Notes under the pieces: generated by a model
What the model saw: the letters and a program-made list of their open reading frames with translations, nothing else
What the model was told of the DNA's origin: nothing
Databases searched by the model: none
Source: a virus
DNA length: 64,000 bases
Direction: 5' to 3' (one strand)
IMG/VR virus record: IMGVR_UViG_3300032213_001070
Coordinates: 20,215 to 84,214 of that record
Made by a program: the position numbers and the translations under genes
Part shown: positions 1 through 64,000 of the stretch, piece after piece
Layout of the letters: every line of letters begins with the position of its first letter
Numbering within the stretch: the stretch's first letter is position 1

Positions 1-774
1 ACAATGAGCTATGATCCTAAGAATAAGTTCTGGATTAGTTTCCATGACTGGCACCCGGATCTTACAATTCCTACAAAAGATGTGTTCTTAACTAGTAAGA
101 ATAATACTATATGGAAACATAATTTGCTATGTAATGATTACTGTAAGTTCTATGGAGTTAACTATCCATTTGAAATAGAAATTCCAATACCTACTGGACA
201 GTCAGTTACAACAGTAAAGTCTATAGAGTATATACTAGAATGCTATAGAAGATCTGCCTTTAACTGTGTAGATCAATTCCATGTATTAGACTTTAACTTT
301 GATCATGCTGTTATCTATAATACAGAACAAGTTTCCGGATATCTAAATCTTAATCTATTCCCTAAGAATAATATATCTTTGAGTCTACAGTATCCTAAGT
401 TAAATCCTAACCTAGCATCTTATGATGTACTTTATTCTAAAGAAGAACAGAAGTATAGAATAAATCAATTCTGGGATATAACTAGAGATAGAGCAGAGTT
501 TCCTATTGGGTCTAATTACCCTCCAACGGGACCTCTAATTCCAGGAACTACAATCTTGCAAGGTAATTATGATGATCAATATATTTGGTTAACTGGTCCT
601 GATGGATATAGCAGAACTCTTAATCCGGCAAATATGGATTATACTAAACCATTATTGCAAAGAAAAAAATTCAGACATTACTTAAATTACATAACTTTAA
701 GAAAAGATATTTCTGGAGATGTAAACATGATCTTCAAATTACTTAATACAAAGAATCAGCAATCACCTAGATAA
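1..774 (+). CDS. C-terminal part of a crAss-like tail (stabilization/muzzle-type) structural protein; probably begins upstream of the window
   Basis: Frame is open from base 1. The SYDP..WISFHDWHP segment resembles crAss-like tail protein C-termini, and the gene lies directly before the cargo genes. Confidence 0.55.
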   Translation, partial: TMSYDPKNKFWISFHDWHPDLTIPTKDVFLTSKNNTIWKHNLLCNDYCKFYGVNYPFEIEIPIPTGQSVTTVKSIEYILECYRRSAFNCVDQFHVLDFNFDHAVIYNTEQVSGYLNLNLFPKNNISLSLQYPKLNPNLASYDVLYSKEEQKYRINQFWDITRDRAEFPIGSNYPPTGPLIPGTTILQGNYDDQYIWLTGPDGYSRTLNPANMDYTKPLLQRKKFRHYLNYITLRKDISGDVNMIFKLLNTKNQQSPR

Positions 775-3029
775 TGTTTAATAAAAAAGTTTTACAACAA
801 GCAGTTAAGGATTTAGATAAGGCTAAGAAACCAGCTAAGTCAAAAGATATTATTGTAGACCCTAGAGGTCAATGGGCTTTCCCGGGAGAAGTAACTAGAA
901 TACCTTCTAATACAATTACTATGGAAGGAGTAGATTATCCTGTACTTGGTATACCCAATTATGGAGAACCAAAGATAATGATGCCGGGACAGTACTATGA
1001 GTTTCCAGAAGCTGACTATGTTGATGAGTATCCTGAGTTTGCTGAAGGCGGTAGTGCAGGATGCCCTAAAGGATTTTATTATAATGGAAAAGAATGTGTT
1101 AAAAGTTTTGTTCCTGTAGCAAAACAAACACCAAAAGCAAAATCAGTTACAAAAAATAAAAAAGAACAAGAATTACTTGATTACGGTAAAAAAACTTTAC
1201 CTAATAAAAAAGTTACAAGTAAACCTATTGACAATATACCTTTTTATGGTGATATTAGTAATGCTGTGCAACCTGATGATTTAATAGAAAATATAGTAGA
1301 AGTTGCAGACCCTACTGGAGTTTTTTCTTGGGATGATGCTTATAGAGCAAAAACAGCATGGGATAAATCAGGTTCTAAATATCCTAGTGCAAATCAAGTT
1401 TTAGATATGTTTGGAGCCGTTCCAGGCTTAGGTAAATTAGGAAAACTAAAGTATTTAAAAAATGCAAGTGCTATAAAAAATTCTATGAAATATGTAGCAC
1501 CTGCATTTGGAGTTATTCCTTGGCAACAAATAGTAAACGCAGTTGATACAGGTCAAGATATTAATCAAGACAATATTAAATTTCAAGATGGTGGAGAATA
1601 TGTAGAACTAGATCTTACTCCAGAAGAAATACAAGAGTATGCTAAAGGAGGTTACATTGTAGAAGATATCTCTGTACCTTTATTAACAAAAGCACAAAGA
1701 GGTTTATTTAAGAAAAAAGATAAACAAGACCCAAACAAGTTAGAATATAGAGAACCTGTAAAAGTAGAAGATGATCTTGTAGAATCAGTAACTCCTTTTC
1801 CAGAGGCTCCTGAAGATTTTAAAAAAGGTGTAGCTAACTTAAAAGAAGTAGAAGCAGGTCCTTATTGGCTTGGTATATCAAGAGAATATTCTGGTAAACA
1901 TAATAAACAAGCATATATAGATAAAAAGAAAAGACAATATCTTAGAAATACCAATAGAGGTTTAGCAAAAGCTGCTGGGCTTAATATGGAAAATTTTCCT
2001 AAAGATGTAGAAAAGAACTTTATCAATGAATACAACTACAAGAGAAATAACTATGTAGTAAAGAATCTTTTTAAAAATGCAGGTGTATCACCTAATAAGA
2101 GAGAAGAATGGGTTGATACAATAAATTCAGATAATAATGCAGATGTAAGAGCATTAATTAAAAATTCTAAATATGGTAATAAACTTAAACCAAGTATTTG
2201 GGCTAGAACCTTAGCAGGTCTTGGTACAATGGCTTCTAAGTTTAGTCCAGAGATTGCTGATGCAATGGAGCGGGGTGATTTACCTGGTTTAACTAGAGAA
2301 GAACAAAGAGCTATTAAAAATGCAAATATTAAAGGCATTCCTGTAGGAGGCATAGAAGCATTAGCAGGAGCAGACGCAGTTGGTGTAGCACTGGCTAATG
2401 CAGTAGAAGCATCTGGTAATGAATCATACGGAGGTGATTATAAAAAAGCACCCGGATTATTATCAGGAGATGTAATGCCAAAGATTACTGATGATCAGAT
2501 AGCTGTATTAAATCCGTCTACATATACTGTTGGTTATGATTTGGCTCCTGTAGGAAAAGGTCTTTTAAAAGGTGTAACTAAAATTGGTAAAGCAAGTGTT
2601 AAAGCTGGAAAAGCCGGTATTAAATCAGGTAAGAAATTTGGAAAAAGTATATCTGAAATAGATTTAAAACCTGCTATGGGAAAGTTACAAGCTCATTTTG
2701 ACAGACCTCCCGGACCACTTATGCTTGGTATGTCTAAAGGTGCTATCTTTGATAAAGAAATTAAGAACCCTGATTACTTTACTGATTTAATGAAGATTAA
2801 TAAATATAGTCCAAAGCAAAAGAAGTATTATGAAGGGCTTGTTAACTCAGTTAAGAAGCAAGGTAACATGGCTAGTCAAAAACAATATGATGAACTTCAA
2901 AGGCTTAAAACTGGAGATACTAATTATGGTAAAAAAGGTTATGCAAAAGGAGGAATTGTATCTGATTTATCCAGAAAAGAAATTGATAAGCTTGTAGCTC
3001 AAGGTTATATAGTAGAAACTGTGGACTAA
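774..3029 (+). CDS. Putative internal virion/cargo protein, 751 aa, modular with x-x-x-G-G motifs
   Basis: Long ORF coupled to the previous gene (TAATG). Contains FAEGG, FQDGG and YAKGG (x2) motifs. Confidence 0.6.
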   Translation: MFNKKVLQQAVKDLDKAKKPAKSKDIIVDPRGQWAFPGEVTRIPSNTITMEGVDYPVLGIPNYGEPKIMMPGQYYEFPEADYVDEYPEFAEGGSAGCPKGFYYNGKECVKSFVPVAKQTPKAKSVTKNKKEQELLDYGKKTLPNKKVTSKPIDNIPFYGDISNAVQPDDLIENIVEVADPTGVFSWDDAYRAKTAWDKSGSKYPSANQVLDMFGAVPGLGKLGKLKYLKNASAIKNSMKYVAPAFGVIPWQQIVNAVDTGQDINQDNIKFQDGGEYVELDLTPEEIQEYAKGGYIVEDISVPLLTKAQRGLFKKKDKQDPNKLEYREPVKVEDDLVESVTPFPEAPEDFKKGVANLKEVEAGPYWLGISREYSGKHNKQAYIDKKKRQYLRNTNRGLAKAAGLNMENFPKDVEKNFINEYNYKRNNYVVKNLFKNAGVSPNKREEWVDTINSDNNADVRALIKNSKYGNKLKPSIWARTLAGLGTMASKFSPEIADAMERGDLPGLTREEQRAIKNANIKGIPVGGIEALAGADAVGVALANAVEASGNESYGGDYKKAPGLLSGDVMPKITDDQIAVLNPSTYTVGYDLAPVGKGLLKGVTKIGKASVKAGKAGIKSGKKFGKSISEIDLKPAMGKLQAHFDRPPGPLMLGMSKGAIFDKEIKNPDYFTDLMKINKYSPKQKKYYEGLVNSVKKQGNMASQKQYDELQRLKTGDTNYGKKGYAKGGIVSDLSRKEIDKLVAQGYIVETVD

Positions 3030-3071
3030 ACTTTATAAGTTTACCCATTAAATTAAAAATTAGTATATTTA
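3027..3071 (+). promoter_or_regulatory. Putative late promoter: TAAACTTTATAAGTTTA-N20-TATATTTA
   Basis: Repeated with identical spacing at 8907-8951. Resembles the Bacteroidota -33 TTTG / -7 TAnnTTTG promoter. Confidence 0.55.
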
Positions 3072-3086
3072 ATTATAAACACAATT

Positions 3087-5840
3087 ATGGCAAAAGTAAG
3101 AATACGCAAAGCCGGTCCAGGAGAGAAACCTGGATATTATAATAAAACAGCAATGTTCTTGAAAAAGGCACAGGACGGAATGCAAGTAGAATCATATGCT
3201 CCTACTAGCCAAGAAGAAATGCTCCAAGCTTATTATATGTATGCATATGGTCAACTAGTTAATGATGTTGAACCAGATAATGTGTATAATGAATTAGTTG
3301 ACAAAGGTCTACCGCAACAAATTGCAGTTAGACTTATTGACTCTCTCATGGATAGATTAACAGAAGAAGGAGAAATCAGTCCAGAGTATAAACAAAACAA
3401 AGAGGCACAAGCACAAGCAGAAGCAAAACAAGAACAACCTGCAGAAGAGACATCAGAAGAAGAAACACCTGCAGAAGCAGAAGATGAGTCTATGTATGAA
3501 GAAGATCAAGAGATGGCTGACTTAGAAGAAGGCTATGCTGATGATAGATCATACATGCAAGATGGAGGTGAGCAAGAGGAAGAAGATGTTGAATATAGTG
3601 AAGATGGTGCATCAGCTGTAATAGATCAGTATGATGAAGTAAAGCAAGGATCACAAGATGAAGTTACAAACATTGATGAGTTGATTGCAAATACTCCAGG
3701 TATACAACCTGGTTTAAACTTTCCTGGTTTAGCAGAATATGTTCCAGATTATCAAGAGATAGAGTGGCAACCAATTGATGCTTTAGAAACTTCTCAAGCT
3801 GAAGTACCGCAAGAAATGAAGCATGGTGGTGCTCATAATAAAAGAAACTTTGTAAAAAATGTAATGTCTCTTCTAAAAAAACAAGATGGTGGTGAAGGAG
3901 AAGAGGAGCAAAAAGAAGATAAATCATTAGGCAAAGGTAATCCTATGGATACTATAACTGATGATGTAAAAAAACATAAGAACAATTTCCTAGATGCTAT
4001 TAAGACTAAAGCTACTAAAGTTAAGACAGAAGAGATGTATGATAAGATGATGAAGTCAAATGACCCATCATTACAGCAAATGGCAATGCAAGGAGAACAG
4101 CCTGAAGAACAACCATATCAAATGGGTGGAATGACAGGTGGTGAAGATCCATTATACAAATTTTTTGGTGGTGGTGAAGAAGATCCTGATTACTATGAAG
4201 CAGACTTTTTACCAGAAGCTCAGTATGGAGCTAATGTTCCAAATGCAACTGAGATTAATGACTATATTAAAAAAGTCATTGAACAAAATAAAAAAAATAA
4301 CAAGGGTAATAAATCAACAGTAGTACCTAAGGCTACAATTAAATATGTACCTAGATATCATACTGGACCTGGATCATTCCGTAATGTTATGCTACCTTGG
4401 AATCCTATATTTGGTAACAGATATATGTTACAAGGTAGTCCGTACATGTTAGGATCACGTATGCCATATATGGATCCATTAACTGGAATGAAACCTGTTG
4501 CTAGACACGTCAGCAAAAGAGGAATCTTAGGTAGACCAAAACAATGGACAGATATATACTCTGTAGATGCTATGGGTAAATTACCTAATATGGATCCTAG
4601 TGTATTTAAATATTTAGGATTATCTAATAACTCAACTCCTAATAAGGTTTTACCAACAAGTGGTAGGTCAGATACTTCAGGACTTACTCTTCCTTCTAAA
4701 ACAGCTATAAAAGCTGGTGAAAGAGAAATGGCTAGAAATGCTAGAAGATTAGCTAGAAATCCAGAGTTACTTGAAGTTGGACCTCCTGCAGCTAAAACAG
4801 TTCCTGATAACTCTGAGACAGAAAAATTCTTACATCAAAGAAAACAACAAGGATATGTTTTAGATGAGAATGGTAACTGGATAAAGATAGGTACTCCAAA
4901 AATGGAAATCAGAAAACCAGAGAGAGAATCTAAACTAGCAGGAGTTGATAGAATTAATTATGAGAAAACAATTAGAGAATCTGGTTCTAGAGCTGATCAG
5001 GAAAGACCAATTGGTAATAGAGCATATGAGGAAAGAAACAGAAGAATATCTCCTTCAAAAGAAAAACTGAATGAGCTCTATAGTAGAGATGTAATGGAAG
5101 AGCAAAGATATGGAGGAATACATAGATTTATCCCAAAAGCAAATAATGGTTTAACTATTAATAATCCTAATCTTCCACAGCCAGGTCCAGCTAATCCTGA
5201 TCTTGCTGTAGGAAATCAAGCAGGAATGTTAACTATGCAACCACAACAACAAGCATGGTCATCATTAACACCTAATGTACCACAACAACAATCTAATCAA
5301 CCTATATCATTACCAACCAGAAGTTCTAAAGAAGTTGGTCAACAATTAATGGACAGTAGTAAAAAGAAACTAGAAGGTGAAGCTGACATGGATCCTAAAG
5401 GTAACTTAGTAGGAGTTGACTATAAAAGAAAACGTAACTTTGATGGTGAAGCAGCAGTAAACATATTTAATGCAGGTATGAGAGGTGTAACAGGATTCTT
5501 AAATAGAAGAGATGATAAGAGAAAAGAAGCACAAATGTATGATAATATGACATCTGACAATCTTTATGCAGCACAAGCTACTAAACACCGTGGTGACTGG
5601 GTAGACTTAGGTTCTCAAATGGGTCAATTCCGTTTTGATCAAATGGGTCAAGACAGAAGCGGTTTCTCATCATATGGTAAATATGGTGGTTACATGCAGG
5701 ATGGTGGAGAAATGGACTATGCTCCTGAAGAAGATTACCAAGATTTTACACCTAGTTATGAAGAGGGTGATGAAGTTTATATGACTGAGGATGACATTCA
5801 ACAATTTATGGCCAATGGTGGTCAAATAGAATATATATAA
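3087..5840 (+). CDS. Putative internal virion/cargo protein, 917 aa, acidic and low-complexity
   Basis: Long ORF with many MQDGG/MKHGG/YQMGG/GKYGG motifs; no Cys seen. Confidence 0.6.
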   Translation: MAKVRIRKAGPGEKPGYYNKTAMFLKKAQDGMQVESYAPTSQEEMLQAYYMYAYGQLVNDVEPDNVYNELVDKGLPQQIAVRLIDSLMDRLTEEGEISPEYKQNKEAQAQAEAKQEQPAEETSEEETPAEAEDESMYEEDQEMADLEEGYADDRSYMQDGGEQEEEDVEYSEDGASAVIDQYDEVKQGSQDEVTNIDELIANTPGIQPGLNFPGLAEYVPDYQEIEWQPIDALETSQAEVPQEMKHGGAHNKRNFVKNVMSLLKKQDGGEGEEEQKEDKSLGKGNPMDTITDDVKKHKNNFLDAIKTKATKVKTEEMYDKMMKSNDPSLQQMAMQGEQPEEQPYQMGGMTGGEDPLYKFFGGGEEDPDYYEADFLPEAQYGANVPNATEINDYIKKVIEQNKKNNKGNKSTVVPKATIKYVPRYHTGPGSFRNVMLPWNPIFGNRYMLQGSPYMLGSRMPYMDPLTGMKPVARHVSKRGILGRPKQWTDIYSVDAMGKLPNMDPSVFKYLGLSNNSTPNKVLPTSGRSDTSGLTLPSKTAIKAGEREMARNARRLARNPELLEVGPPAAKTVPDNSETEKFLHQRKQQGYVLDENGNWIKIGTPKMEIRKPERESKLAGVDRINYEKTIRESGSRADQERPIGNRAYEERNRRISPSKEKLNELYSRDVMEEQRYGGIHRFIPKANNGLTINNPNLPQPGPANPDLAVGNQAGMLTMQPQQQAWSSLTPNVPQQQSNQPISLPTRSSKEVGQQLMDSSKKKLEGEADMDPKGNLVGVDYKRKRNFDGEAAVNIFNAGMRGVTGFLNRRDDKRKEAQMYDNMTSDNLYAAQATKHRGDWVDLGSQMGQFRFDQMGQDRSGFSSYGKYGGYMQDGGEMDYAPEEDYQDFTPSYEEGDEVYMTEDDIQQFMANGGQIEYI

Positions 5841-5849
5841 TTTTATATT

Positions 5850-8800
5850 ATGTTAAGAAGAGTAAGAATTAAAAAGCTACCCCAAGCTAAAACAGGATAC
5901 CAAGTAAGAGGATCATTATATAATGATGTACCTTCTATGGGTGGTGGCGCAGACTATAATGCATATATAGGTGAACCACATTTAAAAGCTAGTAAATATA
6001 TTACTGCTGTTCCTAGAGAAGAAGCTAACTTAGAAGCAGAAGGTGGTGAAACTGTATTTGGTGATATCAATGGAGATGGTATGCCAGAACATAAAACTAT
6101 CAAAGGCCCTAGACACTCTGAAGGCGGAGTACCTTTAAAACTTCCTGATGATAGTTTTATTTTCAGTGATACTAAGTCAATGAAAATGAAAGAACCAAAC
6201 TTCCTTGCTATGTTTGGTAAAAAAACCGGATCATATACACCAGCAGAACTTGCTAAACAGTATGATGTAGAAAGATATAGAAAGATACTACAGGATCCTA
6301 ATTCAGATATGTTAGATAAAAAGACAGCTGAATTAATGTTAAAAAACTATACACTTAAGTTAGGAGCTTTAGCATTAGCACAAGAAAGCAAGAAAGGATT
6401 CCCGCAGGGTATACCGGCAGTAGCTAGACCATATATGGAAGCTATGGGTATTAAAGATGAAGATGTATTACCTGATCAACAAATTACTTCTACTATTAAG
6501 GAATTAGATCAACAACAAAAGAATAATCAAAGAAGTGCTGCTACTATGGCTTCACCTACTGAAGAACAAGATGAAGAGTATGGTGATGAAGCTGAAGAAG
6601 CACAAATGATGAATAGTGATAGACCTGTTGCAACACCAGAACCTATGGAAGATGAAGCTGCAGGAATGACACCAGAAGAAGCTGAAATGCAGTTTGGTGG
6701 CATGTTATCATCTGATAGAGCATTTGCTTTCCAAAATGGTGGATGGCTTCCAGAAGAAGTTGCAGTATTTACAGGTACTGTACCTTATGCTGAATATGGT
6801 ATGGCTATGGGGGTTAATCCTCAAAACTATGAAGGTAGAAAAAAACATATCCATGGAGCAACAAGATTTTTCCAAAATGGAGGTAACTTACCAAAAGCTC
6901 AAGGAGGAATAGAAGTTGATATAACTGGTATGACACCTCAACAAAGAGATAAAGCCTTAGATGAAGCAAGAACTAAAAATCCAGGTAAAGAAATCAATGT
7001 TATTGAAAATGGTAAAAAGAAATCAGCTAAGTATAAAAAGTTAAAAGCACAAGAGCTTACAGATATAGAAGGAGTGGATATGAAGACATTTGGAAATACT
7101 CCAAACTCTGTAGCTGCTGCTGCTCAATATAAACTTCTTGAGAAGAACTTAAAAGATCCTAAAGTAATGAACAAGCTTTATGAAGAAACAATAAGTTCAT
7201 TAAAAGATAAAAGATCTTATGTGGGTAAAGATGGTGTACAAGGAAAAACTTGGGAAGAAAGAGGAAATGCTTTACCATCTCCTGCAGAAGTAAGAGATCA
7301 GTTCTTAACACATCAGAAAAGAAACTTATCATTCCGTGGACAAAATATAGATCCTAACTTATTTACAGATACTGGTGCAGGATTAGCTCCTGCTGCAGAA
7401 CTTATAAAAAGAGGTGCTATTAATCCTAAGACTGGTAAAAAAATTACTAATGAAGAAGAAGCAAAAGAAGCTAAAGAACATATGCGTCAAACATATGGTG
7501 GTGGAAGAAAAGGTTATACTAAAGATGGTGAAATAATTGATGTTTCTATAGATGAGGTATCAGGTAAGATTGGTATACCATTAGAGAAAGATGAAAAATC
7601 AAGAGCCTTGCAACAAGCTACTTTCCATGGTTATACACATATGGCAGAGAATAAAGGTAATTATGATGCAGATACTCAATATGCACTTAAGAACTTTATT
7701 CCAGAATCATTACAAGCTGGAGTGGGAGATGAGATAAGTATGGGTAAAGGTTTGTTTAAAAATAAAGGTGTACAGATATCTCCTATTGATGACTTTTATA
7801 AACTTGATGATGAAGAATATAAATCTAAAGCTGGTAACACTACATTAGGTCACTTAGCAGGTGCTGGTCTTGAAGAGTATACTTTTGAAGATATAAATGA
7901 AGGACCTTGTGAATGTGAAGATGGGTCTAAACCACAACGTAAAGAAGATGGTACATGTCCATGTGAAACTAAACCTAAAGGTGAAAAACCATGCCCATGT
8001 GAAAAATCTGATGGTACAAAAATTGATGTTGGTGTTAATCCTAATACTGGAGAATGTAATCCATGTGTAGAAGAACAACCCGTTGATATTGAACAACCAG
8101 CTGAATGGTGGTTACAAGATACTATTAAAACTGCCGGAGCATTTGGAGATTTAATGAGTATTAAGAAACATATGCCTTGGGCACCAAGAGTTGATCTTGA
8201 AACACCAAGACCTACATTCTTAGATCCTACTAGAGAGTTAGCTGCTAATGCTGAACAAGCAAATATTCAGACACAGGCTGCTGCACAATTTGCAGGACCT
8301 CAAGCATTATCCGCAAGAGCATCTAGTATTCAAGGTACTGCTGCTAAAAATGCCGCAGATGTATTATCTAAATATAACAATGCTAATGTTAATATAGCAA
8401 ATCAGTTTGAGACACAAGCAACTAATATCCGGAATCAAGAACAGATGATGAATCAAGCTGGTACTCAAAGACTGTATGATCAAAACACAGTAGCTAATCA
8501 GCAGTTTGATAATGCTAAGCTTGCTATGAGAAGTAACTTGAGAAATCAGTATACTAATGCTATTACTAATAGAGCTAAGACAGCTGCTCTTAATGATCTG
8601 TATCCTCAGTATGCGGTTAGCCCGGCTACCGGTGGATTTAATAGATTCCAGAATCCAAAAGATTTTACTGGAGAAAAAACCAGTACTACTAAAACATATG
8701 ATGAATGGCTTAAGTATTATATAGACCAAGGTAACACACCTGAACAAGCTTCTACAAATGCAAAGAATGCAGTAAATACTCAAGCTTCTAGTGGTGGAAC

Positions 8801-8909
8801 TACTGACAAAGCAGCTATGGCAAAACAAATGGGTTATGGAGCATATGGAGGTCAGTTAAAGAAAGGTGGATTTGTGTATGCCGATGTTATCTATCCATTT
8901 ATACTATAA
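5850..8909 (+). CDS. Putative internal virion/cargo protein, 1019 aa
   Basis: ANLEAEGGETV...GPRHSEGGVPL N-terminal segment recalled from crAss-like virion proteins; GG motifs; one Cys cluster. Confidence 0.6.
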   Translation: MLRRVRIKKLPQAKTGYQVRGSLYNDVPSMGGGADYNAYIGEPHLKASKYITAVPREEANLEAEGGETVFGDINGDGMPEHKTIKGPRHSEGGVPLKLPDDSFIFSDTKSMKMKEPNFLAMFGKKTGSYTPAELAKQYDVERYRKILQDPNSDMLDKKTAELMLKNYTLKLGALALAQESKKGFPQGIPAVARPYMEAMGIKDEDVLPDQQITSTIKELDQQQKNNQRSAATMASPTEEQDEEYGDEAEEAQMMNSDRPVATPEPMEDEAAGMTPEEAEMQFGGMLSSDRAFAFQNGGWLPEEVAVFTGTVPYAEYGMAMGVNPQNYEGRKKHIHGATRFFQNGGNLPKAQGGIEVDITGMTPQQRDKALDEARTKNPGKEINVIENGKKKSAKYKKLKAQELTDIEGVDMKTFGNTPNSVAAAAQYKLLEKNLKDPKVMNKLYEETISSLKDKRSYVGKDGVQGKTWEERGNALPSPAEVRDQFLTHQKRNLSFRGQNIDPNLFTDTGAGLAPAAELIKRGAINPKTGKKITNEEEAKEAKEHMRQTYGGGRKGYTKDGEIIDVSIDEVSGKIGIPLEKDEKSRALQQATFHGYTHMAENKGNYDADTQYALKNFIPESLQAGVGDEISMGKGLFKNKGVQISPIDDFYKLDDEEYKSKAGNTTLGHLAGAGLEEYTFEDINEGPCECEDGSKPQRKEDGTCPCETKPKGEKPCPCEKSDGTKIDVGVNPNTGECNPCVEEQPVDIEQPAEWWLQDTIKTAGAFGDLMSIKKHMPWAPRVDLETPRPTFLDPTRELAANAEQANIQTQAAAQFAGPQALSARASSIQGTAAKNAADVLSKYNNANVNIANQFETQATNIRNQEQMMNQAGTQRLYDQNTVANQQFDNAKLAMRSNLRNQYTNAITNRAKTAALNDLYPQYAVSPATGGFNRFQNPKDFTGEKTSTTKTYDEWLKYYIDQGNTPEQASTNAKNAVNTQASSGGTTDKAAMAKQMGYGAYGGQLKKGGFVYADVIYPFIL

Positions 8910-8951
8910 ACTTTATATGTTTATTAAACTTTAAAAATTTTAATAGCTTTA
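8907..8951 (+). promoter_or_regulatory. Putative late promoter: TAAACTTTATATGTTTA-N20-TAGCTTTA
   Basis: Second copy of the 3027-3071 element (16/17 identical upstream box, same 20-nt spacer). Confidence 0.55.
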
Positions 8952-8992
8952 CAACAAAGAAAAAACAAAACAACTTTTAAATACTTATAAAT

Positions 8993-11900
8993 ATGGCGAC
9001 CTATTTAAGTGGCGTTACTGATTATATTCCGGACTACCAGCCATTTCAGCCAGACCTGAACTTTTATGCTAATGTGTTACAAACAAAGCAAAGTCAGTAT
9101 GATACAAACTGGAAGCAGGTAAATAATCTATATGCTGAATTACACAATTCTGATCTTACACATGACTTAAATGTTAAGAAAAAAGATGAGCTATTAAAAC
9201 AAATAGACTTCAACTTAAAAAGAGTTAGTGGACTTGATTTATCATTAGAACAAAATGTAAACCAAGCTACCCAAGTATTTAGACCATTCTATGAGGATAA
9301 GTACTTGATGAAAGATATGGCTTGGACAAAAAACTATAATTCAACATTAAGTAGAGCATTGAATCTTAATAACTCTCAGGATGAAAAGATGAGATCTCAA
9401 TACTGGGATGAAGGTGTTAAAGAAATGCAATACCGCAAACAAGAGTTTAAAGACTCTACACTAGATGAAACACTAAACTTTGGTAATGTTAAATATACTC
9501 CAAAGGTTGATGTTTTATCTAAGTATCAAGAAATATTTAAAAAGTCAGGCTTATCAGTTGATATTAAAGATGTAGATGCTTCAGGAATGTATTTTGTAAG
9601 AGAGAAGAATGGAAAAGTATTACTTGCTCCTTTACAAAAGTTGTTTATGACATCATATATAAATGATCCGGCAACACAAGCTTTCTATGCAACTCAAGCA
9701 TATGTAAAAAGAAAAGACTATGCAGAACAAAATGCATCTAAATTTAATGGTAACAAAGCTGAAGCTGAAAAAGAATACTTAAGAGATCAGTATAAGTGGT
9801 TACAGAACAAAGCTAAAGAAGAAAATGTAGATGCTAAAGATGCTGTATCTGTAAATAAAAACAAAACAGCAACTGTTGAAAAACAAATTCTTGATAAAGA
9901 TGCAAATCCTTATAGTGAGTCTTATTTAGATACTTTAAATAAAGCAATGGCTATTGATGAAACAGTAGCTAATCATGCTGATAAAATAAATAAAGAAGTA
10001 AATGGAGATGGTACATCTTCAGTAACAATGTCTAGACCACAAGGAGATCCTTCTCAGTTAGACTTTTCTAATATGACGTTAGCTAGGCTTAAAGTTGATT
10101 CAGCTTTTGCATCTTCATTAGCTGAGAGAGACATTAATGCAGCTGCTGATATTTATTCATATACAAATTATGTTTATGAAAAATCAGTTAATCCGGTAGG
10201 ACTAGAAGGATTAAGACATAGAAACTCTATTGCAAGACTTGACTATGCTAGTCAACTTAAAATGCGTGAAATTGATTATAAGTCACAAAAAGATATAGAA
10301 AAAGCTAGGGTAGAGCAAGGCCTTGCAGATGGTACCATCTGGTATGATAAAGATAATAAGATGCATATAGATTACGGTGATGCTTACAAAGCTAACTGGG
10401 GATCTACATCAGGACAAGTAGGCAGTGAATATAATGTCATGGCTAAAAATGTTAAAGATAGAGATGAGGTAGTATCAAGTTTAACAGGAGACTATATTGG
10501 CCGAACACTTACACATCTTAATAATCTTGCAGAGGGTGATTCACAAATAACTAGCAAAGAACTTTGGAATGCTGTATCATTCTTAGATCCTAATAGTAAA
10601 GAAGCAAAAGATAGATATAAGACTAGAGATGGTAAACAACTAGTTGCTCAACTTTATAAAAAGTATCAAGAGAACCCAGGCAAGTTTGTATTAGAATTTT
10701 CTAAGACCAATCAAGTTCTTAAACTTAAAAAGTTTATGGACTCATGGTCATCAAGAAATGCAGGGCATCCGATTGCATATGAATATAACTCTGATGCAAG
10801 TAATGTTAAAATTGAAAGGTTTAAAAGATTTAATGAAGCTTCAAAAATAGTAGATCAACATAACTATAACAAGATAAGTAAGAATCTTATTTCAACATTA
10901 GAGTCAAATGAAGACTTTAAGAATCTAAAAGATGAAACAAAACAAAAGATAGTTGATGTATATATTAAAAACCTAAAGACTGGTAAACAACCTGAAAAAG
11001 GTAAACAAACCTGGTCTGGTAAAACAAGAGATGAAAGTGAGCAAGAGGTTTTTGAAAAGTTTTTAGATCAGCAATTAGGGTATAATAAGTTTGCAACTAA
11101 AAGACACATTGCTACAAGAGGTGAAATTGAAGCAGGTATAGAAAGTGGTGACAGACCGTACCGTAGTGGATTCAGAAATAAAACAGGAATAAATATTGGT
11201 AACCTCTTTGATGTTATGACTAATGCTTATAATAAAACTATAAACCAAACAGGTGATGATGGTTTAATGAGTTATGCAGGTGTTGTAAGAAAACAAGGTG
11301 GTAGATATGCATTAGCCACAAATGATCTTGTAGCTAAAGATGTTATTCTTTCTAAACCAGGTTACGGAGGTTTCCGTGATTTTCAGCAAGCTATGCAAGA
11401 TATAAGCAGAATCCGATTTAGCCAGGATCCTAGTAAGTATGCAGTTACTTATGGTGGCACAACTATATCAGCTGCTGAAAAGAATAGATTAGATCCGGGT
11501 AAAGTAAAAGCAATGCTAAAAGAATTGCAGTTATCAGCCGGCAAAAAGAGTACAACTAAGTTTACAATTGCTAGAGATGGTATGGCTTTAGAAAATCTAG
11601 ACTTAAGAGCATTTAGAATTAAACCTTCTAAGGAAATATTAGATAAGTATTTTAAAACAGCTGATGGTAAAGTAAACACATCTGTAGTAAATGATATACT
11701 TAAAAATGGTATAAGCTTTATTGCACCTAAAAGTGAGTGGACAAATGATTTTATACTTGAGAATGAACTGACTCCAACTGAAATGATACTTAATGCCAAA
11801 AAGAAAATTGAGTATGTTCAAGGTAATGGAGCTGGTAAGTATATAATAGAAAAAGTTAATAATGTACCTGGAGTAGATTATAGAGTTAATTATACAGGCT

Positions 11901-12130
11901 ATTATATAAATAGAGATGGAACAGTAAGAACTTTAACTGATTACCTTCCATTGCAAAAATCAGGAAATAAAGTTGATGACAGTGAAGATACTTTACAAAA
12001 TATGCTTAGAGAAATTGATGAAAAAAATAAAGAAACTTATAAGCAAATTCAAATGAGTGGAGACACTGAAGCAATGAGAAGAGTAAAAGAATTTTTTGCA
12101 AACCCTGTAAAAGGAGGTTATCAATATTAA
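8993..12130 (+). CDS. Putative virion ejection/cargo protein, 1045 aa
   Basis: Long Cys-free ORF immediately before the RNAP cluster. Confidence 0.6.
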   Translation: MATYLSGVTDYIPDYQPFQPDLNFYANVLQTKQSQYDTNWKQVNNLYAELHNSDLTHDLNVKKKDELLKQIDFNLKRVSGLDLSLEQNVNQATQVFRPFYEDKYLMKDMAWTKNYNSTLSRALNLNNSQDEKMRSQYWDEGVKEMQYRKQEFKDSTLDETLNFGNVKYTPKVDVLSKYQEIFKKSGLSVDIKDVDASGMYFVREKNGKVLLAPLQKLFMTSYINDPATQAFYATQAYVKRKDYAEQNASKFNGNKAEAEKEYLRDQYKWLQNKAKEENVDAKDAVSVNKNKTATVEKQILDKDANPYSESYLDTLNKAMAIDETVANHADKINKEVNGDGTSSVTMSRPQGDPSQLDFSNMTLARLKVDSAFASSLAERDINAAADIYSYTNYVYEKSVNPVGLEGLRHRNSIARLDYASQLKMREIDYKSQKDIEKARVEQGLADGTIWYDKDNKMHIDYGDAYKANWGSTSGQVGSEYNVMAKNVKDRDEVVSSLTGDYIGRTLTHLNNLAEGDSQITSKELWNAVSFLDPNSKEAKDRYKTRDGKQLVAQLYKKYQENPGKFVLEFSKTNQVLKLKKFMDSWSSRNAGHPIAYEYNSDASNVKIERFKRFNEASKIVDQHNYNKISKNLISTLESNEDFKNLKDETKQKIVDVYIKNLKTGKQPEKGKQTWSGKTRDESEQEVFEKFLDQQLGYNKFATKRHIATRGEIEAGIESGDRPYRSGFRNKTGINIGNLFDVMTNAYNKTINQTGDDGLMSYAGVVRKQGGRYALATNDLVAKDVILSKPGYGGFRDFQQAMQDISRIRFSQDPSKYAVTYGGTTISAAEKNRLDPGKVKAMLKELQLSAGKKSTTKFTIARDGMALENLDLRAFRIKPSKEILDKYFKTADGKVNTSVVNDILKNGISFIAPKSEWTNDFILENELTPTEMILNAKKKIEYVQGNGAGKYIIEKVNNVPGVDYRVNYTGYYINRDGTVRTLTDYLPLQKSGNKVDDSEDTLQNMLREIDEKNKETYKQIQMSGDTEAMRRVKEFFANPVKGGYQY

Positions 12131-12135
12131 TCAAT

Positions 12136-15100
12136 ATGGCTGAAGAAACAAATATACCAGATGATGGAGTAAATGAGCTTTCACAAAAAAGTCCATTTAT
12201 TGCACCAGCTTCTATAGGAATGACTGAATATAAACCTATTACTCCTCCAGTACTTGATATTCATGATCTTAACTTAAAATCTAATATTGATAATCCAGCA
12301 TTAAGAGTTAAAGATACTACTACCGGATCTGCACCATATCATCCAAAAAGAGTTGATTCAAGTGATGCTCCTAAGTTTGGAGGTCTTGATGGAATATTTG
12401 CAAAAACAAAAGCTCAGTTAGTACAGAATGTAGATAATAAAGTATACAATAAAATGTACGCTTATGACTCTTCACCAAAAGGAGCACATAAAGCTAGGTA
12501 TAAAGCATATGGTCAAGAGACATATGATAAGATTGGTTTCTCACCGGAGATAGATAATGAAACATGGTTTAATGCAAACACAACCATGTATGATGATTGG
12601 AAGCGTATGGCTACCAATGCAGCATGGCCAATGATGAAACTTGGTTTTATTAGTCCTATAAAATCATATGGTAAACTTTTTGGTCAAGCTGATATAGGTC
12701 AGGACTTAGCAGAGGCTAGAGATTATGAAGAATACAATGCTATAGGTTATTCTACTAAAGGTGGTATAGGTGGATTTGCAATTAACTTGCAGAATTCAGC
12801 AGCATACTCTGTGGGTATAATCACTGAGTCTGTAGTTGAAGGAGCTCTTATTGGAGCTGCTGTAGGTGCAGTAGCAGGAGAAGGAATTGGAGCAGCCCCA
12901 GGAGCTGCACTTGGTGGTATATTTGAAGGTATATCAGCAATAGGAAGATTACCAAAGACTCTGTATCAAATGAGCAAGAATCTTGGTAAGATGACTATGA
13001 ATCTTAAAAAGCTTCAGAATCTTTCAGAGGTTAAGAATGTATTTGCAAATGCAGGTAGAACTATGGGGAATTTTGTAAATCCTTTTACAAATACCACAGA
13101 AGCTGCAATGAAATATGTATTTAAAAATCCTGATGATCTTACCAACTTAGCTAGAAGTGCAAGAACAGCTGGAGCTATGTGGCATGATGTAAAGAATATA
13201 AATGCTGCATTATCTGAAGGAAGACTTGAAGGAGGATTTACAGAACAAAGAGTATATGATGATCTCTATAACAAATACTATGATAAGTACGGAGTAGCTC
13301 CTACAGATGAGTTACAAAAAGATATGCGTAAGCAAGCAAAAGTAGCTGGATTCCAAAACACTTGGAAGAACACATTGCTTGTAAACTATAGTAATAAGAT
13401 AGCTTTCCCGTCAATCACTAGAGCAGGTTTTATGAAAGGTCTTCCAACCTTCAGTAAAACATTCGGAACAGTAGGACCTTATCAGTTAATATATGACCCG
13501 GCTAAGAAAGTTGCAAAAGAAGCTTACCGTATTGAAAAGGTATCTTTAAAGAATGCTGCTAAGTCATTAGTTAAACCAGCTACATATGGTAAAACTGCTC
13601 TTAATTACTTTAAGGCAAATCTAGTAGAAGGTTTTCAAGAGACTGCACAGGATGTATTGTCAAATGCAACAGAAGAGTATTACACAAACAGCTTTAAAAA
13701 TAAAGACCGACAGAACTTTGATTACTCAATGGCTACTCTTGGTTCAGCATTAAAGAAACAAATCAGTGCTCAAGGTGCTGAAACATTTGCTTCTGGATTT
13801 GCTATGGGTACCATACTTGGTATTCCCGGAGGAGTAAAAGAATATTTAAGTGTAGGATACAATAAGTATTTTAAGAACCGTGCTAACTATGATCAGTATG
13901 TTGCTGAAAGAGAAGGTGAAGCACAAAGCATTGTTGATGCATTAAATACAATGGACAAGAATGCTAAACACTTCTTTGATCCTAGACTTAATAATTATGT
14001 TAATCAGATGCTTGTAGGTAAAGTAGCTGATGACCCGGATAATGTTTCTGCTAAAGAAGCTAAAGATGCAAGCTTTGCAGGTTTTAAATCTGCTGTGAGA
14101 ACTGCATTAAGAACCGGTACCTTTGATATGTTCATTGATAACTTTCAAGGATACAAACAAGCTAGCCCAGAAGACATTGAAGCAGCATGGAGTCTAGAAC
14201 CTGGACAAGGTACAAAAGCATTAGAGTATATTGATAGTGCAACAAAGACTGCAAAAGATATTGCTTCTAGATGGCAATTCTCTAAAAATAAATTTAAAGA
14301 AGTTGTTAATCCAAATCAGTTTGCTGAAGATACGCCAGAGAGACAAATGGCTGATATTTATAATGAAGCTTACTTGACTGGATTAGACAATCTTGTATTT
14401 ATGGGCTCAGCATTTGATAATAACTCTGAGAGATTGTCAAAGATGTATACCAAGCTTTCTTCTTTATCTGCTATACAAAATTCAAGATTCTCAAACTTTG
14501 CAAACATTGTAGAGCCAGAAAAACTGCAGAAAGAGATTGCTATGCTCCGTACAGATGTAGAGTTAGGAAAAAATGCTACAACTCCAGAAGCAAAAGAACA
14601 GTATAAAAAACAAAAAGATTTATTAGAAAAACTAGAAAACTATCAATCACAACAGTTTGGAGCTACAGTACAGTTTCTTAAAAAACTAAGAGATACTCAG
14701 AAGAGTATAATGGAATCTGAGGAAGGTATTTCTGCAAGTGAAGCTCAACAAAAAGCTTTAGATCAAGTTGTTGAAGAGTATGATGAACAAGGATTAAATT
14801 CTTTTGAAGACTATAAAAATAGTTATAGAGAGTTACTAGACACTCTTGCTGGGTCAGAAGAAGACAAAGTAAAATTAAATAGAGAGTTAGATGATGCTGG
14901 AGGCTTTGATGAGTTTTTTCAAATGCTTATGGATTCATATCTACTTAGAAATGAAAATACTAACCTTAATAAGTTTATCAATCTATTGAATGATCCAAAA
15001 GGTTTCTATGAGCATGTTCAGAGAAACTTTGACTGGATGAAAAAGCTGTATGATAACAGACAAGACTATTATACTGATGTTGTAAATAATTCTATGTTGG

Positions 15101-18100
15101 CTATCCAGAGAAACAGTCTTTTGGAAGAGTTAGCTGAAAAAGGTATTTATGTAGACTTAGAAGAGTTTGCTGAATGGACAGAAGATAATAACAACCTACC
15201 AACTTACTTTATTGATCAGGTAAATAACAGAATCATAAACCAAGATAGTTATTTGTATGATCAGTACATACAACTATTTGTTGATGCTTCTCAGATTGAT
15301 AGTAAAAACCCACCGGTAAAGAAATCTGACAAAGATCAAAAGCTACAGAAGATAGTTGATGATTATAATGATCAAAGAGATGGTGAACTTGAAACTGTTA
15401 AGAATACATATGACCGCACATTAAAAGAACTAGTTGGATATACTCAGGAAGAGATTGATGAGATGATCAGTCAAGCAACAGCAGAGTCTGAGATGTCAGA
15501 AGATGATGTTAAAGATGAAGTTAAGCTTATAGAAAAAGCATTAAAGCAACTTGATTCAAATAATGTAGTTGAGATACAAGCAGTGTTTGATATTGCTGTA
15601 GACAAAAATATGTTTACCGCACAAGAGTATAATCTTAAAAAAGAAGATATATTCAGTGATGATGCTTTACTAGAAGAAATGCAAGCTATTTCAGAAAGAT
15701 TTACTGATGTAGATGAAGTAGAAGCACAAGATGCCGCAGCAAATGTAATGATCTTAAAACCATTACTTGAATCAAGACTTGAAGTATTAAATACATATGA
15801 TCAAACAAAAGGTCTAGAAGGTGTACCACAGTATGAAGACACAAAGCCATATGCTGACTATACTAAAGCTGTAGATGAGATAAACAAAAAGTATGACAAT
15901 CTTATTGATGAGGCTGAAGGTAGATTAGCTGCAGAAACAAGAGCTGATGTAGAGGCTAAGAGACCAGAAGCAATGAAGAAAACTATTAAGCAAATCAGAG
16001 ACTTAATAGAAACCAAAGAAGATATAGTTCAGACTAAGAGAAACTATATTGTAGATGGTGAGCTTCATGATAGAATGTCTAATAGAATCAAGACTGGATA
16101 TGATACTTATGGATACACCGGTGAATCTGATTTAGTTGATGTATATGATAGTACTATTGGTGCTGCTTTAGAAGGTACTGCTGATACTAAAGCTGATCTA
16201 GAAGCTCAGAAAGCTGATATAGAAAAACAGAAAGAAGTCTATAAAAAAATGACTAAAGGTACTCCCATTATTAAAGATAACATTAAAGGCACCAAGATAG
16301 GAGATAAATATGATGATAGATTAAAAGTGATAGTTATTGATGAAAGTTTAGCAGATAACTTTGATCCTAAAATTGCTGATGATAATGGACAAGGTTATGA
16401 GGTTATAAGTAAAATTAAAGAATATGGTGAGATGGAAAATGGTGTTCAGACAAAAGCACCAAAAGTTGAAATTATAATTTTTAACAATAAAGAAGATGCA
16501 AACGCCTTTTTTGAAGCAAGAAAAATTAAATTAGATAAAAATATAGCTGATGCAGAACTAGCTGCTTTAGAACAACCAACTCCTCCGGGAGTTCTTACTC
16601 AAAATGTCATTGATGCCTTTATAAAAGAACTAGTTGATGCAGACCTACCAGGAGTAAACACTAATAAGTTTACTGTAGATATAGTAAGAGATGAGTTAGA
16701 AACTTTAATAGCTCCTGAAGGAACTAGGCTGACTAAGAAAACTCAAAAACAAATTGATAGCTTAAACTCTCAATTAGCTGATGTTGAATCTAAGTTAGCT
16801 TCAGTAAAAGACAAGAAGAGATTAGCTACTCTTGAGAAGCAAAAGAAAAGACTTGAAGAAGTTATTAAGGATGAAGAGACTGGTAAATACCGGGAGCCTT
16901 TTGAAATGACAAATGATAACATTAAATCATTTGTACTCAACACAGTAAAAGAAAATGCATTTGAAGAATCAAGAGATGCCGGAAATATTCTAGATCCTAT
17001 GCTTAAAAACTTCTTAGATACTGAAACATCTAAGAAACCTGCATATGATCCTAAGCTTATGAGTAAGGAAGCATATGATAACTTATTTGATGATGAGACA
17101 GGCTACTTAACTAAGTTTAAAAAGATGGCAGATGCTGGTGAAATATATATTTTCACTAAGAATCTTTATGTACATTCTAACAATCTAGTAGATGAGAATG
17201 GTAAAAAGTTACCTCCAGTTGCTGGTGAGATTGATATGATTATAGTAGACCGCAAAGGTAGAGCTTTCATAGCAGACTTAAAGACCGGTAAAGTAGCTAA
17301 GTGGCTTAACTATAAAACAAGAGGTACTAAGTCATTTGAAAAACAAATAGAGAATACTATGCAACAAACCGGTTACTCTAACTTGTTAGAGAACATGGGT
17401 ACTACTGTTGATGGTATAATGATATTCCCGCTTGAGATTGGCTTTGATAGCAAAGGTTTTATCAAATCTGCTAATGCTCCTACTAATCCGTCATTGTTTG
17501 CTGGAGAAGAAGTTATTGGAGATGAAGGTACACTACCTTACACAATCCAATTAGACAAAGGAAACAACACACAGATCAAGAATGAAGAGACTGGGCAATA
17601 TGAGAATATATCTATTGATCAGTTTATGCAGAGATTGATTCCTGTAAAAGGTAAGAAGACTACACAAATAAAAACTAAACCGGCACCAACAGATGTAATT
17701 CCTGAAGAAGAAAGAGCACTTGCTGATGAGTTCATGCTTAAGATGGCTAATGCTAAAGAGTTTGATGACCTTACAGAAGTAGCATTGGAGCTTGATGAAA
17801 TGAAACCTAACTTAAGCAAAGAAACATATAACATGCTTAAGTATCAGTTGGATACTAGAATGTCAATGGATCTAAATATCCCTAATGATATTATTCTAAA
17901 TACCGATGAAATTTATATCTTTACACAGCCGGTAAAAGCCCTTAAAATAACTGAAGGATATAGAGTTAAAATTGATATGTTAGATCCTGAAACTCAAAAA
18001 GTTATAATATCAAGAGTAGGTCCCGGAAGAACAAGAAGTATTGAAATGAGTATTAAAGATTTTACAGAAAATACCATGACAGAAGAACAATTAAATAACC

Positions 18101-18288
18101 TTCCAAAAGAAGAACCTACATATCAACCTTCTCAAGAAGAGATAGATATGTTAAATGAAAGTCTTGAAAATACAAATGAAGGTTTATCTGAGTTTGAACA
18201 ACTTGCAAAGTTAGAGGCGGATGCATATGCAGAAGGTGTAACACTTGATTCTTTAGAAAACAATTTCCTTAATAATATTAAATGTTAA
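12136..18288 (+). CDS. Giant virion ejection protein, 2050 aa, with a Gly/Ala-rich membrane-like segment and a C-terminal PD-(D/E)XK nuclease domain
   Basis: GALIGAAVGAVAGEGIGAAPGAALGG at about 12841-12945; AGEIDMIIVD...IADLKTG at 17221-17290; only Cys is the last residue. Confidence 0.7.
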   Translation: MAEETNIPDDGVNELSQKSPFIAPASIGMTEYKPITPPVLDIHDLNLKSNIDNPALRVKDTTTGSAPYHPKRVDSSDAPKFGGLDGIFAKTKAQLVQNVDNKVYNKMYAYDSSPKGAHKARYKAYGQETYDKIGFSPEIDNETWFNANTTMYDDWKRMATNAAWPMMKLGFISPIKSYGKLFGQADIGQDLAEARDYEEYNAIGYSTKGGIGGFAINLQNSAAYSVGIITESVVEGALIGAAVGAVAGEGIGAAPGAALGGIFEGISAIGRLPKTLYQMSKNLGKMTMNLKKLQNLSEVKNVFANAGRTMGNFVNPFTNTTEAAMKYVFKNPDDLTNLARSARTAGAMWHDVKNINAALSEGRLEGGFTEQRVYDDLYNKYYDKYGVAPTDELQKDMRKQAKVAGFQNTWKNTLLVNYSNKIAFPSITRAGFMKGLPTFSKTFGTVGPYQLIYDPAKKVAKEAYRIEKVSLKNAAKSLVKPATYGKTALNYFKANLVEGFQETAQDVLSNATEEYYTNSFKNKDRQNFDYSMATLGSALKKQISAQGAETFASGFAMGTILGIPGGVKEYLSVGYNKYFKNRANYDQYVAEREGEAQSIVDALNTMDKNAKHFFDPRLNNYVNQMLVGKVADDPDNVSAKEAKDASFAGFKSAVRTALRTGTFDMFIDNFQGYKQASPEDIEAAWSLEPGQGTKALEYIDSATKTAKDIASRWQFSKNKFKEVVNPNQFAEDTPERQMADIYNEAYLTGLDNLVFMGSAFDNNSERLSKMYTKLSSLSAIQNSRFSNFANIVEPEKLQKEIAMLRTDVELGKNATTPEAKEQYKKQKDLLEKLENYQSQQFGATVQFLKKLRDTQKSIMESEEGISASEAQQKALDQVVEEYDEQGLNSFEDYKNSYRELLDTLAGSEEDKVKLNRELDDAGGFDEFFQMLMDSYLLRNENTNLNKFINLLNDPKGFYEHVQRNFDWMKKLYDNRQDYYTDVVNNSMLAIQRNSLLEELAEKGIYVDLEEFAEWTEDNNNLPTYFIDQVNNRIINQDSYLYDQYIQLFVDASQIDSKNPPVKKSDKDQKLQKIVDDYNDQRDGELETVKNTYDRTLKELVGYTQEEIDEMISQATAESEMSEDDVKDEVKLIEKALKQLDSNNVVEIQAVFDIAVDKNMFTAQEYNLKKEDIFSDDALLEEMQAISERFTDVDEVEAQDAAANVMILKPLLESRLEVLNTYDQTKGLEGVPQYEDTKPYADYTKAVDEINKKYDNLIDEAEGRLAAETRADVEAKRPEAMKKTIKQIRDLIETKEDIVQTKRNYIVDGELHDRMSNRIKTGYDTYGYTGESDLVDVYDSTIGAALEGTADTKADLEAQKADIEKQKEVYKKMTKGTPIIKDNIKGTKIGDKYDDRLKVIVIDESLADNFDPKIADDNGQGYEVISKIKEYGEMENGVQTKAPKVEIIIFNNKEDANAFFEARKIKLDKNIADAELAALEQPTPPGVLTQNVIDAFIKELVDADLPGVNTNKFTVDIVRDELETLIAPEGTRLTKKTQKQIDSLNSQLADVESKLASVKDKKRLATLEKQKKRLEEVIKDEETGKYREPFEMTNDNIKSFVLNTVKENAFEESRDAGNILDPMLKNFLDTETSKKPAYDPKLMSKEAYDNLFDDETGYLTKFKKMADAGEIYIFTKNLYVHSNNLVDENGKKLPPVAGEIDMIIVDRKGRAFIADLKTGKVAKWLNYKTRGTKSFEKQIENTMQQTGYSNLLENMGTTVDGIMIFPLEIGFDSKGFIKSANAPTNPSLFAGEEVIGDEGTLPYTIQLDKGNNTQIKNEETGQYENISIDQFMQRLIPVKGKKTTQIKTKPAPTDVIPEEERALADEFMLKMANAKEFDDLTEVALELDEMKPNLSKETYNMLKYQLDTRMSMDLNIPNDIILNTDEIYIFTQPVKALKITEGYRVKIDMLDPETQKVIISRVGPGRTRSIEMSIKDFTENTMTEEQLNNLPKEEPTYQPSQEEIDMLNESLENTNEGLSEFEQLAKLEADAYAEGVTLDSLENNFLNNIKC

Positions 18289-18292
18289 TTAG

Positions 18293-21200
18293 ATGATTAC
18301 TTGTCCAATTACCCGGCAGCCTCTTGAAGATTTTTACAAGTATGTATACCGTGCTATTAATGATAAATTAAAAGACAATAAGACATTTGATGTAAATCAA
18401 TTTATGGAAGATTTATTTAAAAAGTCTTCTGAAAAGTCTGATCCTGAAACTGCAGCTAAGTGGTTACAGAGTACCCCAAGAGTAATTAATCTAATTGTTA
18501 CTAAATCATTCAGTGATAAGATTCCTTTAGTTAAAGGTCTAGATGGCATCTATGGTTTAATGACTGACTTTTCTAAACCAGACGGAGAAGGTCTTAAGAA
18601 TGTACTAGCTAAGTATGTAAAGAAACAAGATGTAAAAGATCTTAAACCTGTGATAGCTCATCAGTTATCATTAGAGTTTAGTACTGAAGAAGATGAGCCG
18701 GAGGGAGAAGATATACCAAAGAATTCACCTTCAGTTACTGCAAGACTTAAATCTACAATTCCATTTTCCGGAACCTTACCATCATTTACACCAGTAGATC
18801 CAAAGCAAAAGTCAGATACTTATATAGAGAAACTAGATAAACCAAGAGCACAGATATTAACCAATCTAACCAGGTTAGCAAATGCTTTTAATTCTACTGA
18901 TCCTTTTTCTGATTTTGTTTATCAAAATAAAAAGATCAGAATAAAAGCTGTTAACCTATATGCATTCTCACAACAGAACTTTAATGATCTAGATCCTACT
19001 ACTCAGGAAGAGATAAGGCTATCTGGAGTTATGGTGGCTATAGGTAATGCACAAGCCAATGTTACTCAAGCTGACAAAAGAGTATTATTAGTTGTTACAG
19101 ATGATAGTGGTCAGAATCTTTACTTTGATGAAGAGGGTAATATAACCAACAAAGGCAATGGGAAACTATTGTATCAGTTTATGCGGGATGTTAGAAACAC
19201 AGCAAAAGGATATGTGGTTACTGATATCTATGGTAATGAAGAACAATTGATGCCTATTTCAGAGTATGTGGCAAAAAACTATAACTCTGAGATTGATGGA
19301 GATCTTAATACCTTTACTGAGAAGGTTAAAGACCAACGGGAGAAAGAACTTAAGAGACTGTTTGAATTACGGGAAAAAGCATTGGGGTCAGAAGTTATGT
19401 TAGAGTTTGAGGGCCTAACGGAGGGAGTATCATCTGAAGTTACTGCAACAAGGTTACCTCTATCTGATTTCTTAAAAATACCAGGTTCTACTAAAGCTAA
19501 CTTGAAGACAATTAGAACTCTTAAAAAAGCAGAGGGTAAGTTTTTTAAAGGTTATGCTGTAATAAATCTAAATGGAACAGAGTTTCAAGTTAGAAGATCA
19601 TCTATGCCTGATTCTGTAGCTGACCAAATTGCTGCAGTTATGTTTGATCCTAACATACCTTTTGAAACTAAAAAGGATTTTTACTCACAGTTTATTCCAG
19701 AAGATAGTGACACTAAACTGGCATATACTATGCGTAAGCATGAGATCATACCTGACATGGAGAAGAAGTCATTTAGAATTAAACTCTATGATCAAGTAGG
19801 AGAGAAAGAAGGGTTCATGACAAAGCCTACTCATGATTTTAAAATTTCTGAAGCTTCATTGAAAAAAGCTAGTGAAGAGTCATTAGCAAATGGTAGAAAA
19901 CTACTTAGTGATATATTTAAAACTGGTAGATCAAACGGTAAAGCTACATACATGTCATACAAATCTGATCTACTAAATAGTGAAGATTACCTTGTATATG
20001 ATACTCAGACAAAACAGATTGATGTTGCAAACTATATTAATTTCTTATCAGGACTAGATGGTTATGTAATGTTGGTTGATGGAGACCCAGGGTTTTATAA
20101 TAAAACATTACTCTTTAATGAACCTACAGAACTTTCTAAAGATTTAAAAGAACAACCAGAAGAAGAAGAAGACTGGTTTGATCAGCAAATAAGAGAAGCT
20201 AGAGAATTTGCTGAAAAGCAAAAAGCATTAGAAAATGCAAGCAAGACTCCTGTAGAGATAGAGTTTGACTTTATTATTGATAGAGCATTATCTCCAGAAT
20301 ACAAAGCTCAACTGGAGCAGCAAGGTGTAAAAGCAAAAAGTAATAATTACTATTATGCAGCTAGTCTCATCCAATCTATAAATACAGACAGAAGATATAG
20401 TAGAGAAGTAGCAGAACAACTCCGAGACATGCTCTCAGGTTATATTGGAGCTTTATCTGATGCACAGATAAAAACAATTAACTCAGCAATAAATGCTGCA
20501 TTTCCGCAACTTAGTACACCTGTACAAAATGCAGTTGATATAATACAGAAAACTATTGAGCCGGAGATGCCGGATCCAACTACTGGTATTATAGAACCAG
20601 GTAGCAATCTTACACAAGATGAGCAAGATACACTTGATGAATTTGGTTTATTCCGTGCAGGTTATATTGCTGATGAAATTGGAGCTAAGGATTTAAAGAA
20701 TGTACTTAACTGGTGGAACAAAACTAAGATAGGCAAAGAACTACAAAAGCATATTAAACTAGAGCATGCTTATAATCTAGCTAACTCAGATGTATTTGCA
20801 AAGTTTGTAGTTAGTGGTGCCACTCTTACCAATCCGGATATTAAAGCACAGATCCAGATTAATCCAAACAAAGGTACCTTGGTAGATATCTATCATGAGG
20901 CTTTCCATGCATTCACACAGTTATATCTTACCCGTCAAGAGAAATACAATCTTTATGATGAGGTAAAAAACTATACAGATGCTAATGGTAAAGAGCCATA
21001 TAAAAACTTTTCATATAAGGATATAGATGAACTTCTTGCTGAAGACTTCAGAACCTATATGAAAACTAATTATATCAAGAAAGGTTCTCCTGTAAGAAAT
21101 AGATTGTTTAGAAAGATCTTAAACTTTATCCGGGCTTTATTTGGTAAAAAACCAATCAATCCTACTGAAGTTGTTACAGAAACTATGAATGTTCCAGCTG

Positions 21201-24200
21201 TTAGAGAGTTGTTTGAAAACTTAAATTACTCTTCAAACAAAAAATCATTTGTAAGAAAATATCAGGCTAACATAAGTAATGTAGATTGGTTTGAGCTTGA
21301 CCGGGGTATCAGCAAACTAAATAGACCAACAGATACGGCATTAAGCACACAAGACTCTCAGCTTATATCTGACTCAATGGATATGATTATCTCAGATATA
21401 GTTGATGATTATTACAAAGCTAGATTAAAGACAGGTAAAGTTACAAAGTCTGGTACTATTGGATTATTGCTTGATCCTGAAAAAAGACATGGTACTTATA
21501 AGATTATAGAAAAAAGATTACAGAAAAAACTTGATGAGTTTAAAACTAAATTACATTCTCAACCTGGTATAGCTCCATTTAGTGAGATAAAGAATTTAGA
21601 AGATATCCAAGAGAATGCTGTAGCTGTTTTAAAATCTGCTAAAGGTGAGGATAAATATGTATTCCTTAAGTCACAGATTGATGGTTTTGATAATCTTAAT
21701 CCTGAAATCAAAAAAGGTACAAGGATTAAAGGTGAATCTTGGCGCGGTATAAAAATAGTAGGTGACTTCTATTCACATAAATCTATTAAAAAAGATAAAA
21801 CACCTGTAAGTATTCTTGTTGTATCTAGTTTAGAAGATGCAAGACAACAGTTTGAAAATTATGTAGCAGGTGGTGCTAAAGAATATACTGACTTTGAAGA
21901 GAAAGATGTTCCTGATTACATGCTATCTGCAGAACAAGAGTTACTGTTAGATAATGTAAGAATACTACAAGCTGCATTAGATAACTATGGTGACCCAGAA
22001 TGGGAACTAAAAGGTATCCCACCTACTGGTACAATTGCATTCCACTTACAAAATTCTGACTTTGAACTTTCTAAAACTAAATATGAGTTAGATAAGAGCT
22101 TGCTAAATGAAGAAAATGAAGAAGAAGATGACCAAGAAAAAGATCAGTCACGTGATTCTGAAACTCCATTTGGTGGTGAAGCATCTAACAAAAAGTCTTT
22201 ACTGCAACTTGCATCTAAAGAAGTTATATACATACTTAAGAGTCTTAGTAAAGTTAATAGAGAGGGAGAAGTGTCTTATAACAGACTTGGGTTCAAAGAG
22301 CGCGCAGACTTTAGAAAAGTTTGGAATATAGTTACTAAAACTATTGGAGGTTTAAGAGATAGAGTTGATGCATATGATAAGTTAATGGAAGAAGCTAAGA
22401 ACTTCTCAGAGATAGCACAACTTATTGAAACTAAACTTCCGGATCCAAAAGCTATTTCAAGTATATTTGAGCAAGGTGTTAGTAATTCATTCTGGCAAAC
22501 ATTTGCAAAACCATCTGTAAAGTATTGGCAGTTTACTGTATTTCCTCAGTATGAGTCAGTAACAAATGAACTAACAGGTGAATCAGAAAATATTATTACT
22601 AGTTATGAATCTGAGGTAACTCAATCATCAATAGAAGTAGACAGTACTGTTAGAAAGTTTGAAGCTTTGTTTAAAAGCAGTCTTGCTAATGATTACATAG
22701 AAAAGAATTCTGCTAATCAATCACAGTTGAAACTAGCCAATCTAGTTAAGGGCTTTGAAGATAAATCTAATCCGGGACAACTAGATAAGAATAGATCATT
22801 TGAATTTGCAGCAGCATTAGGTATAAAGTTAGATGATTTACCAGTAATTAGAAAGAGTCTTGAGACTAAGTCTGATTATTATGGCCTACCTTATATATAT
22901 GATATTGCCAAAGATTTTTTAGCTATACAGTCTGCAGAGAAAAAGATAGGACAGCAAGAAGAGTTCTTAAATAAGTTTATTAGTAATCCTATTGGAACCC
23001 TCCGTGGGGAAATACCAAAAGGAGTATTAAAAACATTTAAGAAAGAAGTAACAGAGAAGAACATCTTAAAGAGACTAGCAGAACTGCAGTCTCAGTATGG
23101 ATATGATTCTGCTAATCCAGGAGTATTGCTTCCTGATGGAAACAGAGTATTTGAGAATGTAAATCATAGTGAGGTAACTGTAACTGTTGATGCACTTAAC
23201 AGAGTTACTAAATTAAGTGACTTATGGGAATCAGATGAATTCGGTTATATGGATCATTTAAAACCTGGTAAATCATTCTTTACTCTAAGATCAAAAGTCT
23301 TTGGGGCCCTGTTTGATATGTCTAAAAATACATCTGAAGAAAATTTATTTGATAAGAAGAGCAACAGATCCTTAGAACTTATTCAGACAGCAGGTACACA
23401 AATAGCTGATGTTGAAGGTGTTAACACATCTGACTTAGATAAAGCTGGTAAGTTTATGCAGGAGTTTCATACTTTCTTATTAAATGGTGTAGCTGAGTTT
23501 ATCCGACATGCTGAGAAAAAATCTGCATTTGGTATAAGACAAGTAGGTGGAAAACAGAAAGTGATTGTTAACGGTATTACAAATGGTGTTGATCAAAGCT
23601 TGTACATTGATATGAACAAGTTTATAAAACCAGGAGAAACACAACTAAGTCCAGGTGAGATAGTTGCTGTTGGTGGGTACTTCTTAGATTATATTGCTGT
23701 TGAGTTTGATAGAATCAGATACTTTAAACAAAACCCTAATGTTCTTGAAACTATAAAAGGTTATAACAGAGAGATCAAAGATGAACAAGGAAATGTTATT
23801 GCCCGTGCTGGTGAATTGTTTACTGTGTTTGATAACATCTTAAGAGATAAGACCAAGAAAGACTTATACAAGCTTACTTCAGATCCGGCATTAGATTTAC
23901 CTACATATGTAAGAAACAATCAAGAGTTATTCCTTAAAATACAAACAGATATTACTGATTACTTTAATGAGAAACTTGAGTCTCTTACTAAAGAGTATGT
24001 AGATAACTTAAATTTCATGGATGAGAAACTCTATGAAAAAGCAGGCATTTTAGAAAAAGATAGAAAAGGTGGATTAGCTACAGAACCGTTAGTTAAAGCA
24101 TATCTTTATAACAGCTGGATTCATAAGTTTGAGATGTTTAATATCTTTAATGGTGATGCATCTCAATTTAATCATGATAAACAAGAGGTACAGAAAAGAG

Positions 24201-27200
24201 CTCCGGGATCTACATCAGATGGTGATGCATTCTTGAATGATAAGTACATGCATAAGTTTATTAATAGTGTACTAAATAATAAAACATATGCTAAAGCTTT
24301 AGCTAAAGAACTTGGCAGAGATGACCTAGATAAATTTGTTTCTAATGGTAAGTTAAACACTGGAGTAATTGCGGATGCTGAAAGAAAATCTGTATATCTA
24401 GATGAAATGCTTGGAGCATGGGAGGAAAAATACCGTAAGGATTTAACTCCTATAATCAAAAATAAAACAGAATTAGAAAAAGCAATTAGTAAAAAGCTAG
24501 CTAAAGATGCTAAGGCTTATAAAGAAATGAAAGAGTCTGATGGTGCTGCATTTGTTACATTTGATGCATACCGTATTCTTAAGATTCAAGGTAACAGCTG
24601 GGCTCCTGCACAAGAGGAGTTATACCAAAAGATTATTGCTGGTGAAGAAGTAGACCCTTTAAAAGTAAAAGAGTTCTTCTCTATATATAAATTACACTAC
24701 TATGGGGCAATTGCAAATTCTCCCATAGCAGCAACAGCAATGCATAAGTTTGCGGTAGCTCCTATAATACCTAGCTTAGCAACTAAAGGAACACAGCTCT
24801 ATAATTTACATGTTAAAATGTTAGAAAACAATTTACAGTATGTAACATTTGGTTCTGGTTCTAAAGTATCTACTCTTACTACTACTGGTAGCTTTGATAA
24901 CATATTTGCTGATGCCAATCAAAAAGCGGTATCAATGGATGCTCCTATTAAAACTAATCAAATACACATTGAGTATCTTAAAGATGTGACTAAAGTAGCT
25001 ACTAAACTTAAGAAAGAAATTAGCTACCCAACACAAAAAAGGGTATTGTTGTTAGATGGTTTATTTAATGTAGGTGAAGCAATCAATAAAACAAGTGGAG
25101 AAATAGCTTCTAATTATAAAGCAGCAGTAGATAACTACACTGAAGTATTAACTCTTGACTTATTAAATAAAATAGGTTATGAGTTTGATAAAAATACAGG
25201 AAGCTATGTTGGTAAACTTGATAAGTTTATTGAACTTATTAGAGATGAATTAGGAGCCAAAGAAGTTCCTGATCATTTAATTAAACTACTAGACACAACA
25301 TTAGCAGGTAATCTGACAATGGATTTTTCTATTCACCCAGAGGCTGATACACTGGAAAAGGTTATTGTTAACCGTATTCAGAAGAGTGTGATTACTCAGA
25401 AGACTAAAGGTGAATCAATGGTTCAGGCACCATCTACATTCTATAATGGAGTATGGGATACTGCATTTGAAAGAGATGAAGCTATCAAAAAGAATGATGA
25501 GTTAATTAAAAAATTCTTAGGTTCAAATGTTTTACCTTTCTATAGAACAGGGTTTGATGAAAAGGGTAACAGAATAGCTACTCAAGCTATGAAGGTTGCT
25601 ATTCCATTCAATGGTGACTTTTTAAATTTATTAAATTTAAAGCACCCGGATGGAGAACCAATTGGAAACAGAGACCGCCTAAATGATTTAATTAAGAATG
25701 ATGCTTGGTTAAATGAAAACAAAGACTTAATTACTATTGCTGGTCCAAGGATCCCGACTGATGCTGCCAACACAATGGAATTTGCTGAAGTATGGCACTT
25801 TATTGACCCTGCTCAAGGTAATACAGTAATTGTACCAACAGAGATAGTTGCAAAAGCTGGATCTGACTTTGACGTTGATAAGATATATTTCATGATGCCT
25901 AATATCAATTCAAAAGGAGAATTAGTAAAGGCACCTGCTGAAAGTATGGAAGATCTTAAAGCTTTGGTAGATAAATCTAATAAAGCAAGTAAGAAAGAAA
26001 GAAAAGAAAAAGGATTGATGAATCCTCAAGCTTTAATAGATCAGTATAAGAAAGCAGCTCAAAATAAACTTATTGAAAGTACAAAGGCAATCCTTTCATT
26101 ACCAGACAATTATGCTAGCTTAACTAAACCAAATAATACATACTTGGTAGAAGATGAGGTAGAGTTCTATGACACATATGCTAGAGGTTATAACAATAAG
26201 TTAAATGCCCATCAAGAAGGTGTAAGAATGAATGGTAAAGATGAAGTTATGAGCCCATCAAGAATATTTGATGAGGACTATAACTTAAGTGTCCATGAGT
26301 CTAACTTATCGGGAAGCTTACCATTAGGTATAATGGCTAAGAAAAATAAAGTACATAGTTTGTTTAAGAGTATAGGTGCTCTTATGCCTAAGTCATACAG
26401 AGCTACTGTATGGAATGATGAAACAAAAAGATATGATGAGTTAGAGGCAGAGTATGATGTTGTTATCAATATGAAGCATAACAAAACTAGAAATGCTAAA
26501 GGACAAGAAGTAGTTTCTCTATCTAATGAAAACAATGTAGATGGTGAAAAAATTGGTGATATATTCTCACATGGTCTTCAGGGATTACTTGACCGAGCTA
26601 AGAATCCTTTTCCATTTAAATTGCAGATTGTAAAAGAAGCATTATCTACTATCAACCATCTTATTGAAGCTGGTGTAAGTGTACCAGAAACATTTGCATT
26701 TGTTAATAACCCATGGATTGTTAAGTATATTGAATACCAAATGCGTTTTGGTGGTTCAACATCTAAGTTCATGTCTATACCAATTCTTAAACATCAGGTT
26801 AAGGCTGCAGCAATGAAGCAAACTATTGATGATATGATTTCAGCCGGTGGTACTAGTATGAAAAAGTTTATAAGTGAGCTAGTTAATATTGCAAATCAAA
26901 AAAGATTAGCTGACACAGTTACAATGCTAAAAAAACAAGAGAAGTCAAAGAAATATAATTACATGCTAGAAGGTATTGATGTACCATTTACAGCAACTGT
27001 AGAAGATATGGTTTTCAAAAAAGGCTTCCAGTTAAATAAGATTGCGCTTTTAAAAGAAGTTGATCCTACTAAAGGGTTTGATAAACAGAAGGTAGTATTC
27101 AGTAAATCAAAAAGTATAACAAACAATGATAACTTTTACTATGCTGCACAGGCTGCATGGCAAAAAACTTTTGGAAATACTTATGCTAATGAATCAGAAT

Positions 27201-29506
27201 TAAAATCTCTTGTAAGAGGTGGATTGTCTCCAACACCACAGAACCTAGCTATCTTGTTACATATGTTGCAATTAGAAAAGCAATTCAAAGGAATGGATGA
27301 GCTAGAAATGGCATTTAGTCCGGATACTGGATTACTTGATACTACATTACAAGTTAAAAAAAGAGATCAAGCTTTGAAATTATTCTCAGAAGGTTCTAAG
27401 ATTGATAAAGATTTCTTAAATAGATTAAGATATGATTCCATTCTATCATCATTCTACAAGAGTGATATGATAATGGATTTAGTAACACCATTATTCTCAT
27501 TAAGATTGAATGACCAAATATCAAACTTTATTGAGAAGAAGATTAATCTAAACAAAGATATCATAGCTCAAAAGTATGGCCCAGGAATTAAAGGTCAAGA
27601 GAGATTTATTAACATGTACAATAATGCAGTAGTAAATTACATCTTCCAAAACACTATGTCTAATTATCCTGATGAGTCTGGACAACCAGTTCTTATTCCA
27701 GATACAATACATACCTTTCCTGTTACTCAAGTAGAAAAAGGTCCTGCGGTTATATTAAATGAAAAAGGCTTTAGAGTAAATTTTAAAAAAGCTCAGGAAG
27801 ATTATAAAAACAAAATCTTCTTAACTACTAACAATACAGATGAGAGCTATGCTAAAACTGGTCAGGATGCATTTACTCCACGGGAGAATCCTTTCCCAAC
27901 ATTCTCAAGCTACTTAAAGTTCATTACAGAAAAAGAATATTTAAGCAGTATATACCCTGATCAGACTGATGTCTTTTTAACTCAGACAGCACTTATGAAT
28001 AACTTTAACCGTGCTTTTATTATGGGTACAACAAAGTATTCATATACTAATATGGTTATGGATATCATTAGTGAGTTTGAAGATCAAAACATAAAAGAAA
28101 ACTATCCGGTATTAGCTCAGCTAGCACCAGCTAAGTTTGTTAAAGATGTAAATGTTATTGAGTTAAATGATAAGGCAACAGCCAAAGGAGTTATTGCAGA
28201 AGATTATTATAAGAATCTAAAACAATTAGCGGATCCAACAGTAAGAAAAGTTACCTATACAGATAAGACTAAACAAAAACAAGATAACCAAAGAATAACT
28301 GATGTATTCAAGGACTTCTCACTGCTTATGTTTTATCAACATGGTACAGGATATTCTAGATTAGGTTTTGGAAAAGTATTAGATCCAGAATCTTTTGTAA
28401 AAAAAATGCAGTATGCTTCTAATGCTTTCTTGAATAACAATCTATCAGAAGAAACATTTGAAAGAATCTATAACAGATTCATTACTAAGTCACAGTTTAA
28501 AGATTATACTATTGACCCAAGTAATCCAGATGCTTTTGAATCTTCAGAAGATATACTAAGTGAATTCTCTGAAGAAGACTTGATAGAAATGGGATTACTA
28601 CAACCAGGACAAAAACCTACTCAACCATCTACTAGTATTAAACCTTCTGATTTTACTAATCATTCTGGTGGTGCATATGGAGGGGATACTTTCTGGGATA
28701 TTATTGGTAGAGAATTTGGAGTTACTAATCATAAACACTATAAAGATGCGGGTAATCCTAATTTATCTCAAAAATTAAGAAATGCAGGTGTTAAAGCTAC
28801 AATTCTTACTAAAGAACAGATGGATACTGCAAGAATTGAGGTGGAAAAATTACTTGGAGAAAAATATCCTGATACTTTACAAGGAAACTTACAAGTAAGA
28901 AATTATTATCAAGTAGCTAATGCAGATGCTGTATTTGCTGTTGCTGAAATAGATTCTGGTACAAAGCCTGGAGTTTTTGGTGGAACAAATACTGCTGTTC
29001 AATTAGGTATAAAACTAGGTAAACCTGTATATGTATTTGATTTAGATACCAAGAAATGGTATACACAAGATACAGAGTATCTTGAAACTGGTTATGATAA
29101 AACTAAACATGAATGGAATTACAATGGTTGGATAGAAATACCTACACCTACTCTTACTAAAAACTTTGCTGGTGTAGGATCAAGAGATATTGAATCTTAT
29201 AATGTACAAAAGGATGGTAAATGGGTGCCAAGAGATAAATACAAAGGTAAAGAAACTGAAGAAGCTGCTAAACAAGCTATTAGAGATGTATATACTAATA
29301 CATTTGCAACTCCTACCACTCAACCTACAGCTATTCAGACTGCTGCAGCAACACCGTTAGATAAAATAAATGAATTTTATAACAGTCTTACTCAGGAACA
29401 AAAAGATAAATTAGGTAACTTAGATGACTTGATTGCTGAGTATAATGATGTTCCGTTTGACTATCCGGTAGAAGATTATATTGAAAGTATTAAATGTAAG
29501 TTATAA
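18293..29506 (+). CDS. Virion-packaged two-barrel RNA polymerase, 3737 aa, with zincin-like and C-terminal SLOG-like domains
   Basis: RIPT...AGSDFDVDK (DFDVD at 25865-25879) matches the crAss-like RNAP catalytic loop; HEAFH at 20894-20908 with a downstream E(LLAE); HSGGAYGGD...GGT...FAGVGSR near the C-terminus. Confidence 0.85.
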   Translation: MITCPITRQPLEDFYKYVYRAINDKLKDNKTFDVNQFMEDLFKKSSEKSDPETAAKWLQSTPRVINLIVTKSFSDKIPLVKGLDGIYGLMTDFSKPDGEGLKNVLAKYVKKQDVKDLKPVIAHQLSLEFSTEEDEPEGEDIPKNSPSVTARLKSTIPFSGTLPSFTPVDPKQKSDTYIEKLDKPRAQILTNLTRLANAFNSTDPFSDFVYQNKKIRIKAVNLYAFSQQNFNDLDPTTQEEIRLSGVMVAIGNAQANVTQADKRVLLVVTDDSGQNLYFDEEGNITNKGNGKLLYQFMRDVRNTAKGYVVTDIYGNEEQLMPISEYVAKNYNSEIDGDLNTFTEKVKDQREKELKRLFELREKALGSEVMLEFEGLTEGVSSEVTATRLPLSDFLKIPGSTKANLKTIRTLKKAEGKFFKGYAVINLNGTEFQVRRSSMPDSVADQIAAVMFDPNIPFETKKDFYSQFIPEDSDTKLAYTMRKHEIIPDMEKKSFRIKLYDQVGEKEGFMTKPTHDFKISEASLKKASEESLANGRKLLSDIFKTGRSNGKATYMSYKSDLLNSEDYLVYDTQTKQIDVANYINFLSGLDGYVMLVDGDPGFYNKTLLFNEPTELSKDLKEQPEEEEDWFDQQIREAREFAEKQKALENASKTPVEIEFDFIIDRALSPEYKAQLEQQGVKAKSNNYYYAASLIQSINTDRRYSREVAEQLRDMLSGYIGALSDAQIKTINSAINAAFPQLSTPVQNAVDIIQKTIEPEMPDPTTGIIEPGSNLTQDEQDTLDEFGLFRAGYIADEIGAKDLKNVLNWWNKTKIGKELQKHIKLEHAYNLANSDVFAKFVVSGATLTNPDIKAQIQINPNKGTLVDIYHEAFHAFTQLYLTRQEKYNLYDEVKNYTDANGKEPYKNFSYKDIDELLAEDFRTYMKTNYIKKGSPVRNRLFRKILNFIRALFGKKPINPTEVVTETMNVPAVRELFENLNYSSNKKSFVRKYQANISNVDWFELDRGISKLNRPTDTALSTQDSQLISDSMDMIISDIVDDYYKARLKTGKVTKSGTIGLLLDPEKRHGTYKIIEKRLQKKLDEFKTKLHSQPGIAPFSEIKNLEDIQENAVAVLKSAKGEDKYVFLKSQIDGFDNLNPEIKKGTRIKGESWRGIKIVGDFYSHKSIKKDKTPVSILVVSSLEDARQQFENYVAGGAKEYTDFEEKDVPDYMLSAEQELLLDNVRILQAALDNYGDPEWELKGIPPTGTIAFHLQNSDFELSKTKYELDKSLLNEENEEEDDQEKDQSRDSETPFGGEASNKKSLLQLASKEVIYILKSLSKVNREGEVSYNRLGFKERADFRKVWNIVTKTIGGLRDRVDAYDKLMEEAKNFSEIAQLIETKLPDPKAISSIFEQGVSNSFWQTFAKPSVKYWQFTVFPQYESVTNELTGESENIITSYESEVTQSSIEVDSTVRKFEALFKSSLANDYIEKNSANQSQLKLANLVKGFEDKSNPGQLDKNRSFEFAAALGIKLDDLPVIRKSLETKSDYYGLPYIYDIAKDFLAIQSAEKKIGQQEEFLNKFISNPIGTLRGEIPKGVLKTFKKEVTEKNILKRLAELQSQYGYDSANPGVLLPDGNRVFENVNHSEVTVTVDALNRVTKLSDLWESDEFGYMDHLKPGKSFFTLRSKVFGALFDMSKNTSEENLFDKKSNRSLELIQTAGTQIADVEGVNTSDLDKAGKFMQEFHTFLLNGVAEFIRHAEKKSAFGIRQVGGKQKVIVNGITNGVDQSLYIDMNKFIKPGETQLSPGEIVAVGGYFLDYIAVEFDRIRYFKQNPNVLETIKGYNREIKDEQGNVIARAGELFTVFDNILRDKTKKDLYKLTSDPALDLPTYVRNNQELFLKIQTDITDYFNEKLESLTKEYVDNLNFMDEKLYEKAGILEKDRKGGLATEPLVKAYLYNSWIHKFEMFNIFNGDASQFNHDKQEVQKRAPGSTSDGDAFLNDKYMHKFINSVLNNKTYAKALAKELGRDDLDKFVSNGKLNTGVIADAERKSVYLDEMLGAWEEKYRKDLTPIIKNKTELEKAISKKLAKDAKAYKEMKESDGAAFVTFDAYRILKIQGNSWAPAQEELYQKIIAGEEVDPLKVKEFFSIYKLHYYGAIANSPIAATAMHKFAVAPIIPSLATKGTQLYNLHVKMLENNLQYVTFGSGSKVSTLTTTGSFDNIFADANQKAVSMDAPIKTNQIHIEYLKDVTKVATKLKKEISYPTQKRVLLLDGLFNVGEAINKTSGEIASNYKAAVDNYTEVLTLDLLNKIGYEFDKNTGSYVGKLDKFIELIRDELGAKEVPDHLIKLLDTTLAGNLTMDFSIHPEADTLEKVIVNRIQKSVITQKTKGESMVQAPSTFYNGVWDTAFERDEAIKKNDELIKKFLGSNVLPFYRTGFDEKGNRIATQAMKVAIPFNGDFLNLLNLKHPDGEPIGNRDRLNDLIKNDAWLNENKDLITIAGPRIPTDAANTMEFAEVWHFIDPAQGNTVIVPTEIVAKAGSDFDVDKIYFMMPNINSKGELVKAPAESMEDLKALVDKSNKASKKERKEKGLMNPQALIDQYKKAAQNKLIESTKAILSLPDNYASLTKPNNTYLVEDEVEFYDTYARGYNNKLNAHQEGVRMNGKDEVMSPSRIFDEDYNLSVHESNLSGSLPLGIMAKKNKVHSLFKSIGALMPKSYRATVWNDETKRYDELEAEYDVVINMKHNKTRNAKGQEVVSLSNENNVDGEKIGDIFSHGLQGLLDRAKNPFPFKLQIVKEALSTINHLIEAGVSVPETFAFVNNPWIVKYIEYQMRFGGSTSKFMSIPILKHQVKAAAMKQTIDDMISAGGTSMKKFISELVNIANQKRLADTVTMLKKQEKSKKYNYMLEGIDVPFTATVEDMVFKKGFQLNKIALLKEVDPTKGFDKQKVVFSKSKSITNNDNFYYAAQAAWQKTFGNTYANESELKSLVRGGLSPTPQNLAILLHMLQLEKQFKGMDELEMAFSPDTGLLDTTLQVKKRDQALKLFSEGSKIDKDFLNRLRYDSILSSFYKSDMIMDLVTPLFSLRLNDQISNFIEKKINLNKDIIAQKYGPGIKGQERFINMYNNAVVNYIFQNTMSNYPDESGQPVLIPDTIHTFPVTQVEKGPAVILNEKGFRVNFKKAQEDYKNKIFLTTNNTDESYAKTGQDAFTPRENPFPTFSSYLKFITEKEYLSSIYPDQTDVFLTQTALMNNFNRAFIMGTTKYSYTNMVMDIISEFEDQNIKENYPVLAQLAPAKFVKDVNVIELNDKATAKGVIAEDYYKNLKQLADPTVRKVTYTDKTKQKQDNQRITDVFKDFSLLMFYQHGTGYSRLGFGKVLDPESFVKKMQYASNAFLNNNLSEETFERIYNRFITKSQFKDYTIDPSNPDAFESSEDILSEFSEEDLIEMGLLQPGQKPTQPSTSIKPSDFTNHSGGAYGGDTFWDIIGREFGVTNHKHYKDAGNPNLSQKLRNAGVKATILTKEQMDTARIEVEKLLGEKYPDTLQGNLQVRNYYQVANADAVFAVAEIDSGTKPGVFGGTNTAVQLGIKLGKPVYVFDLDTKKWYTQDTEYLETGYDKTKHEWNYNGWIEIPTPTLTKNFAGVGSRDIESYNVQKDGKWVPRDKYKGKETEEAAKQAIRDVYTNTFATPTTQPTAIQTAAATPLDKINEFYNSLTQEQKDKLGNLDDLIAEYNDVPFDYPVEDYIESIKCKL

Positions 29507-30432
29507 TGAGTTGTATTAATAAGGCAGATAAAGCATATAAAGCTCTCCAAAATGTTTATGGAGATGCACTGGCAGAAGCTTTTGTACGGGCTCATCCTTT
29601 TAATAAAGGTAAGTCTGAAGATATAAACTTTGATATACCTAGTAAAAAGGAAGTTAAAGATTGGCTTACTGAACAAAAACAAAACATACCAAAGAATATT
29701 AAGAGAGCCTTAGAACTTAACCCATATCTTTCTGAGACTGCACTTAAAAGCATGCTTAAAGGTGTTGTTAGTACATTTAAAGACAGAATGTTTATAACTA
29801 CAGGTTGGTTGTTTTCCGGATCCAGTGCATTAGGTCAAGAGGTATTTGAAACTATCTATAAGCCTAACATGGCTGTTATGAATAATCTAGCAGACAACTA
29901 CCCGGATATCTTCAGATTAATCCCTACTAAGAATGCATATACAACTATGGTTGAAATAACACCAAGAGTTAAAGCAGAAGAAGAGGCAGAAGAAGGTGAG
30001 GTTCTAGAAGATGATGAACTTAAAACAGATGAGCCTGCAATAGTTGAAAGCATAAGAACATACAGGTCAATTGTAGATAATAACAATGGCCGTAAACCTA
30101 TAGAGTTTATGGCTGGTGACTTAAAGTGGCAGTTAAACAATAAAGGTTTATACAATCTTGTAGATAAGTTTACTAATGCTGTATATGTTAGAAATATAAA
30201 TTTAGAAACTGGTGAAATGATTCCTGAAGTATTACCAGAGACCCCGGTAGATGAAGCAAAAAGAGATAGAATCTTTAGATCAGTTATGCAAATGATTAAA
30301 GAACAAAAACTAGATGAGTATCTTGCTGTAAAAGGTATTGACACTGCAGATATATATGAAGCTTTAAGAGATGCTGAAACTGATAATGATTTGAATAAAG
30401 TTATAGAAACAATATTAAAAGCAGTATGTTAA
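29506..30432 (+). CDS. Virion cargo cluster protein, 308 aa, with Cys only at residues 3 and 308
   Basis: Overlaps both neighbours (TAATG, ATGTTAA). Confidence 0.65.
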   Translation: MSCINKADKAYKALQNVYGDALAEAFVRAHPFNKGKSEDINFDIPSKKEVKDWLTEQKQNIPKNIKRALELNPYLSETALKSMLKGVVSTFKDRMFITTGWLFSGSSALGQEVFETIYKPNMAVMNNLADNYPDIFRLIPTKNAYTTMVEITPRVKAEEEAEEGEVLEDDELKTDEPAIVESIRTYRSIVDNNNGRKPIEFMAGDLKWQLNNKGLYNLVDKFTNAVYVRNINLETGEMIPEVLPETPVDEAKRDRIFRSVMQMIKEQKLDEYLAVKGIDTADIYEALRDAETDNDLNKVIETILKAVC

Positions 30433-33400
30433 GTTGTCCTAGAAAAAATAGTAGAGAGTGGCAAGCTATTCTTGCAGAAACTCACGGTAATGAGGAAGAG
30501 GCTCAAAGACTATGGGTTGAAAGAGAGTTTGATACTAATCCTGATCTTAATGAAGTAGTTAAAGATGAGAACTATGAGGATGAAAGACAAGGTGAACCAG
30601 GGCAGGAAGAGCTAGAACCTAATGATGATTTTTCTAGATTAATACAGAGAATCAAGATATATATCAATAGACAGATTGAGATTCTTAACAGTAAGAAAAT
30701 TGCTAATAAAAAGTATAAGCAATCTAAACTTAAAAAACTTCTTACTGAGATGGAGGCATTAGAAGGTGTAGCATCTATAAATATATTTGTAAAAGATGCT
30801 TATGATAAATCTCTACAGGTAAGAGCTAGAATGAATAAGCTACTTGCTAATAAAGGTAAGATGTCTTCTAAAGAGGTAATGATTGAGCTTACCGGATTAA
30901 ATGATTTTGCAAATAGCTACTCTATATTAGATGAGATTGACTCAGCTGATATTTTAAATTACTTTACCACAGCTTCAGAACAAGAAATGATGGGTCCAAT
31001 AACTCCACAAAAAATGTTAACGGATGCTATTTCAATAAGACAAAAGGTAAAAGAAAAAGTAATTACTCAGGGTATACCTTTATTAGCAGAGTTCTTAGTA
31101 GAATACAAATCTACTTTACAAGATACTACTATTGCAGATACTGTTGCTGCTCTTGAAAAAGAAATAGAAGATATACAGAATAATGCTAAGATGCCAGATG
31201 AGAAAAAAGAAAAGCTCATCAAAGAAAAACAAGATAGGATTAAAACATTTGAGACATTTGATGTTGACCAAGCTTCTATTGAAAAGATACTTAAAGAAGC
31301 ATCAAGTGATATTGGTGTGCTTGATTTCTTAATCTCCCCTCTTATTACATCTTCTGACAGTGCATTAGCATTATTTGCTAAAGCAATCAAGAGCCAGTTA
31401 GAATTTGCTAGACAAAAAGATATTAAAGTCAGAGACAGTTTGGTAAAAGCTTTTGAAAAATATAGAGCTGTTGCCCCGGCAAGTTCTGATAATACTGCAA
31501 AGTTTAATGAAGGTATCTATGAGGAAGTAGATATACCTATCTATGATGAAAAGGATGAGATATCCGGCTATAGAAAAGAAGTTCAGTTTGTACAGAAGTA
31601 TGACATGAGTAAATTTAATAAAGCCAGAAGTGAGTTCTTTAAACAACTTGGTGCTTTACCAAAACCTGTAGGAGAAAAACCTACTAAAGAAGAGAAAGCC
31701 AAAAGCAAAGCTTGGTGGGAGGCTAGAAATAAATGGTATAAAGAAAATACTCAACCTAGACCAAAAGCAGAAAGAGATGCTATAATTCTTCAGATGCAGA
31801 CTGATAGAGACAATAAACTCATTAGTCAAGAAGATTATGAAAAATGGGAAAGAAAAAACATTAGAGAATACAAAGGTGAAGTGACTTACTTTGAAGATTT
31901 AGCTGTACCTGCAGATAAATATAAAAGTGATAAATGGAATGCCATGTATGATTCTAATGATGTTGCAAAGAATGAGAAAGGTAGATATCATGCTGAGTTA
32001 CTTAGAATATATCAAGAAGCTCAGGATAAATTACCAGAATCACAACAACCAGGATTCAGAGTACCATCTGTATCTAAGTCTGACTTAGAAAGATTAATGC
32101 AGAACGGTATCAAAGATTTAATAAAAACTAATGTTAGTGAAGCAGTTAGACTTCAGTCATGGGATACAGAGTTTGCATTAGGAACTTTATCAGAAGAAGA
32201 TGCTAAGTTCTTACCGGTATACTATAATCAACCCATAGATGCAAAAGATGTAACATTAGATTTAGCTTCTTCAGTATTGTTATTTAGTGCAATGGCAAAT
32301 AAATATGAGGCACTTAACAATGTAAATGCTGAGATATCTTTAATGAAAACTATTGTTGGTGCCCGCAGTGTACCTGTTACAAATAGTAAAGGACAAGCTG
32401 TACTAGATGCTTTTGCTAACAAGCTAGGTTATGAGGAGTACATCCGGCAGAATGGAGAATCTTATTCTAAAAAACACTTGAATGCATTTATAGATATGGT
32501 TATCTATGGTGAAATGCAAAAAGCTGAAGAAATCTTTGGTGGTTTATCACTTACTAAGATTACTAATACTGCTATGTCTTATTCAGCTATCACAACTATT
32601 GCTGCTGACTTGCTTAAAGGTGTAGCTAATAACCTACAGGGAAACATTCAAGTACTTATAGAAGCGGTAGGTGGTCAGTTCTTTAACCGCGCCAACTTAA
32701 GAAGAGGTAAATCTTTTCTAGCAAAAAATCTACCTAGTATATTAGGAGACTTTGGTAAACCTGCACCAACAAGTTTAGTTGGAAAACTAGTAGAGAAGTA
32801 TGATCCTATGCAAGGTAACTTCAAAGATAACTATGGTAAAAAGATAAGTATGGGTGTAGCTAATAAACTTTTCCGTACAGATACATTATTCTTTAACCAG
32901 CACTTTGGGGAATATGAGATTCAAGTATCTACTATGTTAGCTTTATTTGATAATATCAAAGTACTAGATACTCAAACTAATGAAGAGATAACTTTACTAC
33001 AAGCCTATAATATCTATGGTGCTGATGAAGCACAAAGCAAAATAAAAATTGCTAAAATGGATAGCAAAGGTCAACCGGTTACAGATGACCAAGGTAATCA
33101 GGTATATGTACCATTTGGAGAAACCCAGAGACAAGATATACAAAATAGACTACATGGATTAAACAAATACATGCATGGTGTCTATAATGACTTTGACAAA
33201 GGCACATTACAAAAGTATTCATTAGGTAGACTAGCAATCATGTGGAGAAAGCATGTTGTTCCTGGATATAAAAGAAGATTTAAAAGAGTATCCATGGACC
33301 ATGAAATTGGGACACCAACAGAAGGATACTATAGAACTTTTATTATGACAATGAGATCAGATCTTAAACAGTATAAATATAATATTATTAAGAACTGGTC

Positions 33401-33857
33401 AACTTATACACCATTTCAAAAAGCTCAGATTTCAAAAGTACTTACTGAGATAAGTATAATCTTAGCACTAACAACATTAGGGTTTGTATTAACTAGATTG
33501 CTGGTTAATCCTGATGATGATGAAAGAGATCCAATCCAAAATAACTATGCTTATAACTTTTTACTTTATGAGACATTAAGGATGAGATCTGAGACTGCAT
33601 CTTATATTAATCCTATAGATGCTATCCGTGTAATGAGATCACCATCAGCTATGACAAGTACTATAGATAGACTTATTAAGTTTGTCAATCAAGTATTACC
33701 TTGGAATATAACTGAAGAATATAAAAGAGAATCAGGTGTGTGGAATAAAGGAGATAATAAAGCTTGGGCTGCATTTGTAAAACTAATGGGTATCTCAGGT
33801 TATAATATGGATCCTGAACAAGCATACAAATCATTTGAGGCAAGTTTCTTTAAATAA
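30426..33857 (+). CDS. Giant virion ejection protein, 1143 aa, with a C-terminal hydrophobic helix
   Basis: Last large gene of the RNAP cluster; ISIILALTTLGFVLTRLLV at 33450-33506; only Cys is residue 4. Confidence 0.7.
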   Translation: MLSCPRKNSREWQAILAETHGNEEEAQRLWVEREFDTNPDLNEVVKDENYEDERQGEPGQEELEPNDDFSRLIQRIKIYINRQIEILNSKKIANKKYKQSKLKKLLTEMEALEGVASINIFVKDAYDKSLQVRARMNKLLANKGKMSSKEVMIELTGLNDFANSYSILDEIDSADILNYFTTASEQEMMGPITPQKMLTDAISIRQKVKEKVITQGIPLLAEFLVEYKSTLQDTTIADTVAALEKEIEDIQNNAKMPDEKKEKLIKEKQDRIKTFETFDVDQASIEKILKEASSDIGVLDFLISPLITSSDSALALFAKAIKSQLEFARQKDIKVRDSLVKAFEKYRAVAPASSDNTAKFNEGIYEEVDIPIYDEKDEISGYRKEVQFVQKYDMSKFNKARSEFFKQLGALPKPVGEKPTKEEKAKSKAWWEARNKWYKENTQPRPKAERDAIILQMQTDRDNKLISQEDYEKWERKNIREYKGEVTYFEDLAVPADKYKSDKWNAMYDSNDVAKNEKGRYHAELLRIYQEAQDKLPESQQPGFRVPSVSKSDLERLMQNGIKDLIKTNVSEAVRLQSWDTEFALGTLSEEDAKFLPVYYNQPIDAKDVTLDLASSVLLFSAMANKYEALNNVNAEISLMKTIVGARSVPVTNSKGQAVLDAFANKLGYEEYIRQNGESYSKKHLNAFIDMVIYGEMQKAEEIFGGLSLTKITNTAMSYSAITTIAADLLKGVANNLQGNIQVLIEAVGGQFFNRANLRRGKSFLAKNLPSILGDFGKPAPTSLVGKLVEKYDPMQGNFKDNYGKKISMGVANKLFRTDTLFFNQHFGEYEIQVSTMLALFDNIKVLDTQTNEEITLLQAYNIYGADEAQSKIKIAKMDSKGQPVTDDQGNQVYVPFGETQRQDIQNRLHGLNKYMHGVYNDFDKGTLQKYSLGRLAIMWRKHVVPGYKRRFKRVSMDHEIGTPTEGYYRTFIMTMRSDLKQYKYNIIKNWSTYTPFQKAQISKVLTEISIILALTTLGFVLTRLLVNPDDDERDPIQNNYAYNFLLYETLRMRSETASYINPIDAIRVMRSPSAMTSTIDRLIKFVNQVLPWNITEEYKRESGVWNKGDNKAWAAFVKLMGISGYNMDPEQAYKSFEASFFK

Positions 33858-33863
33858 ATAACT

Positions 33864-34004
33864 ATGGCAAAGACAGCAACATCAACAGTAAAAGCATATA
33901 CCAAGGTTAAAAAATCTAGACCAGGTGTGCATAGCAAAACCAAGAATTCTAGAATGAAAGGTGCTAAGCACTACAAGAAGGCTTATAGAGCACAAGGGAG
34001 GTAG
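33864..34004 (+). CDS. Small very basic protein, 46 aa (MAKTATSTVKAYTKVKKSRPGVHSKTKNSRMKGAKHYKKAYRAQGR)
   Basis: Translated by hand, below the ORF-track cutoff; follows the last virion gene and precedes the terminator. Confidence 0.7.
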   Translation: MAKTATSTVKAYTKVKKSRPGVHSKTKNSRMKGAKHYKKAYRAQGR

Positions 34005-34011
34005 CAGAAAG

Positions 34012-34039
34012 AAAAAAAAGGGGAACCCGAAAGTTCCCC
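34012..34039 (-). terminator. Intrinsic terminator at the convergence of the late (+) and early/replication (-) blocks
   Basis: Minus strand GGGGAACT-TTCG-GGTTCCCC followed by T8. Confidence 0.85.
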
Positions 34040-34041
34040 AA

Positions 34042-34215
34042 TTAATCTTCTTCACAACAGTCACATTCTTCTGACTCTAATTGTCCATACTCATTATCAA
34101 ACCAGTCTTTGGCTTCTTGTTTTGTTGGATAATCTTTAAGTCCTGCTTCTATAGCAGCTGCAAATCCTGCCATATAGGCTTCCATCATTGCTTTTCTGAA
34201 TGCTACTGGATGCAT
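34042..34215 (-). CDS. Hypothetical protein, 57 aa, ending in an acidic ECDCCEED tail
   Basis: Translated by hand; fills the gap between the MazG-like gene and the terminator. Confidence 0.6.
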   Translation of the reverse strand: MHPVAFRKAMMEAYMAGFAAAIEAGLKDYPTKQEAKDWFDNEYGQLESEECDCCEED

Positions 34216-34216
34216 G

Positions 34217-34603
34217 TTAATCTACTTTAATAAATTTACTGATATCAGGTCTGAAGTATCCCGGACCTTTTAATATTTTTCCATCTTCTCTAAGAATAGG
34301 CTTACCATCTTCACCTAATTTACTCATATTACTTTCTTGTATTTCATCAAATACATCTTGTATAATATACTGCATACCATGTTTAAGTATAGTTCCGCAT
34401 AATATATATAGCTTATCACCTAGTGCATCTGCTATATCTACTAGTGAGTTTTTGTGACATGCTTCAAGATACTCATCATTCTCTTCAGCCATCAGTCTAT
34501 GTCTTAGTACTGCTTCATCTTTCTCAAGATTCTGTGGCCATTGACCATCTATTTGATTAAAGGCTCTATGAAATTCTGCTACTGCTTTTAATTGTTTTTC
34601 CAT
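34217..34603 (-). CDS. MazG-like/PRA-PH nucleoside triphosphate pyrophosphohydrolase
   Basis: EENDEY...DIADALGDKLY...SNMSK...REDGKILKGP motifs. Confidence 0.85.
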   Translation of the reverse strand: MEKQLKAVAEFHRAFNQIDGQWPQNLEKDEAVLRHRLMAEENDEYLEACHKNSLVDIADALGDKLYILCGTILKHGMQYIIQDVFDEIQESNMSKLGEDGKPILREDGKILKGPGYFRPDISKFIKVD

Positions 34604-34614
34604 AATGTAAATTT

Positions 34615-34645
34615 AAAAAAAAAGGGGACACATTGCTGCATCCCC
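34615..34645 (-). terminator. Intrinsic terminator
   Basis: Minus strand GGGGATGCA-GCAA-TGTGTCCCC followed by T9. Confidence 0.8.
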
Positions 34646-34681
34646 GGATTGATTATTGTTCCTATATTAACTATAGGGCAA

Positions 34682-35914
34682 TTAGAAGAAATCTGGAATG
34701 CTGCTTCCATCATCTTCTGTTTCTTCATCATTACTTAAATCTAATTCAAAATCTACACTAGATTCTTTTTTCTCTACAGGAATAGAATCTAGATCAGCTA
34801 CTGCTGGTGTACCCACAGAAGATTCTGTAGCCTCAAGCATTTCATAATCGGCAGGACTAGCACTTAAGCTAAAGTCATCTACACTATATTCAAATGCATT
34901 ATTCTCAGGTTCAGGTGCCGGCATTTGAGGAATATCCTCATCATCTTCTGGATCTGGTTCTGGAACAACCGGTGCTTCAAATGTGTTACCTGCAGGATCA
35001 GTGTAGTGTATTACTTCATCATTCACCCATGGTAATTCTTCTTCTGTAACTTCAATAGTATCTTCTTCAACAAATGAATCTTCTACAGCTTCAGTTTCCT
35101 CTAGAATGATTTCTTCTGATTGGTGCAGATCATCTGCACAGTTATCTTCTTCTTGCACCACTTGATTATCAGGCACTTGCGTAACTGGAGCAGTAGCCGG
35201 TGCAAAATTACATATGGTCCCTATAAAGTAATGTAATATTCTCTGATCTTCCATCCAAGTTTTAGGATGTGAATGCTGTAATGAGTTAGTTACAAAGTTA
35301 TAGAATGCCCACAAGCTATCTGTATTAGCAAATACTTGTTGTGGTTTCTTCATTTGATCTCTAATCATACTAGCTTGTTCAGTAGTAAGAATTTCATACT
35401 CTGCAAACAGGACACCCAAAAGTTGTGCTTGTCTTCTTTTGTTCAAGCTTACTCCTTCCATAGAAGCTTTATCAGCACATAACTGATTATAATACATATG
35501 TGCATTAGAAATATATTGGTCTATAGTATCTTTTACTTCAGTATCTGCAGTACCAGTATGCTTTCTAACCCAGCTACCTATATCCCCGGAGATCATAACT
35601 GATCCGCTTTGATTGATATAAGCACCAACTACACATTTAAATTTCACTTGTTTGTTATAACTGTTTGTCCATGCAAACATCATTGACAACTCAGGATCCT
35701 GATTGAAGTTCAATCTATAGATACCTTGAGCTATTTGTCCATCGGCAGTACATCTATACTCCTCTTCTACAATTCCAAATCCTGCAGTAGCAAGAGCTTG
35801 GTATGCATAATCCATTACAAATTGGTGGCTAATTACAGTATAACTAGCACCATGGTTTGGTAAAGGCACACTAACTAGGTGCGCCTTTGTTGTGTTCTGT
35901 ATTTTCTTTGGCAT
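34682..35914 (-). CDS. DUF932-like protein with a long acidic C-terminal tail
   Basis: SYTVISH...NSYNK...RKHTG...LWAFYN pattern; C-terminal ~170 aa very rich in D/E. Confidence 0.6.
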   Translation of the reverse strand: MPKKIQNTTKAHLVSVPLPNHGASYTVISHQFVMDYAYQALATAGFGIVEEEYRCTADGQIAQGIYRLNFNQDPELSMMFAWTNSYNKQVKFKCVVGAYINQSGSVMISGDIGSWVRKHTGTADTEVKDTIDQYISNAHMYYNQLCADKASMEGVSLNKRRQAQLLGVLFAEYEILTTEQASMIRDQMKKPQQVFANTDSLWAFYNFVTNSLQHSHPKTWMEDQRILHYFIGTICNFAPATAPVTQVPDNQVVQEEDNCADDLHQSEEIILEETEAVEDSFVEEDTIEVTEEELPWVNDEVIHYTDPAGNTFEAPVVPEPDPEDDEDIPQMPAPEPENNAFEYSVDDFSLSASPADYEMLEATESSVGTPAVADLDSIPVEKKESSVDFELDLSNDEETEDDGSSIPDFF

Positions 35915-37819
35915 TTAAAATAATTTTAATTGATTTCTATTTGGCTCTAACCCAGCTATCTCTTTCTTTATCTTATCTAGATAATAGCTTAGATTAATCT
36001 TGTAATCATCAAATGGTTTTTCTTCATGGTCAATATAAATAGTCTGCATCCATTGGCCGGATTCTATTTGAGTTTCTCTACCATCAAACAAGTTAGTCTT
36101 AATAACCTTACAGCCGGAGTTAGATACATAATATCTAATAGTATCCTGCAGTTTTGTCTTCTCATACTCACCATTAACAATAGCATGTGAATAAAATTCC
36201 CAGTCACCTTTTATCTTTTTACCACCACAATAATCAAATATGTTTTGGTTTTGTTTTAGATAATCTTCAGGCTCAATACCATCTACAAAATATGCATGTA
36301 GAGCTTTAGGAACTATCAGGAAACTTTTATTCTTATGCAACGCCAGGTTTTCATACTCAAATCTACCTTTACATTTAGATTTACCATCTTCAGTAACTGC
36401 TATGTAGTTATTTACATCACCCAATACAAACTTAGAATACTTATCATGTTCCAGTTGTAGATTAGTAATCCTTTCCCATTCTGCACATATCTCCATATAC
36501 TTATCTACTTTGTCTCTTGGAATCAGAGTTTCCAAACCATCTGTATTCTGAGCTAACGGTATAGATCCTGGTATACCTTCAGTAAGCATTTCATACAGTA
36601 GAGTTAGACTCAACTGACCATTAATTGTAATCCTCATGGTAAACTCTGGATCATATAGAAAACTATTCTCATCATTACTGAGTCCATAAGTTGAGTTAAG
36701 AATAATCTTATATACATAATTCTTAGGATCCTTCTTAGGTATCTTCTTTCTTTCTTCAAAAAACCACTCATATAGTTCACAAAAATCTGCTTGTGGTAAA
36801 TGTCCCGGAGCCCATCCATTTCTAATAGCTAGATTAGGATAGAAACTAGTAACATCTGAAGTCATGATGATCATATCATCAGTAGACTCATACACTCTAC
36901 TAGTTCTAGCACCATGGATACCACCAAGACCATAATCAGTTTTAACTCCTTTATACTGCACTGAATACTTAAATCCTCCTTTAGTCTCACCTGGATAAAT
37001 AACAACTTCCCTAAATTTCTTTAACAGGTTCTGAAATGTAGCTGTCTTAAATTCTATATAAGGTAGTATGATATCATTAACAACAATCTGAGGTCTATGA
37101 GTTCTCATCTGTCTCAGTTCATATTTCTTTATACCAGTCTGTTTACTCAAGAAATGTAGAAACAATTCTTTAGATATCCGTGGCTCAGAGGCTGAGAACA
37201 AATCAATATTATATTCATCTGTCAAAGCTCTCCTAAGATTAATCTGCTCTTTACTGAGCTGCATAATCTGTTTAGTAGACCTAACATCATTAATACAGTA
37301 ATTGATAATATCCGGAATCTGTTCCGCTACTACTTCAGTAGTATGATGAATAGGCATATCTATGATATTCTTCCAATCCATTGTATACTGAATCCATTTC
37401 AAGCTAGATCTCTTAGCTGGATTATCCCAGTGGTTAAGTTTAAATACATCTACCTGTCTGATGTGTAAATCTCTAGGACTAAATTCTAAGAACTCTCCAT
37501 CACTCTGTCTTCTGATTACATCTTGTGCTTTAGAATATATGAACCTAGCAATCTCATCACCAGTCATATCAAGTAAGTCATGACCTTTAGCCAAGCAGTG
37601 TTCAGTGATTTGACTGTCAAATCCTAAACCATTAAAGCTAATATGCCATTCATTATTATTTACATTATGCATTAAGAAAGTTAAGAAAGGAACAATGTCA
37701 TTTCTAGACTCATGCATTACAAATATCTCTCTGTCTTCAGATTTTATATCTTCAAAGACTGCAATGAAACAATTAGATAATGTTTCATAATCCATTACAT
37801 AGTGTGTTTTCATACCCAC
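35915..37819 (-). CDS. polB: Family B DNA polymerase with 3'-5' exonuclease domain
   Basis: DYET (ExoI), FNGLGFD (ExoII), YCINDV (ExoIII), DVTSFYPN, KIILNSTYG, NTDG. Confidence 0.92.
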   Translation of the reverse strand: MGMKTHYVMDYETLSNCFIAVFEDIKSEDREIFVMHESRNDIVPFLTFLMHNVNNNEWHISFNGLGFDSQITEHCLAKGHDLLDMTGDEIARFIYSKAQDVIRRQSDGEFLEFSPRDLHIRQVDVFKLNHWDNPAKRSSLKWIQYTMDWKNIIDMPIHHTTEVVAEQIPDIINYCINDVRSTKQIMQLSKEQINLRRALTDEYNIDLFSASEPRISKELFLHFLSKQTGIKKYELRQMRTHRPQIVVNDIILPYIEFKTATFQNLLKKFREVVIYPGETKGGFKYSVQYKGVKTDYGLGGIHGARTSRVYESTDDMIIMTSDVTSFYPNLAIRNGWAPGHLPQADFCELYEWFFEERKKIPKKDPKNYVYKIILNSTYGLSNDENSFLYDPEFTMRITINGQLSLTLLYEMLTEGIPGSIPLAQNTDGLETLIPRDKVDKYMEICAEWERITNLQLEHDKYSKFVLGDVNNYIAVTEDGKSKCKGRFEYENLALHKNKSFLIVPKALHAYFVDGIEPEDYLKQNQNIFDYCGGKKIKGDWEFYSHAIVNGEYEKTKLQDTIRYYVSNSGCKVIKTNLFDGRETQIESGQWMQTIYIDHEEKPFDDYKINLSYYLDKIKKEIAGLEPNRNQLKLF

Positions 37820-37854
37820 TTGTTCAGTTAAGCTGTTCCCCCGTTTTAGTTAAT

Positions 37855-37884
37855 AAAAAAAGAGGGTGTTTGGTACCCACCCTC
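37855..37884 (-). terminator. Intrinsic terminator
   Basis: Minus strand GAGGGTG-N9-CACCCTC followed by a T-run. Confidence 0.7.
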
Positions 37885-37904
37885 CCTTTTAATTTAGAAG
37901 AACG

Positions 37905-38300
37905 CTACTTTGTAGCTTTTTTACCTAGGCTTTCTGTTTCACCCAAGAATTTTTTGTAATCAAACTTCTTTGCATTTACTGCAAACAAAGATATAACATC
38001 TTCCATAGCTGCTTTGTCTTCTACATAGAACTCTTGGAATACTTCAATCTTATGTCTTTCTTCTCTAAAGTTTCTACCATTGGTTCTTGCACTTTTTACT
38101 GTCATTGGATCACCATTGTCATCCAACTTAGGTAGCATATGCAAAGCCTGCTTGGTTATTTTAGAAATTATTACAAAGACTTTAGTATCCGGATCAAAGA
38201 TACATTCTACATAAGGACATGAATCCGCTATAGGAATCAATCTAAAAGTTTGCTTATCATTCCAAGTTGCTTGGATAAGCATCATTGTGTTTTCACTCAT
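37905..38300 (-). CDS. Hypothetical protein, 131 aa
   Basis: ORF in the co-oriented replication operon. Confidence 0.7.
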   Translation of the reverse strand: MSENTMMLIQATWNDKQTFRLIPIADSCPYVECIFDPDTKVFVIISKITKQALHMLPKLDDNGDPMTVKSARTNGRNFREERHKIEVFQEFYVEDKAAMEDVISLFAVNAKKFDYKKFLGETESLGKKATK

Positions 38301-38320
38301 TTTTTAGTTGGTTTTAATTT

Positions 38321-38893
38321 TTACAAAGATAATCTAGAATTATTAATATTCTCAAAATTTGCAACAGCAGTTAGTAACATTTCTTTATCTAGATTTGGTT
38401 TGTCACATAGTTCCCCTACTTCTTCTAATAGTTTTTGAGGTACATCAAGTAACTCAGCATATCTCTTAAAGAACTTTTCAGGAAACATATAGCTTGTTAC
38501 ATAAATATAATTACCACTATGTTTGTCAAAAAAATTAACTATTTTACGCTTTATATCATCACTTATTTTACTATATCTACCATTTATCATATGGTCCCAA
38601 TCATTACCTAAATCAACAAAATCAAATACAAATACAGCTTGATTATCATGTAGTTTGCTATAATTGCAAAGTCTACTATGTTTTATTAAAACATCATTTT
38701 CAAAATCTGCATAATCATCATCTGTTGTATCATACACACAAATAAGTTTTTTATCCTCAGAGGAGTACATCTCTGCCCAAGCAAAATAAGTTTCTACTGG
38801 AACAATCTGTGTACCTCTTTTAATGTCTAAGAGCGGATAAACAAATATCTTAGACTTTTGGAAATACTTTCTATAAAGCGCATTAATTACCAT
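38321..38893 (-). CDS. Hypothetical protein, 190 aa
   Basis: ORF in operon, 5 nt after the nuclease gene. Confidence 0.7.
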   Translation of the reverse strand: MVINALYRKYFQKSKIFVYPLLDIKRGTQIVPVETYFAWAEMYSSEDKKLICVYDTTDDDYADFENDVLIKHSRLCNYSKLHDNQAVFVFDFVDLGNDWDHMINGRYSKISDDIKRKIVNFFDKHSGNYIYVTSYMFPEKFFKRYAELLDVPQKLLEEVGELCDKPNLDKEMLLTAVANFENINNSRLSL

Positions 38894-38898
38894 AAATA

Positions 38899-39903
38899 CT
38901 ACAATTTTATATTACCTAATGCTAGCTCATATGGTAGATCATACCTCTTGTTTTCATAGTGCCACTTAATCTTTTGCACTATATCTTCAAACTGATCAGC
39001 CCATTTGGCTAGTGTTTCTGAAGAAACTTGGTAAGGATAAACTTGATTGTACTTATCAATTACTATAAAAGTAACTTGTACATTCCAATCATCGGTAATA
39101 CTGAACCTTTCTTTAGCTAGTAGTACATAGATAACGGCCTGGACCCAATATCTATAATACTCCACAGAGTCAGGAAAGTCTTGTATTGACTTACCAAGAG
39201 TCTTTAAGTCATTAATAAAGATAGTTTTTGAGTTATGATCAACAACTACATTGTCAAGGACACCGTGGAAACCAAAAGGTAGATTGTCTAGTTCAGCTTT
39301 TACAAACAACTCATTGTAAGCTTCAATAGATTTGTCTTCTACATCTCTGTCTAGTTGTAGCAATGCCCGCACATTACTGTTATTCTTTAGTATTTCAACT
39401 GAAACTTTACAGCCATCTAAAGTTGGTTGATCTACTGTTGTTTTATCTAGACTAAGTTTAAGAAATTCAAAATACTCTGTGTTCTCTGATGTCAGAATCT
39501 TGTCAAGTCTTTGCTGATCTGTTTTGAGTGTCTGATAGAGATTTGCTGTAAGTAGCTGTGTGAGTATATCTTGTGAGTAGTCTGACAAATTTAATGTATT
39601 ATTTCCAACTGTCAAGTGATATTTAAAAATATTATCAATAATTTTTCTCTGACTATCAGTAGGAAACTTACCCGGCATAGTTACAAAATGCTCATCATAC
39701 TTATCTGGCTCAAACAAAAGACAGTGCAGAACGCGCCCTCCTACAAGATGCGCGTCTGTACCATCTTCCCTCTGATTCAAAACATAATGATTATAAAACA
39801 TGGCCGGTGAAAACAATAACTTGTTGATGCCGCTATAACTGAAGTAAAACTTCTGTCTATAGAATCTATCTAGTTCCTCAGAACCAATCAAAGTCTGTAT
39901 CAT
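38899..39903 (-). CDS. PD-(D/E)XK exonuclease (RecE/ExoVIII-like)
   Basis: FSYSGI...G..LHCLL...HGVLDNVVVD...INDLKT...YWVQAVIY. Confidence 0.8.
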   Translation of the reverse strand: MIQTLIGSEELDRFYRQKFYFSYSGINKLLFSPAMFYNHYVLNQREDGTDAHLVGGRVLHCLLFEPDKYDEHFVTMPGKFPTDSQRKIIDNIFKYHLTVGNNTLNLSDYSQDILTQLLTANLYQTLKTDQQRLDKILTSENTEYFEFLKLSLDKTTVDQPTLDGCKVSVEILKNNSNVRALLQLDRDVEDKSIEAYNELFVKAELDNLPFGFHGVLDNVVVDHNSKTIFINDLKTLGKSIQDFPDSVEYYRYWVQAVIYVLLAKERFSITDDWNVQVTFIVIDKYNQVYPYQVSSETLAKWADQFEDIVQKIKWHYENKRYDLPYELALGNIKL

Positions 39904-41146
39904 CTTGTTTTATTTGATTGTTATTTGTCTCTAGTTCAGGCTCCGGTTTTTCCTCTTCAAGTTCTATTGGATCTGATACAGCTTCAGTTGTCTCTAATAC
40001 TGTTAAATCAGCTTCTATGTCTTCATTAGCTATTTCAACCTCATTAGCCACCCTAGCCACCCTAGGAGAGTTATCCTCAGGCACCTCAGGAATAAAGTCA
40101 TCAACATGTTCATAGATATAATTTGCATTTAACTGTTTGAGTAAGTCTTCACTAATAGTAACAGTTTTAACTTTAAAGTAATCAGTGTCTCCAGTTTTTC
40201 CAATTTCATTAGAATACCTTCTCATCAAAACATCTAGTTTATCTGTAGTTAAGACACCTTTGTCAATAAGAGACTTGACAATGTCATCTATATCAGTACC
40301 TAAATAGCTTTTGTTTTTCTTAAGAAATCCAATAAGAGACTTAAAATTCACATGGTTCTTAGTATGACAACTAGATATCTGGTAACTATATTCTTTAAAC
40401 AACATCTCTAAAAACAGCAAAGACTCAATGTAATTAGAATTAGCCATAATCTCCATAGCCAAGATATGATTATCATTATCATTACTCTCAAACATTTGGC
40501 TTATCTGTTCATACATAGCTTCATCTATAATAGTAGCATCATCACCATTTATATGCTTTAGAATTGACATCTCATCATATACAGTAGCACCTACCATCTT
40601 ATGACATAAGTCAGCATGATCATCATCAATAGCATTATACCACTTAGAAGAATTCATATTATCACTGTGTGATTTTAGAGCTGCATTATCCCCATGTCTA
40701 ATGTCATTATATACAGAATAATCAAACAATACTTTGTCTTCTTGATAGTTTTCTAATGCTTCTCGGATGTTTTCTCTGTACCTGTCATCCATATACATAT
40801 TTGGATCATTCATTAACTCATTGAAGTCTGTAAGATCCATGCTGTATCTCCATACACCACTAGTAATTTTATCCTTTGTATTCTTTGCAGCAAATATATG
40901 TGTTGCTTCATCTATATTTCTTACAGTTCTTATCCCATGTTGTAAAGCTAGATCTTTAAGCTTTATTCTTGGAACATTGACTCCTGGTAGAAAATAAAGT
41001 TTGTCACCTTTTGTAGGAACATATTCATCAAGATATGTGGGAAACATATCTTCAGTCCTATCTTCCATACAGAATAAAGGTTCTACTTTAATCATTACCT
41101 CTCTTTCACTTGATTCTACTTCTGATATTACAATATATCTTTTCAT
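39878..41146 (-). CDS. Hypothetical protein, 422 aa, with an acidic tail
   Basis: Long ORF next to the MoxR/VWA pair. Confidence 0.7.
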   Translation of the reverse strand: MKRYIVISEVESSEREVMIKVEPLFCMEDRTEDMFPTYLDEYVPTKGDKLYFLPGVNVPRIKLKDLALQHGIRTVRNIDEATHIFAAKNTKDKITSGVWRYSMDLTDFNELMNDPNMYMDDRYRENIREALENYQEDKVLFDYSVYNDIRHGDNAALKSHSDNMNSSKWYNAIDDDHADLCHKMVGATVYDEMSILKHINGDDATIIDEAMYEQISQMFESNDNDNHILAMEIMANSNYIESLLFLEMLFKEYSYQISSCHTKNHVNFKSLIGFLKKNKSYLGTDIDDIVKSLIDKGVLTTDKLDVLMRRYSNEIGKTGDTDYFKVKTVTISEDLLKQLNANYIYEHVDDFIPEVPEDNSPRVARVANEVEIANEDIEADLTVLETTEAVSDPIELEEEKPEPELETNNNQIKQDDTDFDWF

Positions 41147-41163
41147 AGTTTAAAAATTAATAA

Positions 41164-41181
41164 GGGGAGTATTACCTCCCC
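41164..41181 (-). terminator. GC-rich hairpin, possible terminator or processing site
   Basis: GGGGAG-N6-CTCCCC in an intergenic space with an imperfect T tail. Confidence 0.5.
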
Positions 41182-41240
41182 CTATGTTTGTTTGTATTTA
41201 AATTATTTTTCTTTAAAAGGGAAAAAGCTTAATGCTTCAA

Positions 41241-42410
41241 TTACTTGACAGCCATCTTCACCACGTCCTTATTCATCATAAGTTGTGCAAACTTAACCTT
41301 GTTTCCATTGACAATCTCCTTGATGATATAGTATCTAAGGTCATCAGTAAATGCATCACAGTCTGTAGTAAGCTTGATTAGTCTTTGAGTCATTCCGCTC
41401 GGAACAGGCTTAGTATCTGCAAACACCAATGAATAATTTATTAATCTGGTTGCAATCACACTAGATATGTCTGCTCTAAAGTCATCATCTTTACCTACAG
41501 CATTTGTTAATGCATTCATTACATATTGCTCATCTTTAGTAAGTGTATCTTCAGGTGAGATAATCTTATCCAACTTGTTGTTAATGAACATAGTAAACAT
41601 AGAACTAAAGTCTACACCAACAGAACCCTCACCAATCATTTGAATTAGAGGCAGGTCTGCTTCAAACTTAGGAATAGAGCTAATAGCATTAAAGAAAGTA
41701 GTAATAGATCTTGGATTAACTCTTTGAGTTACCAATTCTGGGTGCATCAACATAAAGTTAATACATCTACCATCTATTCCTGCAGTCTCAGCCCACTTAG
41801 CCCATACGTTTACATCATACTTCAACTCCACAGATACAAATCTTGTCTTCTGAGCTACATCCAAGCTAGTTACATTATAGTCACCATTGTCCGGATTAGT
41901 AGTCAAGATCACATGCCAGTTCTTAGGAAGCTTCCATGATACATATTCCTGTCTATCTAAGATCTCCATAGTAGCTTGCATAAATCTATGGTCAGCCCGG
42001 GTATAGTCATCAAGAATCAAGAAACCACCTTCTCCTTTACCTTGAATCCATTCAGGAGCAGCATGTGACATACGCTTACCAATAACTTTGTAACCTTTCT
42101 TAATGGCTGCATCTATCTGAGCTTCATTAATCCAAGTAGTTTTACCTTCTGCATTCTGTATTTCAAATTCTTTTACAGGAAAACCAACTAAGTCACCTAA
42201 TTCTTCCAACTGAGATAAATTCAGCTTTACTACTTGCATGTCCATTTCTTTACCCAACTGCATGATAGCAGAAGTCTTACCCAGACCAGCATCACCCTCA
42301 ATATTAATAGCTACGGGAACCTTACCCTCTGCTTGAATATACTGATTGTTGTTAACCATGTGCTTAATAAAGCTCTTTAACTCTTCTACATTCAATTGTA
42401 CTTGACTCAT
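41241..42410 (-). CDS. MoxR-like AAA+ ATPase
   Basis: Walker A GDAGLGKT, Walker B LILDD, TTNP sensor, LDVAQKTRF arginine finger; adjacent to a VWA gene. Confidence 0.85.
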   Translation of the reverse strand: MSQVQLNVEELKSFIKHMVNNNQYIQAEGKVPVAINIEGDAGLGKTSAIMQLGKEMDMQVVKLNLSQLEELGDLVGFPVKEFEIQNAEGKTTWINEAQIDAAIKKGYKVIGKRMSHAAPEWIQGKGEGGFLILDDYTRADHRFMQATMEILDRQEYVSWKLPKNWHVILTTNPDNGDYNVTSLDVAQKTRFVSVELKYDVNVWAKWAETAGIDGRCINFMLMHPELVTQRVNPRSITTFFNAISSIPKFEADLPLIQMIGEGSVGVDFSSMFTMFINNKLDKIISPEDTLTKDEQYVMNALTNAVGKDDDFRADISSVIATRLINYSLVFADTKPVPSGMTQRLIKLTTDCDAFTDDLRYYIIKEIVNGNKVKFAQLMMNKDVVKMAVK

Positions 42411-42420
42411 AATCTTTAAT

Positions 42421-43428
42421 TTATAATTCTAATTTAATTACTTTACCTGGTAAATCATTATTCATATAGGACTGCTCTGATAAAACCCATAGGATGTTCC
42501 CTTTTGGTTTTACAGAATAACCACATTCACCATCAGTAAAATACACCAGGCTAGTATATTTCTTTAGGTTTTCATTATAATATTCCAGGACGGGATCAAA
42601 CTCAGTCCCACCTCTTCCGTGTATATTCATTTCATGCTTTCCTGTATAAGGTTTGATAGAATGTATTTTAGTATCACATTGTACTATAGTAATATCAACA
42701 CCTGCCTTATAGATATGATGAATCTCATTCATAAACTCTTTGAGCTCATCATCACTTACAGAACCTGAAGTATCTATAGCTAAAAGCATATGTTGTTTCA
42801 TCTTAATCTTGAGACCCGGATTGTCACTAAATCTTCTATTCTCTTTCCGCCTGATTTTCTTGGTAAATACTTTTGTACTGATTCCAGTAAACCTACGGAT
42901 ATACCCTCTCCAGTCAAACTTAGGTGGTACAATCTCCTCAACTACAATAACTCCTTCTATCTCACCAGGAACAGTACCACGTTTCTTAACAGTTTGCTCC
43001 TTAGCATCACTAAGCACTTTCTGCAATTGCTTTTCAATTAACTTTTGCTCAGCTTCAGTAAGATTATCAAACTCTTCCCAGGTACCATGATCAGGAACAT
43101 TACCCATATCAATATTGTCAAGAAGATTGTCCATTGCTTGATTACCGCAAGTACCATTCTTCTCTTTCTCATCTTTAAACTCTTTAAGCTTGTCATAGTA
43201 ATATCTACAACCTGCTCTAAGTTCAAGATTCATATCAGCATAGTCTTCTATAAAAATACCTCTACCAGGAGCATTCTTAAGTATCTCAGCTATTTCTTCA
43301 GGACTAGCTCCTGTTTCTATAGCTGCAGACATTTCAAGTTTTAGTTTTTCATTCAATGCTTCATATTCTTCTTTAGAATATTCTCCGCCCGGCAACCAAG
43401 ACTTTTCAATGTACTGATTGATTTCCAT
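42421..43428 (-). CDS. Exon 2 of a DUF2201-type metallopeptidase-VWA protein (spliced product about 434 aa)
   Basis: Begins MEINQYI; MIDAS DTSGS, CDT, GRGGT and FTDG motifs. Confidence 0.85.
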   Translation of the reverse strand: MEINQYIEKSWLPGGEYSKEEYEALNEKLKLEMSAAIETGASPEEIAEILKNAPGRGIFIEDYADMNLELRAGCRYYYDKLKEFKDEKEKNGTCGNQAMDNLLDNIDMGNVPDHGTWEEFDNLTEAEQKLIEKQLQKVLSDAKEQTVKKRGTVPGEIEGVIVVEEIVPPKFDWRGYIRRFTGISTKVFTKKIRRKENRRFSDNPGLKIKMKQHMLLAIDTSGSVSDDELKEFMNEIHHIYKAGVDITIVQCDTKIHSIKPYTGKHEMNIHGRGGTEFDPVLEYYNENLKKYTSLVYFTDGECGYSVKPKGNILWVLSEQSYMNNDLPGKVIKLEL

Positions 43429-43737
43429 CATTTGTGTTAGCTGCATGTTTCCCTGCAGATCGGACTATACCTTCACCCCAGTAGGGTGGCTTATTGTAGT
43501 CTCTGAACCTCTTTCTTTAAAATAGTTTTCAAATTTATTCTTCTTTCTGTCTAACTTTTTAAAGAAATTTGGCTGCGGATCACCCATTTGGACATCTCTA
43601 TCTTTTTTACTATACCTGAATAATTAGTTCAGCCACATACTACCTCACGGTGCATGCTTAGTAGATAGAGCTTTAGGATTTTCCCGTCAATTTAAAGCTT
43701 TCTCTTACACATTACTGTGCAACGGGACTAGGAATTA
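43429..43737 (-). mobile_element. Group I intron, 309 nt, no intact homing endonuclease
   Basis: Minus strand P AAATTGACGGGAA, Q GATCCGCAGCC, R GGTTCAGAGACTACA, S AAGGTATAGTCC. P1 is GGAU|UA/UAGUCC with a U.G pair; terminal G. Splicing joins ANVAMD|MEINQ. Confidence 0.92.
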
Positions 43738-44034
43738 ATCCATTGCAACATTTGCAAGTCTCTTATCACTAAACTTAAAGTAAGTAGTAAGGTGACCAAA
43801 TGCAATATGAAGCAATTCATGTTTTAATATACCAAGCCTCTGTTCTTCATTAAGACCTTCCCAAAAATCAGGATTAATAGCAAGCTGATAATTAATACCA
43901 TTCTTACTAACTCCGGCAGTAGGAACTCTCTTAGCATCCCATAGCTTATTCAACATGATGAGAAAGAACCCATAATAAGGTTCCTTCAACATTAGGTCTT
44001 TACTAGCTTTACTTAAACTCTGAACTTTGTCCAT
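43738..44034 (-). CDS. Exon 1 of the metallopeptidase-VWA protein
   Basis: HELLH zinc motif; the ORF stops at the intron's first TAA right after ANVAMD. Confidence 0.85.
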
Positions 44035-44435
44035 TAGTCTTTTAGTTTAATATCTATTTCAAATTTTTCTGTTGGATATCCTAGTTGTCCTAAGAACCCA
44101 ACCATATCTACTACAAAATTCTCTAAGAACAATTCTATTGAATCTTTAGAAGATCCATTAGAAGTCATAAGTGATAAACACTTACCGCTAGTAAGATTAT
44201 TATCCCCTAGTGCAGCAGCTTTATTTAACACCTTATAAGATTTTGGTGCTTCTTTTTCCCAAGCATCTTTTGGTAACTTAGAAAACTTATACAGCACTAG
44301 TAACTCACCAATATATTTTTTGTGGTCAGTATTCTCTAATGCTTGAAATGCAATAACATGATTATCCTGATCTTCAGATTTAAGCATGTTTAATAAATTC
44401 TTTGTTTCTTCTTTGTCAAAAATCATTTTTGCCAT
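44034..44435 (-). CDS. Hypothetical protein, 133 aa
   Basis: TAATG-coupled ORF. Confidence 0.7.
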   Translation of the reverse strand: MAKMIFDKEETKNLLNMLKSEDQDNHVIAFQALENTDHKKYIGELLVLYKFSKLPKDAWEKEAPKSYKVLNKAAALGDNNLTSGKCLSLMTSNGSSKDSIELFLENFVVDMVGFLGQLGYPTEKFEIDIKLKD

Positions 44436-44818
44436 TAGTTCTTATTTTTTTGTTCTACAATTTCAATTAGTTTTTCAAGACAAGAAAGTTCAGCTTCTTC
44501 TCTAGTCCTGTGCAATTTATCTGATTCAATAGATAATTGATGGTCTGTATAATTTTGAATCCACCAATCAAAGCATCCTTCTTCCTTAGACGGTACGATG
44601 AATCCACTCCATTCAGTTGAATAATCAAACCATCTAAATGCTTGAGAGAATGTTGGTGCAATTAACCATTCTTCATCAATGTCATCTTGTTCTCTTACCG
44701 TAAATAGATATTCTTCTTCATCATAAAAAGCAAAGCAGTCTTCATCAACACCTTCTTTTTTATATCCAAGTTGCTTCATTTTTAAAGCTAACTCATAAGG
44801 TACAAATTCTTTTTCCAT
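44435..44818 (-). CDS. Hypothetical phage protein, 127 aa (MEKEFVPYELAL...APTFSQAFRWF)
   Basis: TAATG-coupled ORF. Confidence 0.7.
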   Translation of the reverse strand: MEKEFVPYELALKMKQLGYKKEGVDEDCFAFYDEEEYLFTVREQDDIDEEWLIAPTFSQAFRWFDYSTEWSGFIVPSKEEGCFDWWIQNYTDHQLSIESDKLHRTREEAELSCLEKLIEIVEQKNKN

Positions 44819-45116
44819 TAGTCTTCTATTTTAAATAAATTTAATCCCAAAATAACTGCGTCTAAAGGTTTTTTAATAGCAGGATGCATACTTTTAGTAT
44901 CTAATATTAAACCATCTTTTTCATTTTCATCTTTAGTTACAAATGCTACATATATCTGATGACCATTATATTTATCTTCAGTGAGTATGTCACCTCTTTC
45001 AAATGGTGAACTTTCAGGTATCTGATATACTCCAGTTAGTTTTATATAAGAACCATCTATTGTTACAGTATCTACTGTAAATATGTTATTTACTTTTTCC
45101 ATTAGTCTTCTATTTT
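44809..45116. repeat. 24-bp perfect direct repeat (44809-44832, 45093-45116) flanking one gene
   Basis: ctttttccattagtcttctatttt in both places. Confidence 0.9.
44818..45102 (-). CDS. Hypothetical protein, 94 aa, bounded by the 24-bp repeat
   Basis: TAATG-coupled ORF ending KIED, like the upstream gene. Confidence 0.65.
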   Translation of the reverse strand: MEKVNNIFTVDTVTIDGSYIKLTGVYQIPESSPFERGDILTEDKYNGHQIYVAFVTKDENEKDGLILDTKSMHPAIKKPLDAVILGLNLFKIED

Positions 45117-45449
45117 TAAAGTTTTAATTGCCCATTTCTCAGGCTTACCACTTGCAATCATAGTAACCCATTCTTTAGCAGTTGGAATGTAATTATTGCA
45201 ATCCTCCTTAATATGCTGTTCAGCAACATATCTTGTATATACAGTTTTACCATCAGCATTTATGAAACTTTTTCCAAATACTCTTTCACATTCAAATATA
45301 CCTTCACTATGGTGACGGAACATTCTATGCATACTGTGTCCAATCCACCCTTTAGTTTCATCAAGCCACTCGTGAATAGCTTGATAATCAGAAACTTGAC
45401 CTTTCCATTTTCTTACTGATGTTTTACAGTGTTCTAAAGGATGTGCCAT
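45102..45449 (-). CDS. DUF6915-like His-rich protein
   Basis: MAHPLEH...IHEWLDETK...HRMFRHHSEGIFE...EQHIKED. Confidence 0.6.
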   Translation of the reverse strand: MAHPLEHCKTSVRKWKGQVSDYQAIHEWLDETKGWIGHSMHRMFRHHSEGIFECERVFGKSFINADGKTVYTRYVAEQHIKEDCNNYIPTAKEWVTMIASGKPEKWAIKTLKIED

Positions 45450-45853
45450 TATTCTTCAGCTTTTTCTAAGATACTACCATCATGAAAATATTCTTCATAA
45501 ACAATAATTCTTACACTATTGTTTATAATATATTTTCCTGAAGGAACACAAATACATAATTCACCAAAACCACCTTCATTATTCCACCAATCTTCTATAT
45601 CATTAAGAAGTTTTTCATCAGCAAAGGATTCAATTGCCTTATGGGCATCTTGAGAAATATTATGTAACAACCAATCATTTTCCCAATCTTCTACATTGTC
45701 ATTTACATCTTCTGGAGTTTCACACTTTTCTGTTGTATAACCAATCCATTCTATGGAACCGGAGTCTCCTCCGCCATCATATTTTACTTTAATACCGGTA
45801 ACACCAAGATCAGCCAACTTAAGAAGAAGGCCTGTTAATTCATTTTCTGTCAT
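45449..45853 (-). CDS. DUF6878-like protein
   Basis: YDGGGDSGSIE...WWNNEGGFG. Confidence 0.6.
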   Translation of the reverse strand: MTENELTGLLLKLADLGVTGIKVKYDGGGDSGSIEWIGYTTEKCETPEDVNDNVEDWENDWLLHNISQDAHKAIESFADEKLLNDIEDWWNNEGGFGELCICVPSGKYIINNSVRIIVYEEYFHDGSILEKAEE

Positions 45854-46041
45854 ACTTTTGCTTTTTGAATAAAATGTTTTGCTACTTCAGGAATGTGTTT
45901 CTTGTAGTAAGGTTGTTCAGATTTACACCATTGTTTCACTTCATCCTTTGTATTAAACTTTTGGTACGGAAATGTTATTTCCAACTCTTTGATAAAATCA
46001 TTTACAGTCCAACCTTCCCAGATGTGTCTGTCATTACTCAT
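45850..46041 (-). CDS. Hypothetical protein, 63 aa
   Basis: ATGA-coupled ORF. Confidence 0.6.
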   Translation of the reverse strand: MSNDRHIWEGWTVNDFIKELEITFPYQKFNTKDEVKQWCKSEQPYYKKHIPEVAKHFIQKAKV

Positions 46042-46042
46042 A

Positions 46043-46468
46043 TTATTTTATTTTAAAGAAACGGCCAAGTATATTTCCATTTAAGAATTCTTCTTTCTCA
46101 AGAACTTCCCTAACAAACTGATACTTAGTCTCATAATATGTAAGTTCCATTTTGGAAAAACATATCTTAACCATAAACCTTTTAATCTTTACACCAGCTT
46201 TGTGAGCTTCTTTAAGAACTGCATTACTACTATAATAGTTTTGATAACTGGGTTTAGTAACAGTCTCATACTTTTTAGTCCTTTTATCTGTTACTTGAGC
46301 CATAGCTCTTTTACCAAACTTCTTTTTTGTAACAGAGTAAAAGTTCTTTTTACCTACATATCTTACAGACTTTCCATTGATAACAGCTTCCATCTCATAC
46401 ACAAAACCTACGGCTCCATCTGGAATCATGCTATCATTAAAAGGTCTTCCTTCATATAACCAACTCAT
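46043..46468 (-). CDS. GIY-YIG-like nuclease (likely start MSWLYEG at 46468)
   Basis: GFVY...YVGKK...E...FLNGNI. Confidence 0.65.
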   Translation of the reverse strand: MSWLYEGRPFNDSMIPDGAVGFVYEMEAVINGKSVRYVGKKNFYSVTKKKFGKRAMAQVTDKRTKKYETVTKPSYQNYYSSNAVLKEAHKAGVKIKRFMVKICFSKMELTYYETKYQFVREVLEKEEFLNGNILGRFFKIK

Positions 46469-46620
46469 TTGTGCTTGTATCTTTTCATGTGCCAATCCGC
46501 TACAGTATTAACCATAGTAGCTAATATACTTATTGCTTCTTCTATTGATCTTGCTTCAAAACTTAATCTTGCTTTTGTTATATTATGTTTAAAAACATAA
46601 TCATACATAGGATTTTTCAT
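46465..46620 (-). CDS. Hypothetical protein, 51 aa
   Basis: Translated by hand (MKNPMYDY...KHK); ATGA overlaps on both sides. Confidence 0.55.
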   Translation of the reverse strand: MKNPMYDYVFKHNITKARLSFEARSIEEAISILATMVNTVADWHMKRYKHK

Positions 46621-47597
46621 AATGCTTGTTTTAATAGTAAAAATAATACATCTCTAACTTTATCTATACCATGCAGCTTAACAGAATCTGAAAGATCTTT
46701 TTCCATAGGTAGAATAATATAATTAAACCCATACATATGTTTGTATCTTTCAGCTGCTTTTATCCCCGGCTCATCATTATCAAACAGAACAATAATCTTT
46801 TGATAATGTCTTACAAACTCACTCATAGCTCTTTCACCTATCATAGTATTCTCACTGTCCGGAGCAATAGCTTCAATATTATTAATACCTAGTCTATTAA
46901 AACACATCAGATCTTTAAGAGAAGAAGTAATCAGTAGATATTTACTTTCATACTTAAGCTGATCCATACCTTGGATATAATTCTCAACTTTTATAAATTT
47001 CTTATCTGGTACCTTGGGCATGTAAATTTTGTATAAACTCCCATCATTTCTAAAATAACCATATGTATATGGCTTTTTAAATACAAATGAAGTCATAGTA
47101 CCATCTGTTTCTGTTTTCTCCATTGTAAAGAAATCTAAAGGAACAACATTATATCTATCAAGCATACTAGAACCAATTTTAAAACCTATCCAGTAATCTT
47201 TATCTAAATTATTCCAGTGCCTCATCTCATAATCCACAACCTTAAACTTGTCATGTATTACTATTTCTCTCTTCTCAAGTACTGTATTGTTTTTAAGATA
47301 TGCTTGATAGTCATTCATTAGTTTCTTAGCTGCTTCACCTGGAGACAGGTTATACAACTGCTGAATCAAATTCCATGAGCTACCCTGATTACCTGAAGAA
47401 AAATCTTTGTGCTTATATCTATTAGATACAACATCAAAATAAATAAACATAGAAGGAACTTTATCCTTTGAGTTAAATGCAGAAAGCATTTTTATATCTT
47501 GACCTGTAAGTTTTTCTTTTAGGTTTAAATAATATTCATAAATCCATTCATCCGGTACATCTTTTATATCAGATATCAGTCCTTTGGTTGAAATCAT
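46617..47597 (-). CDS. DNA primase (TOPRIM domain)
   Basis: ITSSLKD...FDNDEPG...EKDLSD; replication context. Confidence 0.8.
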   Translation of the reverse strand: MISTKGLISDIKDVPDEWIYEYYLNLKEKLTGQDIKMLSAFNSKDKVPSMFIYFDVVSNRYKHKDFSSGNQGSSWNLIQQLYNLSPGEAAKKLMNDYQAYLKNNTVLEKREIVIHDKFKVVDYEMRHWNNLDKDYWIGFKIGSSMLDRYNVVPLDFFTMEKTETDGTMTSFVFKKPYTYGYFRNDGSLYKIYMPKVPDKKFIKVENYIQGMDQLKYESKYLLITSSLKDLMCFNRLGINNIEAIAPDSENTMIGERAMSEFVRHYQKIIVLFDNDEPGIKAAERYKHMYGFNYIILPMEKDLSDSVKLHGIDKVRDVLFLLLKQAL

Positions 47598-47612
47598 AAC
47601 ACATAATTAAAT

Positions 47613-47643
47613 AAAAAAGGGGCCAGAAGTATTAACTGACCCC
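47613..47643 (-). terminator. Intrinsic terminator
   Basis: Minus strand GGGGTCAG-N9-CTGGCCCC followed by T6. Confidence 0.75.
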
Positions 47644-47658
47644 TCTTGACTAGTTTAA

Positions 47659-48345
47659 TTAGTCTAAGCTGAAATCAGTAGAAGTTTTATTTGGGATAGT
47701 TAAATCATCATCATCTCCAAAATTCTTAACTTCTTGCACTTCTTGTTTCTTTAAATGAACACTTTCATCAAAAGTTAGTACTTTACCATCTTTAACACTA
47801 CCATAAGCATATTTACCTTTGTCTGCTTTTGGAAGATATAAATTATAGTTAGTATAACCATTTTTGTCAATATATTCTCTACCTGCAACACAGAAGTTTA
47901 AATAGATATCTTTGAACGGTGCAGATTTGTTGAAAGCAATTACAAAGTCATCAATAGTAGCATGTAAATCATCTTGACTTTCAAACCATTGAGAAATGCC
48001 AAGATTATTACAAAGACTTTTAAGAAATAACATAAGTGATTTATCTCTCTCAATCTTAATTCCACCTTTAGTAACACCATCAGCAAAAGCATACATACTT
48101 GCTTTTACTTTACCTACTTGACCAGCATGTCTTCCTAAACTTTCATTGTCTTTATCAATATAAAAACCTTCAAAACCATCAATTGGTTCAGTTTCTACAT
48201 GTAAAAGCAAATGCTTTGCACCCTCAATAAAGCTAAAATCTTCAAGCTCTAGCTTGTTAATTTTAAGTGTAACATTTCCAGGTGAAATTGTTTTAGGAAG
48301 CCCTCCGCCTCCACTAGTTACTAGGTCTTTTGTACTTAATCCCAT
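47659..48345 (-). CDS. Putative single-stranded DNA-binding protein
   Basis: Downstream of the Sak4-like ATPase; acidic C-tail FGDDDD...DFSLD. Confidence 0.55.
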   Translation of the reverse strand: MGLSTKDLVTSGGGGLPKTISPGNVTLKINKLELEDFSFIEGAKHLLLHVETEPIDGFEGFYIDKDNESLGRHAGQVGKVKASMYAFADGVTKGGIKIERDKSLMLFLKSLCNNLGISQWFESQDDLHATIDDFVIAFNKSAPFKDIYLNFCVAGREYIDKNGYTNYNLYLPKADKGKYAYGSVKDGKVLTFDESVHLKKQEVQEVKNFGDDDDLTIPNKTSTDFSLD

Positions 48346-48356
48346 TGTTATTTATT

Positions 48357-48521
48357 TTAATTATTAATGAATACTTTGTCCCATGAAGTTGTTAAAACTC
48401 CACTCTCTGAATCTGTAATTACTATCTCTTGATTTCTCAAATGATCCGGTCTTGCACCGCAAGTTACTTCTTCACTAGTTTTGAAACTTAAAATAGTTTT
48501 GTTTCCTTTTCTATACATATA
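48357..48521 (-). CDS. Exon 2 of the Sak4-like (AAA_24) ATPase (spliced product about 241 aa)
   Basis: YMYRKGNKTILSF...GAR continues ADAIG in frame after the intron's terminal G. Confidence 0.8.
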   Translation of the reverse strand, partial: YMYRKGNKTILSFKTSEEVTCGARPDHLRNQEIVITDSESGVLTTSWDKVFINN

Positions 48522-49337
48522 CATTATCTTCAAATTAATTTGCAAAATTAACCCCGTTTATTAAACTGCTTAACATTTCTGCTAAGATGAGACTATATCT
48601 TCTTCCTTGTTAGGAAGGCTTCCTTTTCCACTACCATTAGCTTGTAGTGTACTCCCCTTTGGGATAGTCGTTGAACCTTTTATAAATAAGTTTTCATATA
48701 CTTGCTTTATCCAAAGTACCCATTCATCATATGAATAGTTCTTTTTAGCAAAATTACATTTTTGACAGCAAGGAACACAATTATTTAGCGTATAACCAAT
48801 GCTATTGTCCTTTCTATCTATACCATTATATACAAACTCAGATGTATCTTTAAATTTTCTTTTATGTCCTTTAAATGTATTTGCTGGAACAGCATTACAA
48901 TAATGACAGTTTTGAACTACAAGTTCCTTAAATTCATCTAAATTAATATCAAAAGTATAATTTCTAAGTAAAGCTTGCTTTTGGTAATTCATGTAAACTT
49001 GATAAAACATTGCTGTAAAAAGAGGTTTAGAACTTCTTTCAACTATTTGTTCAATATTATAACAACCACAAGATTTACTTGCCCCAGATTTAACTGAATA
49101 ACCAGTAACTTTTTTAATGCTTCCACAATCACATTGGCAAATATATCTTTTTGTAGATTTTTCCCAATGAAGCACTGCCCATCTATTAATTTTTGTCCCG
49201 GGTTCTAAACTTAATTTACTCATATTTACTTATTTATAACTTGGCTGCTGATTGTCTTCACCTTTCAGTGGTCAGAGTTCCCAGCAATTAAAAAGCTTTT
49301 TCAATCTATATTACTATAGAAAGTGGCTACTAATTTA
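48522..49337 (-). mobile_element. Group I intron, 816 nt, encoding an HNH homing endonuclease
   Basis: P AATTGCTGGGAA, Q AATCAGCAGCC, R GGTTCAACGACTA, S AAGATATAGTCT. P1 is UGGU|UA/UAGCCA with a U.G pair; terminal G. Confidence 0.92.
48582..49223 (-). CDS. Intron-encoded HNH homing endonuclease
   Basis: CQCDCG, SCGC, CHYC...GIDRKDN..GY...NCVPCC..CN; the 3' end overlaps intron R/S elements. Confidence 0.85.
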   Translation of the reverse strand: MSKLSLEPGTKINRWAVLHWEKSTKRYICQCDCGSIKKVTGYSVKSGASKSCGCYNIEQIVERSSKPLFTAMFYQVYMNYQKQALLRNYTFDINLDEFKELVVQNCHYCNAVPANTFKGHKRKFKDTSEFVYNGIDRKDNSIGYTLNNCVPCCQKCNFAKKNYSYDEWVLWIKQVYENLFIKGSTTIPKGSTLQANGSGKGSLPNKEEDIVSS

Positions 49338-49898
49338 ACCAATTGCATCAGCATTTGCACAGATTAAAGATTTAATTTTACCTGTCAAATCAATGTTTGC
49401 AGACATAACCATATCCCCTTTATCATCAACTACCTTGTCTTTAATGTGACCAGATAAAATAATGTGGGGTGCTAAGGTATCAATAAAATCTAAAACCTGG
49501 AAAAATGCTTCACGGATATATAAATATCCAGCACCATTTGGCAATGTAGAAACAGTATCACCACTAAAACTTTTACCCATTGGAGTATTCTTATACAGCT
49601 TAATTGCAAGCGGCATAATCATAGTCTCTAATGCAGTCACAGTATCTATAGTAACATACTTATAGGGTTTACCTGCTTCTTTGATTGCTTTACCGGCATC
49701 TAATAGCTCTTGAAGATTACTAACTTTAATCTTAAGAGCATCTACATAATCAGAACCATTTTCTAAATCTATAATCAGATTGTTGTCTAATCCTGCAAAT
49801 GCAGTTGTTTTACCTGTCTTTGGCTTTGAATAAATCAGTAATCTCTTTGGATTAACCTGACTTGCCTTTACTTTACTTGTTGGAAGTACTATACTCAT
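49338..49898 (-). CDS. Exon 1 of a Sak4-like (AAA_24) RecA-fold ATPase
   Basis: YSKPKTGKTT Walker A, DLENG, TIDTVT Walker B, LSGH. Confidence 0.8.
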
Positions 49899-50569
49899 AT
49901 TTCACTTTTTGTATGTTTTTTAATCAAATCATTCAACCAAGGCTTAGCACTTACCGGTTCCATTAGCATAATTGCTGCTAAATCTCTAATAGTTGCTTCA
50001 CTTAAAGGTACATCAGCAATTTCTACATTGTCTGTATCTGCTTCTACTTTTAAATCAGAACCAACTTCTGCCTCAAAATCAGGAAATAAAGACTGTTGTA
50101 ATCTTGGCAGTTTGATATTTTCAACTGCAGATTCAGCAGGAGCTGCACCCGCATCTTTTCTTTTCTGATATACATTATAAGGTATCTCAGTTCCATCTTT
50201 AAGAACAGCACGCAATTCAGTTACAGGAATAGTATAAAGTTTATAAGGCTCACCTTTATAGTTTACACCTTCTTTCATCTCATACTCTTCTCCATAATAA
50301 GGATTGTTTCTGTACTTAAATAATTGTCTGTCAGAATTAAAAGGCACAATGTCAGTTACATTGTCTTTTTCATCTTTAACATTGTCATAGAACTCAATGT
50401 AGATATCAAGCTCCTTAGTTATCTCAGACGCAAAAAGCTGAAATTGCCTTTCTGCTTTACCTTTTACAAAGTAAGCGGTCTTAATAACAAATGTAGGATC
50501 TGCTATTCCATGAGCTCTAAATGTCTCCAAGTGTTCTGCAAAAAACTCTTTTTCTTTTTCTTTTCTCAT
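49895..50569 (-). CDS. Hypothetical protein, 224 aa
   Basis: ORF between the helicase and the Sak4-like gene. Confidence 0.7.
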   Translation of the reverse strand: MRKEKEKEFFAEHLETFRAHGIADPTFVIKTAYFVKGKAERQFQLFASEITKELDIYIEFYDNVKDEKDNVTDIVPFNSDRQLFKYRNNPYYGEEYEMKEGVNYKGEPYKLYTIPVTELRAVLKDGTEIPYNVYQKRKDAGAAPAESAVENIKLPRLQQSLFPDFEAEVGSDLKVEADTDNVEIADVPLSEATIRDLAAIMLMEPVSAKPWLNDLIKKHTKSEI

Positions 50570-50583
50570 ACTCTATTTACATT

Positions 50584-51585
50584 TTAAATTGATACTTTTT
50601 TTGTAGCTTGTGCCGGTGTGTCTATCTCTACAATCCTCATGATTGTTCTGTCTAGCTTAAAGAAGCTCATCCTTGTGGTACCATTTCTAGATTTTAGAAA
50701 ATGAAAGACTAATAAGTCTTCATCATTTATAATATATCTATCAGGACCATACTGTCTTATTTTTCTTAGAGAGGGTTTATTTATACCTAAGACTACATCC
50801 GCATGCTGCAATAAAGCATCTGACCCATAAATGTCTGAATCCAATACATAATTTCCATACTCACCATCTCTCTGCCTCTCTACATTATCTATGTTTCTGT
50901 TAAGCTGACTTAACACTACAAAAGCTACCGGATAGTTTTTTTTCATCATAGTGAGTGCCTTGCCTAATGCTGAGAGCATCTCAAAGTCATCCTTTTGGTT
51001 TTTTGCTTTTGCAAATAATGTTGAGTGATCTATACCTACAAGCATATTCATATATGTTCCATCTGGTTTCTTAAACTTTTCCATTTCATAATGAATAGTT
51101 GCACACATTTCATCAACATTACAAGTATCATATAGAACTCTAGTAAGATCATGTTCTACAGATTTCTCATAATACTCAACACATTTGTCATAGATTGCCT
51201 TATCCACCTTTACTCCATCTTTACTCATTAATGTATTGTAATCAGCACCGGTTTCTAAACTAAGTTTTCTTACTCCGCTAGTTTCATCTACCATCTCAAA
51301 CTGAAACTTAAGTATTCTAAATTCTTGATCAGGATTTTGGTCTATTATATCACTAAATAACTGTTCTAAGAATAAAGTTTTACCCGTTCCAGGTCTAGCA
51401 CCAACTACGGTGATAGTTCTCCATTCTAATCCATCACAAAAAGCATCATTAAATTTGGGCCATGCACTTTTAAGAGATTTAATATCTCCATTTCTTCTGC
51501 CTTTCATCTTAAGGATTGCTTTTCTTAGTGAGTCTCTTTCACTTACAGGCAGCAAAGGCCTGGCTCCATTAAATAATTCTGCCAT
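50584..51585 (-). CDS. dnaB: DnaB-like replicative helicase (motor domain only)
   Basis: GARPGTGKT, FEM, IDH, LSQLNR, GSDALLQHAD, KSRNG. Confidence 0.9.
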   Translation of the reverse strand: MAELFNGARPLLPVSERDSLRKAILKMKGRRNGDIKSLKSAWPKFNDAFCDGLEWRTITVVGARPGTGKTLFLEQLFSDIIDQNPDQEFRILKFQFEMVDETSGVRKLSLETGADYNTLMSKDGVKVDKAIYDKCVEYYEKSVEHDLTRVLYDTCNVDEMCATIHYEMEKFKKPDGTYMNMLVGIDHSTLFAKAKNQKDDFEMLSALGKALTMMKKNYPVAFVVLSQLNRNIDNVERQRDGEYGNYVLDSDIYGSDALLQHADVVLGINKPSLRKIRQYGPDRYIINDEDLLVFHFLKSRNGTTRMSFFKLDRTIMRIVEIDTPAQATKKVSI

Positions 51586-51589
51586 TGTA

Positions 51590-51766
51590 TTATTGATTTT
51601 CTAGTTTACTATGTTTCATTTGGTTATACACCTCATGTAATAATGTAATCAGCAATTCAATTAAGAAATACTTCCAAAAAGGCATAGATATAATAAATAA
51701 ATCTACTATACCATAACCTATTGCTGTTCCTAATATTGCTGTAATAAATAAAGTTCCTTTTGTCAT
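51590..51766 (-). CDS. Small membrane protein, 58 aa
   Basis: Translated by hand; two hydrophobic segments; ATGA coupling. Confidence 0.6.
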   Translation of the reverse strand: MTKGTLFITAILGTAIGYGIVDLFIISMPFWKYFLIELLITLLHEVYNQMKHSKLENQ

Positions 51767-52359
51767 ACCACTCTTTCTTTAAAATAAGAACCACCTTCTC
51801 CATCAAGGGTTGTGTTTAATAACTGACAATATGTTGCTAGATCAGATTCAAAGCTCTTATCTATATTTTGCCTTCTTATGAAATACTGAGAATTTCTCAT
51901 ATAATCATAATTTCTGACACTATACTCATCAACATATTTTTCAGTAGCTTTTAGGATTGTCTCCCAGTCATAATCATAATTCTCAAAGAACCATTTAAAA
52001 GCACCTTCAAGATTCTTGGCATTTACTCTAGCATATTTACCAGAGTTAAGTTTCCTATTAGGAAATATTTCTACATATTCCTGTATCTTCTCTAGGAAGC
52101 CATCACCCATTAAATCTCTGAGTGTTTTCTTTTTAGTTCTTTTAAAGAACCCGTTAATTTCCTCCATAAAGATAAGACTTTTGCTTGTAAGTTGCAAGTT
52201 TTCATCAAGCCAATGGTCTTGTTGCAGCCTTTTGCACTCAAGTTCTTTATTAACATAATTATAGGGTACTATTTTTTCTTTTATACAATGCAAAACATAG
52301 TATGTGTTTGGTGTCAGGTTCTCTTTTATCAACCTTTGAAATATCTCTGTCATTACCAA
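51763..52359 (-). CDS. Hypothetical replication-associated protein, 198 aa
   Basis: Upstream of the helicase; possible initiator or loader, by context only. Confidence 0.5.
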   Translation of the reverse strand: MVMTEIFQRLIKENLTPNTYYVLHCIKEKIVPYNYVNKELECKRLQQDHWLDENLQLTSKSLIFMEEINGFFKRTKKKTLRDLMGDGFLEKIQEYVEIFPNRKLNSGKYARVNAKNLEGAFKWFFENYDYDWETILKATEKYVDEYSVRNYDYMRNSQYFIRRQNIDKSFESDLATYCQLLNTTLDGEGGSYFKERVV

Positions 52360-53066
52360 GTTATTTTTGCATTAAACTGTCTTTCTACAACTTCATTAAC
52401 CTTAACAAATAAGTTATCTGAGTTCCATCTTTCTTGATTGCTATATGCTGCACTGGCAGGATGGGTTACAAAAAACTTATAGTTAGTATCATTTACTGTT
52501 TCAGACCATTCTTGAGCCTGCTTACCCATATATACATATACAAGTCCGGCTTCATTCCATGTCAAATAATCAAATAAATAAGCCATAAAAGGTTTCCATA
52601 TGTTGTAATGCTGTCCTATTTTACCTACTGTAGTAGTAAGAGCAGTATTAACTAATAGAATACCTTGTTCAGACCATCTGGTTAAATCTACATCTAAACT
52701 TCCAGGATGTCCATTGTAAACAGTTCTGTTTACTTCATCAAGCATATACTTAAGACTAGGTTGTAATTCCTTTGTATTACTACAACTGAATGCTATTCCA
52801 TCAGCAACTCCTAGTTGAAAATAAGGATCTTGACCTACTATAATTACTTTAAGATCATTTCTTGGACATTCTTCAAATGCTCTAAATACATTTTTAAGTG
52901 GTGGTGTAAACCTTCTACCATCACTAGCAAGTCTTGCAAGCTCAGTAATTATATTATCAAAGTCACCACTAAATATAAAAGATTTAAAAATATTAGCCCA
53001 ACCGCTGGGTTCTAACTTTTCAAACATTTTTTGTTTAATTTCATCAAGATCTAATATTTGTTTCAT
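52353..53066 (-). CDS. ung: Uracil-DNA glycosylase (family 1)
   Basis: GQDPY, GIAFS, QGILLVN.ALT, HPAS. Confidence 0.92.
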   Translation of the reverse strand: MKQILDLDEIKQKMFEKLEPSGWANIFKSFIFSGDFDNIITELARLASDGRRFTPPLKNVFRAFEECPRNDLKVIIVGQDPYFQLGVADGIAFSCSNTKELQPSLKYMLDEVNRTVYNGHPGSLDVDLTRWSEQGILLVNTALTTTVGKIGQHYNIWKPFMAYLFDYLTWNEAGLVYVYMGKQAQEWSETVNDTNYKFFVTHPASAAYSNQERWNSDNLFVKVNEVVERQFNAKITW

Positions 53067-53090
53067 ATTTTTGTTTAAAATAAATTATTT

Positions 53091-53402
53091 ATGGCTATTA
53101 AAGTTAAAGAACTAAAAGATGATGCAGTCCTTGAAATAAAGGTTAATAAAAACTTTTACTTGATGACTAAATCTCTATCTTATTATCTATTTAATCAGAT
53201 AAATAAAGAAAATAAAGAAGAGTATTTAAAACAGATCATGGAAGGTAAATATGAAGATATGGATGATCTTCAAAGATCTTTTTATACTGTTACTTTATTA
53301 CTTGCAGAAATTGAAAGAACAGGTAATGATAAAAATCTTTATTCTGAAAAAGAAGTTCTGCAGCCTGGTGATGAAGGTTATGTAGCTCCTAAGAAAGATT
53401 AA
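53091..53402 (+). CDS. Hypothetical protein, 103 aa; lone + strand gene in the - strand block
   Basis: Fills an otherwise empty gap; AT-rich leader; protein-like composition. Confidence 0.7.
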   Translation: MAIKVKELKDDAVLEIKVNKNFYLMTKSLSYYLFNQINKENKEEYLKQIMEGKYEDMDDLQRSFYTVTLLLAEIERTGNDKNLYSEKEVLQPGDEGYVAPKKD

Positions 53403-53763
53403 TATTATAAAGCTTACCTACTTCTACACAAGCTTCAATAGCTAGTGCTAATTCATCTTTACTACAGTCTGCAAATGATTTGCAAAATGTTGCATCTCCT
53501 CCATCATAACATAACCCTGATCTTTCTTTAATCAGTACTTTCATTTCTTCAAAAGTATAGCCAGATTCTTTGGCTAATTCTCTTATACATGCATGCACTT
53601 TTGCCAATTGTGCAATACTATGGTCTGCATCAGCTAGACCAATATACATTTCTACTTTCTGTCCTTCTGGAAGTTTATCCAAAAAGATTTGGTAAGCTAA
53701 TCTTGCCTTTTCATCAGGATAGATTAACTTACCATCTTGCTTTACTAACTTAACTGATAACAT
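53389..53763 (-). CDS. NinB/Orf-like recombination accessory protein
   Basis: HSIAQLAKVHA..RELA...K...KSFADCSKDEL pattern. Confidence 0.5.
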   Translation of the reverse strand: MLSVKLVKQDGKLIYPDEKARLAYQIFLDKLPEGQKVEMYIGLADADHSIAQLAKVHACIRELAKESGYTFEEMKVLIKERSGLCYDGGDATFCKSFADCSKDELALAIEACVEVGKLYNINLS

Positions 53764-53764
53764 A

Positions 53765-54016
53765 TTAACAAGTTATATTACTAATTACTTCAAGAAACTG
53801 CATATAATGTTCTCTTGAATAAATTCTAATTGCTGGAATATCCCAACATTTTATTGTCCAATTATTATCTTTTACATCTATACTGTCTGTGCTATATAAG
53901 ACTATATTGTCACAGAGTTCTTTATTGTAATAATAATAATCATATCCATTCTGACTTTCAACATCTTGAATTAATATTTTTTCAAATCCTAATTCTATTA
54001 ATTCTTTTTCTGTCAT
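53765..54016 (-). CDS. Hypothetical protein, 83 aa
   Basis: Coupled ORF. Confidence 0.6.
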   Translation of the reverse strand: MTEKELIELGFEKILIQDVESQNGYDYYYYNKELCDNIVLYSTDSIDVKDNNWTIKCWDIPAIRIYSREHYMQFLEVISNITC

Positions 54017-54420
54017 TTGTTTACTAATTTAGTTAAGAAATCTGCTGGATTCAGAACTTCTTGTGAATAATTTTGCCGGGCATAATCATAGCCTTTATAA
54101 TCCATTAAAGCTCCAAACTTAGCATGTCTTTCTTTCATATAGTGTTTGACTATCTGTACTACAATATAGAAGTTATCCTTATCTTCTGATATCATCATAT
54201 TATATACATTTTCTACTTCATCAGCAGTAATTAAACCTAAGAGTTTATTAAGCTTTAATTCAGCATAAAACATAAACTTTCTATACTGCCCATGATATGG
54301 ACCGGAAGCATATAAGTTAAAAGTATAACTCATATGATCCACATTCTTTAACAACTCATAATGATCAGAACAAATAGCTACACAAAGTTTGCTTAGCTGT
54401 TTATCTTCTCTTTTACCCAT
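54013..54420 (-). CDS. Hypothetical protein, 135 aa
   Basis: Coupled ORF. Confidence 0.6.
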   Translation of the reverse strand: MGKREDKQLSKLCVAICSDHYELLKNVDHMSYTFNLYASGPYHGQYRKFMFYAELKLNKLLGLITADEVENVYNMMISEDKDNFYIVVQIVKHYMKERHAKFGALMDYKGYDYARQNYSQEVLNPADFLTKLVNK

Positions 54421-54518
54421 TACTCATCCCAGTTATTGTCATCATCATTTCTTAAAGGAAGAACTATAAGAACAAAAGTAACTAGTACTATTCCTATGAA
54501 TATAAATATTGTATCCAT
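54420..54518 (-). CDS. Single-pass membrane peptide, 32 aa
   Basis: Translated by hand (MDTIFIFIGIVLVTFVLIVLPLRNDDDNNWDE); TAATG coupling. Confidence 0.5.
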   Translation of the reverse strand: MDTIFIFIGIVLVTFVLIVLPLRNDDDNNWDE

Positions 54519-54519
54519 C

Positions 54520-54744
54520 TTATTCTAAGTTTATATTATAACTACTCAAGATCTCCCGGATCTTCTCTCTAACCTCTTCATAAACTTCTGCAATTTCTGA
54601 AGGTAATTTGTCATTATACTTTATCTGTTCTCTAAGACTTTGATCCAGATCCCACATAGATAGTTTCCATTTGTAACCATCTAATGCATCTCTAGCATCA
54701 TCTTTTTCTTCTACAGAGTCAAACTCTAATATTATTTTTGCCAT
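54520..54744 (-). CDS. Hypothetical protein, 74 aa
   Basis: ORF in the small-gene cluster. Confidence 0.65.
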   Translation of the reverse strand: MAKIILEFDSVEEKDDARDALDGYKWKLSMWDLDQSLREQIKYNDKLPSEIAEVYEEVREKIREILSSYNINLE

Positions 54745-54746
54745 AA

Positions 54747-55034
54747 CTATCTGTTTATAAATTTAATTGCACCATTAAAATGATCCACTATATCAAAGAA
54801 TCTTTGAGGATTAGTTTCATCATAATCTAAAATACTGCTTATTGCAAGCTCATAGTCATCTTCAAGATCCATTGTTACACTCATAAAATAAGTGTTTGTT
54901 AAGGGTTCTCTAAAGATTACTGATATCAACAAGTCTTTATAAAGCAAACAATACAATTCTTTTAGTTTATTATTTGGCTTGAATCCATACTTTTTTAAAT
55001 TTCTCTTAACTTTTGCAACTTCTTTTTTTGTCAT
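54747..55034 (-). CDS. Hypothetical protein, tandem paralog 3
   Basis: N-terminal ..L.KYGF pattern shared with its neighbours. Confidence 0.6.
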   Translation of the reverse strand: MTKKEVAKVKRNLKKYGFKPNNKLKELYCLLYKDLLISVIFREPLTNTYFMSVTMDLEDDYELAISSILDYDETNPQRFFDIVDHFNGAIKFINR

Positions 55035-55300
55035 GCTCTTGCAAATTGAAATAATGCTACTAATTTACTATACTCATCTAACACCCATTCTGGAGTAAAT
55101 ACAGCTTCATGACCTTTAAGAAAAACAATAACATTATCAATTACAGACATTTTTATATCCGCATACCAGTTATTGGTATAAAGTAATACAAATTCAACAC
55201 TAATATCTTTATACATATATTTATGATGATTATTACTGTTTCTATAAAAACCATACTTCACAAGCTTCTTACCAATTAATTCTGTATCTCTAAGTGTCAT
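55031..55300 (-). CDS. Hypothetical protein, tandem paralog 2
   Basis: MTLRDTE...KYGF. Confidence 0.6.
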   Translation of the reverse strand: MTLRDTELIGKKLVKYGFYRNSNNHHKYMYKDISVEFVLLYTNNWYADIKMSVIDNVIVFLKGHEAVFTPEWVLDEYSKLVALFQFARA

Positions 55301-55587
55301 TATTCTATAAATTTATGAAATGCTATTAAGTTTTTACACCACTGATGCGCAGGACCTAAGATATTTTTATGCCCGGTAACAAAATCTTTTGTAAGTTTTG
55401 TATTTGTTCCAGATAAAGCAGCTTCAACTATATAATAATCAAAACTCTTAGATGAATGTATTGTTACTTCAACAGTCCAGCTATTACCAAATTTATTGTA
55501 ATAAAAAACATTGTCTTTACCCTTTACTGTAAAATAACCTAAAGCTTTAGCCTGTTCTCTACATCTTTCTATATCTCTAAGTTTCAT
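55300..55587 (-). CDS. Hypothetical protein, tandem paralog 1
   Basis: MKLRDIE...LGYF. Confidence 0.6.
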   Translation of the reverse strand: MKLRDIERCREQAKALGYFTVKGKDNVFYYNKFGNSWTVEVTIHSSKSFDYYIVEAALSGTNTKLTKDFVTGHKNILGPAHQWCKNLIAFHKFIE

Positions 55588-55592
55588 ACATA

Positions 55593-55808
55593 TTATTCTG
55601 ATTTAAAGGTTTCGTTGTAGTATTGTTCTGCTGATTTATATGTGGTTATTTTACCTCGTTCATCTCCAAAATTAATAGCATTAATTATCTGCTCTTTCTC
55701 CATTTCTTTGGCTTTATCCCAACATTCTGAATTATGTTTAAAGTGCTCTTCTGTCCAAGGTTCAGATATTAAATTATCTTCTAACCATTCTATTGCTGTC
55801 TGTTCCAT
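55593..55808 (-). CDS. MxQTA...AKEMEKEQI...TFKSE family protein, 71 aa
   Basis: Paralog of 61481-61684; ends in the AACCTTTAAAT core. Confidence 0.7.
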   Translation of the reverse strand: MEQTAIEWLEDNLISEPWTEEHFKHNSECWDKAKEMEKEQIINAINFGDERGKITTYKSAEQYYNETFKSE

Positions 55809-55809
55809 A

Positions 55810-56004
55810 TTACTTGTTTTTTCTTTGGTCCCAGTAATCAATAAAAAATCCTGCGGCAACTATTAAGTTCATACCGCAGGAAGCTATAATCTCAATAGCA
55901 TCTTCATAGATAGTACTCAACAAATGTATGTGACCTACTGTCCAAAAAGGTATGGCTAAGTTTTGGCTTATCCAAACTATAAGATATTTAATGAAATGTT
56001 TCAA
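55810..56004 (-). CDS. Small membrane protein, 64 aa
   Basis: TTG start; hydrophobic segments. Confidence 0.55.
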   Translation of the reverse strand: MKHFIKYLIVWISQNLAIPFWTVGHIHLLSTIYEDAIEIIASCGMNLIVAAGFFIDYWDQRKNK

Positions 56005-56418
56005 TTACTGTAATGCTTCAAGTATCTTATCAAGATTCTTATTTGTAAGAAAAAATGTTGTTCCAGAACTAGACATATAAGCCATGTTAGAGCCTGTCTT
56101 TAAGAACCAAGTCTTTCCATCTAATTCAAAGGTTAACTCTTTCTTATCTATTACAGCCTGCTTTAAGATATTAAAAAACTCTACTGTACTTTCTTTAGAT
56201 CCTAAATGTATATAATCAATGTCAGTAATATATTGGTACTCAAGATTCTTGTAATACAATGTATACCAGTTCTTTTCAGCATCATAAAAATGATTAAGTC
56301 TAGGTAAACCTGTAAGTTTACTATACCATACTATACTATCTTTTGTTGTTTCTTTTACAACAATTTGTGAATGTGCTGTACTTGCTGACAACACTAACAA
56401 TAAAAATAACTTTTTCAT
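56005..56418 (-). CDS. Secreted protein with a Sec signal peptide, 137 aa
   Basis: MKKLFLLLVLSASTAHS|Q is a Bacteroidota-style signal with +1 Gln. Confidence 0.7.
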   Translation of the reverse strand: MKKLFLLLVLSASTAHSQIVVKETTKDSIVWYSKLTGLPRLNHFYDAEKNWYTLYYKNLEYQYITDIDYIHLGSKESTVEFFNILKQAVIDKKELTFELDGKTWFLKTGSNMAYMSSSGTTFFLTNKNLDKILEALQ

Positions 56419-56420
56419 AA

Positions 56421-56642
56421 TTAAAAATTTCTGTTTCTTCTTTTAATAATTCTGTCTATTAGCTTAAACATGCTGTCAAAGAATATGTAATTTACAAGTG
56501 ACATAACCATTAGTAAAATCCAATTCCATACTCCCGGATAACATAAAGACATATACATCACTATACCTGTACTACCTATAATAGCAAGTAAATGCATAAA
56601 TACCATATACCATAACACCCAAGTTCTAATCCCCTTCTTCAT
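56421..56642 (-). CDS. Small membrane protein, 73 aa
   Basis: Two hydrophobic helices and a basic C-tail. Confidence 0.6.
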   Translation of the reverse strand: MKKGIRTWVLWYMVFMHLLAIIGSTGIVMYMSLCYPGVWNWILLMVMSLVNYIFFDSMFKLIDRIIKRRNRNF

Positions 56643-56899
56643 TGTTCACTGTTTTCTCCGGCTTTTCCTTCACCGGTTTGTTTAGAAAATTCTCTTTCAG
56701 CTTCAATCTTCTTTGCAATCTCTCTTGGATTTGCAGATTCAATGTGTTGTAATCTGAGTCTTTCTTGTCTTTCTTCATATTCTTGCCAATTATACATTTC
56801 TAGTTCTTTCATTCTAACCGCATCTTCTATAGTCATACCTTCTGGTATACCTCCATTTGCATTAATTAAATCTATACAAAATTCTTTCATCCTTCCCAT
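56639..56899 (-). CDS. Hypothetical protein, 86 aa
   Basis: Coupled ORF. Confidence 0.6.
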   Translation of the reverse strand: MGRMKEFCIDLINANGGIPEGMTIEDAVRMKELEMYNWQEYEERQERLRLQHIESANPREIAKKIEAEREFSKQTGEGKAGENSEQ

Positions 56900-57336
56900 A
56901 ATTTCAAGGCTTTTAGTGTTAATTCTTTTACTGCCATATCAATTCTTGATATCTCCTTAAATTCCATATACTTTTTGATTTTCTTTCTAGCATCTTTATC
57001 AAAGTGAGTTATAACAGCTGTATATCTTTTATCAGCCTGTCCTGCTTTATGATTAGGAAACTCATATGGAAATGCAATCATAAGATCATTTACATTTGCA
57101 ATAAAACTAATATCACTATATTCAAGTAATTGATATGGGTGAAACTTTGCAGAAGTTACCGTTTCTCTTTTCATATCAAATACTTTTCCTATAGTAACTT
57201 CTGTTTTATTAAACTTGTAATACATAAGTGCAATTAGATAGTTTCTTCTATCCATACTTCTTCTGTTCTTACCCTCCTTAAGAAGATCCTTAACTAACTC
57301 ACATTGCACCAACACATCTTCATAAGTATAATCCAT
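56887..57336 (-). CDS. Hypothetical protein, possibly HTH DNA-binding, 149 aa
   Basis: R....Y...TEVTIGKVF..KRETV resembles a DnaA-C-like HTH. Confidence 0.4.
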   Translation of the reverse strand: MDYTYEDVLVQCELVKDLLKEGKNRRSMDRRNYLIALMYYKFNKTEVTIGKVFDMKRETVTSAKFHPYQLLEYSDISFIANVNDLMIAFPYEFPNHKAGQADKRYTAVITHFDKDARKKIKKYMEFKEISRIDMAVKELTLKALKLWEG

Positions 57337-57339
57337 AAG

Positions 57340-57522
57340 CTACATAAAAAATGGGAACAATAATCCTTTTATCTCAGATATAATAGGTCCAATAATAAGT
57401 GTACTTAAAAATCCATGTGTTTGAGACCACTGATACCAAAAATACAGCATAAATACATGTGCTGTAATCATATATAACCAGATAATAGCTGTAAAGACAG
57501 CTAGTCCATCATCATTTTTCAT
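57340..57522 (-). CDS. Small membrane protein, 60 aa
   Basis: Hydrophobic ORF. Confidence 0.55.
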   Translation of the reverse strand: MKNDDGLAVFTAIIWLYMITAHVFMLYFWYQWSQTHGFLSTLIIGPIISEIKGLLFPFFM

Positions 57523-57533
57523 AATAATAAATT

Positions 57534-57803
57534 TTAAATTAATTCTAAATCTGCTTCTTGAAAATGTTCTGCTTCTATTGCTTCTAAAGTAACATAAGGT
57601 GCAAATCTATCCGCACTGTAATACTCATAAGGAAATGATTGTTCTGATAGTTGTACTTCTTTTAATCTATAACCATATCTATTTTGTTGTAGACTCATTC
57701 TGGCTACTTCAACTACAGTATATACCTTACCTTCTTCTAACCATTCATATGGTGATATTCTTTTAGGCTTGTTACTGGCATTAATACATATTACTTTTAA
57801 CAT
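57534..57803 (-). CDS. Hypothetical protein, 89 aa
   Basis: ORF. Confidence 0.65.
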   Translation of the reverse strand: MLKVICINASNKPKRISPYEWLEEGKVYTVVEVARMSLQQNRYGYRLKEVQLSEQSFPYEYYSADRFAPYVTLEAIEAEHFQEADLELI

Positions 57804-58516
57804 GACATAAATTTATATCTTTTTTTAAAATACTTATTTGTATCTATATACTTTTTATAATTTGTTGGTCTTCCTGTAACTTTAAAAGCTGAATCAGTTG
57901 ATAAATATGTTGTTACAGTATCTAAAAGTATATCATGTACTTTTAACATGATTTTGTTTCCTGCAAGCAAATTAACATTTATTTTTAAAGGATAATTTTT
58001 TTCATTGTATCTCCAAAAATAATTATTACTTGTTCTTGATAAATCTACTAAAGCATGTCTTAGTGTACTTGATCCACAATTAAAATATTTTGCAGCATCA
58101 AGTATAGAATCCCACTTTTTTATAAAATTACCTTCTAAATCATACTGCAATATAGACTTAGATAATTTTTTTGCAAGAATTTTATACTTTTCATGACTGT
58201 GTTTAAAACCTAATGTACCTTCACCACCTAATGTAGCATTAGTTAAATCAAAACCCCATTGTTTAAATTGACCTATCCAATAAATTTCAAGATCACAAGC
58301 TTCTTCTAAAGAATTTGCTCTATCTAATTCTTTAATGATAGGTTTTTGATTTTGCATTTTTAATTTTTTAATCCAGTTAGTTTTATGAGAATTACAATCT
58401 TTTGACTTTGTGCAGTGCCCAGATAATCTTACACTTAATTTTACAGAAGTTAAACCAATGTATCTTATGTCTAAACTTATAGGATCTTGTAATGTATATA
58501 TTATGAATTTTTTCAT
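57797..58516 (-). CDS. Free-standing GIY-YIG homing endonuclease with NUMOD-type DNA-binding domain
   Basis: IIYTL...RYIGLT...R..H...E..WI...LTN...GGEG; ILQYDLEGNFIKKWDS. Confidence 0.8.
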   Translation of the reverse strand: MKKFIIYTLQDPISLDIRYIGLTSVKLSVRLSGHCTKSKDCNSHKTNWIKKLKMQNQKPIIKELDRANSLEEACDLEIYWIGQFKQWGFDLTNATLGGEGTLGFKHSHEKYKILAKKLSKSILQYDLEGNFIKKWDSILDAAKYFNCGSSTLRHALVDLSRTSNNYFWRYNEKNYPLKINVNLLAGNKIMLKVHDILLDTVTTYLSTDSAFKVTGRPTNYKKYIDTNKYFKKRYKFMSC

Positions 58517-58519
58517 ATT

Positions 58520-58527
58520 CAAATATA
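58520..58527 (-). promoter_or_regulatory. Bacteroidota-type -7 box TATATTTG directly upstream of the GIY-YIG gene
   Basis: Exact TAnnTTTG match 3 nt before the ATG. Confidence 0.45.
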
Positions 58528-58538
58528 CAAAAAATTAA

Positions 58539-58793
58539 TCAATGCAAATCACCTGCATACTCTTCAATTTCTGATTTAATATCTAGACCATCAAATGTAT
58601 TCTTTAAATCAAACATTTCCAAGAAATCTCCTGATTTAACTGCACATTTTCCGGTATTGTGTGCTATGACCGCACATTGCTCAGCTTGAATAGGCTCATG
58701 TTTACAGAACCTAATCAAACTAGCCATGATATACTGATAAGAATTTACATCATCATTGTAAATAACTACTTTATGTGTCTTGGTCTCTTCCAT
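58539..58793 (-). CDS. clpS: ClpS-like N-degron adaptor
   Basis: VVIYNDDVNSYQYI...AEQCAVIAHNTGKCAVKSG. Confidence 0.85.
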   Translation of the reverse strand: MEETKTHKVVIYNDDVNSYQYIMASLIRFCKHEPIQAEQCAVIAHNTGKCAVKSGDFLEMFDLKNTFDGLDIKSEIEEYAGDLH

Positions 58794-58810
58794 ACCATTA
58801 AGATAATAAA

Positions 58811-59908
58811 TTAAACTGTCACATTGAAATTTTTCCACATAATTTTAGTCTGGTCAAATCCTTCCAATGCATCTTTTACCCATTTCTCATCTACTGTATC
58901 CATATAACATAGTATGTGGACAATAGCTTTATCATCTGGGTTTAATCTTAATAACCTACCTATTCTCTGAGCGGCCTTTCTCTCATTACCATATGCATGC
59001 ATAATAATACCTTGTTTTAAATTAGGTATGTTTACACCCTCATTCAACTGTAGAACAGTAGAAAGTTTGGTAATCTCTCCATCTTTGAACTTAAGCAAGT
59101 TCTCTTCTGATTTTGGATTGTTGCTATGATAGCTATGATCACATAACTTATCAGCTTGAGCCTGAGTATTAGCAAATAGAATACACTTACTTTCTATGCT
59201 GTCAAATAATAACTTAGCATACTTTTCTTTAGTAGGATATTCCATAAGAGCTTTCATTCTCATAACTCTAAGCATATGTACACTTCCAGAACCTACATCT
59301 AGTCTTCTAGACCAATACACATAATTAGATTCTTCATCTGTCATATATGTTTTATTCTTCATAGTGACTTGATAGTTCTTTTCTTTGCTTAATCTTAGCT
59401 CATGCACAACAATCTTATAATCATTCAGTATTCCATTTTCTATGGCATCATCTGCCTTAAATGTAAATACTACAGGACAAAACTCTTGTACTAACTTACC
59501 TTTCTCTGAATAGTCTCTCTTTGGTGGAGTACCGGTCAGCCCAAGTATCTTGCCTTTGAATAACTGCAAAAATCCCCGGTGACTGTCTAGTAAACTATGC
59601 ATCTCATCTAAATACACAACATCATAATCATTAGGATCATGTTTGTTTAAGCTTAGATAAGTAGTAAAAACTATTCTACCTAGAAGATGATGCTTATCAA
59701 ACTTAACAGCATCATCTTTCCAGGATTGAAATATAGCTTTCTTAGGTGCCACAACAAGACATTTCATCAGTGGTGTAGTGTTTCTATCCATATGAGTCAG
59801 GCCAACAAGGGTCTTACCGACCCCTGTGCCTAAGACTACGGAAGCCCGCTGCTTACCATCAGTAGCAGCTAAAGCTTCCATTTGTATGTCTTGTCTGTCT
59901 TTTGTCAT
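58811..59908 (-). CDS. Superfamily 2 helicase (DExH, ResIII/UvsW-like)
   Basis: GTGVGKT, DEMH, LTGT, EGVNIP, QRIGR. Confidence 0.9.
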   Translation of the reverse strand: MTKDRQDIQMEALAATDGKQRASVVLGTGVGKTLVGLTHMDRNTTPLMKCLVVAPKKAIFQSWKDDAVKFDKHHLLGRIVFTTYLSLNKHDPNDYDVVYLDEMHSLLDSHRGFLQLFKGKILGLTGTPPKRDYSEKGKLVQEFCPVVFTFKADDAIENGILNDYKIVVHELRLSKEKNYQVTMKNKTYMTDEESNYVYWSRRLDVGSGSVHMLRVMRMKALMEYPTKEKYAKLLFDSIESKCILFANTQAQADKLCDHSYHSNNPKSEENLLKFKDGEITKLSTVLQLNEGVNIPNLKQGIIMHAYGNERKAAQRIGRLLRLNPDDKAIVHILCYMDTVDEKWVKDALEGFDQTKIMWKNFNVTV

Positions 59909-60648
59909 TTTGGTAAATTAAATATTTTCTTTCTAATGTAATTACCTGTCTCATCACCAGTAGACATAAGCTTAACTGTTTTTAGATGTTTATCTAAGTT
60001 AGCCATGACTTTGGTATGATTGTAATTACCATAAGCTTGCATAAATGCTGTTAAAAATTGAAATTTAACTGCTCTATCTGACATACCAATCTTTAGGAAG
60101 ATATCATTAAATGCTTTACACATTGCTTCAGCATTTGGATTAGTAATAGTAAAATTACCTGTTTTGATAATTGAAGTACCATGCTTAAGTCCTGGGCTAT
60201 TTACTCCAAGCATAGCAAGCATAGTAACTTCTATATCATACATATTCTTCCACTTGAACAGTTTCATATAATCTGGACGGATCATTTTCCATGCATTAAC
60301 ATAGTTCATTAAATCCCAAGACTTAGATGAGTTATTTAAGTATGCCATCTTTTCAATTAAATCTTCTTCAGATTCAATTTCAATTTCTACATAAGGAATC
60401 ATTCTATCTTCTCTTTCCAATGCTGTAGCAAGATGCTGACCATCAATTATATAGGTTTTATCTTCACCTTCTATAATATTAGTAGTACAGGCTATAACAC
60501 ATCTTAATACACCCATTTTCCGGATACTGGTAATCATCTTTTGAACATGTTTGCTATCAATACCTCTGTTCATAGGTAAAACAGAGAATGTTGAATAGTT
60601 CATTGTGTGTTTAATTTTAAGTTCTTTTCCAATCATTTTCATAATCAT
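59905..60648 (-). CDS. ParB/Srx-like domain protein
   Basis: NR.ID..HV...IIDGQH...LN. Confidence 0.65.
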   Translation of the reverse strand: MIMKMIGKELKIKHTMNYSTFSVLPMNRGIDSKHVQKMITSIRKMGVLRCVIACTTNIIEGEDKTYIIDGQHLATALEREDRMIPYVEIEIESEEDLIEKMAYLNNSSKSWDLMNYVNAWKMIRPDYMKLFKWKNMYDIEVTMLAMLGVNSPGLKHGTSIIKTGNFTITNPNAEAMCKAFNDIFLKIGMSDRAVKFQFLTAFMQAYGNYNHTKVMANLDKHLKTVKLMSTGDETGNYIRKKIFNLPK

Positions 60649-60669
60649 AAGTTTTAAATTATTTATAAA

Positions 60670-60795
60670 TCATTTTAGCCAGCCCATTGTACGGGCTTCT
60701 TCTGGATGATTATGCACCCAGTCATGACAGTTTCTGCAAACTGCCTTCCATGTACTTTGTATTAAATAAAATGCATCTCTGTTAGCTCCTGCATC
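60670..60795 (-). pseudogene. 3' fragment of an HNH-type gene with no start codon
   Basis: Reads AGANRDAFYLIQSTWKAVCRNCHDWVHNHPEEARTMGWLK*; in-frame upstream stop with no ATG. Confidence 0.65.
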
Positions 60796-60809
60796 AAAAA
60801 ATAAATTAT

Positions 60810-60953
60810 TTAAAAATTTTTTATTAAGTTTTGTATTTTACCAAGAAATCCTTTATAAATTATACCATCTTGATAATCTTTAACTAAATACATACCAATC
60901 ATACTAACAATAAATCCAATAGACCACAATAAATAACAAATTAATATTAACAT
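60810..60953 (-). CDS. Small membrane protein, 47 aa
   Basis: Translated by hand. Confidence 0.5.
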   Translation of the reverse strand: MLILICYLLWSIGFIVSMIGMYLVKDYQDGIIYKGFLGKIQNLIKNF

Positions 60954-60956
60954 AAT

Positions 60957-61130
60957 TTAAGAATTAAAAGTAAAGAATTTTCTCTTAGCAACTTCAATCT
61001 GTTTACGGAAATAATGTCCCTTTAGATTGTTGCTTTCTAATTTACATAGTGCTAACTTATCTGCACAGAACAGTATGTACTTTAAAATACGTACTTTTTT
61101 TATGTCTTGTGAATTATATATATTTTTCAT
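60957..61130 (-). CDS. Hypothetical protein, 57 aa, ending TFNS
   Basis: Translated by hand. Confidence 0.5.
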   Translation of the reverse strand: MKNIYNSQDIKKVRILKYILFCADKLALCKLESNNLKGHYFRKQIEVAKRKFFTFNS

Positions 61131-61134
61131 TTAT

Positions 61135-61479
61135 CTATTTTATTTGGTTAACTAAAAATTGCAATAAATAAGCATAAGCTTCATCTGATTCTTTAGACAA
61201 CGGTATCCCTATTTTATTAAATATAAAACATACAGCATGAAAACATTCATGAGCAATTAAACCAGTTTCATCAAGATTTTTTAATCTTATTATAGTAAAT
61301 CCAGTATCATGAAATAATGTTCTCCCAGTTACAATTTTATCATCCCAATCAGAAAAATAATAATCAAATTCTTTTTTAGTCATTTTGTGTTTAAGTTCTT
61401 TATAGAGAACTTTATTACTTTGTCCTACTGAAACTACAACTGTTTTACAATAAATTTCTAATTCTATTATTTTAAACAT
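61135..61479 (-). CDS. Small zincin-like (HExxH) protein
   Basis: LIAHECFHAV...DEAYAYL; ATG 9 nt after a core repeat. Confidence 0.65.
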   Translation of the reverse strand: MFKIIELEIYCKTVVVSVGQSNKVLYKELKHKMTKKEFDYYFSDWDDKIVTGRTLFHDTGFTIIRLKNLDETGLIAHECFHAVCFIFNKIGIPLSKESDEAYAYLLQFLVNQIK

Positions 61480-61480
61480 A

Positions 61481-61684
61481 TTACTCTGATTTAAATGTTG
61501 GGTCATAATTTGCAATACCTCTTAGGTAAGCATTTTCAATCTGCTCTTTCTCCATTGCTTTGGCTTGTTCAATTAACTTTACTCTTTTGATACCATACTC
61601 TACTTGATTAATTTTATTTGCTAAAAAGTCAAGAGTTAATTTTACTTCTTGCTCCGCATAAAATTCTAATGCTGTCTGTTTCAT
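61481..61684 (-). CDS. MxQTA...AKAMEKEQI...TFKSE family protein, 67 aa
   Basis: Paralog of 55593-55808. Confidence 0.7.
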   Translation of the reverse strand: MKQTALEFYAEQEVKLTLDFLANKINQVEYGIKRVKLIEQAKAMEKEQIENAYLRGIANYDPTFKSE

Positions 61685-61685
61685 T

Positions 61686-61895
61686 CTATTCTGATTTAAA
61701 GGTTAATAATTTTTCACATTTTTCATAGTCCTCAATCCTTAAAAAATATTTGAGGGTATCTTCAACAATAGAAGAATAATATTCTTTTTGTATATCTGGA
61801 GATATTTCACAATTTAATATTTGTTCATAGTAAATATTATAAAGCATATTAGTTATTTCTTCTGCAAACTTTCTAAGTTTAGTATCTAAAATCAT
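61686..61895 (-). CDS. Hypothetical protein, 69 aa, with a UVR-like EDYEKC motif, ending TFKSE
   Basis: ORF bounded by core repeats. Confidence 0.6.
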   Translation of the reverse strand: MILDTKLRKFAEEITNMLYNIYYEQILNCEISPDIQKEYYSSIVEDTLKYFLRIEDYEKCEKLLTFKSE

Positions 61896-61924
61896 CTTAC
61901 TCTGATTTAAAGGTTAATTCCATA

Positions 61925-62695
61925 CTATTTCTTTTTAAATTGTTCTAATACTTCTTTTGAAGTATAATCTGTGTCTGGTTGTGAGTGCCATTTTAAACCT
62001 GTATCATAAAAGTTTTCTCTTACATACTCCAGTAATGCAACTACTTCTTCCTCACTATACATTCTTTCAGCTTGCCATTTAGCACCTATTTTAGCATAAG
62101 TTAAAGGTGATGAATATTTATTTTTATCTAAATGTATTCTTACAGCTTCTTCAAGTGTTTCTTGTTTAGACATCATTGTAGAATTAAATATTCTTTCTTC
62201 TTTCTTTGCTGCTTCAGTATAAGTAAGTGTTTCTTGTTTAGGTTCTTCTTTTGGAATGATGATTTTGTAATAACTACTATGCTCAATGCACTCATCTCCT
62301 AATCCCATATCAACTTCAAAATCTACTACTTTAGTTTCAACACTTTCACAGCTTGGATTCTTTACAAACCATTCTAAAAAGTTATCATCAATAGCTTGTA
62401 CACCATCTGCAATTAAGTCTTGGTCTGTTGTTAGGATGATTTTACTTCTTGTGTTTGATTTTAAGTTATCAGAATCACAAGGATTTTCTAATTCATAACC
62501 CATTCCAAAATCATGTATAACAGCATCACCCTCTTTAATTTCTGAATCAGAAGTGATGTAGATGTGTTGATTTGTATAAGAATCATTTTTACTTCTAATT
62601 GAACTTTGTTCAAAATTAGCAATTACAAAATTTTTATTATTTCCAAGTCTTATTCTACTTGGTTTTTCTGTTGGTAATAAATGTATGTTTTTCAT
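61925..62695 (-). CDS. MKNIHLLPTEKPSR family mosaic protein, copy A
   Basis: Conserved blocks shared with 63166-63906. Confidence 0.75.
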   Translation of the reverse strand: MKNIHLLPTEKPSRIRLGNNKNFVIANFEQSSIRSKNDSYTNQHIYITSDSEIKEGDAVIHDFGMGYELENPCDSDNLKSNTRSKIILTTDQDLIADGVQAIDDNFLEWFVKNPSCESVETKVVDFEVDMGLGDECIEHSSYYKIIIPKEEPKQETLTYTEAAKKEERIFNSTMMSKQETLEEAVRIHLDKNKYSSPLTYAKIGAKWQAERMYSEEEVVALLEYVRENFYDTGLKWHSQPDTDYTSKEVLEQFKKK

Positions 62696-62705
62696 ATTGT
62701 TTAAT

Positions 62706-62909
62706 TTAAAGGTTAATTATTTCTTGTTTAATGACTATTGAGTATCTATTTATTTCTCCATACCTTGCCCAAAAAGTATTATCTTGTGGAAAAGTAAGTT
62801 GTTCTGCATCTATTGTGAACTTATGTTGATACCAATAACCTTTTCTTAATTTTCTATACCACTTATATCTACCTAAATAAGTGTCAACCCAAGTTTGTTT
62901 TTGTTTCAT
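62706..62909 (-). CDS. Hypothetical protein, 67 aa
   Basis: ORF bounded by core repeats. Confidence 0.6.
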   Translation of the reverse strand: MKQKQTWVDTYLGRYKWYRKLRKGYWYQHKFTIDAEQLTFPQDNTFWARYGEINRYSIVIKQEIINL

Positions 62910-62931
62910 TCTATTCTGATTTAAAGGTTAA

Positions 62932-63144
62932 TTATTGCATTTTTTCATGACGTTCTTTGGTTTTTACCCACTCCTTAAATTCTTTTCGGTAAAATTGAAA
63001 TTCAATAATTATCCAAATGTTTTTGAATCTTTTTCCTAAGTGATTCATAACCCATTCAAAAAATTTTATGAATAAAAATAAAAATGCGATTAAGGATAAA
63101 ATCCAAAAAGTTGAAAATCCAACATAGTAATAAAAATTATACAT
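62932..63144 (-). CDS. Small membrane protein, 70 aa
   Basis: N-terminal hydrophobic helix; bounded by core repeats. Confidence 0.6.
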   Translation of the reverse strand: MYNFYYYVGFSTFWILSLIAFLFLFIKFFEWVMNHLGKRFKNIWIIIEFQFYRKEFKEWVKTKERHEKMQ

Positions 63145-63165
63145 TCTATTCTGATTTAAAGGTTA

Positions 63166-63906
63166 CTACTTCTTTTTAAATTGTTCTAACCATTCTTTAG
63201 TTGAAAGTAAATCATGATTAGTATATCTCCATGTTAATAATAAATCTAAAACTTCTTCTTCACTATACATTCTTTCAGACTGCCATTTAACACCTAGATT
63301 AAACATATCTAATGGATTAAGATTTGAACTAAACTCTAATCCTTTGGACTTTAATTCTTTACTAAATGCTTCTTCAAGTGTTTCTTGTTTAGGTTCTTCT
63401 AAAGATTTAAAAAACACATCATCAGGTAATGCTTTAGGTAATTCAAATGGATTAGGTTCTTCTTGTGGAATGATGATTTTGTAATACCCATAAGGCACAT
63501 CATTAGCAATAAAAATTTGACTTGGAGTTTTTATGTAATTAACCTCAACTTCCTCACAACTTGGGTTCTTAACAAACCATTCTAAGAACTCATCCTCAAT
63601 AGCTTGAACACCATCTGCAATTAAGTCTTGGTCTGTTGTTAGGATGATTTTCTTCCAATTCTTAAATGTTCCTGAATATTGGGATTTTTCAACTCTGTTT
63701 AATTCAATATCACAAATCCAATCTCCTTCTTTAATTTCTGAATCATCAGTGATGTAGATGTGTCTTTGTCCACTCAAAAGACCATTGTTGCATTTAGACT
63801 CTTCTTGATTGAGTATTAACTTATAAGAAATACCTTCTTCAGATTGAACTTTTGAATAATGTAACCTACTTGGTTTTTCTGTTGGTAATAAATGTATGTT
63901 TTTCAT
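63166..63906 (-). CDS. MKNIHLLPTEKPSR family mosaic protein, copy B (likely start 63906)
   Basis: Same leader and N-terminus as copy A. Confidence 0.75.
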   Translation of the reverse strand: MKNIHLLPTEKPSRLHYSKVQSEEGISYKLILNQEESKCNNGLLSGQRHIYITDDSEIKEGDWICDIELNRVEKSQYSGTFKNWKKIILTTDQDLIADGVQAIEDEFLEWFVKNPSCEEVEVNYIKTPSQIFIANDVPYGYYKIIIPQEEPNPFELPKALPDDVFFKSLEEPKQETLEEAFSKELKSKGLEFSSNLNPLDMFNLGVKWQSERMYSEEEVLDLLLTWRYTNHDLLSTKEWLEQFKKK

Positions 63907-63923
63907 ATTGTTTAATTTAAAGG

Positions 63924-64000
63924 TTAATTCCATTCAGCATACTTAAATTTTAAGAACTTATGTTGTCTTTTATTATTTATATATGCTTGTATTGTACTTC
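63924..64000 (-). CDS. 3' end of a gene entering from beyond the window (...STIQAYINNKRQHKFLKFKYAEWN*)
   Basis: Open frame whose stop overlaps the last core repeat. Confidence 0.45.
   Translation of the reverse strand, partial: STIQAYINNKRQHKFLKFKYAEWN

Follow-up and report, generated by a model that had tools for sequence, protein, structure and literature searches.

How crassviruses, the most abundant viruses of the human gut, pack ~0.8 MDa of protein including an RNA polymerase and deliver it through the tail was the question raised by four consecutive genes in a virus genome. The window analysed was a 64,000-nucleotide stretch (positions 20,215 to 84,214) of IMG/VR record IMGVR_UViG_3300032213_001070. 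The original prediction for this locus held that the four encoded proteins are linked head to tail through cysteines at their ends, forming a thread of ~800 kDa. The members of the proposed chain are:

12136..18288, plus strand: chain member 1, the 2050-aa gp47-like cargo protein (open reading frame and cysteine count)
18293..29506, plus strand: chain member 2, the 3737-aa virion RNA polymerase, vRNAP (open reading frame and BLASTP)
29506..30432, plus strand: chain member 3, the 308-aa two-ended coupler (open reading frame, cysteine count, BLASTP and AF2 model)
30426..33857, plus strand: chain member 4, the 1143-aa gp49-like protein (open reading frame and tblastn/BLASTP)

These proteins add up to 7238 aa (2050 + 3737 + 308 + 1143) and ~821 kDa, in agreement with the predicted size. 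They contain only six cysteines, each located no more than four residues from one of the three internal gene breaks, and every predicted cysteine position and coordinate was reproduced from the open reading frames of the window. The sole cysteine of the 2050-aa protein is its last residue (C2050, codon 18283-18285, ..NFLNNIKC). The vRNAP contains solely C4 (18302-18304, MITCP) and C3735 (29495-29497, ..IESIKCKL at the C-terminus), the coupler solely C3 (29512-29514, MSCIN) and C308 (30427-30429, ..ILKAVC at the C-terminus), and the gp49-like protein solely C4 (30435-30437, MLSCPRKNSREW, MLSCP). The translations also showed that the first protein lacks an N-terminal cysteine and the last a C-terminal one, as had been claimed for the two ends of a chain. 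At the cysteine content of the minus-strand replication genes of the window (~1.2%), ~87 cysteines would be expected in 7238 aa, and six randomly placed cysteines would all lie so close to the six internal termini (four residues or fewer) with a probability of ~1e-15.

Judged by sequence comparison, the four genes are a crassvirus virion-RNAP cargo module consisting of a gp47-like protein, the vRNAP, the coupler and a gp49-like protein. Residues 1592-1801 of the 2050-aa protein matched residues 1691-1911 of phiCrAss001 gp47 (BLASTP, E 4e-8), and relatives at ~70% identity retain a C-terminal ..FKC; a tblastn search of a phage collection with this protein gave no match, and no fused forms of it were found among longer proteins. 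The 3737-aa protein matched the phi14:2 vRNAP (gp077 = PDB 6VR4) and phiCrAss001 gp50 (BLASTP), while the 1143-aa protein matched phiCrAss001 gp49 (E 5e-55) and phi14:2 gp076 (E 3e-47; tblastn/BLASTP). Three elements were located within the vRNAP:

20894..20908, plus strand: zincin-like HEAFH, residues 868-872, aligning with YHEAFH at position 2157 of phiCrAss001 gp47
25865..25879, plus strand: catalytic DFDVD of a two-barrel RNAP (GSDFDVDK), residues 2525-2529
28649..29089, plus strand: DprA/SLOG-like domain near the C-terminus, residues 3453-3599 (phrog_768, E 3e-8)

The context of the DFDVD motif matched DFDID at position 1361 of the phi14:2 protein and phiCrAss001 gp50 at position 1483. 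This motif, with the homology to phi14:2 and to phiCrAss001 gp47, gp50 and gp49, bears out the earlier identification of the locus with the packaged and ejected RNAPs of crAss-like phages. The DprA/SLOG-like segment is 59-61% identical among orthologues that are otherwise 30-35% identical, and besides this stretch, searches of PHROGs, Pfam and PDB sequences with the four proteins detected no family. With a model of the 1143-aa protein (pLDDT 72), Foldseek gave no match at E ≤ 0.001, and the PDB contained no match to a profile built from the gp49-like family. The gene layout is of the crassvirus type, with giant plus-strand genes followed by minus-strand genes for PolB, primase, a DnaB-like helicase and an exonuclease, and the GC skew flips at ~34 kb in the window.

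The modules gp65-gp66-gp67 of phi14:2 (GenBank gp078/077/076; gp66 = PDB 6VR4) and gp47/gp50/gp49 of phiCrAss001 are homologous to that of the window and share its DFDxD and zincin motifs and its terminal-cysteine rule. Their proteins have been shown to be packaged and the RNAP to be delivered to the host, with gp47, gp49 and gp50 forming capsid cargo in phiCrAss001 virions (PMC10172136) and the phi14:2 RNAP being translocated into the host (bioRxiv 10.1101/2020.03.07.982082). The window module has four members rather than three, with the 308-aa coupler encoded after the vRNAP and before the gp49-like protein. No mention of terminal cysteines or of a cargo-cargo disulfide was found in the searched copies of the phi14:2 and phiCrAss001 papers.

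The predicted pairing was then assessed across crAss-like RNAP clusters, where it was kept in modules split into two, three, four or five genes. At 79 distinct junctions (75 IMG/VR loci), cysteines were found on both sides in 75 cases and on neither side in four, all four situated past the chain end; one-sided junctions did not occur. C3 and a C-terminal cysteine are both present in each of the 41 full-length homologues found for the 308-aa protein, with zero inner cysteines in 12,476 residues. For the gp49-like family, a cysteine was present within the first 8 residues of 98/98 members and within the last 10 residues of 0/98, cysteine made up 0.02% of the residues elsewhere, and C4 of the 1143-aa protein was an invariant column in an alignment of 43 sequences. 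Orthologues of the vRNAP (3500-4900 aa) contain exactly two cysteines, one within positions 3-5 and the other as the last residue, and 51 representatives of at least 700 aa contain 73 terminal versus 7 inner cysteines in 115,745 residues. Each genome examined had as many C-terminal as N-terminal cysteines, and in none did the first protein carry an N-terminal cysteine or the last a C-terminal one. The rule, which holds throughout the order, was also kept in phi14:2 (..TIC / MAC..ECK / MSC.. across its junctions), phiCrAss001, DAC15, crAss002, p-crAssphage ZA and cr1_1, which are cultured or reference crassviruses from three families. Two observations count against a strict form of it: IAS virus, cr116_1, p-crAssphage and crAss002 have 6-10 inner cysteines, the exclusion being relaxed in several gut lineages, and the C-terminal cysteine of phiCrAss001 gp50 lies 8 residues from the end. 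An apparent exception in cr116_1, a C-terminal cysteine with no N-terminal cysteine, was traced to an intron-split vRNAP gene.

Fused genes had been expected to lose the junction cysteines, and no cysteine was found at the fusion points. Fusions of gp47 with the vRNAP (cr1_1, 4551 aa; L023, 4685 aa) contain no cysteine from residue 1 to the C-terminal region, and modules in which the vRNAP is fused to gp49 (p-crAssphage, crAss002) have a single junction only; in some phages all three cargo proteins are fused (bioRxiv 10.1101/2020.03.07.982082). Break points are non-orthologous and differ between families. The alignment of HEAFH with YHEAFH of gp47 places the first break before the zincin domain in the window and after it in phiCrAss001, as also in phi14:2, while in cr1_1 the motif lies in an unbroken cysteine-free stretch. 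Each of the sequence comparisons suggested in the original prediction favoured it.

These patterns bear on the possibility that each terminal cysteine serves something other than the neighbouring protein, be it a post-translational modification, a signal for processing or a covalent link to another part of the virion (portal, capsid interior, DNA end). Such partners are conceivable in that many disulfides join the structural proteins of phiCrAss001, including inter-protein disulfides in the tail (PMC10172136), and its maps leave the cargo unresolved. However, the balance between C- and N-terminal cysteines in each genome, the cysteine-free outer ends of the chain, the lack of one-sided junctions and the disappearance of the cysteines at fusion points all argue against it, making this explanation very unlikely.

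A further explanation is that the cysteine codons are a by-product of nucleotide signals at the junctions, such as ATG/stop overlaps of the ATGTTAA form or translational coupling. The three junctions of the window read:

18283..18304, plus strand: junction 1, TGT TAA TTAG ATG ATT ACT TGT (C and stop, then MITC), with a 4-nt spacer
29495..29514, plus strand: junction 2, TGT AAG TTA TAATG AGT TGT (CKL and stop, then MSC), TAATG being a stop/start overlap
30427..30437, plus strand: junction 3, A TGT TAA GT TGT (C and stop, then MLSC), with a 7-nt overlap of the ATGTTAA form

An ATGTTAA overlap, in which the C-terminal TGT shares bases with the start codon of the following gene, was present at 25/75 distinct junctions and forces a cysteine if the next protein starts with ML. 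However, the other 50/75 are spaced differently and still keep both cysteines, and an overlap is unable to explain a downstream cysteine at codon 3-5. Spacers range from -10 to +561 nt, and one and the same type of conserved C-terminal end (the C-box described below) retains its cysteine at gaps of 0, +1 and +18 nt. The codons used at junctions were TGT in 46 cases and TGC in 11 (n=57). In phiCrAss001 and DAC15, gp47 is encoded on the strand opposite to gp50/gp49 and yet the terminal cysteines are present, and in p-crAssphage, crAss002 and L024 the partner genes are 140-561 nt apart. Since partners on opposite strands, variable spacers and both cysteine codons are all compatible with the rule, a DNA or translational-coupling motif is excluded, and a by-product of junction signals can practically be dismissed. 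A split intein or trans-splicing reaction was likewise rejected; such a reaction calls for flanking fragments of tens of residues, with Cys1 opening the N-fragment, and there is no room for them where the distance of the cysteine is 0-3 residues to the C-terminus and 3-5 to the N-terminus. A Pfam search of the proteins gave no match.

The two ends at each break match. The upstream protein of each pair ends in a short amphipathic helix finishing with its only C-terminal cysteine (the C-box, ~20 aa), and the downstream protein starts with M-x(1-3)-C followed by ~25 conserved residues (the N-box). Both kinds of box are short and conserved, and hhalign comparison of the N- and C-terminal regions across proteins found only these short shared boxes and no common domains. 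Cysteine is the sole invariant residue common to all box classes, and no histidine or second cysteine is conserved beside either terminal cysteine. Classes of C-box and N-box co-occur, a relationship that may be due in part to neighbouring sequences being physically linked and not to co-adaptation.

The coupler has two domains, one N-terminal (1-158, starting MSCINK) and one C-terminal (175-308), which are separated by an acidic linker (159-174). In BLASTP its two halves matched terminal regions of other giant proteins, at both N- and C-termini. In its AF2 model (pLDDT 77) the segment 159-174 was disordered and the last 60 residues were predicted to form a small three-helix bundle, for which Foldseek and VIA-align returned only generic three-helix-bundle matches (residues 246-308, best Z 6.5), so that the coupler was given no fold assignment. 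With one N-end and one C-end only, the 308-aa protein would be a pure connector.

A structural counterpart of such a junction has been described in the cyanopodophage A4 (Anabaena phage A-4L), where cryo-EM revealed that gp27 docks in gp26 through its C-terminal helix and that a disulfide joins Cys1715 and Cys5 (PNAS 2025, PMC12002296; gp26 = PDB 9k3a). In the A4 sequences these residues are the sole cysteines of gp27 (1717 aa) and gp26 (1114 aa), and the same sole-cysteine pair is retained in Pf-WMP3 and Pf-WMP4, relatives at ~26% identity. As in the window, the proteins are encoded by consecutive ejection genes, with a sole cysteine near the upstream C-terminus and at about position 5 downstream. 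A4 differs in having one link rather than a series of two to four, no RNA polymerase and a pentameric ring in its pre-ejectosome. BLASTP of the window proteins against gp26 and gp27 gave no match at E < 0.01, and 9k3a was not among the Foldseek matches listed for the 1143-aa model. On these sequence and model comparisons the A4 proteins are probably analogues and not homologues of the window proteins, although the two may be distantly related.

The A4 disulfide, carrying the same signature, makes a disulfide the most likely chemistry for the crassvirus terminal cysteines. Alternatively, the termini might be non-covalent docking peptides of the kind known from polyketide synthases (PKS), with the cysteine acting as a packing residue or contributing one side of a site for a bridging metal such as Zn, Fe or Cu. 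Conserved boxes in co-occurring classes and the predicted helix bundle of the coupler would suit docking. Against this, a stable tetrahedral site needs more than two thiolates, the lack of a conserved histidine, cysteine or aspartate beside either cysteine argues against metal binding, and it is the cysteine alone that is invariant across box classes; together with the A4 disulfide, these points leave docking without a covalent bond an improbable account.

From the sequence patterns and the A4 analogy, docking combined with a disulfide-linked thread of ~821 kDa, opened in the host cytoplasm, is probably the best explanation of the cargo module; we infer the crassvirus disulfide, the ordered ejection and the reductive release. 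Each C-terminal helix would dock on the N-terminal region of the following protein, and in the assembled, extracellular particle an intermolecular disulfide would join their two cysteines, giving a linear order of gp47-like protein, vRNAP, coupler and gp49-like protein. The near-total lack of other cysteines would protect the thread from wrong cross-links. With a link a few residues from the termini, only a tiny branch would arise, so that a partly unfolded chain could be threaded through a narrow channel; the reducing cytoplasm of the host would then open the links and free the polymerase. Counting against a disulfide, phage particles are assembled in a reducing cytoplasm, and for many hosts the habitat is the anoxic gut. 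Searches of the window and of the whole 84-kb record for a thioredoxin, an Erv-type oxidase or another redox enzyme gave no match; the Erv control matched nothing anywhere, making the Erv negative uninformative.

The same comparative data would be expected if the link were an assembly tether only, ensuring co-packaging and fixed stoichiometry and position, with no role in ordered ejection or redox release. The A4 disulfide has been described as a local stabiliser of pre-ejectosome architecture, neither as a pulling device nor as a general rule (PMC12002296), and the fused forms that exist are thought to be cleaved, suggesting that a permanent connection may be unneeded after entry. However, the strict placement of the cysteines 0-8 residues from a terminus and their linear order correspond to the needs of a threadable chain and go beyond those of a co-packaging tether, which we therefore regard as unlikely to be the whole function. 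If the disulfide-linked thread is correct, a covalent, ordered and redox-cleavable chain explains the fixed stoichiometry, the order of ejection and the avoidance of cysteine.

The original prediction knew of no description of such linkage. For crassviruses this held, as a literature search of incomplete coverage found no account of a terminal-cysteine rule in the cargo; in general it did not, since the gp27-gp26 disulfide of A4 is a precedent (PMC12002296) and the idea of ejection proteins linked cysteine to cysteine is not wholly undescribed. Among other giant virion RNAPs and ejection proteins, those of Schitoviridae (N4 gp50 vRNAP, DEV gp71-73) also show strong suppression of cysteine, attributed to passage through the oxidising periplasm (PMC11445570). 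Schitoviridae proteins are essentially without cysteine, termini included. In the four window proteins, by contrast, only the inner cysteines are absent and the six terminal ones, one per facing terminus, are conserved under strong selection. Linear multimers held together by disulfides in their terminal regions are known from von Willebrand factor and the gel-forming mucins, which are homopolymers joined through cysteine-rich domains in the oxidising secretory pathway, whereas the proposed chain would join different proteins, each otherwise free of cysteine, through single cysteines.

The boxes further raise the idea, tentative on sequence and analogy, that portable cognate connector ends, with several classes in series, let a thread of >7000 residues be encoded as two to five genes, stitched by disulfides, threaded through the tail and cut in the cytoplasm; such a module would in effect be a redox-cleavable polyprotein. 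The docking domains of PKS/NRPS are short C- and N-terminal peptides through which subunits made as separate chains are arranged in order non-covalently, and the co-occurrence of several cognate C-box/N-box classes in crassviruses is similar, a likeness drawn without a claim of homology. As a point against the disulfide-linked thread, some link proteins, for example P0147, P0153 and P0190, have the same box class at both ends, so that box class alone does not always set the order. The cognate ends could serve as natural, orthogonal protein-coupling tags, and the chain would also explain how freely the module has been split and fused in evolution; in the lineage of the window, the extra break at the coupler is accompanied by an extra pair of cysteines.

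Four consecutive genes of the window encode proteins in which every cysteine lies no more than four residues from a terminus:

12136-18288, plus strand, ORF call: gp47-like protein, 2050 aa; C2050 (ending ..NNIKC)
18293-29506, plus strand, ORF call: virion RNA polymerase (vRNAP), 3737 aa; C4 (MITCP..) and C3735 (ending ..SIKCKL)
29506-30432, plus strand, ORF call: coupler, 308 aa; C3 (MSCIN..) and C308 (ending ..KAVC)
30426-33857, plus strand, ORF call: gp49-like protein, 1143 aa; C4 (MLSCP..)

Translation of the four ORFs gave exactly six Cys in 7238 residues (~821 kDa), bearing out the terminus-only pattern from which the original prediction of a disulfide daisy chain started, and all Cys codon coordinates given there match. 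The opposite-strand replication genes of the same window contain ~1.2% Cys, so that ~87 would be expected in the four chain proteins. For six Cys placed at random, the computed probability of each lying no more than four residues from one of the six internal termini is P ~1e-15.

Searches of family libraries and PDB sequences with the four proteins returned almost nothing informative, and identification rests on direct comparison with phiCrAss001 and phi14:2 proteins. The 2050-aa protein matched phiCrAss001 gp47, and the 1143-aa protein matched phiCrAss001 gp49 (E 5e-55) and phi14:2 gp076 (E 3e-47). GSDFDVDK at residue 2525 of the 3737-aa protein corresponds in the alignment to DFDID, the catalytic motif of the phi14:2 virion RNAP (gp077, crystallised as PDB 6VR4), and likewise aligns with phiCrAss001 gp50. 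PolB, primase, helicases and exonuclease are encoded in the rest of the window on the strand opposite the chain genes, which is the crassvirus layout. Judged by sequence comparison, this identifies the four proteins as the virion-RNAP cargo module of Crassvirales, in agreement with their earlier assignment to a crAss-like RNAP module. In phiCrAss001, gp47, gp49 and gp50 are capsid cargo, and inter-protein disulfides hold the tail together (PMC10172136). Translocation into the host has been shown for the phi14:2 RNAP, whose two neighbours are virion proteins, and some phages have the RNAP and both neighbours fused (bioRxiv 10.1101/2020.03.07.982082). Within the C-terminal region of the window vRNAP, a DprA/SLOG-like segment (28649-29089, plus strand) is 59-61% identical in orthologs (P0231, P0184) that are otherwise 30-35% identical, indicating that it is far more constrained than the remaining protein.

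To survey junctions, 75 IMG/VR loci were collected with the gp49-like family profile, a junction being a break between consecutive Cys-poor ORFs. Among 79 distinct junctions, 75 had Cys on both sides, four had none and not one (0/79) was one-sided; the four Cys-less junctions all sit past the chain end. The pairing anticipated across crAss-like RNAP clusters was thus found, and reference crassviruses of three families keep the same rule. The ends in phi14:2 are ..TIC with MAC.. and ..ECK with MSC.., while in phiCrAss001 gp47 ends ..RCNS, gp50 begins MSKRC.. and ends ..ICGANTLYEL, and gp49 begins MAKKC..; DAC15, crAss002, p-crAssphage ZA and cr1_1 likewise obey. As predicted for a linear chain, the first protein lacked an N-terminal Cys and the last a C-terminal Cys in every case. 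At one IMG/VR locus (L061, IMGVR_UViG_3300024346_004772) at least three successive junctions lie downstream of the vRNAP (ORFs of 2268+, 762, 300 and 1152 aa), which together with the gp47-like protein implies a five-member chain.

An apparent exception, cr116_1 (NC_055882, 14700-15600), is explained by a vRNAP gene split inside the catalytic motif and annotated as separate CDSs gp051, gp050 and gp049. The first ends ..GSDFD followed by KSYVEIKMC, the third starts with M followed by VDKEYLM, and the middle one is a LAGLIDADG-type endonuclease; from the sequence, this looks like an endonuclease-bearing intron placed exactly inside DFDVD. The giant fused RNAP genes of CrAssphage ZA (MK238400, ~9624-9690) and crAss002 (NC_055828, ~8979-9075) have annotated starts 21 and 32 codons, respectively, upstream of a conserved MSC start, and the true N-termini are probably MSCGNIK.. 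and MSCTPSN... In the IAS virus record (KJ003983), which contains ambiguous bases, two overlapping ORFs (837 and 2159 aa) at 8502-17484 stand in place of a single gp50-like gene, probably reflecting a sequencing or frameshift problem; ~10 inner Cys are tolerated in this lineage.

All six Cys are kept in relatives at ~70% identity. For the 308-aa protein, 41/41 full-length homologs (44% identity or more) have Cys only at position 3 and the C-terminus, and the best-conserved parts of the family are MSCINK and the ending ..LLKALC. The 1143-aa protein has 98 homologs, the most distant at 22% identity, and every one begins M-x(1-3)-C; Cys is absent from the final ten residues in all of them (0/98 with one), and Cys at other positions amounts to 0.02% of 112,567 residues. 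When 1.8 billion representative proteins were searched by profile, the halves of the 308-aa protein turned up as independent modules: the first (residues 1-160) matches the N-termini of proteins of 800-2800 aa starting MxC[IV]N, and the second (residues 175-308) matches the very C-termini of vRNAP orthologs of 3500-4900 aa ending ..K[LI]C. The 51 representatives of at least 700 aa total 115,745 residues, in which 73 Cys are terminal and 7 are inner. Genomic context for more distant homologs was drawn from IMG/VR and GenBank phage records.

The Cys pairs also follow gene fission and fusion. Fused gp47-like/vRNAP proteins in cr1_1 (4551 aa; YHEAFH at 2001, DFDxD at 3445) and in a relative (L023, 4685 aa) are free of Cys at and around the point of fusion, the loss that had been proposed as a check, and the vRNAP/gp49-like fusions of p-crAssphage and crAss002 retain one junction and one Cys pair. 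Counted from the break, the YHEAFH zincin motif is 185 residues upstream in phiCrAss001 gp47 but 868 residues downstream in the window, so that the first break follows the zincin domain in the former and precedes it in the latter; the break points are not orthologous. The lineage-specific extra break that creates the 308-aa protein has its own extra Cys pair. Cys thus marks every polypeptide interruption, as if the pair replaced the absent peptide bond.

The least likely of the alternatives, that terminal Cys are a DNA-level artefact, is refuted by the gene arrangements. An ATGTTAA overlap, the type seen between the coupler and gp49-like genes, occurs in 25/75 distinct junctions, but the same C-terminal box at other spacings still carries Cys. 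Moreover, gp47 lies on the strand opposite gp50 and gp49 in phiCrAss001 and DAC15, partner genes are 140-561 nt apart in p-crAssphage, crAss002 and another relative (L024), and both Cys codons are used at termini (46 TGT, 11 TGC).

Comparison of the different N-terminal and C-terminal regions of chain proteins by hhalign detected no common domain, only short boxes of ~25 residues at the N-end and ~20 at the C-end, whose classes co-occur, as in these examples:

Co-occurring C-terminal and N-terminal box classes
..K[LI][IL]C (end) with ML.CP[IN]K.S.EW (start)
..YIE.[IL]KCKL (end) with M[SAG]C[IV]NK (start)
..KLKECY (end) with M[SA]C[VI]NPN (start)
..YKKSC (end) with M[AP]C[IK]..IKE (start)
..CGG (end) with M[PA]C[RK]I[QE]I (start)

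Three different classes occur in series at L061. Read from these motifs, the boxes look like addressed connectors, with the caveats that some link proteins have the identical class at both ends and that co-occurrence may partly reflect shared descent, since neighbouring boxes share physical linkage on the DNA. The predicted structure of the 308-aa protein (pLDDT 77) has two domains with a disordered acidic linker between them, and the last 60 residues form a small bundle of helices, the last of which terminates in Cys; structure searches matched the model to no assignable known fold.

A structural precedent exists in cyanophage A4, where cryo-EM showed the gp27 C-terminal helix inserted in a gp26 cleft and fixed by a Cys1715-Cys5 disulfide (PMC12002296). 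According to the A4 genome record, the sole Cys of gp27 (1717 aa) is residue 1715 and that of gp26 (1114 aa) is residue 5; thus, in the one structurally known system, the terminal-Cys signature corresponds to a real virion disulfide. Pf-WMP3 and Pf-WMP4, ~26% identical to the A4 proteins, have the same sole-Cys pair (..NCL with MPLNC and ..PCGL with MNISC, respectively); their genes homologous to gp27 and gp26 are annotated 'ParB-like partition nuclease' and 'tail fiber protein; host specificity'. Neither sequence nor Foldseek similarity was found between A4 gp26/gp27 and the crassvirus chain proteins, making A4 probably an analog. Schitoviridae ejection proteins, in contrast, suppress Cys completely (PMC11445570), whereas the crassvirus chain keeps the terminal ones.

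We favour, with moderate confidence and from sequence patterns, the reading that the C-terminal helix of one protein docks onto the N-terminal region of the one that follows and that the facing Cys form an intermolecular disulfide in the virion. The resulting linear thread would run gp47-like, vRNAP, coupler, gp49-like, and it is plausible that it passes through the tail in order and that its links are opened by reduction in the cytoplasm. Against this reading, the cytoplasm in which assembly occurs is reducing, several gut lineages exclude Cys less strictly, and a search for thioredoxin and Erv-type oxidase found no redox enzyme in this record, although the Erv control query matched nothing anywhere. 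The main rival is that the links serve assembly or stoichiometry only. Metal-bridged or non-covalent docking of the termini is less likely, and a metal site is disfavoured by the lack of a conserved His or second Cys beside either Cys; less likely again are partners other than the neighbouring protein.

The literature search found no paper describing terminal Cys in crassvirus cargo, and the phiCrAss001 atlas and phi14:2 RNAP preprint mention neither these nor an inter-cargo disulfide. Within this search, the original statement that no description was known holds for crassvirus cargo but not for a single link, already published for A4. Beyond that single link, what we rate as new is a chain of several links, kept across the order, that takes in the virion RNAP and tracks gene fission and fusion. 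The window itself adds a four-member chain, a coupler of two connector ends only, and a first break on the opposite side of the zincin domain.

Upstream of the chain, a late protein of 1019 aa (5850-8909, plus strand) has eight Cys, arranged as three CxC and one CxxC at residues 687-739. Similar CxC clusters are kept in relatives (L001, L004), and the cluster may be a metal-binding knuckle of a tail or cargo protein. On the minus strand, a 99-aa ORF (43735-44034) whose DUF2201-type metallopeptidase domain is limited to its N-terminal part adjoins an HNH-endonuclease-like ORF (42421-43446), an arrangement that fits an intron-split metallopeptidase gene.

Follow-up and report, generated by a model that had tools for sequence, protein, structure and literature searches.

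At one end of the 64-kb stretch of viral DNA analysed here (the window, part of a record of 84,214 bp), a variable array of small genes lies between a GIY-YIG-like endonuclease gene, which is complete in the relative L037 and encodes 233 aa there, and a ParB-like gene (Table 1). The original prediction placed the core AACCTTTAAAT ahead of seven consecutive genes of this array (61135-63935), and this was confirmed on the minus strand at the same positions: six copies are exact (61694, 61905, 62704, 62919, 63154 and 63915) and the one at 61489 has one mismatch, reading AACATTTAAAT. An additional exact core, absent from that prediction, was found at 55601-55611 ahead of a gene at 55300-55587, which begins at the second ATG (55587); upstream of it is a 71-aa member of the MKTAVEW family ending in ...EQYYNETFKSE* (55593-55808). 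The window thus has seven exact cores on a single strand, whereas 100 dinucleotide-preserving shuffles of the window averaged 0.31 and never exceeded 2. A scan of the whole record yielded the same seven exact cores and none on the plus strand.

Table 1. Features of the array, its junctions and its anchors
Feature	Position	Strand	Role or basis
GIY-YIG-like endonuclease gene, 3' end, cut by contig end	63924..64000	-	conserved left anchor of variable array
Junction 1, after GIY-YIG-like stop: TAACCTTTAAAT + TAAACAAT + ATG	63904..63926	-	sequence
Cassette, paralog A, 246 aa from ATG 63906 (255 aa if from 63933)	63166..63906	-	
Junction 2: TAACCTTTAAATCAGAATAGAATG	63142..63165	-	sequence
Cassette, 70-aa hydrophobic ORFan, no family match	62932..63144	-	
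Junction 3: TAACCTTTAAATCAGAATAGAATG	62907..62930	-	sequence
Cassette, 67-aa ORF ending ...QEIINL*, stop is second stop of next block	62706..62909	-	
Junction 4: TAACCTTTAAAT + TAAACAAT + ATG	62693..62715	-	sequence
Cassette, paralog B, 256 aa	61925..62695	-	
Junction 5 (TAACCTTTAAATCAGAGTAAGATG), with mini-ORF MELTFKSE*	61893..61923	-	sequence
Cassette, 69-aa ORF ending ...LLTFKSE*	61686..61895	-	
Junction 6: TAACCTTTAAATCAGAATAGAATG	61682..61705	-	sequence
Cassette, 67-aa member of large MK(Q)TAVEW...YYNETFKSE mini-gene family	61481..61684	-	
Junction 7, weakened copy: CAACATTTAAATCAGAGTAATATG	61477..61500	-	sequence
Cassette, 114-aa HExxH protein, phrog_1365	61135..61479	-	
Possible decayed junction TTAACCAAATAAAATAGATAAATG, ahead of 57-aa gene	61128..61151	-	judged by likeness
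ParB-like gene	59905..60648	-	conserved right anchor of variable array
Junction 8, isolated: AAACCTTTAAATCAGAATAATATG	55589..55612	-	sequence

The conserved unit is a block of 23-24 nt with sharp edges, (T)AACCTTTAAAT-CAGAATARR-ATG. Direct reading of the junctions bore out the two predicted spacer types, a 9-nt spacer (CAGARTARn) before the ATG in five array copies and in the copy at 55601, and an 8-nt spacer (TAAACAAT) in two array copies. Left and right flanks do assort independently, as had been proposed: the left contexts ATGGAATT (63925 and 61915) and ATAATT (62929 and 62714) are each paired with both right-hand types. The translations also agreed with the claim that unrelated proteins end in TFKSE (61481-61684 and 61686-61895), and with the presence of the mini-ORF MELTFKSE* (61923-61897).

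The cargo had been described as small and heterogeneous, including a zincin and a pair of paralogs. The paralogs are present; the supposed zincin is the HExxH protein, which belongs to a family of unknown function. Paralog A has 64 related loci in IMG/VR, the majority of which have no motif in front. A second GIY-YIG-like gene was found at 57797-58522, and HNH and endonuclease VII-like genes also occur in the record.

Distribution of the block among phages and hosts

In IMG/VR, the exact 16-mer was detected in at least 119 stretches on at least 117 contigs. Among the matches listed, at least 66 contigs had two or more copies and at least 31 had three or more, the extended motif did not occur on both strands of any contig, and 189 of its 206 copies had an ATG within 8 nt. 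The usual setting is a small same-strand array in which the block stands ahead of very diverse ORFans. The downstream cargo amounted to 273 ORFs with a median of 67 aa (124 clusters, 97 singletons), and its largest family, with 39 members, was that of the MKTAVEW...YYNETFKSE mini-genes. Some of the carrier contigs have a virion RNA polymerase homologue and some do not. Six whole records were counted (the present record and five large contigs), with 1-8 copies in each. The original prediction spoke of a phage system; the block is not private to the present crAss-like phage and is found across more than one phage type, on no fewer than 117 viral contigs.

When compared with one genome each of 185,579 species, the 23-mer gave 10 matches. 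Only one true chromosomal locus was among them, with orthologues in three Flavobacterium species, and the others were phage-like MAG contigs. The 23-nt block is practically absent from the host genome, and its sequence was not found in any paper of the literature searched.

Stop codons and translation starts at the block

A logo of 214 copies with distinct flanks on both sides showed AACC conserved at 89-95%, ATA at 89-93% and ATG at 85-87%, with purines at positions 14-15 and nothing conserved upstream of -5. The block is nearly invariant at more than 200 junctions with unrelated flanks, and it always points the same way as the following gene. Each of its three frames is closed by a stop codon, and all three stops are in use by upstream genes, whose ORFs end at +16 (TFKSE*) in 103 copies (15 families), at +6 (NL*) in 48 copies (26 families) and at -1 (TAA) in 35 copies (24 families).

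Measurements in F. johnsoniae identified A at -3, -6, -12 and -13 as positive determinants of the translation start (PMC6847099). The block has A at -3, -6 and -11 to -13, matching a Shine-Dalgarno-free Bacteroidota start, and 73 motif-less genes of the phage have the same profile in a weaker form (A 0.60-0.64 at -13 to -11 and 0.67 at -3, T at -16/-15). Six of the seven junctions folded no better than shuffled sequence (z 0.0 to +2.0), and the best duplex with Flavobacterium 16S rRNA equalled the shuffle mean, whether the whole rRNA or its 3' 60 nt was used. Like the Bacteroidota translation initiation region (PMC6847099), the block combines A at -3, -6, -12 and -13, an A-rich stretch from -14 to -11, low structure and no Shine-Dalgarno sequence; the host pattern, however, is a statistical tendency, whereas the block is a fixed 23-nt word in which C, G, T and three stops are also fixed.

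The stops in three frames and the conserved ATG support the view, already put forward in the original prediction, that the site is a real junction element which would supply both a stop codon and the next translation start. Some observations count against a role in translation. The block and its ATG also precede a tRNA-like cassette followed by a T-run, where a translation start would be useless, and the F. johnsoniae rules need only a few A positions and low structure, which leaves near-invariant C, G and T over. With only 1-8 copies in each of the six whole records, the block is not the general start signal of these phages.

Exchange of small genes at the block

Segments of at least 90% identity ended at core junctions in 54 of 71 encounters, compared with 226 of 668 at other junctions, and when the upstream gene was held similar, the downstream gene differed in 32 of 39 pairs at cores and in 734 of 1216 pairs at other small-gene junctions; both counts are pseudo-replicated, since related contigs were entered as pairs, and core junctions lie in generally variable regions. 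Relative to the block, the shared segments begin between -4 and 0 and run out between +17 and +29. The same single cassette, with 96-100% identity, can turn up in different contigs amid unrelated neighbours, and the homology is then bounded by the block. In one example, three contigs carry a 39-aa cassette at 97-100% identity, flanked by three unrelated neighbours on the left and three on the right.

Similar changes were seen in the present array. The left flank of junction 1 is 98-100% identical in L037 and L172, and L172 switches gene right after the core, so that its right partner is unlike that in the window and L037; L172 has about two small genes between the GIY-YIG-like and ParB-like anchors. 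The 67-aa gene at 61481-61684 has three different left partners: its 5' end is 98% identical in L082 and L037, with a different upstream neighbour in each. Gene order differs as well, the 69-aa ORF (61686-61895) being located after the HExxH gene in L037 and before it in the window. A comparison with public runs, which used assembled contigs, revealed a lake-metagenome contig with another left neighbour joined exactly at 62929. Gene order and content thus vary among relatives with breaks at the core, and the proposal that the genes are cassettes bounded by it held, as homology starts and ends at the block. The paralogs are 100% identical over 64 nt on the minus strand (62655..62718 and 63866-63929), a stretch that spans the junction and the first 41 nt of both genes; beyond it they are 83-91% alike, in patches. 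This identity points to gene conversion at the junction in the recent past.

Heavy shuffling (60-66%) was also seen at small-gene junctions lacking the core, and the site therefore favours exchange and is not required for it. The block is best read as a probable favoured crossover point for whole small genes, and comparison shows that cassettes are exchanged at it, since it recurs at many junctions of many co-occurring phages. Most likely, genes are swapped at the block by ordinary recombination and not by an integron-like enzyme. It is plausible that the phage's own annealing or recombination proteins carry out the exchange, the encoded exonuclease VIII-like and endonuclease VII-like proteins being candidates. 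It should be noted, however, that 23 nt is short for efficient homologous recombination.

Possible roles of the block and known systems

It is extremely improbable that the array is the integron-like system of the original prediction, in which a phage- or host-encoded site-specific recombinase would recognise the block and excise or insert cassettes. The array resembles integrons (attC/attI) in having rows of like-oriented promoterless genes that are delimited exactly by one short recurring site and whose content varies among relatives; moreover, the 19-nt ATGGAATTAACCTTTAAAT is common to junctions 5 and 1, so that the 2-kb stretch between them (63933 to 61915) is flanked by direct repeats. 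However, no tyrosine or serine recombinase (Phage_integrase or Resolvase domain, PF00589 and PF00239) was detected in the record, which is 71% complete (CheckV), or in three motif-bearing genomes that are 96-99% complete; one may still be supplied by a host or by the missing 29% of the record. The junctions have no local inverted repeats or hairpins, and six of seven fold no more stably than shuffles as single-stranded DNA. The earlier remark that neither an integrase nor an attC-like hairpin is visible was therefore correct, and the linked recombinase suggested at the same time was not found. Unlike integrons, the array showed no IntI-type recombinase and its site is not a folded imperfect palindrome; this site, which is spread over different phage types with few copies per whole record, itself encodes stop and start, in lytic phage genomes. 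What stands of the proposed system is that cassettes are bounded by a site; the strict analogy does not. Another possibility, which we regard as very unlikely, is that the block is bound or cleaved by a trans-acting factor, such as a translational repressor, an endoribonuclease (cf. RegA and RegB of T4) or an exchange-driving nuclease, e.g., GIY-YIG. All 23 positions are nearly invariant, beyond the needs of a bare translation start, the gene immediately ahead of the array is GIY-YIG-like here as well as in L037 and L172, the record has the further nuclease genes mentioned above (a second GIY-YIG-like gene, HNH and endonuclease VII-like), and the same question was raised for the SAS of mycobacteriophages (PMC3203893). 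However, the carriers are different phage types with no candidate common to all of them, and the endonuclease is tied to the block only by adjacency in one lineage.

A compact single-element promoter (T7-type or T4-late-type), giving a very short-leadered message per cassette with exchange as a by-product, is also unlikely. The block is sharply bounded at ~23 nt, the size of phage-RNAP promoters; the order of block, tRNA-like gene, T-run and next block resembles a self-contained transcription unit; and the early promoters of crAss-like virion RNA polymerases have not yet been identified (bioRxiv 10.1101/2020.03.07.982082). A contig from an RNA library ends inside junction 7 at 61494, where a DNA contig runs on, which is a weak hint, as an RNA start cannot be shown by a contig end. 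On the other hand, there is no conserved upstream element, and the primary Bacteroidota -7 element TAHHTTTG (located 4-5 nt ahead of the transcription start and accompanied by AT-rich tracts at -18 and -28) was unmatched: aligned on TTT, the block reads AACCTTTA, and the T at -12 and G at -5 of this host box, both nearly invariant, are wrong. Sigma-70-like sites are depleted (10 found, 19.8 expected). Carriers occur with and without a virion RNAP homologue, and of five records searched for a sigma-70 region 2 domain, a single one passed the family cut-off and a second gave a weak match below it, so that no shared polymerase or factor is in sight. Furthermore, the ATG belongs to the conserved block, and each of six whole records has only 1-8 clustered copies. 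No minus-strand terminator was found in 60900-64000. It is quite unlikely that the block is merely the conserved 3' end and start context of tandem MKTAVEW...YYNETFKSE mini-genes, with other genes inserted alongside and the junction functionless. This family owns 85 of the 103 TFKSE-type ends, forms arrays with exact 202-nt spacing and is also the largest one downstream (39 members). However, the upstream genes that end in the block come from at least 65 unrelated families and use all three frames, 50 of these families not reading it as TFKSE, and the block is kept where both neighbours are unrelated to the mini-genes. In the mini-genes themselves, serine is always TCA, F always TTT and K always AAA, whereas the tyrosine and asparagine codons just upstream vary synonymously, a count that is biased because the loci were found via the motif. 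Recognition of the block by dedicated machinery across unrelated Flavobacterium phages, either a targeted nuclease or annealing factor or a new single-element promoter, is likewise quite doubtful. In the first form, the adjacent GIY-YIG enzyme or the ubiquitous MKTAVEW mini-protein, for example, might actively target cassette transfer between co-infecting phages with no integrase; in the second, the early promoter long sought for crAss-like virion RNA polymerases might be among such promoters.

Phage accessory genes, including anti-defence and host-takeover genes, turn over very fast, and to our knowledge their movement is little understood outside T4-like coliphages. We consider it probable that small accessory (ORFan) genes in freshwater Flavobacterium/Bacteroidota phages have (T)AACCTTTAAAT-CAGAATARR-ATG as a portable stop-start junction. 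Judging from what is known of Bacteroidota translation, the mRNA of the block would give the downstream gene an idealised Shine-Dalgarno-free start (T-run at -16 to -14, A at -13 to -11, -6 and -3, no secondary structure), and the block would close any incoming frame; with stops in every frame and a start in one block, the gene after it would be expressed and the gene before it terminated. Exchange would occur by short-homology recombination or template switching through general phage or host functions, with no dedicated recombinase, and the uniformity of the block might be kept by selection for expression together with a greater mobility of consensus-bearing cassettes. One 23-nt word would then be stop signal, start signal and crossover point in uncultured lake phages of at least two types, including crAss-like ones, and it offers a testable case of short shared sequences channelling gene exchange between unrelated phages. 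It also provides a concrete marker by which the mobile ORFans of Bacteroidota phages, as a pool, can be searched for and, as what would be a natural plug-and-play expression adaptor in a phylum that does not use Shine-Dalgarno sequences, it could serve Flavobacterium/Bacteroides genetic tools.

Among known systems, the block is best read as a compact analogue of the PeSL (promoter-early stem-loop) cassettes of T4-type phages and the SAS (Start-Associated Sequences) of Cluster K mycobacteriophages. PeSLs are composites in which a sigma-70 promoter, AT-rich in its upstream part, is combined with a stem-loop terminator and a Shine-Dalgarno sequence, and PeSL mini-circles have been demonstrated (PMC2839356, PMC4122927). 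Both PeSL and block are short conserved motifs directly before ORFans in hyperplastic regions, extending from the stop codon of the preceding gene to the start of the following one; where relatives differ by insertion, deletion or replacement, the ends of the difference lie in the motif, and exchange proceeds, most probably for the block as well, via ordinary recombination between copies. The block differs in having 23 nt with no host-type promoter box, stem-loop or Shine-Dalgarno sequence, and in being the same letter for letter across phage types, whereas PeSLs occur within one phage family. SAS are 13 bp long with a Shine-Dalgarno core able to pair with 16S rRNA, and are present in one phage cluster only, where each genome has 11-19 copies; a proposed role in translation initiation is unproven, and they were not described as crossover points (PMC3203893). 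In contrast, the block pairs with 16S rRNA no better than chance, its host phylum ignores Shine-Dalgarno sequences, and it occurs in several phage types with cassette exchange seen at it. Otherwise the likeness to SAS is close: both are short asymmetric repeats in one orientation, a few nt before mostly ATG starts and sometimes with the upstream stop codon inside; they stand ahead of genes from different families, only in the non-structural half of the genome, and are practically absent from the host genome.

Stop-start blocks in the cassette array

The DNA belongs to a crAss-like phage with a host among the Bacteroidota; its record (84,214 bp, 33% G+C, completeness 71% by CheckV) has the window as its right-hand 64 kb. 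The plus strand carries the structural and giant genes, and the minus strand those for replication and accessory functions. A 3737-aa protein has, at residue 2525, the catalytic DFDVD motif known from crAss-type virion RNA polymerases. The adjoining 2050-aa protein has homologs in other large lake phage contigs, and no PDB homolog was found by sequence. When the helicase was used as a tblastn query, only distant crAss-like and Flavobacterium phage relatives were detected (FpV4-group Flavobacterium phages, Bacteroides crAss001-type phages and Cellulophaga phages, ~30% identity). The cassette array is the first part of a leftward gene block and reaches the contig end; thus, it may extend past this end. 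The early region has a GIY-YIG-like endonuclease gene on either side.

The original prediction placed an 11-mer core, AACCTTTAAAT, at gene junctions, and the window indeed has seven copies, all on the minus strand, where shuffled sequences give 0.31. The seven consecutive genes said to be headed by the core carry six copies and a one-mismatch copy (61489), between 63926 and 61477, and an additional, eighth copy was found at 55601. Every copy is followed by 8-9 nt and then ATG, the fixed distance that had been proposed, and the flank details, the TFKSE ends and the MELTFKSE mini-ORF with its stop were all correct as described. No known RNA families were detected at the junctions, and searches of the cassette proteins against Pfam, PHROGs and the ESM Atlas gave nothing informative.

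A logo of 214 copies, which had differing flanks on both sides, showed a sharp-edged block, (T)AACCTTTAAATCAGAATARRATG, and no conservation upstream of it. The block has a stop codon in every frame: one TAA makes use of the preceding T, a second TAA lies within CTTTAAAT, and a TAR stands in front of the ATG. All three are used by upstream ORFs: TFKSE ends occur in 103 copies (15 families), NL ends in 48 (26 families), and the first TAA is used in 35 (24 families). Downstream, 273 ORFs with a median of 67 aa formed 124 clusters, 97 of them singletons. The single large family is a mini-protein of roughly 70 aa (MKTAVEW...YYNETFKSE), for which no library gives a name.

Several cassettes with the block on either side are tRNA-like (L171, minus strand, from 1217; L068; L099; L110; L173, 9254-9350) and are laid out as block, ATGAARTA, tRNA-like gene, T-run and next block. 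ARAGORN called just one of them, the L173 form (Pro, agg, 97 nt), which is also a tRNA by Rfam (49.5 bits). The form in L171 and L068, called by neither program, has acceptor, D and T arms as in L173 and about 100 nt extra in the middle.

Features of the phage record (window positions unless stated otherwise)
Feature	Position	Strand	Remark
GIY-YIG-like gene	63924-64000	-	directly before cassette array; truncated by contig end; full 233-aa gene in relative L037
GIY-YIG-like gene	57797-58522	-	
Paralog pair	61925-62695 and 63166-63906		250-aa family
MKTAVEW...YYNETFKSE members	61481-61684 and 55593-55808		
HNH and endonuclease VII-like genes	42421-43446 and 48582-49223		HNH, endonuclease VII-like
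3737-aa protein	18293-29506	+	
Leader word TTAAAACCAAC(A/T)A	genome 486-517, 7981-8012 and 58515-58546		last = window 38301-38332, minus strand

Carriers of the block

In IMG/VR, at least 119 stretches (at least 117 contigs) contained an exact match to the 16-mer TAACCTTTAAATCAGA. Among the matches listed, 66 contigs had at least two core copies and 31 at least three, the extended motif never occurred on both strands of one contig, and ATG lay within 8 nt of 189 of 206 extended copies. Counted over whole records, this phage and five large contigs have only 1-8 copies each, tightly clustered. The carriers represent more than one phage lineage: several of nine large contigs tested encode homologs of the giant virion proteins of this phage, and its virion RNA polymerase had no match in four of the nine (223, 106, 80 and 91 kb). 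In the 223-kb contig, three junction copies at 71113, 71315 and 71517 are spaced by exactly 202 nt, a spacing that probably reflects mini-genes arrayed in tandem; the contig, from a jumbo phage, also encodes two sigma-70-type factors.

When one genome from each of 185,579 prokaryote species was searched, the full 23-mer had ten matches, which were phage-like contigs in freshwater Flavobacterium/Bacteroidota MAGs and one chromosomal locus. The latter is orthologous in Flavobacterium limi, F. pectinovorum and F. calami; here, the 23-mer precedes a 122-aa gene within a tandem row of paralogous genes (about 100-450 aa), directly upstream of a LytTR-type response regulator. The host may use the same junction here, or the locus may be an old insertion that came from a phage. 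The public runs that contained parts of the array were lake-water metagenomes. Neither the array nor a typical junction matched cultured phages (blastn against 50,697 phage records), and motif strings in a literature search matched unrelated papers only. Motif arrays were mildly enriched near contig ends (11 copies versus 7.2 expected within 300 nt), which was not used as evidence.

Exchange of cassettes at the block

It was also predicted that cassette content and order vary among relatives and that breakpoints fall at the core, and both expectations were supported. Between two conserved anchors of the variable region, a GIY-YIG-like gene and a ParB-like gene, about ten small genes are present in this phage and about two in its relative L172; another relative, L037, has a different gene set and order, with a 69-aa gene located after the HExxH gene rather than before it as in the window. 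The first left flank of the window is 98-100% identical in both, yet in L172 another gene directly follows the core. A 67-aa gene is 98% identical in L037 and at a further locus, L082, and has a different upstream neighbor in each.

Segments of at least 90% identity that reached a junction ended there in 54/71 core cases, compared with 226/668 other cases (all fetched loci), and when the upstream small gene was similar, the downstream gene differed in 32/39 core pairs versus 734/1216 other small-gene junctions; these counts treat related contigs as pairs, and core junctions sit in already variable regions. Core-less junctions were shuffled too. Shared segments started at -4 to 0 and ended at +17 to +29 of the block. 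In the clearest case (alignment A1), a 39-aa cassette between two blocks is 97-100% identical in three contigs, with three unrelated left neighbors and three unrelated right neighbors. In the window, the two paralogs are 100% identical over a 64-nt stretch that comprises the junction and their first 41 nt, and their remainder has diverged; this points to recent conversion at the junction.

Other orders of the cassettes were seen in contigs assembled from public runs, where the joints lay at 62929, 61684/61926, 63907/61925 and 63907/63167; the RNA-library run yielded scraps of the array only. A predicted empty site, combining the left flank of junction 1 with the right flank of junction 5, was absent from the fetched loci. 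Lake metagenomes contain the paralog family in great abundance (depth in thousands in two runs, X2 and X4), and the family was detected in at least 64 IMG/VR contigs, in most of which no junction block stands in front; L001, a contig of 106 kb without a virion RNA polymerase match, shares a 219-nt stretch with the paralogs at 94% identity.

Translation start, promoter and known systems

In F. johnsoniae, translation is initiated without Shine-Dalgarno pairing; an unstructured leader favors it, as does A at -3, -6, -12 and -13 (PMC6847099). Each of these positions, and -11 as well, is A in the block, and six of the seven junctions were no more stably folded than shuffled sequence. A weaker version of the same start profile is found in the 73 genes of this phage that lack the motif (A 0.60-0.64 at -13 to -11 and 0.67 at -3; T at -16/-15). 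Several results speak against a promoter. The block mismatches the host primary promoter element TAHHTTTG at two invariant positions, and a second promoter element is not conserved. Sigma-70-like sites are depleted, and the coding strand is without terminators. The carriers share no polymerase or sigma factor: a virion RNA polymerase homolog is present in some and absent from others, and one of five records had a sigma-70 region 2 domain that scored above the family cut-off. Nor did the block pair specially with 16S rRNA; for pairing of the TURBS or enhancer type, it was no better than shuffled sequence.

However, non-A positions are as invariant as A positions, the block including its ATG stands before a tRNA-like cassette ending in a T-run, and one RNA-library contig terminates inside the block, although this last point is weak. 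These observations would suit a promoter or the site of a trans-acting factor, and both are kept as live alternatives. Given the evidence against a promoter and the match to translation starts, we place a ready-made translation start, combined with a stop in all three frames, above a promoter. Overall, we favor, with moderate confidence, the view that the block is a genuine 23-nt stop-start junction, widespread and under selection, by which swappable ORFan cassettes of lake Flavobacterium phages are marked. Most likely, it serves these cassettes as a universal translation adaptor and as a favored crossover point, with exchange proceeding by ordinary recombination.

The proposal of an integron-like system held only in part, and in the strict sense the block arrays are not an integron. 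Neither this record (71% complete) nor three near-complete carriers yielded a tyrosine or serine recombinase, the site has no hairpin, and the block is spread over phage types with few copies per record counted whole. Instead, it is a very compact variant of a phage gene-shuffling element and not a new recombination system. The closest described systems are the promoter-early stem-loop (PeSL) cassettes of T4-type phages (PMC2839356, PMC4122927) and the start-associated sequences (SAS) of Cluster K mycobacteriophages (PMC3203893). PeSLs have the same role, the shuffling of ORFans, but are composed of a promoter, a terminator and a Shine-Dalgarno sequence. SAS share the placement and a proposed role in translation initiation, but contain a Shine-Dalgarno sequence, are restricted to one phage cluster and are not linked to exchange. 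This phage also has a second recurrent leader word, TTAAAACCAAC(A/T)A, found ~8-10 nt ahead of the start codons of three genes outside the cassettes.
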